42,370 nucleotides of DNA from the IMG/VR virus record IMGVR_UViG_3300032320_002033, positions 1 through 42,370 of that record; one strand, given 5' to 3'. Source of the DNA: a virus. Lineage: Duplodnaviria > Caudoviricetes. The position numbers and the translations under genes were made by a program. The notes under the pieces were generated by a model. The model did no database searches and was not told the origin of the DNA. It was given only the letters and a program-made list of their open reading frames with translations. Below, piece after piece: positions 1-42,370 of this stretch (position 1 is its first letter; every line of letters starts with the position of its first letter).

Positions 1-1
1 T

Positions 2-3000
2 CCTTTATTAACCTCAGCTAACGTAATTGAATCCGCAAGTAATTTATATTACACAAATGCTAGAGTTTATGTTGCTGCTCTTGACGCAGTTAATCCTAGA
101 TTAACAACGGCAAATGTTACAGAGTTAACAAATCAATACTTTACAAATGTTAGAGTATTACAAGTGGTTAATCCTTTATTAACTACAGCAAACGTAGTTG
201 AAAATAGCGGTTACCTGTATTTTACTTCTCAAAGAGCAAGAGAATCCTTAAGTGCTGGTTCAGGAATCGCATATGATTCGACAACGGGTGTAATTTCTGC
301 AAATACTAGTCAATATTTTGATGCTAATGCTCTTGCAGCAATAATACCGTTATTAACCACAGCAAATGTAGTTGAAACAACAAACAAATATTTTACTAAT
401 ACAAGAGTTTTAGATGCCTTAGCAACTTCCAATGTATTAGTAAATAGTTTAACAATATCTGGCGATTTAGTTGTTCAAGGTAATACAGTAACTCTAAATA
501 CTGGTACGTTAAATGTAGAAGATAAGAACTTATTATTAGGTAATGGATTACCAAATGCTGCTGCCGCGGATGGCGCAGGCATAACAATTGATGGTGCAAA
601 TGCAATATTGACGTATGCGTTTTCTGGTAATAAAATTACCGTCAATAAGGCATTTGAAAGCACCGGTAATATTGTTGCATTTGGAAGTATTTCTGCAGCA
701 AATTGGAATAACTTATATACGTCAAATGTAATTGAATCATCTGGTAATTTATATTTTACAGATGCGAGAGCAATTACTGCAGTTAATCCTAGATTGACGA
801 CTGCAAATGTAACAGAATTAACCAACCTATATTATACCAATGCTAGAGTTAATTCTTTTGTACAGCCATTCTTAACAACCGCAAATGTTATTGAAACTGC
901 AGGTAATTTATACTTTACCAATGCGCGAGTATATTCCGCATTATCAGTTGCAAATGTAGAAATTGGTAATTTAACTGTACGAAGTATATTAACTGTTGGA
1001 TCCGGAACTTCCGGCACAATATACAATGTTGGCAATATCTATGTTACAAATGCTATTGCAGATTCAGTTACATCTAATATTTGGAACAGATTATATACAG
1101 CCAATGTAATTGAAACTAGCGGTAATCTATATTTCACAACCTCAAGAGCAAGAACATCTTTAAGCTCTGGTTTAGGCATTACGTATGATTCTACGACCGG
1201 TATAATTTCCGCTAATGTACAAGCAGGATATACTGATGCGAATGTAAATGCAACAGTTCGTCCGATGTTGACAACTGCTAATGTTATAGAATCTGCAAGC
1301 AATTTATATTACACCAATGCAAGAGTATTAAACGCATTAGTTACTTCTGATTTATTAGCAAATGGTTTAACATTAGCTGGTCAATTAAGAGCAAATGGTT
1401 TAATAATTAGAAATATAAGTGTAGCAGATTCAGTACTTGCAGGTAACGTAACAGGTAGTTCCGTAACAGGTAATACAATTGTTACCGACAGTATCACAGC
1501 TAATATTTGGAACAGATTATATACAGCCAATGTAATTGAAACTAGCGGTAATTTATATTTTACTAATGCAAGAGTCGTATCGGCATTATCCGCAGGACAG
1601 TATATAGTACTTGCATCAAATGGTCAGATTTCCGCAAATATTACGAGTGTTGGCGGAACAACCATAAACAATAGTACAACAAACTTTGTTTATAGTGGTA
1701 ACATAACTGCTGCAGCATACATTGAATTTAATGAAAGCCAAGTAATTTCCATAGTACCAGCTGTTCAAAGCTATAATCTGGCACGTCAGGTTGCAGATGC
1801 TAAGAACATTATGGTTATTCAAGACGGTCTTGTACAAATACCATTCTTGGATTATACAGTTTCAGGAAACGTCTTAACACTTACGGAAACAGTAGCTTCT
1901 AATTCAAATGTTGAAGTTCGTTACTTTGGACTCAAAGCAGCAGATTATATTGCTCCATCATTACTAGCTACCGTTAATACTTTTGTCGGTGATGGTAATA
2001 CAAGTTATACATTATCGTTAAATCCTGTAAGCAAGAATTATTTAGCAATCAATATTGATGGTGTTATACAATTATCTGATACGTATGATGTAAGTTCTAG
2101 TACATTAACATTTACAGAAGCACCTCCATTAGGAGCAAATATTGACGTAAGAATTTGGTCAGGTATTGTTAATGCATCGTTCGCTGCAAGAACATTTGTG
2201 GGAACAGGTACAACGACTCAATTTAGTATTTCTTCAAATTTAACTGCAGAAAGCATTTTAGTATTTGAAAATGGTGTTGCCCAAGTACCTACAATAGATT
2301 ATACATATTCTGGAGGTTTAGTAACATTTACCACAGCACCTGCTGCAAATGTTGTTATTCAAGTTAGAGAATTAGGTATTGCCACACCTGATGGTTCAGC
2401 TAATGTCATAAATGCTATTAGAAATAGAGATCTACAAACTAATAATTTATTCCCAACAGATGATGGTGTATATGATTTAGGTACAACTGGTGCAAGATAT
2501 AGAAATGTATATTCTTCAAATACTGTAACCTCAAGTAATATAGTATCAACGGTAGGCGTTACAACAAATATTGTAACAACAAATACTATACGAACAAATG
2601 CTATAATAACTTCTTCAGTACAAGCAAATAATATAACAGCAAATACTGTAGTATCAACGACTGTACAAGCAAATACATTAATAGTTAAACCTAGTTCGGT
2701 TCCTTATTATGCAACTGATTATGGAGTTCCTGGAACTATTGCTTGGAGCAATGCTTATATATACGTTTGTACTGCGACAAATACTTGGACAAGAGCTACC
2801 TTATCTACTTGGCCAGCTCCTCCTCCACCTAATATTGGTTATTTGGTTGTTGGTGGAGGAGGTGGTGGAGGTTCTCGTCACGGTGGAGGTGGAGGTGCAG
2901 GTGGATTTAGAGCAGGCACAATATCTGGATTATCAGGTAGTATAACAGTTACTGTTGGTGCAGGTGGACCGGGAAATAGTGATACGGGAACTTCAACTGT

Positions 3001-3688
3001 TGGTACAAGTGGTAGTGATTCTGTTTTCTCAAATGTAACATCTTCAGGTGGAGGTGCAGGCGGAGGAAGTAGTCCAGGTGGTTTGACTGGTGGTTCAGGT
3101 GGCGGTGGTGGTAATGGATCTGTTGGCCAACCTGCTATAGCAATAACTCCATTACCTGGAGAAACTACGAGCGTACAAGGTTATGCTGGTGGAAGTGGTG
3201 CAAGTCCGTTTAATCAAGATTATTGGGGAGCTGGAGGCGGCGGCGCAGGCGGAGCAGGGCAAAATGCCACCGAAGGAAAAGCAGGGGGAGCTGGCGCTAA
3301 TGCCAACATAACCGGTGCAAATGTAATTTACGCGTGCGGTGGCGGTGGAGGTGCGTTCCAAGGACTGGGTGCCGGCGGTGCCGGTGGCGATGGTGGATCC
3401 AACAACATAAACGGCGGTAGAGGTACAGGTAGCAATGCAGGTAGTAACGGTGCAACAAATACTGGAACTGGAGGTGGCGGTGGCGGTGGAGCTACGGTAG
3501 GACTTAATGGTGGTTCAGGTGTTGTTATTCTTTCCTACCCTGCAGAATATTCAGATTTAGCTTCAGTTTCGGCAGGATTAGTATGTAACGGATCTGCAGG
3601 CAATGCTGTAGCTAATACGACTTTACGCGCCGGTTATAAGATATATCAATTTACTTCCGGTACAGGAACAATTTCTTGGGGTCAATGA
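2..3688 (+). CDS. Long tail fibre / virion fibre protein (5'-truncated) with C-terminal glycine-rich tip domain
   Basis: Frame is open from base 2 (PLLTSANVIESASNLYYTNAR...), so the GTG at 164 is not the start. Contains ~10 LxTxNVxE..NLY(F/Y)TxxR repeats, three (I/F)xDG..Q....Y...G..LTFT.AP repeats (~1770-2375), a T/N/V-rich shaft and a Gly-rich C-terminal domain (~2830-3688). Confidence 0.8.
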   Translation, partial: PLLTSANVIESASNLYYTNARVYVAALDAVNPRLTTANVTELTNQYFTNVRVLQVVNPLLTTANVVENSGYLYFTSQRARESLSAGSGIAYDSTTGVISANTSQYFDANALAAIIPLLTTANVVETTNKYFTNTRVLDALATSNVLVNSLTISGDLVVQGNTVTLNTGTLNVEDKNLLLGNGLPNAAAADGAGITIDGANAILTYAFSGNKITVNKAFESTGNIVAFGSISAANWNNLYTSNVIESSGNLYFTDARAITAVNPRLTTANVTELTNLYYTNARVNSFVQPFLTTANVIETAGNLYFTNARVYSALSVANVEIGNLTVRSILTVGSGTSGTIYNVGNIYVTNAIADSVTSNIWNRLYTANVIETSGNLYFTTSRARTSLSSGLGITYDSTTGIISANVQAGYTDANVNATVRPMLTTANVIESASNLYYTNARVLNALVTSDLLANGLTLAGQLRANGLIIRNISVADSVLAGNVTGSSVTGNTIVTDSITANIWNRLYTANVIETSGNLYFTNARVVSALSAGQYIVLASNGQISANITSVGGTTINNSTTNFVYSGNITAAAYIEFNESQVISIVPAVQSYNLARQVADAKNIMVIQDGLVQIPFLDYTVSGNVLTLTETVASNSNVEVRYFGLKAADYIAPSLLATVNTFVGDGNTSYTLSLNPVSKNYLAINIDGVIQLSDTYDVSSSTLTFTEAPPLGANIDVRIWSGIVNASFAARTFVGTGTTTQFSISSNLTAESILVFENGVAQVPTIDYTYSGGLVTFTTAPAANVVIQVRELGIATPDGSANVINAIRNRDLQTNNLFPTDDGVYDLGTTGARYRNVYSSNTVTSSNIVSTVGVTTNIVTTNTIRTNAIITSSVQANNITANTVVSTTVQANTLIVKPSSVPYYATDYGVPGTIAWSNAYIYVCTATNTWTRATLSTWPAPPPPNIGYLVVGGGGGGGSRHGGGGGAGGFRAGTISGLSGSITVTVGAGGPGNSDTGTSTVGTSGSDSVFSNVTSSGGGAGGGSSPGGLTGGSGGGGGNGSVGQPAIAITPLPGETTSVQGYAGGSGASPFNQDYWGAGGGGAGGAGQNATEGKAGGAGANANITGANVIYACGGGGGAFQGLGAGGAGGDGGSNNINGGRGTGSNAGSNGATNTGTGGGGGGGATVGLNGGSGVVILSYPAEYSDLASVSAGLVCNGSAGNAVANTTLRAGYKIYQFTSGTGTISWGQ
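1074..1552 (+). repeat. Exact 53-bp direct repeat (1074-1126 and 1500-1552) within the fibre gene
   Basis: ctaatatttggaacagattatatacagccaatgtaattgaaactagcggtaat occurs twice, 426 nt (142 codons) apart and in frame. Confidence 0.9.
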
Positions 3689-4053
3689 TGGCATATTACG
3701 CATTTTTGGATGAAAACAATATTGTAACAGAAGTTATTACTGGTCTTGATGAGGGAACCAATGGCATTAATTGGGAAACTCATTACGGTCTTATTCGTAA
3801 TCAATTCTGTAAAAGAACAAGTTATAACACAATAGGAGGTCAGCACACAAATGGCGGAAATCCTTTTAGAAAAAATTATGCAGGAATAGGGTATACATAT
3901 GATTCTTCTAGAGACGCATTTATTCCACCTAAACCGTATGCCAGTTGGACGTTAAACGAGAATACTTGTTTGTGGGATTCGCCGACTCCCGTCCCAACGG
4001 ATGATAAAAATTATAAATGGGATGAACCAACTCTATCTTGGATAGAGGTATAA
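3688..4053 (+). CDS. ~120-aa RKNYAG-family partner of glycine-rich protein (copy 1)
   Basis: TGATG overlap with the fibre stop. MAYYAFLDENNIVTEVI...RTSYNT...FRKNYAGIGYTYD..RDAFIPPKPY.SW.LNE.TC.W; paralogue of 5619 and 30999. Confidence 0.8.
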   Translation: MAYYAFLDENNIVTEVITGLDEGTNGINWETHYGLIRNQFCKRTSYNTIGGQHTNGGNPFRKNYAGIGYTYDSSRDAFIPPKPYASWTLNENTCLWDSPTPVPTDDKNYKWDEPTLSWIEV

Positions 4054-4062
4054 GAGGAAAAA

Positions 4063-4284
4063 ATGGCGCGCCGAATAGATAAAACACAAGTTAGAGATAC
4101 TGCAAATGTATTAAATATAAATGCAGGGCCCTTTGTCACTTTGGCTGCAAATGGTCAGATAGGAGTAACGATTTCTGCAGGCTCAGGAATTGTTGTTGCT
4201 GCAAATGGTCAGATTGGAACTGCTGCAGCTGCAAGTACAGGAGTATCTGAAACCGTTAACCCATTACTGCTATCATTATTATAA
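4063..4284 (+). CDS. Small fibre-like protein with ANGQI repeats and C-terminal NPLLLSLL
   Basis: SD GAGG. Two AANGQI repeats resemble LASNGQI in the long fibre; the C-terminus resembles that of the 28278 ORF (DPFLLSGM). Confidence 0.7.
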   Translation: MARRIDKTQVRDTANVLNINAGPFVTLAANGQIGVTISAGSGIVVAANGQIGTAAAASTGVSETVNPLLLSLL

Positions 4285-4293
4285 GGAATTAGA

Positions 4294-4623
4294 ATGCCAG
4301 CACTTTATAAAGTTTTAGGGCAGGCGATGCCCATTGCAAATACTTTTACAGATTTATATACTGTTCCTGCGGGAGCAAACGCAATTGTATCTACAATTAA
4401 TTTATGTAATACTACTGCAAGTAATGTTTCTTTTAGATTAGCAGTTAGGCCAGCAGGGGCAACATTACTTGCTAGGCATTATCTTGCATTCGAAGCACCC
4501 ATCACAGGACAGGATGCTATAGCATTATCTTTAGGTATTACATTAGGACAAACTGATGTACTAACAGGCTTTTCTATTCAAGGCAATGTGGCAATGAATG
4601 TATTTGGGACGGAGTTGACATAA
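4294..4623 (+). CDS. ~110-aa putative structural adaptor (YKVLGQ...LYTVP...FG.E family), copy 1
   Basis: Clear paralogue of 28509-28841 and of the N-terminus of 39738-40964. Confidence 0.75.
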   Translation: MPALYKVLGQAMPIANTFTDLYTVPAGANAIVSTINLCNTTASNVSFRLAVRPAGATLLARHYLAFEAPITGQDAIALSLGITLGQTDVLTGFSIQGNVAMNVFGTELT

Positions 4624-5616
4624 ATGAGTATCAAAATTACAGGATCTGGTGTAAATATAAATTTGACCGGAGGATTTTCCAGTAAAAATATTAATCAAAA
4701 AAGAATTCCTCCTATTACACAAGGTGTATCTGGAGTAGAACTACTATTAGTTGGCGGCGGTGGCGGAGCCGGATGCAGACATGCAGGCGGAGCTGCTGGC
4801 GGAGGAATGTTGGCAGGACCTGCAGTAACAATGACTCTCGCTACAGGAATACCTTATACTCTTACAATCGGTGCAGGCGGAGCTAAAAGTAATCAAAATG
4901 GTCCAATGGGTACCAATGGTGGCAATACTAGTATTGCTGGTTTTTTTACAGCATCAGGCGGCGGACTAGGCGGGCAATTCCAAGATTCTCTCACAAATGG
5001 ACTATATGGTACACCGGCAAATAATTCATCTTTGAATGGATATCCTGGAGGTTCAGGTGGCGGTTCCGGAGGACATAACTCATCTAGAGATGCAGGTATC
5101 GGAAATGGTGCAGGTAGCCCATTAGGAACAGGTTTTCCGGGTGGGACAGGGTCAGGTGGCCCAGATTGGGCAGGCGGTGGAGGCGGAGGAGCAGGCGGAA
5201 CAGGGCAAAATAATCCAAGTAATCCTACCGGTGGGAATGGAGGATTGGCAGCACCAAATAACATCACTGGTTCATGGGTTTGGTATGCAGGTGGTGGAGG
5301 TGGTGGCGGCAATCCTGGAGGATTAGGCGGAGGTACCAGTATTTCTGCACAAAAGGGCGGAGCCACAGACGGCGTCGGATCTGGCGGGTCGCCAGGAATC
5401 GCTAATACTGGAGGAGGCGCTGGAGGTGCTAGAGATACTGGCGGCAATAACGGTAATAATGGCGGTTCAGGTATACTTATAATGGCATATCCCACTGCAT
5501 TTTCAAATTTAACTGTTAGTGGAGGGTTATCCTTTACAGTAGATTTCGCAGGTAGAGCAAACTATAAAGTTTATAGTTTTACTGCCGGCACAGGCACAAT
5601 TACTTATCCGGGATAA
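4624..5616 (+). CDS. Glycine-rich (polyglycine-II type) putative adhesin
   Basis: LLLVGGGGGAG...YAGGGGGG...NTGGGAGG...GGSGILIMAYP...YKVYSFTAGTGTI; same scaffold as the fibre C-terminus. Confidence 0.75.
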   Translation: MSIKITGSGVNINLTGGFSSKNINQKRIPPITQGVSGVELLLVGGGGGAGCRHAGGAAGGGMLAGPAVTMTLATGIPYTLTIGAGGAKSNQNGPMGTNGGNTSIAGFFTASGGGLGGQFQDSLTNGLYGTPANNSSLNGYPGGSGGGSGGHNSSRDAGIGNGAGSPLGTGFPGGTGSGGPDWAGGGGGGAGGTGQNNPSNPTGGNGGLAAPNNITGSWVWYAGGGGGGGNPGGLGGGTSISAQKGGATDGVGSGGSPGIANTGGGAGGARDTGGNNGNNGGSGILIMAYPTAFSNLTVSGGLSFTVDFAGRANYKVYSFTAGTGTITYPG

Positions 5617-5618
5617 TT

Positions 5619-6002
5619 ATGGCACATTACGCATTTTTAAATGAGAATAATATCGTAACAGAGGTAATCCCCGGAAAAGACGAGGGGGAAGATGGTATTG
5701 ATTGGGAAGTTTGGTACGGAGAATTTCGAGGCCAAACTTGCAAAAGAACTAGTTACAATACGTCTGCAGGAATACACGAAAAAAATGGAACTCCTTTTAG
5801 AAAAAATTATGCAGGAGTAGGTTTTACATATGATGCACAACGAGATGCATTCATTCCTCCGAAACCTTTTCCTAGCTGGGTATTGAATGAAGAAACTTGT
5901 CTATATGATTCTCCAACTCCATATCCAAAAGACGAAAACAGAAATGTTTACGTTTGGAATGAAGAAACAGTAGCTTGGGAACGTTTGCGATACCCCGAAT
6001 AG
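5619..6002 (+). CDS. RKNYAG-family partner protein (copy 2)
   Basis: MAHYAFLNENNIVTEVI...FRKNYAGVGFTYDAQRDAFIPPKP; directly follows a Gly-rich gene. Confidence 0.8.
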   Translation: MAHYAFLNENNIVTEVIPGKDEGEDGIDWEVWYGEFRGQTCKRTSYNTSAGIHEKNGTPFRKNYAGVGFTYDAQRDAFIPPKPFPSWVLNEETCLYDSPTPYPKDENRNVYVWNEETVAWERLRYPE

Positions 6003-6012
6003 GTAAATAAAA

Positions 6013-6381
6013 ATGGCAAAATTTAAAGTATCAGAATTAACAGAAGTAACTACAGCGCAGGCAACAGATTTACTTTATATAGTACAATCTAATACCAGTA
6101 AAAGAATATCTGTAGGCAATTTATTATCTACCTATGTAACAAGTGGTAATAGTAATATAAGAATTTCTTCACCTGGCGGCAACGTCGCAGTATCTGCTGG
6201 AGGAACTACTTGGAGATTTAATCCTAACGGTACCTTTACTTTACCTATTTTATCTTCTGCTCCTGCAAATGTTACTGCGGGCAGTATAGCAATTGCAGAT
6301 GGTTCCGGTTGGAACCCTGCAAATACCGGCGCACAAACTATCGTGTGCTATATTAATAGTGCATGGACTAAATTGAACTAA
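6013..6381 (+). CDS. Small virion structural/fibre-associated protein
   Basis: N-terminal KVSELT...DLLYIV...SKRISV motif typical of phage fibre N-termini; structural-gene context. Confidence 0.6.
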   Translation: MAKFKVSELTEVTTAQATDLLYIVQSNTSKRISVGNLLSTYVTSGNSNIRISSPGGNVAVSAGGTTWRFNPNGTFTLPILSSAPANVTAGSIAIADGSGWNPANTGAQTIVCYINSAWTKLN

Positions 6382-6382
6382 C

Positions 6383-8038
6383 ATGAGCGTCGAACAAGAA
6401 TATGTTGTAGTCTTAAAAGCTGATGCGAATTACGAAGAGTTTTGGCATGAAGTTGAAACTGAAACTTCTGGTTTAGAATATATTCCAAATAGAGCAGTTA
6501 CAATTGTTAATGAGCGTATAGCTTTTGAAAGAAACTGCCATTATTCTCTTACAGACGAGGAAGCAAATTTACTTAAACAAGATCCTCGTGTAGAATGCAT
6601 AAGTGTTCCCCCAGAAAAAACAAAATTTAAAATTGGTAATTACGCTCAAAGACGAGGGTTCTATGTTAAACCTCAATCTGGTAGTGCAGGGGAACTGTGT
6701 AATTGGGGATTAATGCGTTCTGGCTATGTATTGGATACGTTTTTTACTGCAACTGTTAATGATCCTGGATATGGAAACATCTATAAGGTAAATACTACAA
6801 ATTCAAATAAAGCAAGAGCAAACGTAGTTAATTATATTTTAGATGGCACAGGTGTTGATGTAATTGTTACTGACAGCGGCATAGAATGGAATCACCCAGA
6901 ATTTAGAAATGATAAGGGGGAATCCAGAGTACAACGAATAGATTGGTTTACAACTACCGGATTATCTGGTACGCAAAATGCAAATCATTATAGAGATTTT
7001 GATGGACACGGTACGCATGTAGCATCAATTGCTGCCGGTAGAAATTACGGCTGGGCAAGAAATGCAAATATCTATTCTATAAAAATTAATGGATTAGAAG
7101 GATCAGGGGATAGTAGCACCGGCATATCAATTACAAATACTTTTGATTTAATTAAATTATTTCACAGACAAAAACCAATTGATCCTGTAACAGGTGTAAA
7201 ACGCCCAACGGTGGTAAATATGAGTTGGGGGTTCAATAATAGTTTTCAAAGTTTAGCAAATGTTTTTTATAGAGGAACTGTTAGAACAGGTTCTTCTGTT
7301 ACAGGAAACGCAGTTTTTAGATGGATGAACTATGGATTGACATCTTTAAATGATGGATCAAGTTATTATGGCAATGGATGGCTAGATTTTGTAGATACGT
7401 GGGTAGATGATTTAGTTAAAGAAGGGGTTCATGTAGTTATAGCAGCAGGTAATTGGTATATGAAAAATTCCAGTTCAACTGACCCAGATTGGAATAACTA
7501 TTATTATGAAACCTCACCTACATTTGGGCCAGTATATTATCATAAAGGAAAAAGTCCTCAAAGCGCAAATGCAGTAATAGTTGGTGCTGTTGCAGTTGAT
7601 CTTACCTTTCCAAACTACGAGCAAAAAGATACCTATAGTAATGGTGGCACAGGTGTAGACATGTATGCTCCAGGTTCGGGCATTGTTGCAGCATGTAGTA
7701 ATACGAATGTTCAGGGTGGAGTTACTTATAATTTTGATCCAAGTTTTAAACAAGTAAATCTTGGTGGTACTAGTATGGCATCTCCCCAAGTTGCAGGGGT
7801 TCTTGCATTATATTTGCAAATGAATCCGGGTGCCAAACCTGCAGAAACTAAAAAATGGTTATTACAAAATGCTTCAAATACGACCCTTTACGATGTTGCT
7901 GCAAGCTCTAATAAATACTTCACAACGAATGCTTTATGGGGAGGCAATAAGAAATATTTGTATAATCCTTTAGCAATTTCACAAGATGGCGCAATAACAA
8001 ATTTAACACTTGAAAATTGTGTTCTAACTTTAAAATAA
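6383..8038 (+). CDS. Subtilisin-like serine protease (peptidase S8) with N-terminal prodomain-like region
   Basis: Catalytic motifs VDVIVTDSG (Asp), GHGTHVASIAAG (His), AAGN (oxyanion Asn) and GTSMASPQVAG (Ser). Confidence 0.92.
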   Translation: MSVEQEYVVVLKADANYEEFWHEVETETSGLEYIPNRAVTIVNERIAFERNCHYSLTDEEANLLKQDPRVECISVPPEKTKFKIGNYAQRRGFYVKPQSGSAGELCNWGLMRSGYVLDTFFTATVNDPGYGNIYKVNTTNSNKARANVVNYILDGTGVDVIVTDSGIEWNHPEFRNDKGESRVQRIDWFTTTGLSGTQNANHYRDFDGHGTHVASIAAGRNYGWARNANIYSIKINGLEGSGDSSTGISITNTFDLIKLFHRQKPIDPVTGVKRPTVVNMSWGFNNSFQSLANVFYRGTVRTGSSVTGNAVFRWMNYGLTSLNDGSSYYGNGWLDFVDTWVDDLVKEGVHVVIAAGNWYMKNSSSTDPDWNNYYYETSPTFGPVYYHKGKSPQSANAVIVGAVAVDLTFPNYEQKDTYSNGGTGVDMYAPGSGIVAACSNTNVQGGVTYNFDPSFKQVNLGGTSMASPQVAGVLALYLQMNPGAKPAETKKWLLQNASNTTLYDVAASSNKYFTTNALWGGNKKYLYNPLAISQDGAITNLTLENCVLTLK

Positions 8039-8045
8039 AAATAAT

Positions 8046-8435
8046 ATGCAATTTGAATTGACTGAAGAAAATTTTATTATGTTCGCGGTAAAAAATTACG
8101 ATAACCCAGGTTGTCATGGGATGGATGAATTTTATGATGATTTAAAAAGATTTAAGTATATTAAACGTCTATTGCGAAAACATAATGTAGGTAAAGATCT
8201 AAAAGAAAGATTAATACTTAATCATATAATTGTACTAGGAAATTTATTTGGGGTAGAAGCAACAACTAAAATGTTGTTCTTTAAATTAGAAAAAAAGTTT
8301 TGGTCTCAGATAAAAACTTTCCTAGTATTTTTAAATTTTATGCCATTGAAAGTTATAGTATCAGCAGGTGTTATTATCTTAGATGCAGATATACCGTTAG
8401 ACGAAGATATTTTAGAAACTTTAAAGAAGATATAA
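8046..8435 (+). CDS. Conserved T4-like phage hypothetical protein
   Basis: ELTEENF..FA.K.YDNP.C...EFYDDLKRFKYIKRL...ERLILNHII pattern recalled from aquatic T4-like phages. Confidence 0.7.
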   Translation: MQFELTEENFIMFAVKNYDNPGCHGMDEFYDDLKRFKYIKRLLRKHNVGKDLKERLILNHIIVLGNLFGVEATTKMLFFKLEKKFWSQIKTFLVFLNFMPLKVIVSAGVIILDADIPLDEDILETLKKI

Positions 8436-8436
8436 A

Positions 8437-9006
8437 ATGGGAAGATTTGTAGATTCAATTATTACTTTTAGAATTTTACATCTATTAGTAACTCCCTTTA
8501 ATCAGACAGAGGCATTTCGCCGCGGCATTATAGATGCTAAAGGGAAAGAATTAAAACGAATGAGAGATCTACATTCTGTTGAAGATAGAGATGCATATAC
8601 TCTACTCCATAGATTGGTTTATAGATTAAAAAAGATTATAGAAAAAGTACCTGTAGAAAACAAAAAGTTTCTTTCCATTGCTGCAGCATATTCTCTTATT
8701 AAAGAGCATTATGAATTTGGCAAAGAACCAATTAATCTTGAAGAACAATTTCTCAATAAATTAAATGAGGATTTGGACGATGAGATTGCAGAGGTAGAAA
8801 AACTATTAAACGAGAAAAAAATGTTCACATTTAAACAATTTAATGAGGACATGGGAGCTGCTCCTGCTAATAACGCTGCAGCCAGCCCAGGGGTGGAAGG
8901 TTTAGATAAGAATGTTCCTGTAAGCAAAAAGGCACAAAAGAAATATACTGCAGGTAATACTACCGGTATCATTCAGCCTATGTTCAAAAGAGGCGGAGTA
9001 AAATAA
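8437..9006 (+). CDS. Conserved T4-like hypothetical protein (possibly head-associated)
   Basis: L.TPF..T.AF..GIIDA.G motif; internal FTFKQFNE resembles T4-type head-protein processing/targeting motifs. Confidence 0.6.
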   Translation: MGRFVDSIITFRILHLLVTPFNQTEAFRRGIIDAKGKELKRMRDLHSVEDRDAYTLLHRLVYRLKKIIEKVPVENKKFLSIAAAYSLIKEHYEFGKEPINLEEQFLNKLNEDLDDEIAEVEKLLNEKKMFTFKQFNEDMGAAPANNAAASPGVEGLDKNVPVSKKAQKKYTAGNTTGIIQPMFKRGGVK

Positions 9007-9007
9007 A

Positions 9008-9358
9008 ATGCCCGATTCGAAACCTAATAATATTCGTAGTCTAGATACAGATATTCGTGTTTCAGTTTTAGAAACACAAATAACATCTTTGGCTAATGAT
9101 CTTGAAAAAATCGAAAAGAAGATGGACGATAACTATACTGTACTACACAAAAGAATAAACGATCTGGATAGTACATTTGAAGCCAAAAATGAAAAGATCA
9201 TAGAAAAAATTGATGCTCATAGCGTAATTAGCACTCAACATAATTTAGAATTGTTGTCCAAAATTAATATGATTGAAAAATGGCGATGGATGATTATGGG
9301 CGGTGCTTTGGTTGTAGGTTACGTGTTGGCTCATATTAAAATGGAAAATTTGTTCTAA
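9008..9358 (+). CDS. Coiled-coil protein with C-terminal TM helix (XhlA/holin-like candidate)
   Basis: Heptad-rich body followed by KWRWMIMGGALVVGYVLAHI. Confidence 0.5.
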   Translation: MPDSKPNNIRSLDTDIRVSVLETQITSLANDLEKIEKKMDDNYTVLHKRINDLDSTFEAKNEKIIEKIDAHSVISTQHNLELLSKINMIEKWRWMIMGGALVVGYVLAHIKMENLF

Positions 9359-9362
9359 ACAC

Positions 9363-9391
9363 TTGACATCTTATTGTTTTTAATATATAAT
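9363..9391 (+). promoter_or_regulatory. Consensus sigma70 promoter upstream of primase
   Basis: TTGACA (9363-9368), 17 bp, TATAAT (9386-9391). Confidence 0.85.
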
Positions 9392-9414
9392 TTAGGCTTC
9401 CTATAGGAGTCTAA

Positions 9415-10437
9415 ATGTCCTTATTTGTTGATCTAAAGTATCTAAGGCTGATTAGTAGTCAGCTTCCGTTGTTCAAACAAAAGAATAATAACCTGTATAA
9501 TTGCAGGTGTATAATCTGCGGAGATTCTTCCACAAAGAAAAATAAGGCAAGAGGTTATTTTTATGCAGTTAAAAATGATCTGTTCTACAAATGTCATAAC
9601 TGTAATGCATCGATGCACTTTGGTTCATTCCTAAAACAATTTAATGGATTGCAGTATAGTCAATATACACTTGAAAGATATAACGAAGGACTTCCTAGTA
9701 ATAAACCTCATCAAAAGATTGAAGATAAATTTAAGATGGAAGAACCCGTCTTTCAGAAAAAAGAAGAAAGATTACTAGATAAATTATTAGATAGACTTGA
9801 TACGTTACCCGAAGATAACGAAGCAGTTAAATTTTGCATCAAAAGAAATATACCATTAGAAAAGTTTCATAATTTATACTATATTAAGAACGTCAAAGAT
9901 ATTGTTCAACTGAATGAGAAATATAAAGAAACTATAAAAACAGATGAACCTAGATTAGTGTTGCCCTTTTACAACACCAATGATGAATTGATTGCAGTAA
10001 CTTGTAGAGCACTTCGTAATGAGAGTTTAAGATATGTTACTGTTAAGATCAAAGAAGATGAATTACTTGCCTTTGGTCTTGATAAATTAGATAAAGAAAA
10101 ACCTATTTTCGTTGTTGAAGGTCCTATTGATAGTTTATTTTTATCTAATTGTATTGCGGTGGCAGGTACTGCCTTCACTAAATTAGATACATTGAATTTG
10201 CCTAAAGATAAAGTTGTTGCTATTTTAGATAATCAACCTCGTAACAAAGATGTTTGTAAAATTTTAAATAAGATGATTGATAGTCAATATAAGGTTGTTA
10301 TCTGGCCTCAGTCGTTAGAACAAAAAGATATTAATGAAATGGTGTTAGCAGGAAAAAATCCTGCAGATATTATTAAGAAGCATACGTTTCAGGGATTGGA
10401 AGCAAAGATTAAATTTACAGAATGGAAAAGATGTTAA
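9415..10437 (+). CDS. 61: T4-like DNA primase (gp61)
   Basis: Zn-binding RCIICGDS...K.RGY...YKCHNC; TOPRIM motifs VVEGPIDSLF, DNQPRN and KDINEM. Confidence 0.93.
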   Translation: MSLFVDLKYLRLISSQLPLFKQKNNNLYNCRCIICGDSSTKKNKARGYFYAVKNDLFYKCHNCNASMHFGSFLKQFNGLQYSQYTLERYNEGLPSNKPHQKIEDKFKMEEPVFQKKEERLLDKLLDRLDTLPEDNEAVKFCIKRNIPLEKFHNLYYIKNVKDIVQLNEKYKETIKTDEPRLVLPFYNTNDELIAVTCRALRNESLRYVTVKIKEDELLAFGLDKLDKEKPIFVVEGPIDSLFLSNCIAVAGTAFTKLDTLNLPKDKVVAILDNQPRNKDVCKILNKMIDSQYKVVIWPQSLEQKDINEMVLAGKNPADIIKKHTFQGLEAKIKFTEWKRC

Positions 10438-10998
10438 ATGAAGATTTATAAATCAAATTATCGTAACCATTGGGTTTCTCCATATACTATTTTGGAGAAA
10501 ATTTTCTTTTGGCGCAAGATTGATTATGATGAACCAATTATTGAGAAATGGTCTAATCGTTTAAATCCTTTTTGTGTAGCATGGATGGATTTTTTAGATT
10601 TTGTGCATCCTAGAATAGATTATGTGAAGATTGATTATTATGATACATGGTCAATGGATTCTACATTGGCAAATATTATTCTACCAATGTTGAAACAACT
10701 AAAAGCAACAAAACATGGTTCACCATTTACTGATGCTGAAGATGTACCAGAACATTTGCGTTGCACAAATACTGAAAATTGGGATTCCCAAACTGTTTTT
10801 GATTTTTATCATGAATATAAAATTCAAGAAGGTGAACGAGATATTCATGCCAGATGGGACTGGATAATAAATGAAATGATTTATGCTTTCGAAATGAAAG
10901 TAAAAGATAATGATTGGGCAGCGACTAAAGAAGAATGCGAACGAGTGCAGAATGGACTCCGTTTATTCGGTAAATACTACGAAGGATTGTGGGACTAA
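10438..10998 (+). CDS. Conserved phage hypothetical protein
   Basis: ID..DTWSMD.TLA.IILPMLKQLK..KHG.P...RW.WI..EMI.AF...G..LFGKYY..LWD; abuts the primase stop. Confidence 0.7.
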   Translation: MKIYKSNYRNHWVSPYTILEKIFFWRKIDYDEPIIEKWSNRLNPFCVAWMDFLDFVHPRIDYVKIDYYDTWSMDSTLANIILPMLKQLKATKHGSPFTDAEDVPEHLRCTNTENWDSQTVFDFYHEYKIQEGERDIHARWDWIINEMIYAFEMKVKDNDWAATKEECERVQNGLRLFGKYYEGLWD

Positions 10999-10999
10999 A

Positions 11000-11185
11000 A
11001 TGACAGAACAAGAAAAGAAAGCTTTTGACGATTGGTGGAAAAAATTTTTCAGAGAACATATGAATCACACCGGATGGTCAACAATGCAATTGGAAAGTGT
11101 GTCTAAACAAGCTTGGGAAAAAGCTCTAGAATATAGAGACCAAGAAGCACTAAAGATTGAAAGATGGAATGGAGTAATTAAATGA
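11000..11185 (+). CDS. Hypothetical protein (61 aa)
   Basis: ATG at 11000 just after the previous stop with SD GGGA; overlaps the thyX start. Confidence 0.55.
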   Translation: MTEQEKKAFDDWWKKFFREHMNHTGWSTMQLESVSKQAWEKALEYRDQEALKIERWNGVIK

Positions 11186-11853
11186 AAGTAAAGTTAATAA
11201 GTTATTCTAAAGCAGCGAATGAATTAGAAGGTCTTGAGAATATTCAGGACCTAATTGCTTTTTGTGCAAGGGTAAGTAATCCTAGCAATCAATTTAATAG
11301 TGAAACAAGCGAAAAACTTATTAAATATCTAATTAATAATAAGCATTGGTCACCGTTAGAGATGGTGCACGCATGTATTGAAATAGAAACAACACGAGAT
11401 ATTGCTAGACAAATTTTACGCCATAGAAGTTTTTCATTTCAAGAGTTTAGCCAGCGGTATGCTGATCCAACAGAGCATTTAGATTTTGTTATACGATCCG
11501 CCAGATGGCAGGATACTAAGAATAGACAAAATAGTATTGAACTAGATTATACAGACCCAGATCAAAGAGAAACAGCTAAGATTTGGAAAGAAATGCAACA
11601 AAAGGTTCTTAAAGTTGCGGGTGAAGCGTATACTTGGGCAGTTACTAACGGTATTGCAAAAGAACAAGCTAGATCAGTGTTGCCCGAGGGTCTTACAGTA
11701 AGTCGACTCTATATGTCCGGAACTTTAAGAAGTTGGATCCATTATATTGAACTTCGTTCCGAAAACGGCACTCAGCAAGAGCATTCTGAGATCGCCAAAG
11801 CCTGCGCTAAAGTTATTTCTGAGATTTTCCCATTGTGCAAAGAATTGTCTTAA
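11182..11853 (+). CDS. thyX: Flavin-dependent thymidylate synthase
   Basis: HWSPLE, RQILRHRSFSFQEFSQRY (RHRx7S signature), KEQARSVLP, Q.EH. Confidence 0.96.
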   Translation: MKVKLISYSKAANELEGLENIQDLIAFCARVSNPSNQFNSETSEKLIKYLINNKHWSPLEMVHACIEIETTRDIARQILRHRSFSFQEFSQRYADPTEHLDFVIRSARWQDTKNRQNSIELDYTDPDQRETAKIWKEMQQKVLKVAGEAYTWAVTNGIAKEQARSVLPEGLTVSRLYMSGTLRSWIHYIELRSENGTQQEHSEIAKACAKVISEIFPLCKELS

Positions 11854-11859
11854 TAAATA
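11852..11859 (+). promoter_or_regulatory. T4-type late promoter (AATAAATA)
   Basis: Directly upstream of structural genes 11886/12242, in the loop of the inverted repeat aattgtctt/aggacaatt. Confidence 0.6.
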
Positions 11860-11885
11860 AACAGGACAATTAACAGCACACTAAA

Positions 11886-12245
11886 ATGACTACAAAAGTA
11901 TCCGCCGGCAATTTTTCCACCAGTATGTACGATTATGTGGCCTCTTTAAAAGCGGGCGGCCCTCGAATTGATACTATTGCTATAACTGATGCTGCATATA
12001 CTGTAACTGGTTCAAATATATTATCCGTAAATACTGGCGGTTATGTAAAAATTACTGGTTCAAATTTCCTAAGTAATACACAAGTTCTGGTTAGGCGCGG
12101 AGCAATGATTCCTGCTCTAACTATCACATATATAAGTAGTAGCGAATTGCGAGCAAGAGTTCCTGCATCAAATGTAGGAGTTAATATAGTTTATGTGGTT
12201 AACTATGATGGTAAATTCGCAGCCAACACAATAGGTTACGTATGA
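11886..12245 (+). CDS. Stand-alone IPT/TIG-like domain protein
   Basis: GPRI..I.ITD..Y.V...GGYVKITGSNF...QVLV...V.VVN.DG; aligns by eye with the N-terminus of the next ORF. Confidence 0.7.
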   Translation: MTTKVSAGNFSTSMYDYVASLKAGGPRIDTIAITDAAYTVTGSNILSVNTGGYVKITGSNFLSNTQVLVRRGAMIPALTITYISSSELRARVPASNVGVNIVYVVNYDGKFAANTIGYV

Positions 12246-15124
12246 CAACAAAACTATCAATAAACAATTTAACTGCAGAGACCCTAGCATGGATATCTGG
12301 CCCAAGAATTTCTTCTGTACAAATTACAGATGGTAATTATAATGTATTAGATGATACTGCAGCGAATGTGGGTGGCGGATATATACTTATTAATGGTAAC
12401 GATTTTGACCCAAATCCTCAAGTATTAATTGATAATATTTCGGCAACAACTGTAACAAGAGTTTCTAATAGTTTAATACGAGCACAAATTCCGCCGGCGG
12501 GATCTGCATCTTATAATGTTCTTGTAATTAATTCAGACGGTTCAACCGCAATTTTAGTTAATGGTTTGACATATTCTGCATTTCCTGCATGGATAACAGG
12601 TTCAAGTTTATCCTCAAAAGAAGCAATTGCCCCAATCAATATACAACTAAGTGCGAACGAAGCACAAAATTCTGCAATTATATATTCTTTAGCTGCAGCA
12701 AATACTTTACCCACAGGAACAATATTATACTCGAATGGATATATTCAGGGCAGGGTTACTGCAAATGCTAATGCTACATATAATTTTACTGTAGTTGCAA
12801 CTGATACACAAAATCAAGATGTATCAAGAGCCTTTTCATTACCTATAACTTTAAATACGCCTCCAGCTTGGTTAGGTCAACCTAGTATTTTACCTGTCTC
12901 ACAACCAATAGACTTATACAGTAACACAATTGTGGCAGTTGATCCAGCAATTGCATCTTACATAGTTACCTCAGGATCATTGCCACCGGGATTAACATTA
13001 GATATAGGTACCGGGGTAATATCTGGTAGAACTTCTGTAGGTAATCGCGGAACTCCGTATAGTTTTGTTGTTACTGCTACAGATACTGCTGGATTCTCCT
13101 CAACTAGAACTTTTAGCATAACTGTTGGTTCTATCGGATTTAATTTAATTCAGTTTTTATTAAAATCAAATGCTGATGCTGTTACTTCAAATAATCATAC
13201 TTTTGTGGATTCTTCAAGTAATCGTCAGATTACAAGAGTAAGTACTGCAAGTCAAGGGTCTGTTAGTCCCTTTTCTCTAACAGGGTGGAGTATTAATTTT
13301 CCGGGATATGAGAATTATATAACTACAGACAGTGGAAATGTTAAATACAATCCTGGTGCCACTGGGCCATGGACTCTTGAAACATATGTATATCCTTTAG
13401 AACAAGGTGCATTTTATGGAGTCGGTGGTGGAGGCGCATTTGGCAATAGTTTATCATTAAGTTGGATTAAATCTAGCCAAAAATTTCAATTTCAACAAGG
13501 TGATGGGGGTTCTACTCCGGTGAATATACTTGCCGCTAATACTAGTCCACGTTGCTCTTGGTATCATGTTGCAATATGTAAAGATTCAAATAACTTTATA
13601 CGAATGTTTGTCGATGGAACAATGGTAGGTTATAAATCGTATTCAGCTTCAATAAGTTCAGGCAATAGGCCAGTTATTAACGGATTGAATGATAATAATG
13701 GATTAGGTAAAGGTGGAGCTAACTGTTATGTTTCAAATTTAAGATGGGTTAAGGGTGGCGCACTATACGATAGTAATACTAGTTTTACTCCCCCAACTGG
13801 ACCTTTATCTCCTTCAGTTCCTGTAGGTAATTGCCATTTATTGGTTGGTGGTACTAATAATTTCACTGATCTTAGCGGATCTTCAAATTTAAGAATAGGT
13901 TTAGGAACTCCTAGTATTAAGTCATTTTCTCCTTTTGATCCTCAAAGCATATATATTCCTGGGGTGCAAGGAGGTAGCGGATATTTTAGTGGGTCAGGAT
14001 CATATTTAACAACAACATTACCTGGTTTTAAGACCGTATTTACGGTTGAATGTTGGGTATATCCAACACTATACATAGATAAATATATCCTAGGGGGAAC
14101 AGGAATTCCGGGACTTGGATTTCCAGCTGGAAAGTTTGGATTAGCAAGACCAGGAACCTGGTCAGTTCAAAGTATACAACCTGATCAAATGCAGTTGAAT
14201 ACATGGAATCACGTTGCATGGGTTAGACAAGGTAACGCTGCTACTGATGTAAAAATATTCCTAAATGGAAATATTGTAGCCACAGGCCAAGAAACGTATA
14301 TATACGCGGGAGGAAACGCAAGTATAGCAGCAGGGGATACTGCAGGATCTGCTGCATTTGGTGGATATATTGCTGGTTTACATATAGTCAATGGTGAGGC
14401 TTTGTATACTGCAAATACTTCACCTCCAACAAGCTTACCTACTGCTACACCAAATACAATTTTACTAATGAACTTTACTAATGCTAGCATTTACGATGCT
14501 ACAAGTAAAAATAATATATTAACTTTTGGTAACGTATTAGTGGACACAAATTCACCTAAGTATAGTGATTCGTCACTAACTTTTGATGGTACAGGAGATT
14601 ATTTAAGAATACCTAATTATTCCGGACCTGATCCATATGATAACCAATCTAAATTTACTATTGAAGGTTGGATATATCCTACACAATATCAAACCGTAGG
14701 AAATCCTACTCTTTTTATGGACGCCCAGCCAACCGCAGGGACTTTCTACTTTGGTGTAGGATTAAATGGCGGAACTCCTGGAGTAGGCAATTGCGGCAAA
14801 CCTTGTATTACTTGGTATGATGGTTCTAGTACGCAAAATGCAGTTGGTTCAAATGTGGTTGCATTAAATACTTGGACACACGTCGCATACGTAGCTAATG
14901 CAGGTGTTCTATCAATGTTTGTAAATGGTGTTTCGCAAACAGTAACAGGAACAACTACCTTAACAAATGTAAGTGGAACTACCGGTTTTTCAGTTATAGG
15001 TCAATGGAATAACGGTGGTAATGCTTATGGGTATTTTGGTAAGTTAGAAGATTTTCGTATAACAGAATCAGTTCTTTACACTAGCGATTTTATCCCGCCG
15101 ATACAATCATTACCTGCAGCCTAA
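12242..15124 (+). CDS. Virion protein with IPT/TIG, two putative Ig domains and three LamG/concanavalin A-like lectin domains
   Basis: LP.G..L...G.I.G and F.V.ATD Ig motifs; three (F/W)T.E.(W/Y).YP...W.HVA...(F/L).(N/D)G LamG-type repeats. Confidence 0.8.
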   Translation: MTTKLSINNLTAETLAWISGPRISSVQITDGNYNVLDDTAANVGGGYILINGNDFDPNPQVLIDNISATTVTRVSNSLIRAQIPPAGSASYNVLVINSDGSTAILVNGLTYSAFPAWITGSSLSSKEAIAPINIQLSANEAQNSAIIYSLAAANTLPTGTILYSNGYIQGRVTANANATYNFTVVATDTQNQDVSRAFSLPITLNTPPAWLGQPSILPVSQPIDLYSNTIVAVDPAIASYIVTSGSLPPGLTLDIGTGVISGRTSVGNRGTPYSFVVTATDTAGFSSTRTFSITVGSIGFNLIQFLLKSNADAVTSNNHTFVDSSSNRQITRVSTASQGSVSPFSLTGWSINFPGYENYITTDSGNVKYNPGATGPWTLETYVYPLEQGAFYGVGGGGAFGNSLSLSWIKSSQKFQFQQGDGGSTPVNILAANTSPRCSWYHVAICKDSNNFIRMFVDGTMVGYKSYSASISSGNRPVINGLNDNNGLGKGGANCYVSNLRWVKGGALYDSNTSFTPPTGPLSPSVPVGNCHLLVGGTNNFTDLSGSSNLRIGLGTPSIKSFSPFDPQSIYIPGVQGGSGYFSGSGSYLTTTLPGFKTVFTVECWVYPTLYIDKYILGGTGIPGLGFPAGKFGLARPGTWSVQSIQPDQMQLNTWNHVAWVRQGNAATDVKIFLNGNIVATGQETYIYAGGNASIAAGDTAGSAAFGGYIAGLHIVNGEALYTANTSPPTSLPTATPNTILLMNFTNASIYDATSKNNILTFGNVLVDTNSPKYSDSSLTFDGTGDYLRIPNYSGPDPYDNQSKFTIEGWIYPTQYQTVGNPTLFMDAQPTAGTFYFGVGLNGGTPGVGNCGKPCITWYDGSSTQNAVGSNVVALNTWTHVAYVANAGVLSMFVNGVSQTVTGTTTLTNVSGTTGFSVIGQWNNGGNAYGYFGKLEDFRITESVLYTSDFIPPIQSLPAA

Positions 15125-15131
15125 TATATAA

Positions 15132-15160
15132 TTGACTCTTAAGACAAAAGGTGTTAGAAT
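15132..15160 (+). promoter_or_regulatory. Sigma70-like promoter abutting the spanin start codon
   Basis: TTGACT (15132-15137), 17 bp, TAGAAT (15155-15160), then ATG at 15161. Confidence 0.55.
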
Positions 15161-15616
15161 ATGTGGATACTTAAATTTTTACCTGATTCATTACTAATAT
15201 TTTTAACCCATGCTATTACGGTATTGGGTATTTTGGCATTGGTTGCAGGATTCTTTTTAGCATTTATACCTTTGATTAAAAACTATGGTAGAATGTTAAA
15301 GATTGGCGGTACTGTATTATTACTAATTGGAATTTATTTTGAGGGTGGTTTGGCTGCAGAAATGGAATGGCGCAAGCGTGTAGCTGAGATGGAAGAAAAG
15401 GTTAAAGTAATTGAAAAGAAAGTAGTTATAACAAATACTAAGATACAAACTAAAGTAGTTGAAAAGATTAAAGTTATAAAAGAAAAAGGGCAGATACAAA
15501 AACAATATATAGAAAAAGAAATAGTAAAATATAATGATAAATGTGTTATACCAAAAGAATTTATTCAAGTGGTAAATGAAGCAGCTGCAAGCCCAAGCGG
15601 AGGCAAAGATGAATAA
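15161..15616 (+). CDS. Rz-like inner-membrane spanin
   Basis: N-terminal TM segments, coiled coil, C-terminal C.IP..F....N.AA; overlaps a lipoprotein gene. Confidence 0.72.
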   Translation: MWILKFLPDSLLIFLTHAITVLGILALVAGFFLAFIPLIKNYGRMLKIGGTVLLLIGIYFEGGLAAEMEWRKRVAEMEEKVKVIEKKVVITNTKIQTKVVEKIKVIKEKGQIQKQYIEKEIVKYNDKCVIPKEFIQVVNEAAASPSGGKDE

Positions 15617-15872
15617 ATTACTATTATCTATCGCTATATTTCTTACGGGGTGCTCAACCACCGTGCCTGTTGTTATGAAATTCCCAGACGCACCACCTAT
15701 TCTAAAAGAGAAGTGCGAGGAATTGATCAAATTAAATGATGATGCAAAACTTAGCGATGTTGCTACAGTTGTAGTACAAAATTATACGTTACATCATGAA
15801 TGTTCTACGAAAGTAGATGGTTGGATTGAATGGCATAAGAAGCAGAAAGAGCTGTTTGAATCTTTAAAGTAA
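15609..15872 (+). CDS. Rz1-like outer-membrane lipoprotein spanin
   Basis: Start at 15609: MNKLLLSIAIFLTG-C lipobox, then P..P..L...C and NY..HHEC...W. Confidence 0.78.
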   Translation: MNKLLLSIAIFLTGCSTTVPVVMKFPDAPPILKEKCEELIKLNDDAKLSDVATVVVQNYTLHHECSTKVDGWIEWHKKQKELFESLK

Positions 15873-15897
15873 TACAATAACAATTCGGAGTATATAA

Positions 15898-17712
15898 ATG
15901 GCAGAAAGTGTCGTACATGGAATAACTGTAGATTATTCTAAGGATTCCCTTTTCGATGAATTAGGGATTAAGAGATTAAAAGAATCATATATGAAAGAAG
16001 AAGAAAACTCTCCTCAGGAAAGGTTTGCCTATGTTTCAAAGACATTTAGTAGCAGCAAAGAGCATGCTCAAAGGTTGTATAATTACAGTAGCCGCCATTG
16101 GTTATCTTATTCTACTCCTATTCTCAGTTTTGGTCGTAGCAAGCGCGGGCTTCCTATTAGCTGTTTTTTGCCTTATCTGGATGATTCCGCGGAAGGTCTG
16201 GTTAATACGTTGGCAGAAGTCAACTGGCTCTCGATGCTAGGTGGAGGAGTAGGTATTGGACTTGGTATTCGTTCTGCAGATGATAAATCTGTTGGTATTA
16301 TGCCTCATCTTCGCACTTATGACGCCTCAAGTCTTGCGTACCGTCAAGGGCGAACTCGCCGTGGCTCTTATGCTGCTTATTTGGATATTTCCCATCCTGA
16401 CATACTTATATTTCTTGAAATGAGAAAACCAACAGGTGATCCTAATATGCGGACACTTAATTTGCATCATGGTATTAATATTACTGATAGCTTCATGCAT
16501 ATACTTGAAAAATGTATGAAGGATAAAGATGCAAATGATGATTGGGAATTAAAAGATCCTCATAGTAAAGAAGTAAGAGAAGTTGTATCAGCTAGAGAAT
16601 TATGGCAGCGCATACTTGAAATGAGAATGATGACAGGTGAACCATATCTACATTTTATTGATACAAGTAATCGTATGATGCCGGAGTTTCAAAAGAAACT
16701 TGGTCTAAGTATTAAACAATCAAATTTATGTTCTGAAATTATTTTGCCAACAGATAAAGAGCGTACTGCGGTATGTTGTTTATCCTCTGTTAATTTGGAG
16801 TACTATGATGAATGGAAAGACGACCCACAGTTTTTATACGATATTGCGGATATGCTTGACTGCGTTCTTACCTATTTCATTACTAATGCTCCTAGCAGCA
16901 TTGAAAGAGCAAAATACTCCGCTATGCGTGAGCGCAGCATTGGTATCGGCGCTCTTGGTTTTCATGCTCTTCTACAAGGGAAAGGGATAGCATTCGAATC
17001 AGCGTTAGCAAAATCTTTGAATATGAAAATGTTTAAATCCATTAAAGGAAAACTTGATGAAGCAAATTTATTATTGGGTAAAGAACGAGGCGAAGCACCT
17101 GATGCCGTTGGGACTGGTCGTAGGTTCAGCCATCTTATGGCCATTGCTCCTAATGCAAGCTCTAGTATCATCATGGGCAATACCTCTCCTAGTATTGAGC
17201 CTTACCGTGCCAATGCTTACCGCCAAGACACTCTATCGGGCTCTAGTTTAAATAAAAATAAGTTTTTAAATAAAGTCATTGAAGAACATTTGAATCCTGA
17301 TCCCGATGGTACAATTTCTACAGATCAGTATAATGAAATTTGGTCATCGATTATTGCAAACGATGGTTCGGTTCAGCATCTAACATGGATGGATGACTAC
17401 ACTAAATCAGTATTCAAAACTTCTATGGAAATAGATCAACGCTGGGTTATTGAACATGCTGCAGATAGACAACAGTATATAGATCAAGCACAATCAGTTA
17501 ATCTATTCTTTAGACCAGATGCAGACGTTAGATATTTACATGCTGTACATTTTATGGCATGGAAGCTTGGATTGAAAACACTTTATTATTGCCGCTCTGA
17601 AAAGATAGGCAAAGCAGATAAAGTTGCAAGAAAAATTGAAAGAGATGTAATTAAAGAATTAGATATGAAAGCTTTACTTGAGGGAGACACGTGTTTAGCA
17701 TGTGAAGGCTAA
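15898..17712 (+). CDS. nrdA: Class I ribonucleotide reductase alpha subunit (short, no evident ATP cone)
   Basis: PISCF, QGRTRRGSYA, SNLCSEI (thiyl Cys), AIAPNASSS, LKTLYY and C-terminal CLACEG. Confidence 0.96.
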   Translation: MAESVVHGITVDYSKDSLFDELGIKRLKESYMKEEENSPQERFAYVSKTFSSSKEHAQRLYNYSSRHWLSYSTPILSFGRSKRGLPISCFLPYLDDSAEGLVNTLAEVNWLSMLGGGVGIGLGIRSADDKSVGIMPHLRTYDASSLAYRQGRTRRGSYAAYLDISHPDILIFLEMRKPTGDPNMRTLNLHHGINITDSFMHILEKCMKDKDANDDWELKDPHSKEVREVVSARELWQRILEMRMMTGEPYLHFIDTSNRMMPEFQKKLGLSIKQSNLCSEIILPTDKERTAVCCLSSVNLEYYDEWKDDPQFLYDIADMLDCVLTYFITNAPSSIERAKYSAMRERSIGIGALGFHALLQGKGIAFESALAKSLNMKMFKSIKGKLDEANLLLGKERGEAPDAVGTGRRFSHLMAIAPNASSSIIMGNTSPSIEPYRANAYRQDTLSGSSLNKNKFLNKVIEEHLNPDPDGTISTDQYNEIWSSIIANDGSVQHLTWMDDYTKSVFKTSMEIDQRWVIEHAADRQQYIDQAQSVNLFFRPDADVRYLHAVHFMAWKLGLKTLYYCRSEKIGKADKVARKIERDVIKELDMKALLEGDTCLACEG

Positions 17713-17713
17713 T

Positions 17714-18355
17714 ATGAAAAGTAGGGTAGCAATATTCCTGCACCACCCTAAATGCTCGGTACAATCTGCGAACGGTATAATAAAGGCTCTAACACCTAAT
17801 TATACCTTTAAAATATTTACCAGACATGAGTTAGAAGATAGCTTTTTTGATGATATTGATCTAGTTGTATTTCCTGGAGGCATAGGTGATTCGGATTCAT
17901 ATGAGTATTTGTTAAAGGAAAACGTAGAATCAGTTAGAAAATTTGTTAAACGAGGTGGTAAATATCTTGGTATATGTATGGGTGCGTATTGGGCAGGTCA
18001 TCACTATTTTAATTTGCTAGATGGCATAAAAGATGTACAATATATAAAGAGACCTAAGACTGATATTAGACGATCATATTCTACTGCTGCAAAAATAAAT
18101 TGGGCAGGTAAAGAAGAAAGAATGTTTTTTTATGATGGTCCTACATTCCTCGGAGACAAAAATAAATTTAAAACTATAGCAACTTATGCTAACGGCGATC
18201 CAATGGCTATTATTCAAAAAAACGTAGGATTAATAGGATGTCATTTGGAAAGCGAACATTATTGGTATGAACAAAAGTATTTAGAAAAATATTGGCATAA
18301 GAATACTCATCATACCTTATTACTAAATTTTGTAGATAGACTGATGGAGAAATGA
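17714..18355 (+). CDS. BPL_N-like / class I glutamine amidotransferase-like protein
   Basis: VVFPGG, FVKRGGKYLGICMGAY (nucleophile Cys) and GCHLE; ATG 17714 follows the nrdA stop. Confidence 0.75.
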   Translation: MKSRVAIFLHHPKCSVQSANGIIKALTPNYTFKIFTRHELEDSFFDDIDLVVFPGGIGDSDSYEYLLKENVESVRKFVKRGGKYLGICMGAYWAGHHYFNLLDGIKDVQYIKRPKTDIRRSYSTAAKINWAGKEERMFFYDGPTFLGDKNKFKTIATYANGDPMAIIQKNVGLIGCHLESEHYWYEQKYLEKYWHKNTHHTLLLNFVDRLMEK

Positions 18356-18356
18356 T

Positions 18357-18539
18357 ATGATAGCAGAAATACCTTACATGCTCGTTTGGGGTTTCTTCTC
18401 AGCAATGGGATGGATGACCGCAAGTTGGACAGTAGATAAAGTTTATCCTGAAAAAGAGAAAGTAATGATTTGTAGAAAACAGGAATCGGGTGAACAGGAA
18501 TTGATTTGTACAGAAGAAAAGAAAGATGATAGGAAATAA
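18357..18539 (+). CDS. Small membrane protein
   Basis: Hydrophobic N-terminus (YMLVWGFFSAMGW); SD GGAG. Confidence 0.55.
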   Translation: MIAEIPYMLVWGFFSAMGWMTASWTVDKVYPEKEKVMICRKQESGEQELICTEEKKDDRK

Positions 18540-18542
18540 TCA

Positions 18543-19223
18543 ATGGCACACTTAGTTGCAAACATACCACCTGTCCACTGCTATATCCGAAAAGAGTTTC
18601 TTTATGACTTTGAAAAAGGTCATGGAGAATATGAACCATGTATATGGATTTCAATTAAAAGTATTCGTGGACAAGCATTTAGAATAGAATCTTATTTACC
18701 GAACTATGGCGCTGCTTATGACAAACTACCTCTTCATGCGTTTGTGTCACGCACAACGAATCTTGAACCTGAGAAGTTTTTACCTTTAGATACATTGCAA
18801 ATTTGGGATTGCTTTAGTTACGATTTTTCTGTAATTCAAAAATCATTCTTAAGAAATTTATCTGCCAAGTTTTATGCCAAAGACAAACAATTTTATCAAG
18901 GTAATTATTTGTTTACAGTAGACCATTCTGCTCCTGACTTAAATATTATAGACACAAGTTATGCAGAGTGGCCAGAGGATCACAAAAGTTTTAATTTTAT
19001 AGAATTAGATAATGGTCAGTATGCAGCACAACCAAACAATAGGTGTTTGTTTTTAGACGCAGCAAGTAATCCAAAAGAATTAAAGTTTCCTGATTTTAAA
19101 GTTTGCACCAAGAAATATGTCGTTGAGCAAAATCCAAAATGGGCATTGGGGGATACCGATACGGTAATGTACGAAAAAGAACAAGAAATAACTAAGGAAA
19201 GTAATGACAAAAACAAAAAGTAA
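18543..19223 (+). CDS. Conserved hypothetical protein (MA.L.ANIPP...AAQPNNR family)
   Basis: Motifs QIWDCFSY, G.YLFT.D, HKS and L.NGQ.AAQPNNR recalled from aquatic phages. Confidence 0.7.
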   Translation: MAHLVANIPPVHCYIRKEFLYDFEKGHGEYEPCIWISIKSIRGQAFRIESYLPNYGAAYDKLPLHAFVSRTTNLEPEKFLPLDTLQIWDCFSYDFSVIQKSFLRNLSAKFYAKDKQFYQGNYLFTVDHSAPDLNIIDTSYAEWPEDHKSFNFIELDNGQYAAQPNNRCLFLDAASNPKELKFPDFKVCTKKYVVEQNPKWALGDTDTVMYEKEQEITKESNDKNKK

Positions 19224-20193
19224 ATTAACAGACGAAAGAAGTTCATTCAAACCATTTAATTATCCCTGGGCATACGACGCATGGCTAAAACACGAGCAAT
19301 CGCATTGGCTCCATACGGAGGTACCTATGTTGGAGGACGTCAAGGATTGGAAGAAAAAGTTAACCGAGTCAGAGAAACAGTTCTTGACGAACATCTTTCG
19401 ATTCTTTACACAGGGAGACGTGGACGTAGCTGGAGGTTATGTCAAGAATTACCTTCCATACTTCCCACAACCAGAAGTGAGGATGATGCTTGCAGGGTTT
19501 GCAGCGAGAGAGGCTCTACATATTGCTGCCTATTCTCACCTTATCGAAACACTTGGTATGCCTGAGTCTACATATAGTGAATTTTCAGAATACACAGAAA
19601 TGAAGGATAAGCATGATTATGTTCTTAGTATTAGCTCACAGAATGGCGATAGGGCTTCTACTGCTACTCACATTGCAGTATTTAGCGCTTTCACCGAAGG
19701 AATGCAACTATTCAGTTCCTTTATCATGCTACTTAACTTCGCACGCCATGGCAAAATGAAAGGCATGGGGCAAATTATTACTTGGTCTATTGTGGATGAA
19801 ACACAACATGCTGAGTCAATGATTAAATTGTTCCGTACCTATATCGAAGAAAACAAGGAGATATGGAACGATGAGCTTAAAGGGAAGATATACACGATTG
19901 CGGAGAAGATGGTTGATCTGGAAGATAAGTTTATTGAGCTTGCTTTCAAATCTGGCGCTATTCAAGGCTTAACGGTAGAAGATGTTAAAGAATATATTCG
20001 CTACATTACTGATAGAAGACTAATTAGTCTTGGTCTTAAAGGTATCTTTAAGCGCAAAAAGAATCCTTTACCTTGGGTTGAGGAAATGATAAACGCACCT
20101 ACACATACTAACTTCTTTGAGAATAGAGCAACAGATTATGCTAAAGGTGCATTAAGTGGAAACTGGAATGAGGTGTGGGGCAAAGCCGCATAA
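19204..20193 (+). CDS. nrdB: Ribonucleotide reductase beta subunit
   Basis: FFTQGD, REALHIAAY (radical Tyr), EGMQLFSSF, DETQH and NFFENRATDY. Confidence 0.96.
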   Translation: MTKTKSKLTDERSSFKPFNYPWAYDAWLKHEQSHWLHTEVPMLEDVKDWKKKLTESEKQFLTNIFRFFTQGDVDVAGGYVKNYLPYFPQPEVRMMLAGFAAREALHIAAYSHLIETLGMPESTYSEFSEYTEMKDKHDYVLSISSQNGDRASTATHIAVFSAFTEGMQLFSSFIMLLNFARHGKMKGMGQIITWSIVDETQHAESMIKLFRTYIEENKEIWNDELKGKIYTIAEKMVDLEDKFIELAFKSGAIQGLTVEDVKEYIRYITDRRLISLGLKGIFKRKKNPLPWVEEMINAPTHTNFFENRATDYAKGALSGNWNEVWGKAA

Positions 20194-20197
20194 ATTT

Positions 20198-20473
20198 ATG
20201 GATATGGTTAAAATTGCAGGAATAACTTACAACATTGAATTAAAATCAAAAGAAGAAATGAATGGATTGGTTGGATCAGCAGATTTCAATCGTCAACTAA
20301 TTTCTATTAATAAAGAACATACTGAGCAAACACAAAGAATTGCAGTATATCATGAAATACTTCATTTATTAAGTGATGCGTATGGATTAAAATTAACTGA
20401 AGAGCAAGTGAAAATAGGCACACATGCGTTAATCGCATTTGTTGAGGAAAATAAAGATATATTGACAATATAA
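20198..20473 (+). CDS. Small HExxH metallopeptidase-like protein
   Basis: VKIAGITYNI...G...F....I.I......YHEILH; ATG 20198 follows the nrdB stop. Confidence 0.65.
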   Translation: MDMVKIAGITYNIELKSKEEMNGLVGSADFNRQLISINKEHTEQTQRIAVYHEILHLLSDAYGLKLTEEQVKIGTHALIAFVEENKDILTI

Positions 20474-20474
20474 T

Positions 20475-20666
20475 ATGGAAATAGAAAAATTGAAAAAACA
20501 AGTAAACTTCGTACAAATACGAAGAGATATTTGTAACTCTTGCGAGCATTTAAAAACCTTTGTCGGAATAGAATCCTGTGATGCATGTGGTTGTTCTATA
20601 TGGGCAAAGACTAGAATTAAATCTTCTAGCTGTCCTAAAGGAAAATGGAATGCCGAGAAAGATTGA
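20475..20666 (+). CDS. Small Cys-rich protein (DUF6171-like)
   Basis: R..IC.SCE...C..CGC....KT......CP.GKW. Confidence 0.65.
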   Translation: MEIEKLKKQVNFVQIRRDICNSCEHLKTFVGIESCDACGCSIWAKTRIKSSSCPKGKWNAEKD

Positions 20667-21078
20667 TTATGCCCATTTACAGGTAGCCGAAACATATAGT
20701 CAGCTATCCCATGCAATACGATTGAAGGTTGGTGCAATTATAACTAAAGAAGATAGAGTAATATCTATTGGTTATAATGGTACACCTGCAGGTTGGGATA
20801 ATAGTTGCGAGGATCACACTTATATTGATGATATGCATGTAGAGCTAAAAACTAAACCAGAAGTTATACATGCTGAAGCAAATGCTATTGCCAAGCTTGC
20901 AAAATCTTCTGAGGCAGGAAAAGATGCAGATATGTACATAACACACGCACCTTGCTTGGATTGTGCTAAGCTTATATATACTGCGGGTATCAAAAAAGTT
21001 TTTTATCGTCATGCCTATAGAAGTAACGCAGGTATAGAATTTTTAGATAAATGTAAAATTGAAGTGGAGCAACTATGA
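20650..21078 (+). CDS. cd: dCMP deaminase
   Basis: KVGA, SIGYNG.P.G, HAEANAI and THAPCLDCAK; likely start MPRKIDY at 20650. Confidence 0.93.
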   Translation: MPRKIDYAHLQVAETYSQLSHAIRLKVGAIITKEDRVISIGYNGTPAGWDNSCEDHTYIDDMHVELKTKPEVIHAEANAIAKLAKSSEAGKDADMYITHAPCLDCAKLIYTAGIKKVFYRHAYRSNAGIEFLDKCKIEVEQL

Positions 21079-21563
21079 AAAACCAAACAGTAGGATTTAC
21101 TTGTTCGACATTCGATTTATTTCATGCAGGTCACGTTGTTATGCTTGAAGAAGCTAAAAGACAATGTGATTATTTGATTGTAGGCATTCAATTAGATCCT
21201 ACATTAGATCGAGAAACAAAAAACAAACCAGTACAATCTATTATTGAAAGGCAAATACAAGTTAAAGCCTGCAGATATGTAGATGAAGTAGTCATATATA
21301 GTACAGAGAAGGAATTAGAAGATATTCTAATGACTTTGCCAATTGATACACGTATTCTCGGTGAAGAATATATGGACAAAGAATTTACCGGCAAAGATAT
21401 ATGCCTTAAGCGAGGAATTCGATTCCATTACAATAAAAGAGATCATTACTTTAGCTCGACAGATTTACGAAAACGAGTGTTTGAAGCTGAAGTAAAAAAG
21501 AGAGGAATAACATGGCCAGAAAACACTACGAATGTTTCGAATGTGACGCCGTCTTCAAAATAA
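21075..21563 (+). CDS. Cytidylyltransferase (TagD/glycerol-3-phosphate CT-like)
   Basis: STFDLFHAGH (HxGH), LIVG, ER..QV.ACRYVDEV and R.H.FSST.LR. Confidence 0.88.
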   Translation: MKNQTVGFTCSTFDLFHAGHVVMLEEAKRQCDYLIVGIQLDPTLDRETKNKPVQSIIERQIQVKACRYVDEVVIYSTEKELEDILMTLPIDTRILGEEYMDKEFTGKDICLKRGIRFHYNKRDHYFSSTDLRKRVFEAEVKKRGITWPENTTNVSNVTPSSK

Positions 21564-21682
21564 GTCACGAACTAGACGAAAACTACTACAAAGTAACACA
21601 TTGTCCTTTTTGCGGTACTGCAATGGATGAGGAAGAAGAAGATAGGTATGTAGATAATAGCGAAGATGAAGACGTGTCCTAA
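21512..21682 (+). CDS. Zn-ribbon miniprotein with acidic tail (56 aa, not in ORF track)
   Basis: SD AGAGGA; MARKHYECFECDAVFKI...THCPFCGTAMDEEEEDRYVDNSEDEDVS. Confidence 0.75.
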   Translation: MARKHYECFECDAVFKISHELDENYYKVTHCPFCGTAMDEEEEDRYVDNSEDEDVS

Positions 21683-22016
21683 ATGCGGAACAGAGCACAA
21701 AAAACCTGGCACATTTTGTAGCCGGGTTTGTGCCAATTCTAGACAATGGACAACGGCACAAAAAAAAGTATTCTCGCAGAAACAAAAAGAATACATGGCC
21801 AAGGATGAATCTGAGGGTCATAGATATAAAAAGTCTATACAAGTAACAATGCAGCATAAGACTGGAGTTATGGGTAAGGGTTTAGCAACAGAACGTATTG
21901 AAGATGTTATGACTGACCCTGATGATTACTTTTTAGTACCACCTAGCAACGATACAGACCATATAGTAGAAGATGGAGATTACTGGGAGGTGGTTGACAG
22001 CCATAATAAATACTAA
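21666..22016 (+). CDS. Zn-finger protein (CPKC...FCSRVC)
   Basis: MKTCPKCGTEH...FCSRVCANSR motif. Confidence 0.65.
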   Translation: MKTCPKCGTEHKKPGTFCSRVCANSRQWTTAQKKVFSQKQKEYMAKDESEGHRYKKSIQVTMQHKTGVMGKGLATERIEDVMTDPDDYFLVPPSNDTDHIVEDGDYWEVVDSHNKY

Positions 22017-22038
22017 TTTAGAATCGGTATTTATTATG
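22002..22038 (+). promoter_or_regulatory. Late promoter AATAAATA (22005-22012) within a 12-bp hairpin that covers the GIY-YIG start codon
   Basis: cataataaatac (22002-22013) is the exact reverse complement of gtatttattatg (22027-22038), which ends in the ATG. Confidence 0.75.
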
Positions 22039-22431
22039 TGGATATATAAGAATGAACCTTTAGAAGAGGTTCCTGAAAATGCGTATGGATATGTGTATTT
22101 AATTACCAATAATCTAACAGGCAGAAAATATATAGGTAAAAAACTATTTTGGTTTAAGAAAACTAAAGTAGTTAAAGGCAAGAAAAAAAGATTAAAAGTA
22201 GAATCAGATTGGCGTACCTATTGGTCATCCTCGGACGAGGTTAAAAAAGACGTACAGGAAATAGGTCAAGAAAATTTCACCAGAGAAATATTACATGTCT
22301 GCCCTAATAAGGGATCTTGTAATTATTTAGAAGCCAAAGAACAAATGCTGCGAGAAGTACTTGAAACTAATCTATATTATAATAGTCAGATTCAATGCAG
22401 AGTACATAGAACACATTTAAAGTTAGGGTAG
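22036..22431 (+). CDS. GIY-YIG family nuclease-like protein
   Basis: MWIY...YGYVYLITNNLTGRKYIGKK...ESDW..YWSS...F.REIL...YLE...YYN; start reassigned to 22036. Confidence 0.8.
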   Translation: MWIYKNEPLEEVPENAYGYVYLITNNLTGRKYIGKKLFWFKKTKVVKGKKKRLKVESDWRTYWSSSDEVKKDVQEIGQENFTREILHVCPNKGSCNYLEAKEQMLREVLETNLYYNSQIQCRVHRTHLKLG

Positions 22432-22434
22432 TTC

Positions 22435-23454
22435 ATGAAAATAGAAGGTAGAGTAGCAATATCAGGAAGATTTAGTACAAAACCTCCGACAGCGGCGGCA
22501 ATTGTTACTGGTCAACAAGCTTACGTAACCCCCGGTATATATTATTGGACAGTACCAGACAACGTAACAAGTGTTTCGGTAGTTTGTATTGGCGCAGGCG
22601 GAAGCGGCAAATCTGGTTCAGTAGGTAATGATAGTGGAAGCAAAGATGGTGATGCAGGGGTAGGAGGAGGCGGTGGCGGATTAGGATACGTTAATGATAT
22701 TCCAGTTGTGCCCGGCACAACACATATGATTATAGTTGGAGCCGGAGGAACAGGTTCCATAACGCAAGGCGGAGGCAGCGCAGGCCAATCTAGTTATTTT
22801 AAATCCAATGCAGGTGCAAATATTATTATTGCATATGGTGGAGGATTTAATTCGAACAATACCGAAGCGACAGGCGGATTGCTAGGTGGCGCCGGAGGAA
22901 CATATTTTGTAAGTAACGTATATGGTACGTATGGCGGAGGCAACGGCGGCAATGGTGGATTTGCTGAAAACAATTTTGCAGGAACGGGTGGCGGTGGTGC
23001 TGGTGGTTATTCTGGCAACGGCGGCAATGGTGGTTATGTAAGTGGCACGTATAATGGAACTAATGGTTCCGGTGGCGGTGGAGGTGGCGGTGCTGGTTTT
23101 GAAGGCGGAGATGGTTCAGGTGGTAGTGGCGGCGCCGGCGGCGGTACTGGAATTTTAGGAGAAGGTTCCAGTGGTATAGGCGGGACATATATGACTTCAA
23201 ACGCACCTGTAGGTGGAGGAACTGGCGGGTCAGGAGCTCCAGCAGGAGGCGGAGGTGTGTATTCTGGTGCAGGGGTGAGTCAAGGCGGTACAGGTGGTTC
23301 GTATGGCGGCGGTGGAGGTGGTGCTAACAACTTTGATAATGTATTCTTTGGCGGAAATTATGGTAGATCAGGTGATGGAGCGGGAGGTGCCGTAAGAATT
23401 ATTTGGCCAGGAAATACTAGAGCATTCCCAACAACCAGCACAACAGATCTATAA
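22435..23454 (+). CDS. Glycine-rich putative adhesin (second subtype)
   Basis: TPG.Y.WTVP..VTSVSVVCIGAGG...GGGGG...GAGGAVRIIWPG..R.FP. Confidence 0.72.
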   Translation: MKIEGRVAISGRFSTKPPTAAAIVTGQQAYVTPGIYYWTVPDNVTSVSVVCIGAGGSGKSGSVGNDSGSKDGDAGVGGGGGGLGYVNDIPVVPGTTHMIIVGAGGTGSITQGGGSAGQSSYFKSNAGANIIIAYGGGFNSNNTEATGGLLGGAGGTYFVSNVYGTYGGGNGGNGGFAENNFAGTGGGGAGGYSGNGGNGGYVSGTYNGTNGSGGGGGGGAGFEGGDGSGGSGGAGGGTGILGEGSSGIGGTYMTSNAPVGGGTGGSGAPAGGGGVYSGAGVSQGGTGGSYGGGGGGANNFDNVFFGGNYGRSGDGAGGAVRIIWPGNTRAFPTTSTTDL

Positions 23455-23464
23455 TAGGTAAGAT

Positions 23465-24157
23465 ATGCAGATAACAGGCCCAGGTTTTATTTTCGAAGGT
23501 GCAGGTATAAATGTGTCTCCTGTTCCTCCAGATTTAGGGGTTATAAGTGGAGATGCAAATGTATCAATAGGTACACAAGTTGCCTGGACATCTAATACTT
23601 ATTTTTATACAACAAACTCAAGTACAGTTAGAGGATCAGATTTTGTATATGATACCAATAATATGGTATGGCAAGTATTTTATGCACATAAGCAAATACG
23701 TCTTTTTACCGGAGCAAATCGTTGGGGACCTATTCCACGTAGTAGCGGAAGTAATACTATAGCGTTATATCAAGCCTCATCTACAGCAACTAATACCAAA
23801 TCATCTTTTAATTCCAATGTAGATGTTGCATTATCTGCTGCTATTTCTGCTAGTTATAGTGCGAATACTTTATATCAAGCAGCAACACAGACTGCAGTAA
23901 CTATTCCAGCAAAAAGATATTTTTTACTTGGAATAACAGGTGGCCCTTTTTATAGAAGTTTCTTAAGGACTGCGAATAACATAACTGCAGTTTTTGGGGG
24001 TGAAGCAGTAGTTACCGCCCTTAATGAGGTGTATGTTGGCCCTTGGCCCTCAGGGCCTGGTCGAGGCATTCCTACTCTTTTAGGAGGCAATACCGCGTCT
24101 TATGTTAGATATACAAGTAACATATATTATTCTGCGTTTAAATTTGAAATCGTATGA
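23465..24157 (+). CDS. Hypothetical virion protein
   Basis: S/T/N/Y-rich beta-type composition; N-terminus MQITGPG resembles MSIKITGSG of 4624. Confidence 0.55.
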   Translation: MQITGPGFIFEGAGINVSPVPPDLGVISGDANVSIGTQVAWTSNTYFYTTNSSTVRGSDFVYDTNNMVWQVFYAHKQIRLFTGANRWGPIPRSSGSNTIALYQASSTATNTKSSFNSNVDVALSAAISASYSANTLYQAATQTAVTIPAKRYFLLGITGGPFYRSFLRTANNITAVFGGEAVVTALNEVYVGPWPSGPGRGIPTLLGGNTASYVRYTSNIYYSAFKFEIV

Positions 24158-24993
24158 CGAATGATAGAATATTTACTTACATATTACTTTTAACTGCTCT
24201 AGGTATATCTGCAGTTGCAGGATACTTTTCAATCATAGGTCTTACACTAATATTCTCCGCTGCATTTTGGCCTATAGTTACTATGGGAGCAGTATTAGAG
24301 TTAGGGAAGTTAGTTACAGCATCCTTCATATATAGAATGTGGGATAAAGTAAATTGGTTGCTAAGAACATATTTTGTACTTAGTGTTATTATTCTTTCAG
24401 CAATTACTTCCTTAGGCATATTTGGATATCTATCAAAAGCGCATATTGAGAATTCTGCAAAATTGGCACCATTAGTTGAAAAGGAAATGATATATGATGA
24501 GAAGATCAAAACGCTTAAAGAAACCATCGAGGCTAATCGCAAAAGTCTCTTACAGTTGGATGCGGCAGTTGACCAAATCATGGTACGCTCGTCGGACGAA
24601 AGGGGGGCTGAAAGGTCGAACCAAATCCGCAAAGCCCAACAGAAAGAGCGCACACGAGCGTCTGATGAGATTATTAGGTCGCAAAAAGAAATACAGAGTC
24701 TTACGGAAGAGAAGTCCCCTATCTCCTTGGAGATCAAAAAGGCTGCTTCAGAGTTGGGGCCTATAAAGTATGTTGCAGAATTATTCTATGGTCAAAATGA
24801 TACTGAGACTATAGATAAAGCAGTGAGAATGGTTATAGTAATCCTTGTATTTGTGTTTGACCCCTTAGCTATTCTACTTGTAATAGGGGCAAATATGTTA
24901 TTACGTCAGAGACCAAAGGTTAAGAAATCCAAGTATTCCATTGAAATCGACAAGAGTTCGGTGCTTTCTCTGAAGAACACAGATTTAAAGTAA
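24154..24993 (+). CDS. Conserved phage membrane protein with central coiled coil
   Basis: Three N-terminal TM helices (S..G.., LE.GKLV, TS.GIFGYLSKAH), coiled coil, GPIKY.A and C-terminal TM VFDPLAI.L. Confidence 0.75.
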   Translation: MTNDRIFTYILLLTALGISAVAGYFSIIGLTLIFSAAFWPIVTMGAVLELGKLVTASFIYRMWDKVNWLLRTYFVLSVIILSAITSLGIFGYLSKAHIENSAKLAPLVEKEMIYDEKIKTLKETIEANRKSLLQLDAAVDQIMVRSSDERGAERSNQIRKAQQKERTRASDEIIRSQKEIQSLTEEKSPISLEIKKAASELGPIKYVAELFYGQNDTETIDKAVRMVIVILVFVFDPLAILLVIGANMLLRQRPKVKKSKYSIEIDKSSVLSLKNTDLK

Positions 24994-25001
24994 TATAAAT
25001 A
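24994..25001 (+). promoter_or_regulatory. T4 consensus late promoter TATAAATA
   Basis: Exact gp55-type consensus, 25 nt upstream of structural gene 25027. Confidence 0.8.
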
Positions 25002-25026
25002 TAAGGGATACTAATTAGGGAAGAAA

Positions 25027-25425
25027 ATGGCTCTAACTAAAATAAAAGCATCAAGTATAGATTCCATACCAGTTGTCGTAATGGACGATATTTCCTTTCA
25101 GTTTGATGGAGATAAAACTGTATTTGGCTTAACGTTGGATTATGCAAACATCTATACCAAAATGGGATACACTATTGTTGATTCAAAAGATTTGGATGTG
25201 TCTATAAATTTTTATCCTATTTCACCATACGTAAGACAAGCAACTTACCCTTGGATAACAACTTTTGATTCATACAAAGGATTTAGGGTTTCTGGAGATA
25301 ATATTCTTTTTTATCAAGCACCGCCTTCAGGAAGCCATTGTTCGATTATATTTAGAAACAGAAGCCAAACAGCACAACAAAGGCGATACCCCTTTCACCC
25401 GGGTACCATAGCTCTAGGAGATTAA
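25027..25425 (+). CDS. Virion structural protein (single copy of the FDG..T.F.L...VSG..I.F..APP domain)
   Basis: Same motif pattern as the three central repeats of the long fibre. Confidence 0.65.
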   Translation: MALTKIKASSIDSIPVVVMDDISFQFDGDKTVFGLTLDYANIYTKMGYTIVDSKDLDVSINFYPISPYVRQATYPWITTFDSYKGFRVSGDNILFYQAPPSGSHCSIIFRNRSQTAQQRRYPFHPGTIALGD

Positions 25426-25431
25426 AAACAA

Positions 25432-28275
25432 ATGGCAAAGCATGTAATTTTAGAACAGTATACGTTTGATCCTGCGACAAGGACTGTTACTATTAGAGGT
25501 AAAAATATTCGCAGAGAACAGTTACTATTAATTACAAATGTAACTAGAAATACAGTAATTTTTAATTTTAGTGATCCTAACTTAGGTGCCGCGTCGTATA
25601 CGAATAGTATAACATTGGGTGGTATCAATGCTGGTCTAGAAAATACAATAATTGTATTGTCATATAATACATCTTCAATGGCAAGTACAGATAAGTTATC
25701 TATCTTAACTGAAGAAACTTATCAAGAAATAACTCCAAGTGAAACTTTATTGGACCCTGTTGGGAAAATGAGAGTTTCCGAACCACAGTCGTTAATTGAT
25801 ACAGACTTTGAATACGGAATTCAGCCGACTAAATGGGAAACTTTAACATTATTAAATTTTAGACCTTCTGCTTACTATAATTCTGAAGGAACTATAACGT
25901 TTTCTAACATAACAGGTTCTTTCCAAGGAAATAATCAAGTTATAGTTAATCTTGCTAATACTCAACTTAACGGTATAGACTTATTTGTAGGTCAGCCAAT
26001 ATTTGTTCAAGGTTCAAGAGATCAAGCAAACGTAGATGGTTGGTTCACGATCCATTCAATTGTTCCAAATTCTTCATTCACATATAAGACAATAGGCAGA
26101 CCTGTTTGGGATGCAAATGATCCTAATAAGACTTATGTTTTTGCAGGACAATATTATTCTAATGCAGGGATTAGCTTAAACAATGTTAGCGTTTCATCCA
26201 ACGTTATTTTTATCTCAACAACTAATGCGCATGGTTTACGACCAGGCAATGGAATTTGGTTGCAAAATATAACCGGTTCGGGAACAATTCCTCAAGAACT
26301 TAATGGATCTTGGGTAGTATCAGCTACTCCGACATCTAATACTTTACTAGCAAATGCTTATAATTTTTCCGGGGCAGGTCCATTAGTTGCCACAAATGCC
26401 CCATTCGCATCTAATATTCTATACATGAGACCCTTTAGTACTGTCGTACATAGACCATTCGACGGTGGCGTGTCTATGAGTACATCAACGTCTTCCCAAG
26501 GTTATCAGACAATTAGACAAACACGTAGATATTTTAGATACCAGTCGGGTAAGGGAATACAATTTAGTACAGGTAGTATTATGAAACCTGCATTAACCGT
26601 AGAAAGTATGACATCCTTCGGCTCGAATGTTACTGTATATTCTAAATATCCGCACAACATTAATGTAGGTTGTAATGTTATCGTATATGGCGCAGTTGAT
26701 GCAGGGTACGACGGAGCATATCCAGTAACGTCTGTTGCAAATACTACAGTATTTACATATCAATCAGGAAGTGCACCAACCGTAACTAGGGCAACAGGTT
26801 ATCCTATTAATGTACATGCTAATAATTGGTACGGATCTAAAAATCGCCTTGGTATGTTTGACGACCAAAACGGATTCTTCTTTGAGTTTGACGGTCAGCA
26901 ATTATATGTTGTAAAACGTTCAAGTACACAACAAATGCCAGGCGTAGTTACAGTAAATGCGCAAAGTCCAGTGGTGACCGGAATCGGTACAAGATTTTCA
27001 GAAAATTTAATTCCTGGAGATTTTGTTAGTATTAGAGGAATGACATATTTAGTCGAATCTATACTTGGCGATACGCAAATGGTCGTTAACCCAGAATATC
27101 GAGGTGTTAATGCTTTTAATTGCACCATAAGTAAAATTGTAGATATAAGAATACCGCAATCGCAATGGAACATTGATAGAATGGATGGTACCGGAGCTAG
27201 TGGTATGACCTTAGATTTAACCAAGATGCAGATGTTTTATATAGATTATTCTTGGTACGGTGCTGGAGCTATTAGATTTGGCTTTAAGAATAACCGAGGC
27301 GAAGTTGTTTATTGTCATAGAATTATAAACAATAATCAAAATACCGAAGCATATATGCGTTCAGGTAACATGGCAGCTAGATATGAGACCAGCACTCGTG
27401 TACCATATTCAGTTTTAGCTGCAAGTTTATCTAGCGCAGCATCGACCGGCGCAACTCTAACTCTTCGTGATGCAACAGACTTTCCGAATGTAGGTGTTAT
27501 TGTTGTGACAGGATCAGGTAATCAAGGATCGCCTATTGAGTATATTTCATATAGTGCAAAATCTGCGAACACTTTAACAATTAATCAAAGAGCAGTATTT
27601 GGTGGAGTTGCTTCAGCAAATACATTTAATGTTACAAGTACTTCACCGGTTTCAGTAGAACTTTCTTCTCCGCAAAATGCTAGTTCATTAAATCATTGGG
27701 GATCTTCAGTTATAATGGATGGTAAATATGATGATGATAAATCTTTGATATTTAATATTGGTCAAAATAATACTTTGATTAATTTAGCAGCAAACAGAAG
27801 AGCGCCTATTATAAGTTTACGTATTTCTCCCTCAGTAGATAGTGGTTTAACTGGCATATTGGGAACCAGAGAACTTATTAACAGAATGCAGTTAGTTCTA
27901 CGACAAATGGATGCTGTTACAACTGGTCCATATCGTGTAGAAGTTATTCTAAATGGTAGACCGTCTGATGGAGCTTGGGCACCTGTAGGTGGTTCTAGTT
28001 TAGCACAGTACGCATTCCATGCAACAGGTGCAACTATTATAGGTGGAGAAAATATTTTCTCATTCTTCACTCAATCATCTGGACAGACTCAGCAAGATAT
28101 GCAGTTGGTTCGAGATTTAGGTACAAGTATTTTAGGTGGCGGTAACTCGTTTTTTGCAAATACAGTAACAGGAAGATTCCCAGACGGACCAGACATGATC
28201 ACAGTTTGTGCTACTCCGTTCTTCGGCAATACTTCTATTAATTCTCGTATCAGCTGGACTGAAGCACAGGCATAA
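25432..28275 (+). CDS. Large virion structural protein (cyanophage-like baseplate/fibre-associated family)
   Basis: YTFDP...LLLITNV, D.VGK.RVS.PQSLIDTDFEYG.Q.TKWE, RQTRRYFRYQSGKG, IDYSWYGAG.IRFG and C-terminal SWTEAQA. Confidence 0.75.
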   Translation: MAKHVILEQYTFDPATRTVTIRGKNIRREQLLLITNVTRNTVIFNFSDPNLGAASYTNSITLGGINAGLENTIIVLSYNTSSMASTDKLSILTEETYQEITPSETLLDPVGKMRVSEPQSLIDTDFEYGIQPTKWETLTLLNFRPSAYYNSEGTITFSNITGSFQGNNQVIVNLANTQLNGIDLFVGQPIFVQGSRDQANVDGWFTIHSIVPNSSFTYKTIGRPVWDANDPNKTYVFAGQYYSNAGISLNNVSVSSNVIFISTTNAHGLRPGNGIWLQNITGSGTIPQELNGSWVVSATPTSNTLLANAYNFSGAGPLVATNAPFASNILYMRPFSTVVHRPFDGGVSMSTSTSSQGYQTIRQTRRYFRYQSGKGIQFSTGSIMKPALTVESMTSFGSNVTVYSKYPHNINVGCNVIVYGAVDAGYDGAYPVTSVANTTVFTYQSGSAPTVTRATGYPINVHANNWYGSKNRLGMFDDQNGFFFEFDGQQLYVVKRSSTQQMPGVVTVNAQSPVVTGIGTRFSENLIPGDFVSIRGMTYLVESILGDTQMVVNPEYRGVNAFNCTISKIVDIRIPQSQWNIDRMDGTGASGMTLDLTKMQMFYIDYSWYGAGAIRFGFKNNRGEVVYCHRIINNNQNTEAYMRSGNMAARYETSTRVPYSVLAASLSSAASTGATLTLRDATDFPNVGVIVVTGSGNQGSPIEYISYSAKSANTLTINQRAVFGGVASANTFNVTSTSPVSVELSSPQNASSLNHWGSSVIMDGKYDDDKSLIFNIGQNNTLINLAANRRAPIISLRISPSVDSGLTGILGTRELINRMQLVLRQMDAVTTGPYRVEVILNGRPSDGAWAPVGGSSLAQYAFHATGATIIGGENIFSFFTQSSGQTQQDMQLVRDLGTSILGGGNSFFANTVTGRFPDGPDMITVCATPFFGNTSINSRISWTEAQA

Positions 28276-28277
28276 CA

Positions 28278-28496
28278 ATGGCACATTTTGTTTCTAGAAC
28301 CCAACCCCCTAACGGGGCGTTGGGGGATGAATGGTTTAACCCAGCAAACAACAAGATATATAAGTTAGTAGTATATAACGGAGTATCTGTTGGATGGCAG
28401 GAACAATTGACTGCAAATAGTGTAGCTACTGTTTTTGCTACTAATACTTTTAACTATGATCCTTCCATAGATCCGTTTTTATTATCTGGAATGTAA
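28278..28496 (+). CDS. Small fibre-like protein ending in DPFLLSGM
   Basis: P.....GDEWFN motif of fibre proteins; C-terminal P-F-L-L; precedes the ~110-aa adaptor. Confidence 0.7.
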   Translation: MAHFVSRTQPPNGALGDEWFNPANNKIYKLVVYNGVSVGWQEQLTANSVATVFATNTFNYDPSIDPFLLSGM

Positions 28497-28508
28497 CAAG
28501 GAAATTTA

Positions 28509-28841
28509 ATGCCTACAAGATATAAGATTTTTGGTCAACAGTCGCCCGGACCCAACACGTTAAGTAGATTATATACTGTCCCTTTGGCACAGAGTGCAGT
28601 TGTTTCTACAGTAACTGCATGTAACTATAATGTAACTAATACCACTTTTAGAATAGCGCTTGTTCCTAGTGGAAGTCCTTTATTTCCTAATGCATATATA
28701 GCATATGACACAGCATTACCTGCGCAAGATAGCATTGCACTTTCCTTAGGCATTACAATGGGAGCAAATGATTCTATTCAAGTATTTGCTTTTTCGGGTA
28801 ATGTTGCCTTTAATGCATTTGGTGCAGAGCAATTCAACTAA
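28509..28841 (+). CDS. ~110-aa putative structural adaptor, copy 2
   Basis: MP..YK..GQ..P..NT...LYTVP....A.VST...CN...FR.A..P.G...QD.IALSLGIT.G..D...FS..GNVA.N.FG.E, shared with 4294. Confidence 0.78.
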   Translation: MPTRYKIFGQQSPGPNTLSRLYTVPLAQSAVVSTVTACNYNVTNTTFRIALVPSGSPLFPNAYIAYDTALPAQDSIALSLGITMGANDSIQVFAFSGNVAFNAFGAEQFN

Positions 28842-28853
28842 TTGAAATGAAAA

Positions 28854-29780
28854 ATGAGCACAAGAAGATTTTCGACAAGAAATCACGCAGGTGAAGGTAA
28901 GCGTGCAAATTCACGTAACAATCGCTCAGATATATCTGCTCTAGGGTTCTCCGGTCCTCCAGCAATAGATTATTATCTGGTTGGAGGTGGTGGCGCAGGC
29001 AACGAAGGTGGCGGTGGTGCCGGCGGCGTCTCTTCAGGAACTATTCAAATAGGAAGCGGTGCATCTCCCAACGTAAAAGTAAATGTCTCAGTAGGTGCAG
29101 GCGGAACTGCCGGTAGTAGAGGTAGCAATACTACAGTTTCAACTCCTGTTTTTACGGGGTATGGAGTAGGCGGAGGAGGAGAGCAATCACCTGGTGGATC
29201 AGGAGGCGGCGCAAGACGAGACGTACCAAATAATGAAGGCAGAGGTTTAGGATTTCCCGGACAAGGTAATCAGGGCGGAGACGGTTCGGGTAATGAACAT
29301 GCTGGCGCAGCAGGAGGCGGTGGATTTTCCCAAGCAGGAAATAGAGGTGCTTCAGGCGGCGGTGGTCCAGGAGGAGAACGAGGCGGCAAAGGCGGTAACG
29401 GTACAACCAATAATTGGATAGGACCAACTATAGCTTATGCCGGAGGCGGTGGCGGCTCTTCTCAAAATGATATTTACGCACCACCTAGCGAAGGTGGTGG
29501 AGGCGGTGGCGGAGGACCTGGCAGAAATGGTGCAACCACTTTTGGCTTTGCGGGAAATGTAAACACCGGAGGCGGTGGCGGTGGAGCACAAAGTGGTCCA
29601 GGCGGTAATGGCGGATCTGGTACTGCGATCCTAAGATATCCTACAGCATATACAGCGGTTGCTATTACTGGAAATGTGGAAACGTTCAATAATGTGAGTG
29701 GTTATACTGTATATAAATTTAACGGTCCAGGTATTCTAAGTTTTACTCCTCTTAGAAATTATGTTGATCATTCGGATTAA
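28854..29780 (+). CDS. Glycine-rich putative adhesin
   Basis: Basic N-terminus; IDYYLVGGGGAG...YAGGGGG...NTGGGGGG...GGSGTAILRYP...YTVYKF.GPG. Confidence 0.75.
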   Translation: MSTRRFSTRNHAGEGKRANSRNNRSDISALGFSGPPAIDYYLVGGGGAGNEGGGGAGGVSSGTIQIGSGASPNVKVNVSVGAGGTAGSRGSNTTVSTPVFTGYGVGGGGEQSPGGSGGGARRDVPNNEGRGLGFPGQGNQGGDGSGNEHAGAAGGGGFSQAGNRGASGGGGPGGERGGKGGNGTTNNWIGPTIAYAGGGGGSSQNDIYAPPSEGGGGGGGGPGRNGATTFGFAGNVNTGGGGGGAQSGPGGNGGSGTAILRYPTAYTAVAITGNVETFNNVSGYTVYKFNGPGILSFTPLRNYVDHSD

Positions 29781-29788
29781 GAATAGTT

Positions 29789-30982
29789 ATGAGTATTACA
29801 AATTTCAATAGTAGAAAAATTAGTAGAACTAGATTCAATGATAGAAATCTACCTAACATCTTTTCTAAATTAGATACCTCACGACCAGTATTCATAGAAT
29901 ATGCTTTAGTAGGTGGTGGCGCAGGTGGGGGACAAGGGGGCGGTGGTGCTGGCGGTGTAGCCAGAGGAACTCTAATATTAACTACTGGTTCTAATTCTAC
30001 AGTATCAATATCTATTGGCGGTGGTGGCGGAGTAGGTAATACTCCTACTGCATCGGGTCAAGCAGGTATTCACGCTGGTTCTAATGGCAGTCCAAGTTCA
30101 ATAACTACCCCTGCAGGTAATGTGGGATTAACCTCATTGAGTATTATTGCTGCAGGCGGTGGTTCGGGTGGCGGTGCGCCAGGTGGAGGCAATCAAGGTA
30201 TGGGATGGCCTGGTGGTTCAGGTGGAGGTCATGGGCGGGATGCTAGTAATAGTATATTTTCCGCTAATCTATATGGTTTAACCCCTAATATACTACAAGG
30301 AAGTCCGGGCGGGTTTCAATCAACCGCAGGTATTTTTGGTGGGAGCCCAGGTGCTGCTACAAATCAATTAGGTGGAGCTGCAGGTGGCGGAGGTTATTCA
30401 CAAGCAGGAAGCCCAGGTCAAGCTGGAGGCGGAGATAACACGCAAGAAATTGGCGGTTATGGTGGTAATGGTTTAATTATAAATTGGAGATGGGCAAACG
30501 AAGCATTCGCTGGAGGTGGAGGCGGTGCATCTCAATCTGAAAACGGCGCAGGTGTAACTACTAACACTCCAGGTAATCCTACTAGAGGCGGTGCATTTAT
30601 GGGAGGTGTAGGTGGCATAGGTGGGGGCGGATGGGGAGGTGGACCAAAAGGTGCAAATGTTCTATATGGTGCATCTATTGCAGGTACAGGTGGTGGCGGC
30701 GGAGGAGCAACATCTCCAGGAATGAGCACTGCGGGATCTGGCGGTAGATGTATGATTCGCTATCCGGTGATATATGGTAATGCATATTCAACTGCAGGGT
30801 CTCCGAATATTATGTTAAGTCCAGATGGGAATCTTTCAAATAATCAAGGGTATTGGGTATTTACATGGACAGGACCCGGATCAATAACTTTTCCAGGTGG
30901 TCCTGCGGGCAATCAAGGCATTTCTGATAACGACGTAAGAGCTTATCTTTCTGGGGCTTTCCCGCCCGCAGGAGGAATTTAA
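29789..30982 (+). CDS. Glycine-rich putative adhesin
   Basis: Basic N-terminus; IEYALVGGGAGGG...FAGGGGG...GSGGRCMIRYP...YWVFTWTGPGSI. Confidence 0.75.
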   Translation: MSITNFNSRKISRTRFNDRNLPNIFSKLDTSRPVFIEYALVGGGAGGGQGGGGAGGVARGTLILTTGSNSTVSISIGGGGGVGNTPTASGQAGIHAGSNGSPSSITTPAGNVGLTSLSIIAAGGGSGGGAPGGGNQGMGWPGGSGGGHGRDASNSIFSANLYGLTPNILQGSPGGFQSTAGIFGGSPGAATNQLGGAAGGGGYSQAGSPGQAGGGDNTQEIGGYGGNGLIINWRWANEAFAGGGGGASQSENGAGVTTNTPGNPTRGGAFMGGVGGIGGGGWGGGPKGANVLYGASIAGTGGGGGGATSPGMSTAGSGGRCMIRYPVIYGNAYSTAGSPNIMLSPDGNLSNNQGYWVFTWTGPGSITFPGGPAGNQGISDNDVRAYLSGAFPPAGGI

Positions 30983-30998
30983 CTTATGAGAGGATAAA

Positions 30999-31412
30999 AT
31001 GGGGCATTTTGCAAAAGTAATAAACGGCATAGTTGATACTGTCATAGTTGCTGATCAAGAAGATATTGATAGTGGCAGACACGGCGATATATCTCAGTGG
31101 ATTCAAACAAGTTATAATACCAGAGGTGGAGTACATTATATCTCAGGTACAAATCAACCATCTGATAATCAAGCAAAAGCTTTAAGGAAAAATTATGCAG
31201 GTCCTGGGATGACGTACGATGCACAAAGAGACGCATTCATACCAGTAAAACCATATCCAAGTTGGATATTAAATGAACAATCTTGTACCTGGGATCCCCC
31301 GGTACAGCTACCCGCAAATGATGGTCAACCGCACCCGCAAGGTGGTGCAATTGGCTATAATTGGGACGAGGAGAATCAACAATGGGTACTAAACTGCCTA
31401 CCACTAGAATAA
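30999..31412 (+). CDS. RKNYAG-family partner protein (copy 3)
   Basis: MGHFAKV...WIQTSYNT.GG.H...LRKNYAG.G.TYDAQRDAFIP.KPYPSWILNE..C.W.PP. Confidence 0.8.
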   Translation: MGHFAKVINGIVDTVIVADQEDIDSGRHGDISQWIQTSYNTRGGVHYISGTNQPSDNQAKALRKNYAGPGMTYDAQRDAFIPVKPYPSWILNEQSCTWDPPVQLPANDGQPHPQGGAIGYNWDEENQQWVLNCLPLE

Positions 31413-31422
31413 TCAAATTTGA

Positions 31423-31445
31423 AAGCCTCGGACAAACCGGGGCTT
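31423..31445 (+). terminator. GC-rich hairpin, probable terminator of the late fibre operon
   Basis: aagcctcgg-acaaa-ccggggctt; the U-tract is weak and overlaps the next -35. Confidence 0.5.
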
Positions 31446-31472
31446 GACATCTTTCAAAACATACTATATAAT
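31444..31472 (+). promoter_or_regulatory. Consensus sigma70 promoter
   Basis: TTGACA (31444-31449), 17 bp, TATAAT (31467-31472). Confidence 0.85.
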
Positions 31473-31539
31473 TAGGCATGCGATAAGAAGGTAACCTTAT
31501 CCTCTACGTAAATTCGTAGACTTCTTAAAAGGTAAAATC

Positions 31540-32007
31540 ATGAAAAAATTAATACTGATAGGTACTCTTTGCCTTTCTAGTTTGGCAATGGCCGAAGTGA
31601 GAGTTCAAAATACAAATAAGATGCCGGGGGTAAATACGCCTGTTGCAAAAGTTATAGAATCAGTTCCAGTATACCAAGATGAAAAGGTATCAAATAAGGA
31701 TTGTACTCAGAATAATAACGAAGGAATAGGGGCTCTTTTAGGAGCTGTTATAGGTGGAGCAATTGGAGCACAACATAACGCCGTTTATGCAATTACAGGA
31801 ACAATAATTGGCGCAGGAATTGGTTCTGATATAGCTAGTCCATCCAAGGGAGCAAGGCAAGCATGTGCATCCCAAAATAGATCATATTCAAAAATAATTG
31901 GATATGATGTAAAATATGTATATGATAATTTAATATACATACAAAGACTTGATTATGATCCGGGTGTTGGTTCTTTCTTAAAGACATCGATAGCCGTTAC
32001 AAGGTGA
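31540..32007 (+). CDS. Secreted glycine-zipper 2TM protein (YcfJ-like)
   Basis: Signal peptide; AKVI...P, C, GALLGAVIGGAIG...GTIIGAGIG, C, IIGYDVKY and YDPG. Confidence 0.75.
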   Translation: MKKLILIGTLCLSSLAMAEVRVQNTNKMPGVNTPVAKVIESVPVYQDEKVSNKDCTQNNNEGIGALLGAVIGGAIGAQHNAVYAITGTIIGAGIGSDIASPSKGARQACASQNRSYSKIIGYDVKYVYDNLIYIQRLDYDPGVGSFLKTSIAVTR

Positions 32008-32033
32008 GCGTGTTCAACAACTAGGAGGAATAG

Positions 32034-32591
32034 ATGAAAATAAGCATAACTGCTTTATTCAAAGCTATTAGCCTTACGCTTTTATTATGCATGTACACAG
32101 ATGTGCCAAGTATTAGCGCCAAAACTTTAGAAATTAACGTAATAGATATACAGACACAATACGAAAGAGCAAAACAGAAACATATAAGTTTAACAAAACA
32201 AGAAAATTGTTTAACTAAAAACATATACTACGAAGCAGGCTCAGAACCCTTCGAAGGTAAAATTGCTGTTGCTCAAGTTACAATGAACAGAGTAGAATCT
32301 GGAAGATTTCCTAGTTCGATATGTGGCGTAGTATATCAAAAAGATAAAATTGAAGAAAAGACAATTTGTCAATTCAGTTGGTTTTGTGAAGATTATGCAA
32401 ATAAGCCTGTAAATAGAGAACGATGGGCAGAGAGTAAAGAAGCAGCTAGAAAAGTATTATTTAATAATGTACGTCTAGCTAAATTAGAAGGTGCTTTATA
32501 CTTTCATAATGATCAGGTAAACCCCAAATGGGGCAAACGAAAAGTAGCAAAAATAGGCAGACACATATTTTATGCAGAAAAACGAAAATAA
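32034..32591 (+). CDS. Cell wall hydrolase, SleB/Hydrolase_2 family
   Basis: CL..NIYYEA..E...G..AVAQV..NRV....FP.SIC.VVYQ...CQFSW...ALYFH...V.P.W...IG.HIFY; hydrophobic N-terminus. Confidence 0.9.
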   Translation: MKISITALFKAISLTLLLCMYTDVPSISAKTLEINVIDIQTQYERAKQKHISLTKQENCLTKNIYYEAGSEPFEGKIAVAQVTMNRVESGRFPSSICGVVYQKDKIEEKTICQFSWFCEDYANKPVNRERWAESKEAARKVLFNNVRLAKLEGALYFHNDQVNPKWGKRKVAKIGRHIFYAEKRK

Positions 32592-32793
32592 TTTGCCAAG
32601 ATATACCGCTAATGTATCAGAGATTCTTGAGGATGGATCAGCAGTATTAGATCTTCCTCAAGAACTTCTAGACGAAACTGGGTGGGAAGAAGGCACCGAA
32701 CTAATTGTTGAGGAGAAAGATGGAACAATTATTCTCTATAGAAAAGATAACAACAAAACAGGGAGCACATCTGATACAGTATTACCCCTTTAG
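32572..32793 (+). CDS. AbrB/MazE-like DNA-binding protein
   Basis: DGSAVLDLPQELLDETGWEEGTELIV...GTIIL. Confidence 0.65.
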   Translation: MQKNENNLPRYTANVSEILEDGSAVLDLPQELLDETGWEEGTELIVEEKDGTIILYRKDNNKTGSTSDTVLPL

Positions 32794-32896
32794 CAGAGAC
32801 GGGGTAGCGTGGAGATGTATTAGTTGTGGCGATATTTGGCTCAAGCAAACAAGTGCAAATACTCACATATGTGACGGGCGGTTATTAGATATATAA
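32720..32896 (+). CDS. Small Cys/His Zn-finger-like protein
   Basis: SD AGGAG before ATG 32720; WRCISCGDIW......THIC. Confidence 0.55.
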   Translation: MEQLFSIEKITTKQGAHLIQYYPFSRDGVAWRCISCGDIWLKQTSANTHICDGRLLDI

Positions 32897-32940
32897 TATT
32901 AACAACTTAATAATTATTAAAGTGTTAATTCAAAAAGTGC

Positions 32941-32969
32941 TTGACAACTGTACCATTTTGTGCTATAAT
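32941..32969 (+). promoter_or_regulatory. Consensus sigma70 promoter with extended -10 (probably a leaderless transcript)
   Basis: TTGACA (32941-32946), 17 bp, TATAAT (32964-32969) preceded by TG; ATG at 32976. Confidence 0.85.
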
Positions 32970-32975
32970 AGTGGT

Positions 32976-33281
32976 ATGATGAGAAAAAAGAGATCTGATC
33001 GTAGACATATCGTATATAGTATCACCAACACAGTAACGGGTGACTTCTATATAGGTATTACTCAGGGCTTTCGTCAGAAAGACCTTAAAATCCGTATACA
33101 AAAACATATTAGAAGAGCATTGACCGAAGATAAAAATTGGTCATTGTGCAAAGCCATTCGTAAGTTTGGCCCTGAGCAATTCTATGCACAAATTTTAGAA
33201 GTTGTACGAGGTAAACCTGTAGCACATAAACTTGAACGTGAATTTATTAATCAATATTCACCAAAACTTAATAGTCAATAA
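32976..33281 (+). CDS. GIY-YIG family nuclease-like protein
   Basis: RKKRSDR.HIVY.ITN.VTG..YIGIT...R...H...L..AIR..G...F...AH..E...I....P.LN. Confidence 0.78.
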   Translation: MMRKKRSDRRHIVYSITNTVTGDFYIGITQGFRQKDLKIRIQKHIRRALTEDKNWSLCKAIRKFGPEQFYAQILEVVRGKPVAHKLEREFINQYSPKLNSQ

Positions 33282-33290
33282 GGATATATT

Positions 33291-33629
33291 ATGAAACTCG
33301 TTATTCAAACACAAGTATATGAAAACTATGGCGCACACACTTGGGATGGCAAAGGTGAATGCCCTCAGTATTGGAAAGCTAAAGGCGGAGATGACTATTG
33401 GTATGATTTAGGCGAATATAGTCGTAGTGGGCAATCTATTCGTAGTCTAATAGATTTTTTCCGTCCTCGTGTAGAGTCAAATGATAATTACTTTCGTGAA
33501 CACATCGTGTATTTTAGTATTGAGAAGGACAGCTATCTTACTCCTTACGAGCAAGATCAACTTGATTATGATGGTCAGATTCAGTTTCCAGCTAAGCAAT
33601 TATTTATTCGAGAAGAGGTAGCAGCATGA
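33291..33629 (+). CDS. Conserved phage hypothetical protein
   Basis: MKLVI.TQ..ENYGAH.WDG.G.CPQYWK.KGG; SD AAGGA. Confidence 0.7.
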   Translation: MKLVIQTQVYENYGAHTWDGKGECPQYWKAKGGDDYWYDLGEYSRSGQSIRSLIDFFRPRVESNDNYFREHIVYFSIEKDSYLTPYEQDQLDYDGQIQFPAKQLFIREEVAA

Positions 33630-33931
33630 GTGCACAAGAAGATAAGGATAAGCGAAGCAAACGCTTGCTAAAAGATCAAAATGCAATCAATAAGCAAGTA
33701 CGTATTGCAAAAGATTACCATATGCATAAGAATGGTAAATGGAAGTATATTGAACAACCACATCGAAACCATAAGACACATATTTTGAATTGTGGTGATC
33801 CTAAATGCACAATGTGTATGAATCCTAGAAAAGCGTTTGGCGAAAAGACAATGCAGGAATTGAAATTTGAGCAAGATGTAGAAACTATACGCGATAAACG
33901 CAGCAATGGAACCCCTATGGAGAATCTATGA
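33626..33931 (+). CDS. Hypothetical protein with C..P.C..C.NPR motif
   Basis: ATGA overlap with the previous gene; basic protein. Confidence 0.65.
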   Translation: MSAQEDKDKRSKRLLKDQNAINKQVRIAKDYHMHKNGKWKYIEQPHRNHKTHILNCGDPKCTMCMNPRKAFGEKTMQELKFEQDVETIRDKRSNGTPMENL

Positions 33932-34134
33932 GTGACCGATTTGATTTGGAGCAGCAAATATTGGATTGTTGGAGAGTGACAGACGACATTAACATACTTT
34001 ATGATAGGCAGGAATATATGTCCAAAGATGAACAAATGAATTACTTACTTGGTTTGAATTCTTTATATAAGCAGAAGTTTGATATACTCTGGTCTACTTT
34101 TGAACAACTTGTTCATGACAAGAAGCTCACATGA
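33928..34134 (+). CDS. Hypothetical protein
   Basis: DRFDLEQQI..CW.V.DD...N.LLGL..LY..KF..LW..FE; SD GGAG. Confidence 0.65.
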   Translation: MSDRFDLEQQILDCWRVTDDINILYDRQEYMSKDEQMNYLLGLNSLYKQKFDILWSTFEQLVHDKKLT

Positions 34135-34143
34135 ATATATAAT
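34115..34143 (+). promoter_or_regulatory. Possible sigma70 promoter
   Basis: ATGACA (34115-34120), 17 bp, TATAAT (34138-34143). Confidence 0.5.
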
Positions 34144-34173
34144 TAGCATATAAACACTAATACGGAGATGTGA

Positions 34174-34326
34174 ATGATGCGAGAGTTTTCCTTTTATTTA
34201 GATGCATGGAAATTTTGTTATCTAAACAAAATACCATTAGACCGCATTCAAAAGCGTTCATGGGGCGTTTGGATAGTTGAGTATGGTAACAAGAAGGTGG
34301 TGGAAGCTGCGCCAGCAGTTGCATGA
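34174..34326 (+). CDS. Small hypothetical protein (50 aa, not in ORF track)
   Basis: SD GGAG; MMREFSFYLDAWKFCY...; stop overlaps the next start (ATGA). Confidence 0.6.
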   Translation: MMREFSFYLDAWKFCYLNKIPLDRIQKRSWGVWIVEYGNKKVVEAAPAVA

Positions 34327-34511
34327 GACCGCTGACTCCCCTAGAGTTAATAATCGTTTGTATATTAGCATTTGCCATTGTGATATTCCTTACTGTTGGA
34401 TTCCCTAGGCAAAATGCTAAGCACCCGTGCGAAATTATAGAACTAAACGGGTCGGCTGACTATAAAGAAGGTTGCAAAAATTTAAAGGAATGGTATGAAA
34501 AGAGCTCCTGA
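34323..34511 (+). CDS. Small single-TM protein
   Basis: LIIVCILAFAIVIFLTVG followed by two Cys. Confidence 0.6.
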   Translation: MRPLTPLELIIVCILAFAIVIFLTVGFPRQNAKHPCEIIELNGSADYKEGCKNLKEWYEKSS

Positions 34512-34713
34512 GGATAAACCTAATACAGGCATAACTATAGATTATGAAACTGCTGATAGAATAACTATTGGCAATCTACGGAATCTTTCAGAAATGCTTA
34601 AAGATGAAAATATGAGTGGGAGATATTTAAATATTGATAAGGACTATAACGACACTATTATCAATTCTATTAACAATATTTTAGATTATATGGGAGCAGC
34701 AGATGAATATTAA
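34495..34713 (+). CDS. Hypothetical protein
   Basis: SD AAGGA; ID.ETADRIT..NL motif. Confidence 0.55.
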   Translation: MKRAPEDKPNTGITIDYETADRITIGNLRNLSEMLKDENMSGRYLNIDKDYNDTIINSINNILDYMGAADEY

Positions 34714-34831
34714 AATGCTTTTACTAATTAGTATAGTATGTTTTATCACAGCATGTAATACTACAGCTGGGCTAGTAACAGGTGCAGGCAAAGATCTACA
34801 AAGCTTAGGTGGTTGGATTTCTACAAAATAA
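34703..34831 (+). CDS. Entericidin EcnA/B-like small lipoprotein (42 aa, not in ORF track)
   Basis: MNIKMLLLISIVCFITA-CNTTAGLVTGAGKDLQSLGGWISTK: lipobox plus the CNT...G.GKD...G pattern. Confidence 0.7.
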   Translation: MNIKMLLLISIVCFITACNTTAGLVTGAGKDLQSLGGWISTK

Positions 34832-34843
34832 CGAGGATATATT

Positions 34844-35020
34844 ATGATTACGAAACAGTATTTTACAAGCAAAGATGAATATATTGCAGTATTACAGACA
34901 GAGGCAGAAACTCTACGTCGCTATTACTATAACCCTAGTACTGAAGGCACTGGTCATTTTAATACTGCAATATCTGTATTAGAACAACGTATTCAAGAAT
35001 TGCAAGATGAAAGAGCCTGA
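34844..35020 (+). CDS. Small hypothetical protein (58 aa, not in ORF track)
   Basis: SD GAGGA; ...EGTGHFNTAISVLEQRIQEL. Confidence 0.65.
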   Translation: MITKQYFTSKDEYIAVLQTEAETLRRYYYNPSTEGTGHFNTAISVLEQRIQELQDERA

Positions 35021-35144
35021 ACTAAAGAAGTTCATATGTAAAGTGTGTAAAACACAATACTTTGATACTAAACTTTATTTCTTTGGTAATAAATCTGAAA
35101 AATGTCTTTGGTGTACTAAATATCCTAAAAAGATAAAAAAATGA
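35007..35144 (+). CDS. Small CxxC...CxxC protein (45 aa, not in ORF track)
   Basis: FICKVCKT...EKCLWCTKYP; overlaps both neighbours. Confidence 0.55.
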   Translation: MKEPELKKFICKVCKTQYFDTKLYFFGNKSEKCLWCTKYPKKIKK

Positions 35145-35971
35145 AATTGAAAAATGCTATATTGGCATCTTTATTATGTTCTATTATTCCTGCTCATGCG
35201 GAATGGTATAAAACTTCAGCAGATGAATACTTCGGTCCCGAAGTATCAGAAAAGACTGCTTGTCGCAATGCTGAGAACACAGCATTAAGCGGAGCTATTC
35301 AAAGAGCAACAGGTCAAACTATTACTGCATCACAATTTCAGATATGCAACGACACTAATAAGTATAAGACTGCAAATAAAGATATATGTCAATTGTTGAC
35401 TTCAACATCTGCAACCACAGAAGGAATAGTTGTTGCAATCAGAGATAAATCTCAAGAAGTTATACAATTAACTAATCAAAGAATATGCAGAGTGTCTCTT
35501 GAAGCAGATATTAAAAGAGATGCTGGTCAAATAGATACAAGCTTTGACCCCGAGATTCGATTAGAAAAGACAATGCTCAAAGATGGTGAAACAGTTAGAG
35601 TTATTGTAAGACCAAACGTTCCATTGTATATAACTTTATTTGTATACTCACCGTATCTTCAAGAATTCGAACAGGTTCAAAGAATATATCCAAACAACTT
35701 TGAACCTAGTAAAAGAATTAAACACTATACAGAATTCCCATCAAGAGATTCTGCCTACTCGTTTAATGCATATTTTCCTTCGTCGTATGACGATACCGAG
35801 CAAGTAGGGGAAATATTAATTGCTGTAGCAACAAAGACAGAAATTCCTTTTAGAACACGTTTTAACTTTGCGGAATTTAATTCCCGTTTGCAAGAGATTC
35901 CAAAGAGTGATCGAAGGATAGTTAAAATACCTTATTTCATTGCATCATCTAAATCTGAGAAGTTTCGTTAA
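35141..35971 (+). CDS. Secreted protein with FlgT-N/LPP20-like N-terminus and DUF4384-like C-terminus
   Basis: Signal peptide (AHA-E); AC..AE..AL..AI....G; GE.V.V.V......YI.LF......V..IYPN.F. Confidence 0.55.
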   Translation: MKLKNAILASLLCSIIPAHAEWYKTSADEYFGPEVSEKTACRNAENTALSGAIQRATGQTITASQFQICNDTNKYKTANKDICQLLTSTSATTEGIVVAIRDKSQEVIQLTNQRICRVSLEADIKRDAGQIDTSFDPEIRLEKTMLKDGETVRVIVRPNVPLYITLFVYSPYLQEFEQVQRIYPNNFEPSKRIKHYTEFPSRDSAYSFNAYFPSSYDDTEQVGEILIAVATKTEIPFRTRFNFAEFNSRLQEIPKSDRRIVKIPYFIASSKSEKFR

Positions 35972-35973
35972 TT

Positions 35974-36573
35974 ATGAAAGATATCAAAATGAGAAATCTA
36001 ACTATAATCGCAGCCATGCTAGCAATGGTAGGATGTAGTACCCCTAGCCCAGGTTCACGTGAAGCAATTCATAAAGAAATGGTTAAGTCTGTAGACAATA
36101 TGCCTAGTTGGTATACTAAACCACCAAAGGATCCTGAAGCCCTTTATGATCGTGCATCAGCTAGATCTCGAGATATGCAAATGGCAATTAATAAAGCCCT
36201 TATGCTAGCAAGAGCACAGATGGCAGTAACAATTGACGGTGAGATTAATTCTACAATGAAATTATTCATGGATGAGATAGGGCCCTCGCGTTCTGCAGAT
36301 GTTTCTAATCAGGCATCCGTAACTACATATCAAGATGCGTTGTTAGTTAAGCTATCTGGTCTTCAGCAAGAGGATGCTAAGATTCTAGTAGAAGGCGATC
36401 AATATGTTGCATATGTATTGATTAAATATCCAATAGGTGAAATGAATAAAATGCTGATGGATCGAGTCCATCAGAACAATGCATTGGCAGCTAAATTGCG
36501 AGCAAGTGCATCATTTAAAGAACTAGAAAGAAAAGTTGAAGAGGCACGTAAACGTGAGATGAAAAATGATTAA
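35974..36573 (+). CDS. LPP20-like lipoprotein
   Basis: Lipobox MVG-C (start possibly 35989); MPSWY..PP and A.S.D.QMA..KA...AR..MA. Confidence 0.7.
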   Translation: MKDIKMRNLTIIAAMLAMVGCSTPSPGSREAIHKEMVKSVDNMPSWYTKPPKDPEALYDRASARSRDMQMAINKALMLARAQMAVTIDGEINSTMKLFMDEIGPSRSADVSNQASVTTYQDALLVKLSGLQQEDAKILVEGDQYVAYVLIKYPIGEMNKMLMDRVHQNNALAAKLRASASFKELERKVEEARKREMKND

Positions 36574-36778
36574 ATTTATATTGCTTATTTTACTCGTTTT
36601 AATGTTACCCATTATTGCAATTAAACGAGGCGAGCTAAATGAGTCACAAAAGAACTTTGATAACTGCTTAACATATTTTGACCGCATGCCTTTGCACGAA
36701 ATCAAACCGTTATGTCGAGATATATTAGATGGTGTTAAGAAAACTGATCCGTTTGAGGATCCGGAGCTACATAGATGA
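36566..36778 (+). CDS. Small membrane-anchored protein
   Basis: N-terminal hydrophobic helix and two Cys. Confidence 0.55.
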   Translation: MIKFILLILLVLMLPIIAIKRGELNESQKNFDNCLTYFDRMPLHEIKPLCRDILDGVKKTDPFEDPELHR

Positions 36779-36987
36779 GTGTATGGCGAAAACGACAGAT
36801 TACTGATTATGATATGATTAAACTATTTGAGCAAGAGTACACTGGCGATCAGATTGAAAGAATCACTATGGATTTGCAGCAAGCATTTGATCCATTGTAT
36901 AATGCAGCAATGGTTGCTATTCCCGCAAATGAAGATAACTCAATGATGGGTAAGTTTAAAGTTAGAGTCGAATGGATTGATGCATGA
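36775..36987 (+). CDS. Hypothetical protein
   Basis: ATGA overlap; SD GGAG. Confidence 0.55.
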   Translation: MSVWRKRQITDYDMIKLFEQEYTGDQIERITMDLQQAFDPLYNAAMVAIPANEDNSMMGKFKVRVEWIDA

Positions 36988-37127
36988 TATTCATTAGTAT
37001 AATATTTTGTATATTGTTCTGGCATTGGTCAATGATAGCATTCGAAGAGGGTAGTATGGGGTGGGGATATTGGCACCTATTCTGGTCTGCTTTAAATGCC
37101 GCTTTTGTCCTTGGGCGTATCTTTTAA
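36984..37127 (+). CDS. Small Trp-rich membrane protein (47 aa, not in ORF track)
   Basis: MIFISIIFCILFWHWSMIAFEEGSMGWGYWHLFWSALNAAFVLGRIF; ATGA overlap. Confidence 0.6.
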   Translation: MIFISIIFCILFWHWSMIAFEEGSMGWGYWHLFWSALNAAFVLGRIF

Positions 37128-37163
37128 TTCCGTAAAACTATAAATATTATTATTTACGGGATT
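37126..37163 (+). promoter_or_regulatory. Late promoter TATAAATA (37139-37146) in the loop of an RBS-masking hairpin
   Basis: aattccgtaaa (37126-37136) pairs with tttacgggatt (37153-37163), which contains GGGA upstream of ATG 37168. Confidence 0.78.
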
Positions 37164-37167
37164 TAGC

Positions 37168-38502
37168 ATGAAAACCTTACGAAAGCTTAGAGAAGGTCTT
37201 AAAGTAGTAGCAGTTGACACTTTAGGTAAAACTATTCCCAAGAGCAAGATCAATAGCCTGCAGGGTGCCATAATGAAACGAGATATTCAGGGCACTAGAC
37301 AGGACGAGTCCACCATGGGTGTTGGTGAGATTGACGCTGGTCTATATACTAAAAAGAATACATATCCAAAGACCAAAACAAAGTCTGCTGCTGTAGGGGA
37401 GACCTCTAATCCCGCATTTCACAATCCCTTTAGTTCGACTAAATCCTCATCTACTGTAGATAAAATACAAAAAGCTAAGACTAGAAAAATCAATCAACCT
37501 GGTCAAGGTGTGTATAAGAAACAGACTCCATCTACACGAAAACGTGTTGTCAATAATTATATGAAAATGCTTAAGGATATTGGTGAGCAAACAGAATATA
37601 CTGTTAAGCACGGAGATACTGAACAAACAGTTAATGACTACGATCACGCTATAAACAAAGCTCGAAGCATTTTAGCATACGGTAAAGCAAAAGAAGTTTA
37701 TATTCATACCAATGGTAATCCTACGCATAAATGGCAACTTGGCAAGCATATCGAAAAGATAAAAGAAGAAGTTGATCTTGATGAGGCAGTTGAAGTTCAG
37801 TCACATCATTATGAATTTAGCCATGGCAAGCGCCCGGCAGGGGAAGGTATGTGGATGTTTACTCCGCATAAAAATATTGATTTTTCTAAGCATAAAGAGG
37901 GTGAGCACTATATCAGCGTGCATGGCAAATATGGTGAGGCTAAAAAGAAAGCACAGCAATGGGCTAAATCAAAAGGTCATCGTATCATTAAAATAGCTGA
38001 AGAAGTTGAACTAGATGAAGCTAAGCGTCCAGATAGACCACTACCTAAAACCAACTTACGTGTTGGAGATAAAGTCGTAGCTGATACAAGTAAAGAAGAT
38101 TATCCTGGCGGACACAAACAACGTGTAGGTGTAGTCACACGAGTTGGCGAAAAGGGTGTTCATATTAAAACAGATGATAGCAACGAACCAGAATGGCATC
38201 CGCATAAAATTGTAAAAAAGCAGATGAATGAATTAGATGAAGCAGGTCGCTGTTGGACAGGATATAAACCTAAACCAGGTAAGAAAGCATATTCACCAGG
38301 TTCCTGCGTAAAAGAAGAAGAAGTTTTTGATCAATTAGATGAAAGAGGTTTAGATGTAGGTCATCAAAAGAGACAAATGTCTAAACACTTTGATAGATAT
38401 ATTCAAGCTGTGCGTGCAGGCAAATTTAATCAAGCAAGAATGCACTACAAGAAATATAATGAGCATAAACAAACACTGCAGAAAACAGGCCATACAACTT
38501 AA
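37168..38502 (+). CDS. Probable internal head (core) protein processed by the prohead protease
   Basis: Late promoter; N-terminal MKTLRKLRE; repeated (I/L/V)xE sites (IKEEVDLDE, IAEEVELDE, MNELDE, QLDE); CW.GY...CVKEE module; K-rich. Confidence 0.65.
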   Translation: MKTLRKLREGLKVVAVDTLGKTIPKSKINSLQGAIMKRDIQGTRQDESTMGVGEIDAGLYTKKNTYPKTKTKSAAVGETSNPAFHNPFSSTKSSSTVDKIQKAKTRKINQPGQGVYKKQTPSTRKRVVNNYMKMLKDIGEQTEYTVKHGDTEQTVNDYDHAINKARSILAYGKAKEVYIHTNGNPTHKWQLGKHIEKIKEEVDLDEAVEVQSHHYEFSHGKRPAGEGMWMFTPHKNIDFSKHKEGEHYISVHGKYGEAKKKAQQWAKSKGHRIIKIAEEVELDEAKRPDRPLPKTNLRVGDKVVADTSKEDYPGGHKQRVGVVTRVGEKGVHIKTDDSNEPEWHPHKIVKKQMNELDEAGRCWTGYKPKPGKKAYSPGSCVKEEEVFDQLDERGLDVGHQKRQMSKHFDRYIQAVRAGKFNQARMHYKKYNEHKQTLQKTGHTT

Positions 38503-38504
38503 TA

Positions 38505-38663
38505 ATGTATACAGATGATCAAAAGAAAGCAATTGAAGATTGTATTAACGATTTAATAATTGCTAAGAAACTTATACCCGTAAAGAACAAGACCGACTTC
38601 CATAAAAAAGTCGGTTTTCAGTTTGCTATCGAATATCTTAAAGCAAAATTAGCAAAACAATAA
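38505..38663 (+). CDS. Small hypothetical protein (52 aa)
   Basis: ATG 2 nt after the previous stop; fills the gap up to the next promoter. Confidence 0.45.
   Translation: MYTDDQKKAIEDCINDLIIAKKLIPVKNKTDFHKKVGFQFAIEYLKAKLAKQ
38589..38618 (+). terminator. Possible intrinsic terminator
   Basis: aagaccgactt-ccataaaa-aagtcggtttt hairpin ending in a T-run, downstream of late gene 37168. Confidence 0.4.
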
Positions 38664-38674
38664 TAAAATAATGC

Positions 38675-38703
38675 TTGACTTCTTGTCCATTTTATGCTAT
38701 AAT
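38675..38703 (+). promoter_or_regulatory. Sigma70 promoter with extended -10
   Basis: TTGACT (38675-38680), 17 bp, TATAAT (38698-38703) preceded by TG; strong SD AAGGAG downstream. Confidence 0.82.
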
Positions 38704-38730
38704 AAGATATAATGAAGATAAGGAGAAACA

Positions 38731-38922
38731 ATGAGTCGCAAAACCAAAGAGCAAATTAAGCAAATGACAGCAGAAGAACTGCACGTCGAAATGGAAATGG
38801 TCTACGAATCTATGCAGCATTGGAAAAGGTTAGGTGATAGCGGTGACTTTGGTCGAGCATTGCAAGATGCAGGTTATTATGAGTTACGTGATCAATTAGA
38901 GAAACTTACGGAGGCTAGTTAA
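38731..38922 (+). CDS. Small early hypothetical protein
   Basis: First gene after the promoter; SD AAGGAG. Confidence 0.7.
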   Translation: MSRKTKEQIKQMTAEELHVEMEMVYESMQHWKRLGDSGDFGRALQDAGYYELRDQLEKLTEAS

Positions 38923-38923
38923 T

Positions 38924-39076
38924 ATGGGCTGGAAACTTAATGCTTTTCTAAATAAGAACTTTCCGAGAGTTCTTAGTGTATTGCAAAATTACACCATTCT
39001 AGAATGGGTAATTACATTTGGAATTATGTATATACTATTCATTGTTCTGTTAGGTATATCATTTTATTCTAAGTGA
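38924..39076 (+). CDS. Small membrane protein (50 aa, not in ORF track)
   Basis: SD GGAGG; C-terminal TM WVITFGIMYILFIVLLGISFY; TGATG overlap with the next gene. Confidence 0.6.
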   Translation: MGWKLNAFLNKNFPRVLSVLQNYTILEWVITFGIMYILFIVLLGISFYSK

Positions 39077-39714
39077 TGAAAGTATTTCCAATCTTTAGCG
39101 TAGGACTCGGCGTAGCAAATATGTCCGAATATCTACCTTTGGCTAGAAAAATATTTGCCGAAAATAGACACACCTTAGTAGATGGTGATAGAACAGTTAC
39201 TAATTTTGTAAAACAAAATGCAAATAAGCATGTTGTAAAAGATAACTATACTAATCCTGAAGATGTAGATAAACTAAAATTAGCTATACTTAGATGGGGT
39301 ACAGAGTATCTTAAGAAAGTAGGATTTCATATGGATTTCTATTCATATGAAGTTAGAAACTTATGGTTAAACGAGTATGCTAACCCCGATGCTAGGCAAT
39401 TTGTTCATAATCACTATGGTTATATGATTAGTGGAACGTATTATGTAGATACACCTGAGGGGTCAGCACCTATAATATTTACTAATCCAATGTATCAGTT
39501 TAATGCCGCATTTCCTGCAGATGAAATTAGAGAACATGATGTTTTTAATTCTGACTTTTGGAGAGTAGTTCCAATTGAGGGTGAAGTCGTATTTTGGAAT
39601 TCAAATCTATTACATGAAGTGCCTGAGGGAACTAACAAAGAGCCAAGACGATCTATTTCGTTTGATATAACGGTAGACAAGTATGTAGGGAGCGCTTACT
39701 CTAGTCATAAATAG
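39076..39714 (+). CDS. 2OG-Fe(II) oxygenase-like protein (phage TIGR02466-type)
   Basis: W.N.Y......H.H....ISGTYYV...G....F.NP...P.EG....W.S.L.HEV......RRSISF. Confidence 0.85.
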   Translation: MKVFPIFSVGLGVANMSEYLPLARKIFAENRHTLVDGDRTVTNFVKQNANKHVVKDNYTNPEDVDKLKLAILRWGTEYLKKVGFHMDFYSYEVRNLWLNEYANPDARQFVHNHYGYMISGTYYVDTPEGSAPIIFTNPMYQFNAAFPADEIREHDVFNSDFWRVVPIEGEVVFWNSNLLHEVPEGTNKEPRRSISFDITVDKYVGSAYSSHK

Positions 39715-39734
39715 TCCTATAGTCTTAGGAGCTA
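39706..39734 (+). promoter_or_regulatory. Late-promoter variant CATAAATA (39706-39713) overlapping an SD-masking hairpin
   Basis: tagtccta (39712-39719) pairs, with one bulge, with taggagcta (39726-39734), which contains AGGAG. Confidence 0.6.
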
Positions 39735-39737
39735 ATT

Positions 39738-40964
39738 ATGGCATATTTTTATACTTATAAAATTCTTGGTCAAGTAAATACTGCGAACGTAGCAAACAGT
39801 TTGATTTCATTATATACTTGCCCCCCAGACGCAACTGCAACGATATCTGGTCTTAATATTTGTAATAGATCATCTACAATGAATAGTTGGTTTTCTGCAG
39901 CGGTTATCCCGCCGATGGGAACTAATGCTCAAGTATCACCGTTAACTGCATTTACCGGAGCATATTTTTTAGCAGCGAATATAGCTATAAACGCCGGTGA
40001 TAATATTGGTATGGTGTTAGGTGCAACATTAGATGCAAATACTCAGATTGCATGTATGGGTACTAACGATAATCTATCATTTAATCTATATGGTGCTGAA
40101 AGAAGATTACTACCAGGTGGAGAATATTCTGATGGCACACCTGTACCTGCACCGCAATTTGGATTTACAGGTCCTTCATGGCTACCACCTGATCCGATTA
40201 TTCAATGGGGCTCGTCTTCAGATCTTTCAGCATGTAGCGCAGTATTCATTAAAGCACAGACCAATACAAATACAGATGGTATGTATTGGATTACGTTAAA
40301 CGGTACTCCTACACAAACCTATTGCATTATGGATTCGGCTGCAGATGGTGGCGGTTGGATGTTAGCCATGAAGGCAACTAATTCGGGGTCAACATTCCAG
40401 TATGGTGCAAATTATTGGACAACTACTAATACATTAAATCCTTCAGATGTAACTAGAGGCAATGCTGATGCTAAATATGATACATTTAACTATTACGCAT
40501 CTAAAGACATAATGGCTGTATGGCCAGACATATTAACAACAGGTGGAGGTTTCGGTACATCCCCCTCAACTAATCCATTCGGTTGTTGGACTTGGTTAGA
40601 AAATAACTATAACGGTGGCACAACACAAACATTGGTTAATTGGTTTGGTACTACTGCAGGAAATAGAAGATTTATAAGATTAGCAAAATCATCTAACTCT
40701 TGGCAGAACGGAATTTTCTCAAGCCAATCAGATATTAACTTCTATGGATTTAATTGGACAGATAATTATAGTGCAAGATGGGGATTTGGCTGGAATGAAA
40801 ATGGTGGAGGAAGTTGGCCAGGTGGCAATACTGGTTCAGATGATGTAGGCGGTGGTATAGGTTTATCGGGTGGTCAAACTTGGTCAGCGGGTGACTATAT
40901 TAGTTGTTGTCAAGATTCTACAGGTATTAATCGTCAAGCAAGAGTAGAAGTTTACGTTAGATAA
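39738..40964 (+). CDS. Virion protein: ~110-aa adaptor domain fused to a fibrinogen/intelectin-like domain
   Basis: N-terminal YKILGQ...LYTCP...ISGLNICN...LSFNLYGAE; Pro-rich linker; DG.YWI......TYC.MD...DGGGWML. Confidence 0.72.
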   Translation: MAYFYTYKILGQVNTANVANSLISLYTCPPDATATISGLNICNRSSTMNSWFSAAVIPPMGTNAQVSPLTAFTGAYFLAANIAINAGDNIGMVLGATLDANTQIACMGTNDNLSFNLYGAERRLLPGGEYSDGTPVPAPQFGFTGPSWLPPDPIIQWGSSSDLSACSAVFIKAQTNTNTDGMYWITLNGTPTQTYCIMDSAADGGGWMLAMKATNSGSTFQYGANYWTTTNTLNPSDVTRGNADAKYDTFNYYASKDIMAVWPDILTTGGGFGTSPSTNPFGCWTWLENNYNGGTTQTLVNWFGTTAGNRRFIRLAKSSNSWQNGIFSSQSDINFYGFNWTDNYSARWGFGWNENGGGSWPGGNTGSDDVGGGIGLSGGQTWSAGDYISCCQDSTGINRQARVEVYVR

Positions 40965-41356
40965 TGGAGAATAAAATGGGTGAAGATGGTGATATGATTG
41001 TTGAGTCGTATATGGCAAAGAAGGCTTTAGGCATTACAGATAAACCATTAGACATTAAGTATATTGTTGCCGGCAACTTTAAAGAGTATACAGATTTTTT
41101 AAATCGAGATATTGAAAACGGCATTTCTTCAAGAGTAATAAAAGGTCAAGGTAGCCCATATCGATATGTGTTCATTGATATAGGTGACGGTGGGATTCTA
41201 GCCAAAGCAAAAAAGATGCAGGGATATTTTGTAGGGACTTGGGCGGATAGACCAGATATTGAAGGAATACAAAGAATAATTAAACAAAAGAAAGATATTG
41301 AGAAGGATCAAGAGCTTGAGTTAAAAATACGTTTGGAAGAATCAAAATATGGTTAA
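40964..41356 (+). CDS. Hypothetical protein
   Basis: TAATG overlap; YIVAGN..EY...G.F.GTW..RPDI. Confidence 0.6.
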   Translation: MENKMGEDGDMIVESYMAKKALGITDKPLDIKYIVAGNFKEYTDFLNRDIENGISSRVIKGQGSPYRYVFIDIGDGGILAKAKKMQGYFVGTWADRPDIEGIQRIIKQKKDIEKDQELELKIRLEESKYG

Positions 41357-41363
41357 CTATTAT

Positions 41364-41392
41364 TTGACTTTTTGGCAAGGATGCTATATAAT
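41364..41392 (+). promoter_or_regulatory. Sigma70 promoter with a palindrome over the -10
   Basis: TTGACT (41364-41369), 17 bp, TATAAT (41387-41392); atgctat-ata-atagcat inverted repeat at 41381-41397. Confidence 0.78.
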
Positions 41393-41454
41393 AGCATAAA
41401 AGTCTGCCAACATCGCAGACCCACCCAGAAAGCAGTTTTAACCAAGGAATACAA

Positions 41455-41574
41455 GTGTTTGATATATTTTGGACATGGCTAGAAAATAACTGGATTTACA
41501 TACTTTCAGTAGAAGTTTTCATTATTGGCTTATGCTGGGTTTGGATAGCGCTTAAAATGACAGGGCAAGTATGA
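41455..41574 (+). CDS. Small membrane peptide (39 aa)
   Basis: SD AAGGA plus GTG; MFDIFWTWLENNWIYILSVEVFIIGLCWVWIALKMTGQV. Confidence 0.55.
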   Translation: MFDIFWTWLENNWIYILSVEVFIIGLCWVWIALKMTGQV

Positions 41575-41660
41575 ACTTTATTATGAAAATTATTGATTGG
41601 ATCAGAGGTCCTCAGTTGACCTATCCGCCTGTACGAATAGAACCAACACTGAATGATTAA
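41571..41660 (+). CDS. Small peptide (29 aa)
   Basis: ATGA-coupled to the previous ORF; MNFIMKIIDWIRGPQLTYPPVRIEPTLND. Confidence 0.4.
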   Translation: MNFIMKIIDWIRGPQLTYPPVRIEPTLND

Positions 41661-41775
41661 CGTGTTATATGGTTTAAGTATAGGCGCAGGCATTGTATAT
41701 TTGATGACACATCAAATTATATCATTTTTATTAGGCGCAGTTGCGGTAGCACTTGCTTTATTATTGGAGGAATAG
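41653..41775 (+). CDS. Small hydrophobic membrane peptide (40 aa)
   Basis: MINVLYGLSIGAGIVYLMTHQIISFLLGAVAVALALLLEE; stop overlaps the next GTG. Confidence 0.5.
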   Translation: MINVLYGLSIGAGIVYLMTHQIISFLLGAVAVALALLLEE

Positions 41776-42149
41776 TGAACGAGAAAATCAAAATACTGGC
41801 TGAGGAAGCAGTTAACGCTGTTCAGTCACGTCCAAATGGTACTTGCGATATGAGCAAATACAATCAAAAGTTTGCAGAATTAATTATCAATAGATGTATT
41901 CAGATAGACAAAGATAATCCTGATGCTGCACCGGGTGTTGAGATAGCAAAATATTTTGAAATGAATGAAGATAAGTTAGTATATCATGCATGGCGCAATG
42001 CCGAATCTTATCAGGTACCAATGACTGAACAAGGACAGAAACTAGCTGATGCAAGATACTATGCATTTAAGAAAGGTTGGGCGTATGCAGAGTTTTATGC
42101 TAAGCATGGGCATATTGATATGAAAGAATACAATGAACGAACGGATTAA
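41775..42149 (+). CDS. MNE(K/R)IK...KFAELII family hypothetical protein (paralogue 1)
   Basis: SD GGAGG plus GTG; motif shared with the next ORF. Confidence 0.7.
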   Translation: MNEKIKILAEEAVNAVQSRPNGTCDMSKYNQKFAELIINRCIQIDKDNPDAAPGVEIAKYFEMNEDKLVYHAWRNAESYQVPMTEQGQKLADARYYAFKKGWAYAEFYAKHGHIDMKEYNERTD

Positions 42150-42342
42150 ATTACTTGCGGATAAAGCAGACATTGGCTGGGATGACAAGTATCAATGGTA
42201 TGTTGGCAGACCATCGCTTGAAAAGTTTGCTAAGCTTATTATCGAAGATAGTATTAACATTGCAAAAGAAATAAATGTTACTCAGGATAATGCTTGGTAT
42301 CTTTCTCGTATATTAAAAGATCGGTTTGGTATTGAAGAATGA
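42133..42342 (+). CDS. MNERIK...KFAKLII family hypothetical protein (paralogue 2)
   Basis: MNERIKLLADKA...EKFAKLIIE...I...FGIEE. Confidence 0.7.
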   Translation: MNERIKLLADKADIGWDDKYQWYVGRPSLEKFAKLIIEDSINIAKEINVTQDNAWYLSRILKDRFGIEE

Positions 42343-42370
42343 ACGATAAAATTAAAGAGTTTGCTGGTAA
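42339..42370 (+). CDS. Third MND/EKIK paralogue, truncated by the window end
   Basis: ATGA overlap; MNDKIKEFAG... Confidence 0.5.
   Translation, partial: MNDKIKEFAG

Follow-up and report, generated by a model that had tools for sequence, protein, structure and literature searches.

Two gene cassettes of an aquatic tailed phage as a probable modular fibre-tip connector

The same order of genes occurs twice in a virus of the Caudoviricetes, which raises the question of what such a repeated cassette might build. The window (the whole 42,370-nt stretch analysed, IMG/VR record IMGVR_UViG_3300032320_002033) carries the two copies at 4063-6002 and 28278-31412, and every open reading frame reported there by an earlier note was found in place. 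That note had described a fibre-like protein (A), an adaptor of about 110 aa with a YK(V/I)xGQ motif (B), one or two glycine-rich proteins (C) and a closing RKNYAG protein of about 125-135 aa (D), and had read them as a standard connector for adhesins. The descriptions of B, C and D fit both copies:

4063..4284, + strand: A1, 73-aa extender with C-terminal tag VNPLLLSLL at 4255-4281
4294..4623, + strand: B1, 109-aa adaptor, YKVLGQ subfamily (AF2 pLDDT 89.3; phrog_1276, N-terminal part)
4624..5616, + strand: C1, 330 aa, 31% Gly (PF21722, E 6.4e-11, 43.1 bits)
5619..6002, + strand: D1, 127 aa, predicted Tfa-like fibre-binding domain (AF2 pLDDT 94.8)
28278..28496, + strand: A2, 72-aa extender with C-terminal tag IDPFLLSGM at 28467-28493
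28509..28841, + strand: B2, 110-aa adaptor, 46% identical to B1
28854..29780, + strand: C2a, 31% Gly (PF21722, E 1e-7, 32.7 bits; class-typical arm, score 4.4)
29789..30982, + strand: C2b, second tip, 29% Gly, a C2a paralogue (class-typical arm, score 11.3)
30999..31412, + strand: D2, 137 aa, one D after two tips (phrog_7759, E 8.3e-29)

Similarity between the copies exceeded that of shuffled sequences for B (B1/B2 score 269; best of 500 shuffles, 49) and D (D1/D2 score 231; best shuffle, 54). All three C/C pairs within the cassettes scored above all 100 composition-preserving shuffles, with C2a/C2b reaching 484 (best shuffle, 217). A1/A2 likeness alone was not significant, as 46 of 500 shuffles scored as high; it becomes real only in the comparison of many genomes. 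Further features of the window bear on the cassettes:

164..3688, + strand: long fibre-like protein with fused glycine-rich tip, residues 881-1125 (PF21722, E 5.7e-20, 72.7 bits)
3676..4053, + strand: D0, after the fused tip, likely start ATG at 3688 (phrog_7759, E 6.6e-36; 65% identical to D1)
22435..23454, + strand: C3, glycine-rich protein standing alone, with neither B nor D beside it (PF21722, 23.7 bits; arm profile negative)
24994..25001, + strand: TATAAATA, preceding the gene run 25027-31412; one of two such sites in the window, both on the + strand
25432..28275, + strand: virion structural protein of 947 aa, immediately preceding A2 (phrog_5838, E 3.5e-259)
39738..40964, + strand: B3, in which a B domain (about residues 5-121; B profile, E 5e-18 and 2e-24) is joined to a phrog_1325 domain

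The motif at 24994..25001 is the T4-type late promoter consensus. The 22 kb separating the cassettes hold mostly unrelated genes, NrdA/B-like and primase-like among others (names from translations). Both cassettes had been placed downstream of a large structural gene. This holds for cassette 2, where A2 directly follows the 25432..28275 protein, a possible attachment site for it. Cassette 1 does not follow its large gene directly, since a third C-D pair intervenes, made up of the glycine-rich C-terminus of 164..3688 and D0. The 164..3688 protein also matches phrog_2295 and tail-fibre PHROGs, and its tip domain appears to be a C fused to its own shaft; the frame is open to the contig start and is therefore probably 5'-truncated.

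B3 was absent from the cassettes listed earlier and is the third B of the window, fused to a head. Its second domain (phrog_1325, E 3.5e-29) has a weak fibrinogen-like match to tenascin-C chains (E 0.0026 over 50 residues). No tag-bearing gene adjoins it, and the upstream gene encodes a 2OG-Fe(II) oxygenase.

Comparison across genomes used the best-scoring 80 loci per scan, which are mutually related; identical sequences alone were removed. Of 76 distinct B loci among them, 69 have a hydrophobic tag at the end of the preceding gene, versus 45 of 1189 other genes, an in-sample count because the tag pattern was drawn up after a first look at the data. Among the seven loci missing it, the gene next to B carries a variant tag in one, and a more distant upstream gene is tagged in five; the seventh also shows a tagged gene. 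The general tag consists of three hydrophobic residues, a small residue, Gly and the stop (consensus PFLLMG), and the FLLSLL variant of A1 also terminates A genes in loci L005 and L006. A had been described as a protein of about 72 aa ending in P-[LF]-L-L, which is true of both window genes. Across the loci the literal P-[FL]-L-L occurs in only 26 of 76 genes upstream of B, and A spans 42-1674 aa (median 191; at most 130 aa in 26 of 64 complete genes). The 60 residues preceding the tag fell into 29 clusters among 68 segments, nine of them collagen-like, and the A2 body clusters with pre-tag segments of five longer A proteins. The tag goes with B whatever the A body.

B itself, with 6428 relatives, comprises three homologous subfamilies (hhalign 97.5% and 68.7%). 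Each has its own tag and its own downstream N-terminal arm. Out of sample, an xxFG tag precedes MAxPNIV-type B in 69 of 76 loci and an AIALG tag precedes MANTFKN-type B in 79 of 114. FLLMG precedes YKVLGQ-type B in 4 of 5 new and 71 of 79 old loci, and was not found before other B types (control for the class-tag scan, 30 of 2316). On the other side, the B class could be predicted from the first 14 residues of the following gene in 193 of 246 cases (shuffled labels: mean 33%, maximum 39%). Class matching partly reflects shared descent of neighbouring genes, since the best-scoring loci are mutually related. The C1 arm is atypical for its own class (profile score -2.3), whose profile gives a ThyX-like gene, unrelated to the system, a score of 5.7.

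Downstream of the arms, each C protein contains 9-16 glycine runs. The Pfam gathering score of PF21722 (Gly_rich_2), 24.3, was passed by C1, C2a and 164..3688, while C3 fell just short and its membership of the tip system is uncertain. C2b had no Pfam hit of its own, and C2a no match among PDB sequences. Of 75 D loci, 65 have D directly behind a glycine-rich gene (background, 26 of 570) and 73 have it no more than 1.5 kb behind one; the figure for D genes reached via B is 58 of 67. The D subtype goes with the final strand of C (52 of 65 versus 5 of 58). In searches with the D model, the first of 48,161 chains (VIA) was Pam3 gp25 residues 3-57 (7ypx_a; low Z 4.4, rmsd 2.9, 55 aligned) and the second was Mu Tfa (5yvq_B; low Z 2.5, rmsd 3.4, 55 aligned). 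Foldseek returned nothing at E ≤ 0.001, 26 D proteins gave no match to a Tfa Pfam family, and D had no PDB sequence match. The proposal that D chaperones or caps C draws on its coupling to glycine-rich genes and on a weak likeness in fold to Tfa chaperones.

The idea of a fixed four-part unit did not survive this comparison. Complete A-B-C-D order was present in 16 of 54 B loci, and any B lay within 3.5 kb upstream in only 17 of 58 D loci. B also has partners other than glycine-rich C: in the YKVLGQ subfamily 40 of 66 loci have a glycine-rich tip and 26 of 66 another partner, as do 46 of 46 MANTFKN loci. The organisation is one of two tight pairs, A-B (socket) and C-D (tip plus helper), loosely joined. 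These modules recombine: C-D is also attached to different connector domains, by different arms, and B also bears other heads. The 73 longer B proteins include six that combine B with a glycine-rich domain and a single fibre-tag-B fusion.

The cassette occurs in myo-, sipho- and podoviruses. It was found whole at the fibre position in cultured Melnitz (T4-like myovirus), phiPsal1 (siphovirus) and CRP-143 (T7-like podovirus); the phiPsal1 annotation missed the C gene and called two out-of-frame ORFs in its place. In S-SCSM1, ORF27 is a B homologue (E 3.8e-16) and the upstream fibre ends PFILALGGN. S-CBWM1 has a B without tagged or tip neighbour, and the glycine-rich C and D homologue of S-SM1 were not among the virion proteins in the supplement text searched. 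Among stored viral stretches we estimate about 2600, 3900 and 1600 occurrences of the three B patterns and about 6600 of D.

Taken together, both cassettes probably encode a modular fibre-tip connector, the contacts of which we infer. A would be a fibre or short extender whose hydrophobic tag likely docks into a B oligomer, assumed to be a trimer in view of the collagen-like sequence of some A proteins and the observed maximum of three tips. B, a small predicted jelly-roll adaptor, would hold one to three glycine-rich tips by their N-terminal arms. C would be the host-binding tip, by analogy with gp38 and Pam3 gp24, and D a likely Tfa-type folding chaperone of the tips. The connector reading of the earlier note is partly supported by comparative evidence, in that the A tail and the next-gene start track B and B-tip fusions exist; a fixed four-part unit is not supported.

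How B and D act can be read in other ways. Modelled B has eight strands in a single jelly roll, with best matches to nucleoplasmin-type cores (Z 9.8-10.2), the KHP40 capsid cement trimer (7DOU; Z 9.9, rmsd 2.6, 102 aligned) and an HFTV1 turret chain (8QPG; Z 9.3, rmsd 2.8, 96 aligned; chain TD, taken as the base protein from its length). These matches fix neither the oligomer nor the site of B. The HFTV1 base is described as a hexamer holding a trimeric head (bioRxiv 2024.12.09.627619); in the same way, B could decorate the capsid or form the base of a turret, with the cassette building head spikes instead of tail-fibre tips. We consider this unlikely: a common jelly roll says little about location. 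In cultured phages B follows genes annotated as tail fibre or stands right behind tail-tube, hub or baseplate genes; it is coupled to a tag on the preceding fibre and occurs in unrelated virion types. Alternatively, B might be a transient assembly chaperone that binds the tag, starts trimerisation and leaves, with tips attached otherwise. A small gene right after a fibre is in the position typical of Tfa or T4 gp38 chaperones, as described in PMC9608196 and PMC6851490, and the A-B link is tighter than that of B to glycine-rich tips. This too seems improbable, given that the S-SCSM1 homologue is labelled 'virion protein' and lies between two virion fibres in the account of PMC9602691, that several proteins, including B3, fuse B to head domains, and that the downstream arm class matches the B class.

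A doubtful variant keeps the A-B-C joint but has D remain on the finished tip, capping it or serving as a co-adhesin, much as Mu Tfa is reported to do; Mu and Ur-lambda Tfa are described as staying in mature phages (PMC9608196). Also in its favour, the D1 model contains a single helix (29-37), with strands and loops alone beyond residue 40, and D thus appears to lack the helical C-terminal trimerisation domain of gp25, making a trimerising role unlikely. Against a cap, one D follows two or three tips in 14 of 67 loci, as expected of a shared helper, and Pam3 gp25, the nearest fold, is described as not in virions (PMC9608196). Gene linkage alone, with the tag a by-product of translational coupling and the genes co-travelling by descent, is very improbable. 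It would account for the GGA codon of the tag Gly (42 of 61) and the Shine-Dalgarno-like word inside the tag codons (27 of 65). However, every synonymous codon occurs at the Phe and Leu positions (all six for Leu), the tag is kept where B has its own Shine-Dalgarno sequence after the stop or the tagged gene lies kilobases from B, and P- and N-class tags are unlike in sequence. The tag is conserved at the protein level.

A broader version of the connector reading is tentative and could well be wrong. In it, the 8-residue fibre-end tag, jelly-roll hub and tip arm would form a sequence-coded connector standard shared by aquatic phages with each of the three kinds of tail, and tag, hub and arm would come in three or more matched classes. 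A hub would carry up to three different adhesins, several tagged fibres could share a hub gene, and orphan hub-head fusions such as 39738-40964 would plug in from elsewhere in the genome, allowing a single phage to build virions with mixed, swappable receptor-binding heads. In freshwater and marine phages of great abundance, the cassette genes carry wrong annotations or none. If the reading is true, receptor-binding genes could be found by rule (tag, B, arm, D) in phages of SAR11, OM43, roseobacters, freshwater actinobacteria and cyanobacteria. Short-joint recombination would explain the movement of tips among myo-, sipho- and podoviruses, and studies of fibre-tip exchange would gain a small, testable protein joint.

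Parts of the cassette are already catalogued: phrog_1276 (N-terminal part of B), phrog_7759 (D), and phrog_2295 and PF21722 (C). The PHROG entries are labelled unknown function, and the catalogue entries say nothing of the tag, the arm or how the parts are linked. The statement that no characterised system has this organisation stands for the A-B joint, as our literature search found no paper on a tag-plus-adaptor joint, but not for C-D, which has a solved analogue in Pam3 gp24-gp25. For B, the likeness to KHP40 and HFTV1 is one of fold, at 9-11% identity, so that homology is not shown. Those proteins are capsid-borne, the HFTV1 base being described as an oligomer plugged into the capsid that bears a glycan-binding head (bioRxiv 2024.12.09.627619), whereas B is genetically tied to fibre ends. 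Salmonella phage S16 gp37-gp38 (PDB 6F45) is described as likewise having a separate polyglycine adhesin with a hydrophobic clip onto a trimeric fibre end, with gp38 set directly on gp37 via three Trp, one monomer per fibre (PMC6851490). Here, B would be interposed, a tag of about eight residues would form the fibre joint, and up to three tips follow each B. T-even gp38 has an N-terminal three-helix attachment domain with conserved Trp capping gp37, whereas the 30-75 N-terminal residues preceding the glycine-rich domain in C1, C2a and C2b contain no Trp. Mu Tfa (PDB 5YVQ) is likewise encoded behind a receptor-binding gene; D differs in lacking a Pfam or PDB sequence match and, apparently, the conserved C-terminal helical region. 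Closest is Pam3 gp24-gp25 (PDB 7YPX), described as pairing a glycine-rich receptor-binding fibre head with a chaperone encoded by the next gene, in which the gp25 N-terminal beta-sandwich, the best structural match of D, grips the TNF-like/glycine-rich junction (PMC9608196). As described there, gp24 trimerises and docks on the baseplate by its own helical N-terminus, where C has a short arm, and the system includes no B adaptor and no tag. By analogy, the C-D pair likely works like Pam3 gp24-gp25.

The modular fibre-tip system is real and widespread, and its gene order, class matching and fusions were observed directly. Its parts are A, a fibre or short extender with a C-terminal hydrophobic tag; B, a ~110-aa predicted jelly-roll adaptor; C, a glycine-rich tip; and D, the RKNYAG protein. 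The main genes of the 42,370-base contig all lie on the + strand and include NrdA/NrdB-like, primase-like and ThyX-like genes, named by translation; Pfam/PHROG searches also matched DUF7207 and several virion PHROGs. We infer that the window is part of the genome of a T4-like aquatic phage. Both cassettes described in the earlier note were present, along with two members beyond it (the C-D pair at 164-4053 and the B-head fusion at 39738-40964):

164-3688 and 3676-4053: C-D pair before cassette 1
4063-6002: cassette 1 (A1-B1-C1-D1)
6383-8038: subtilase (Peptidase S8, phrog_9158), two genes past cassette 1
11886-12245 and 12242-15124: neighbouring pair of virion-like genes that share IPT/TIG domains and an MTTK-type start; the longer one (12242-15124) also has Ig and three laminin-G-like domains; probably a second adhesin class
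22435-24157: stand-alone glycine-rich gene and 230-aa neighbour, both with an M-x-I-x-G start like that of C1; possibly a further arm class
24994: TATAAATA, which we take to be the T4 late-promoter consensus; the gene run closing with cassette 2 starts behind it
28278-31412: cassette 2 (A2-B2-C2a-C2b-D2)
31423-31445: 9-bp hairpin, seen by eye, overlapping the sigma-70 site behind D2; unflagged by the terminator scan
31444-31472: sigma-70 site directly after D2, a perfect TTGACA-17-TATAAT (12/12)
35141-36573: two side-by-side predicted secreted/lipoprotein genes (DUF4384 domain; LPP20-like)
39738-40964: orphan B domain in fusion with a phrog_1325 head, whose fibrinogen-like match is weak; its neighbours are non-structural, and it may be an alternative head provided in trans

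The proposed relatedness between the cassettes was borne out, with B1/B2, the D pairs and the within-cassette C pairs scoring above every shuffle. The pairwise similarity of A1 and A2 was not significant: 46 of 500 shuffles scored equally high. Pfam Gly_rich_2 was passed by C1, C2a and the C-terminal end of the 1174-aa gene product. D corresponds to phrog_7759 and B to the N-terminal part of phrog_1276.

To delineate the A-B pair, we retrieved 79 viral loci with a B alignment, containing 76 distinct B genes. A hydrophobic tag ended the gene directly upstream of B in 69 of 76, an in-sample count since the pattern was drawn up after the tails had been inspected. Among other genes the tag occurred in 45 of 1189, and many of these hits were themselves tagged fibre genes with a B a few genes downstream. 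One of the seven misses bore a variant tag; five others, and the seventh, had a tagged gene farther upstream. Tagged proteins spanned 42-1674 aa (64 complete), and the 60 residues preceding the tag fell into 29 clusters from 68 segments, 9 of them collagen-like. The tag Phe and Leu positions used every synonymous codon, and the tag is conserved at the protein level. In 27 of 65 cases its Gly codon also formed a ribosome-binding word. We rejected a ribosome-binding-site artefact as a complete account of the tag, and also a 72-aa A and a PFLL end as defining features. A complex prediction of three B2 with three copies of the last 32 residues of A2 (70-row alignments) scored 0.01 against a mark of 0.32 with its controls unfolded, and speaks neither for nor against docking.

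Several loci carried additional genes around the pair. At five (L019, L021, L024, L069, L077), LGGM-tagged fibre genes upstream of B were followed by glycosyltransferase/methyltransferase-like starts, by eye, which suggests that fibres ending in LGGM are modified. At five others (L018, L033, L042, L078, L081), the gene order was long tagged fibre, short tagged extender, B. A second B subtype lay near in several of these, giving two socket classes per locus.

An iterated B profile brought out B subfamilies (YKVLGQ, MAxPNIV and MANTFKN types), homologous by profile comparison. New loci were retrieved for two of them (80 and 120), with tag patterns taken from few earlier examples; class counts omit B genes with <130 bases upstream. 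The FLLMG tag preceded YKVLGQ-type B at 71 of the 79 earlier loci and at 4 of the 5 added later, xxFG preceded MAxPNIV-type B in 69 of 76, and AIALG preceded MANTFKN-type B in 79 of 114 (xxFG in 4). By eye, the other 31 MANTFKN loci included ~9 ending in AIALGG and ~14 resembling the end of a second B. The class-tag control gave 30 of 2316. On the downstream side, the first 14 residues of the next gene (the arm) predicted B class in 193 of 246 cases with near neighbours excluded from training (shuffled labels: mean 33%, maximum 39%). As the class loci are related, part of this tag and arm matching is due to descent. Other arms, in an uncounted listing, began glycine-rich genes sited behind other connector domains.

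The C-D pair was sampled from 79 loci retrieved with D, excluding 7 of 82 D genes that lacked upstream DNA. A glycine-rich gene directly preceded D in 65 of 75 (background 26 of 570) and lay ≤1.5 kb from D in 73 of 75; D genes found via B loci stood behind a glycine-rich gene in 58 of 67. The D subtype matched the last strand of C in 52 of 65 versus 5 of 58, using patterns derived from earlier-inspected examples. A conserved ~200-aa protein often separated the glycine-rich gene from D (L085, L093, L098, L102, L109); in phage DSL-LC04 an annotated 2OG-Fe(II) oxygenase occupies that position.

The earlier note had described a four-part cassette, and these data contradict a fixed four-gene unit: all four parts occurred in just 16 of 54 YKVLGQ-type B loci. 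The A-B pair and the C-D pair need not be joined. YKVLGQ-type B was followed directly by a glycine-rich gene in 40 of 66, and by a D no more than 4 kb away in 21 of 54. Of 58 D loci, 5 had YKVLGQ-type B upstream and 17 had a B of any type. In metagenomic MANTFKN loci the next gene was glycine-rich in 0 of 46; the cultured phages Melnitz and CRP-143 do join MANTFKN-type B with C and D. Between B and the next D, 0, 1, 2 or 3 glycine-rich genes occurred in 4, 49, 11 and 3 of 67 loci (4-6 kb flanks bound the upper end).

Cultured phages of different morphologies carried the full order. In phiPsal1 (siphovirus) it came after the tape-measure gene and a putative tail gene, and in CRP-143 (T7-like) after the genes for tail tubular proteins A and B. 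Melnitz (T4-like) had it twice, and DSL-LC04 had it with two genes separating C from D. In phiPsal1 (MG835450; L001:15857-16753) the glycine-rich tip gene is unannotated, and GenBank has two out-of-frame hypothetical ORFs instead. Tag plus B with no D nearby occurred in HTVC010P, HMO-2011, S-TIM5, phiW-14, RHph_I1_18, S-CAM1 and S-BM3, and S-CBWM1 had an orphan B. A peptidase S8 gene in S-BM3 lies just upstream of an A-B pair (L171); the subtilase of the window lies downstream of cassette 1. The available text of the Melnitz paper remarks just on variable tail-assembly genes (PMC9004378).

Our preferred reading, which we consider probable, is a connector in which fibre ends, in threes, would offer a short hydrophobic tag entering a B oligomer. 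One to three tips would each attach to B by an N-terminal arm, while D would aid folding of each glycine-rich tip and then probably leave. The short proteins A1 and A2 would act as extenders, each with its own N-terminal arm and tag. We infer the contacts, stoichiometry and receptor binding.

The folds of the cassette proteins are predicted. The B model is an eight-stranded jelly roll. At Z 9-10 it resembles nucleoplasmin-type cores, an HFTV1 turret chain and the KHP40 cement trimer; at E≤0.001 it also matched 127 predicted viral proteins, nearly all unnamed. Capsid decoration by B is an improbable alternative; a role for B as a transient chaperone is equally so. Gene linkage without a physical connection is very improbable. 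S-TIM5 carries a "virion structural protein" label. ORF27, the B homologue of S-SCSM1, bears the label "virion protein", as do the two flanking fibres. The accessible part of the S-SCSM1 report gives 45 proteins by mass spectrometry (PMC9602691), and the label presumably denotes those detected. Fibre T4-GC345, which begins with a B-like segment (E 6.8e-8, 51 residues), is marked in the supplement text as detected in one of three proteomes, with unlabelled columns, and its upstream neighbour in two (PMC3037559). Counting against the connector, the glycine-rich C and D of S-SM1 are unlisted in the searched text of that supplement.

Among 73 longer B-domain proteins, 6 joined B to a glycine-rich domain, some were tandem B-B, and one was a tail fibre reading through its own tag into B (a single contig; maybe a lost stop). 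In many 267-370-aa B proteins (P0257, P0282 and relatives) a large insertion separates strand one of B from its C-terminal portion, a third way to mount a domain on the adaptor. A bacterial/archaeal genome scan with one B sequence, detecting close relatives only, gave 4 loci, one strong (65%, 3.6-kb MAG contig).

Of 48,161 chains, just 10 matched the D model (pLDDT 94.8) at Z≥2. Rank 1 was residues 3-57 of the 162-residue chain in the Pam3 fibre entry (Z 4.4, rmsd 2.9, 55 aligned), and rank 2 was Mu Tfa (Z 2.5). The gp25 match is weak, but was predicted beforehand and is consistent with gene position. According to the available text on Pam3, gp25 has 162 residues, its N-terminal domain (1-55) binds the glycine-rich fibre head, and it is absent from virions (PMC9608196). 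If the connector reading holds, retention of D as a cap is unlikely, though less so than either alternative for B. Foldseek returned no match for D in the PDB at E≤0.001, Pfam no family among 26 D proteins, and PDB sequence searches (B profile, D profile, C2a) no credible match. For B2 and D1, the clusters returned from the ESM Atlas were all viral and unnamed. The excerpts of PMC13243795 and PMC12801897 held nothing bearing on B or D.

In a literature search mostly outside subscription journals, we found no description of the tag-adaptor-arm joint, and our claim of novelty sits with this joint. The C-D pair has a known analogue, Pam3 gp24-gp25, and would work like it; the whole system would work like the gp37-gp38 tip of S16, as far as the portion of PMC6851490 available describes it. 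C is missing the Trp attachment domain of gp38, and the D model is missing the helical domain of Tfa. The system thus belongs to neither known kind.
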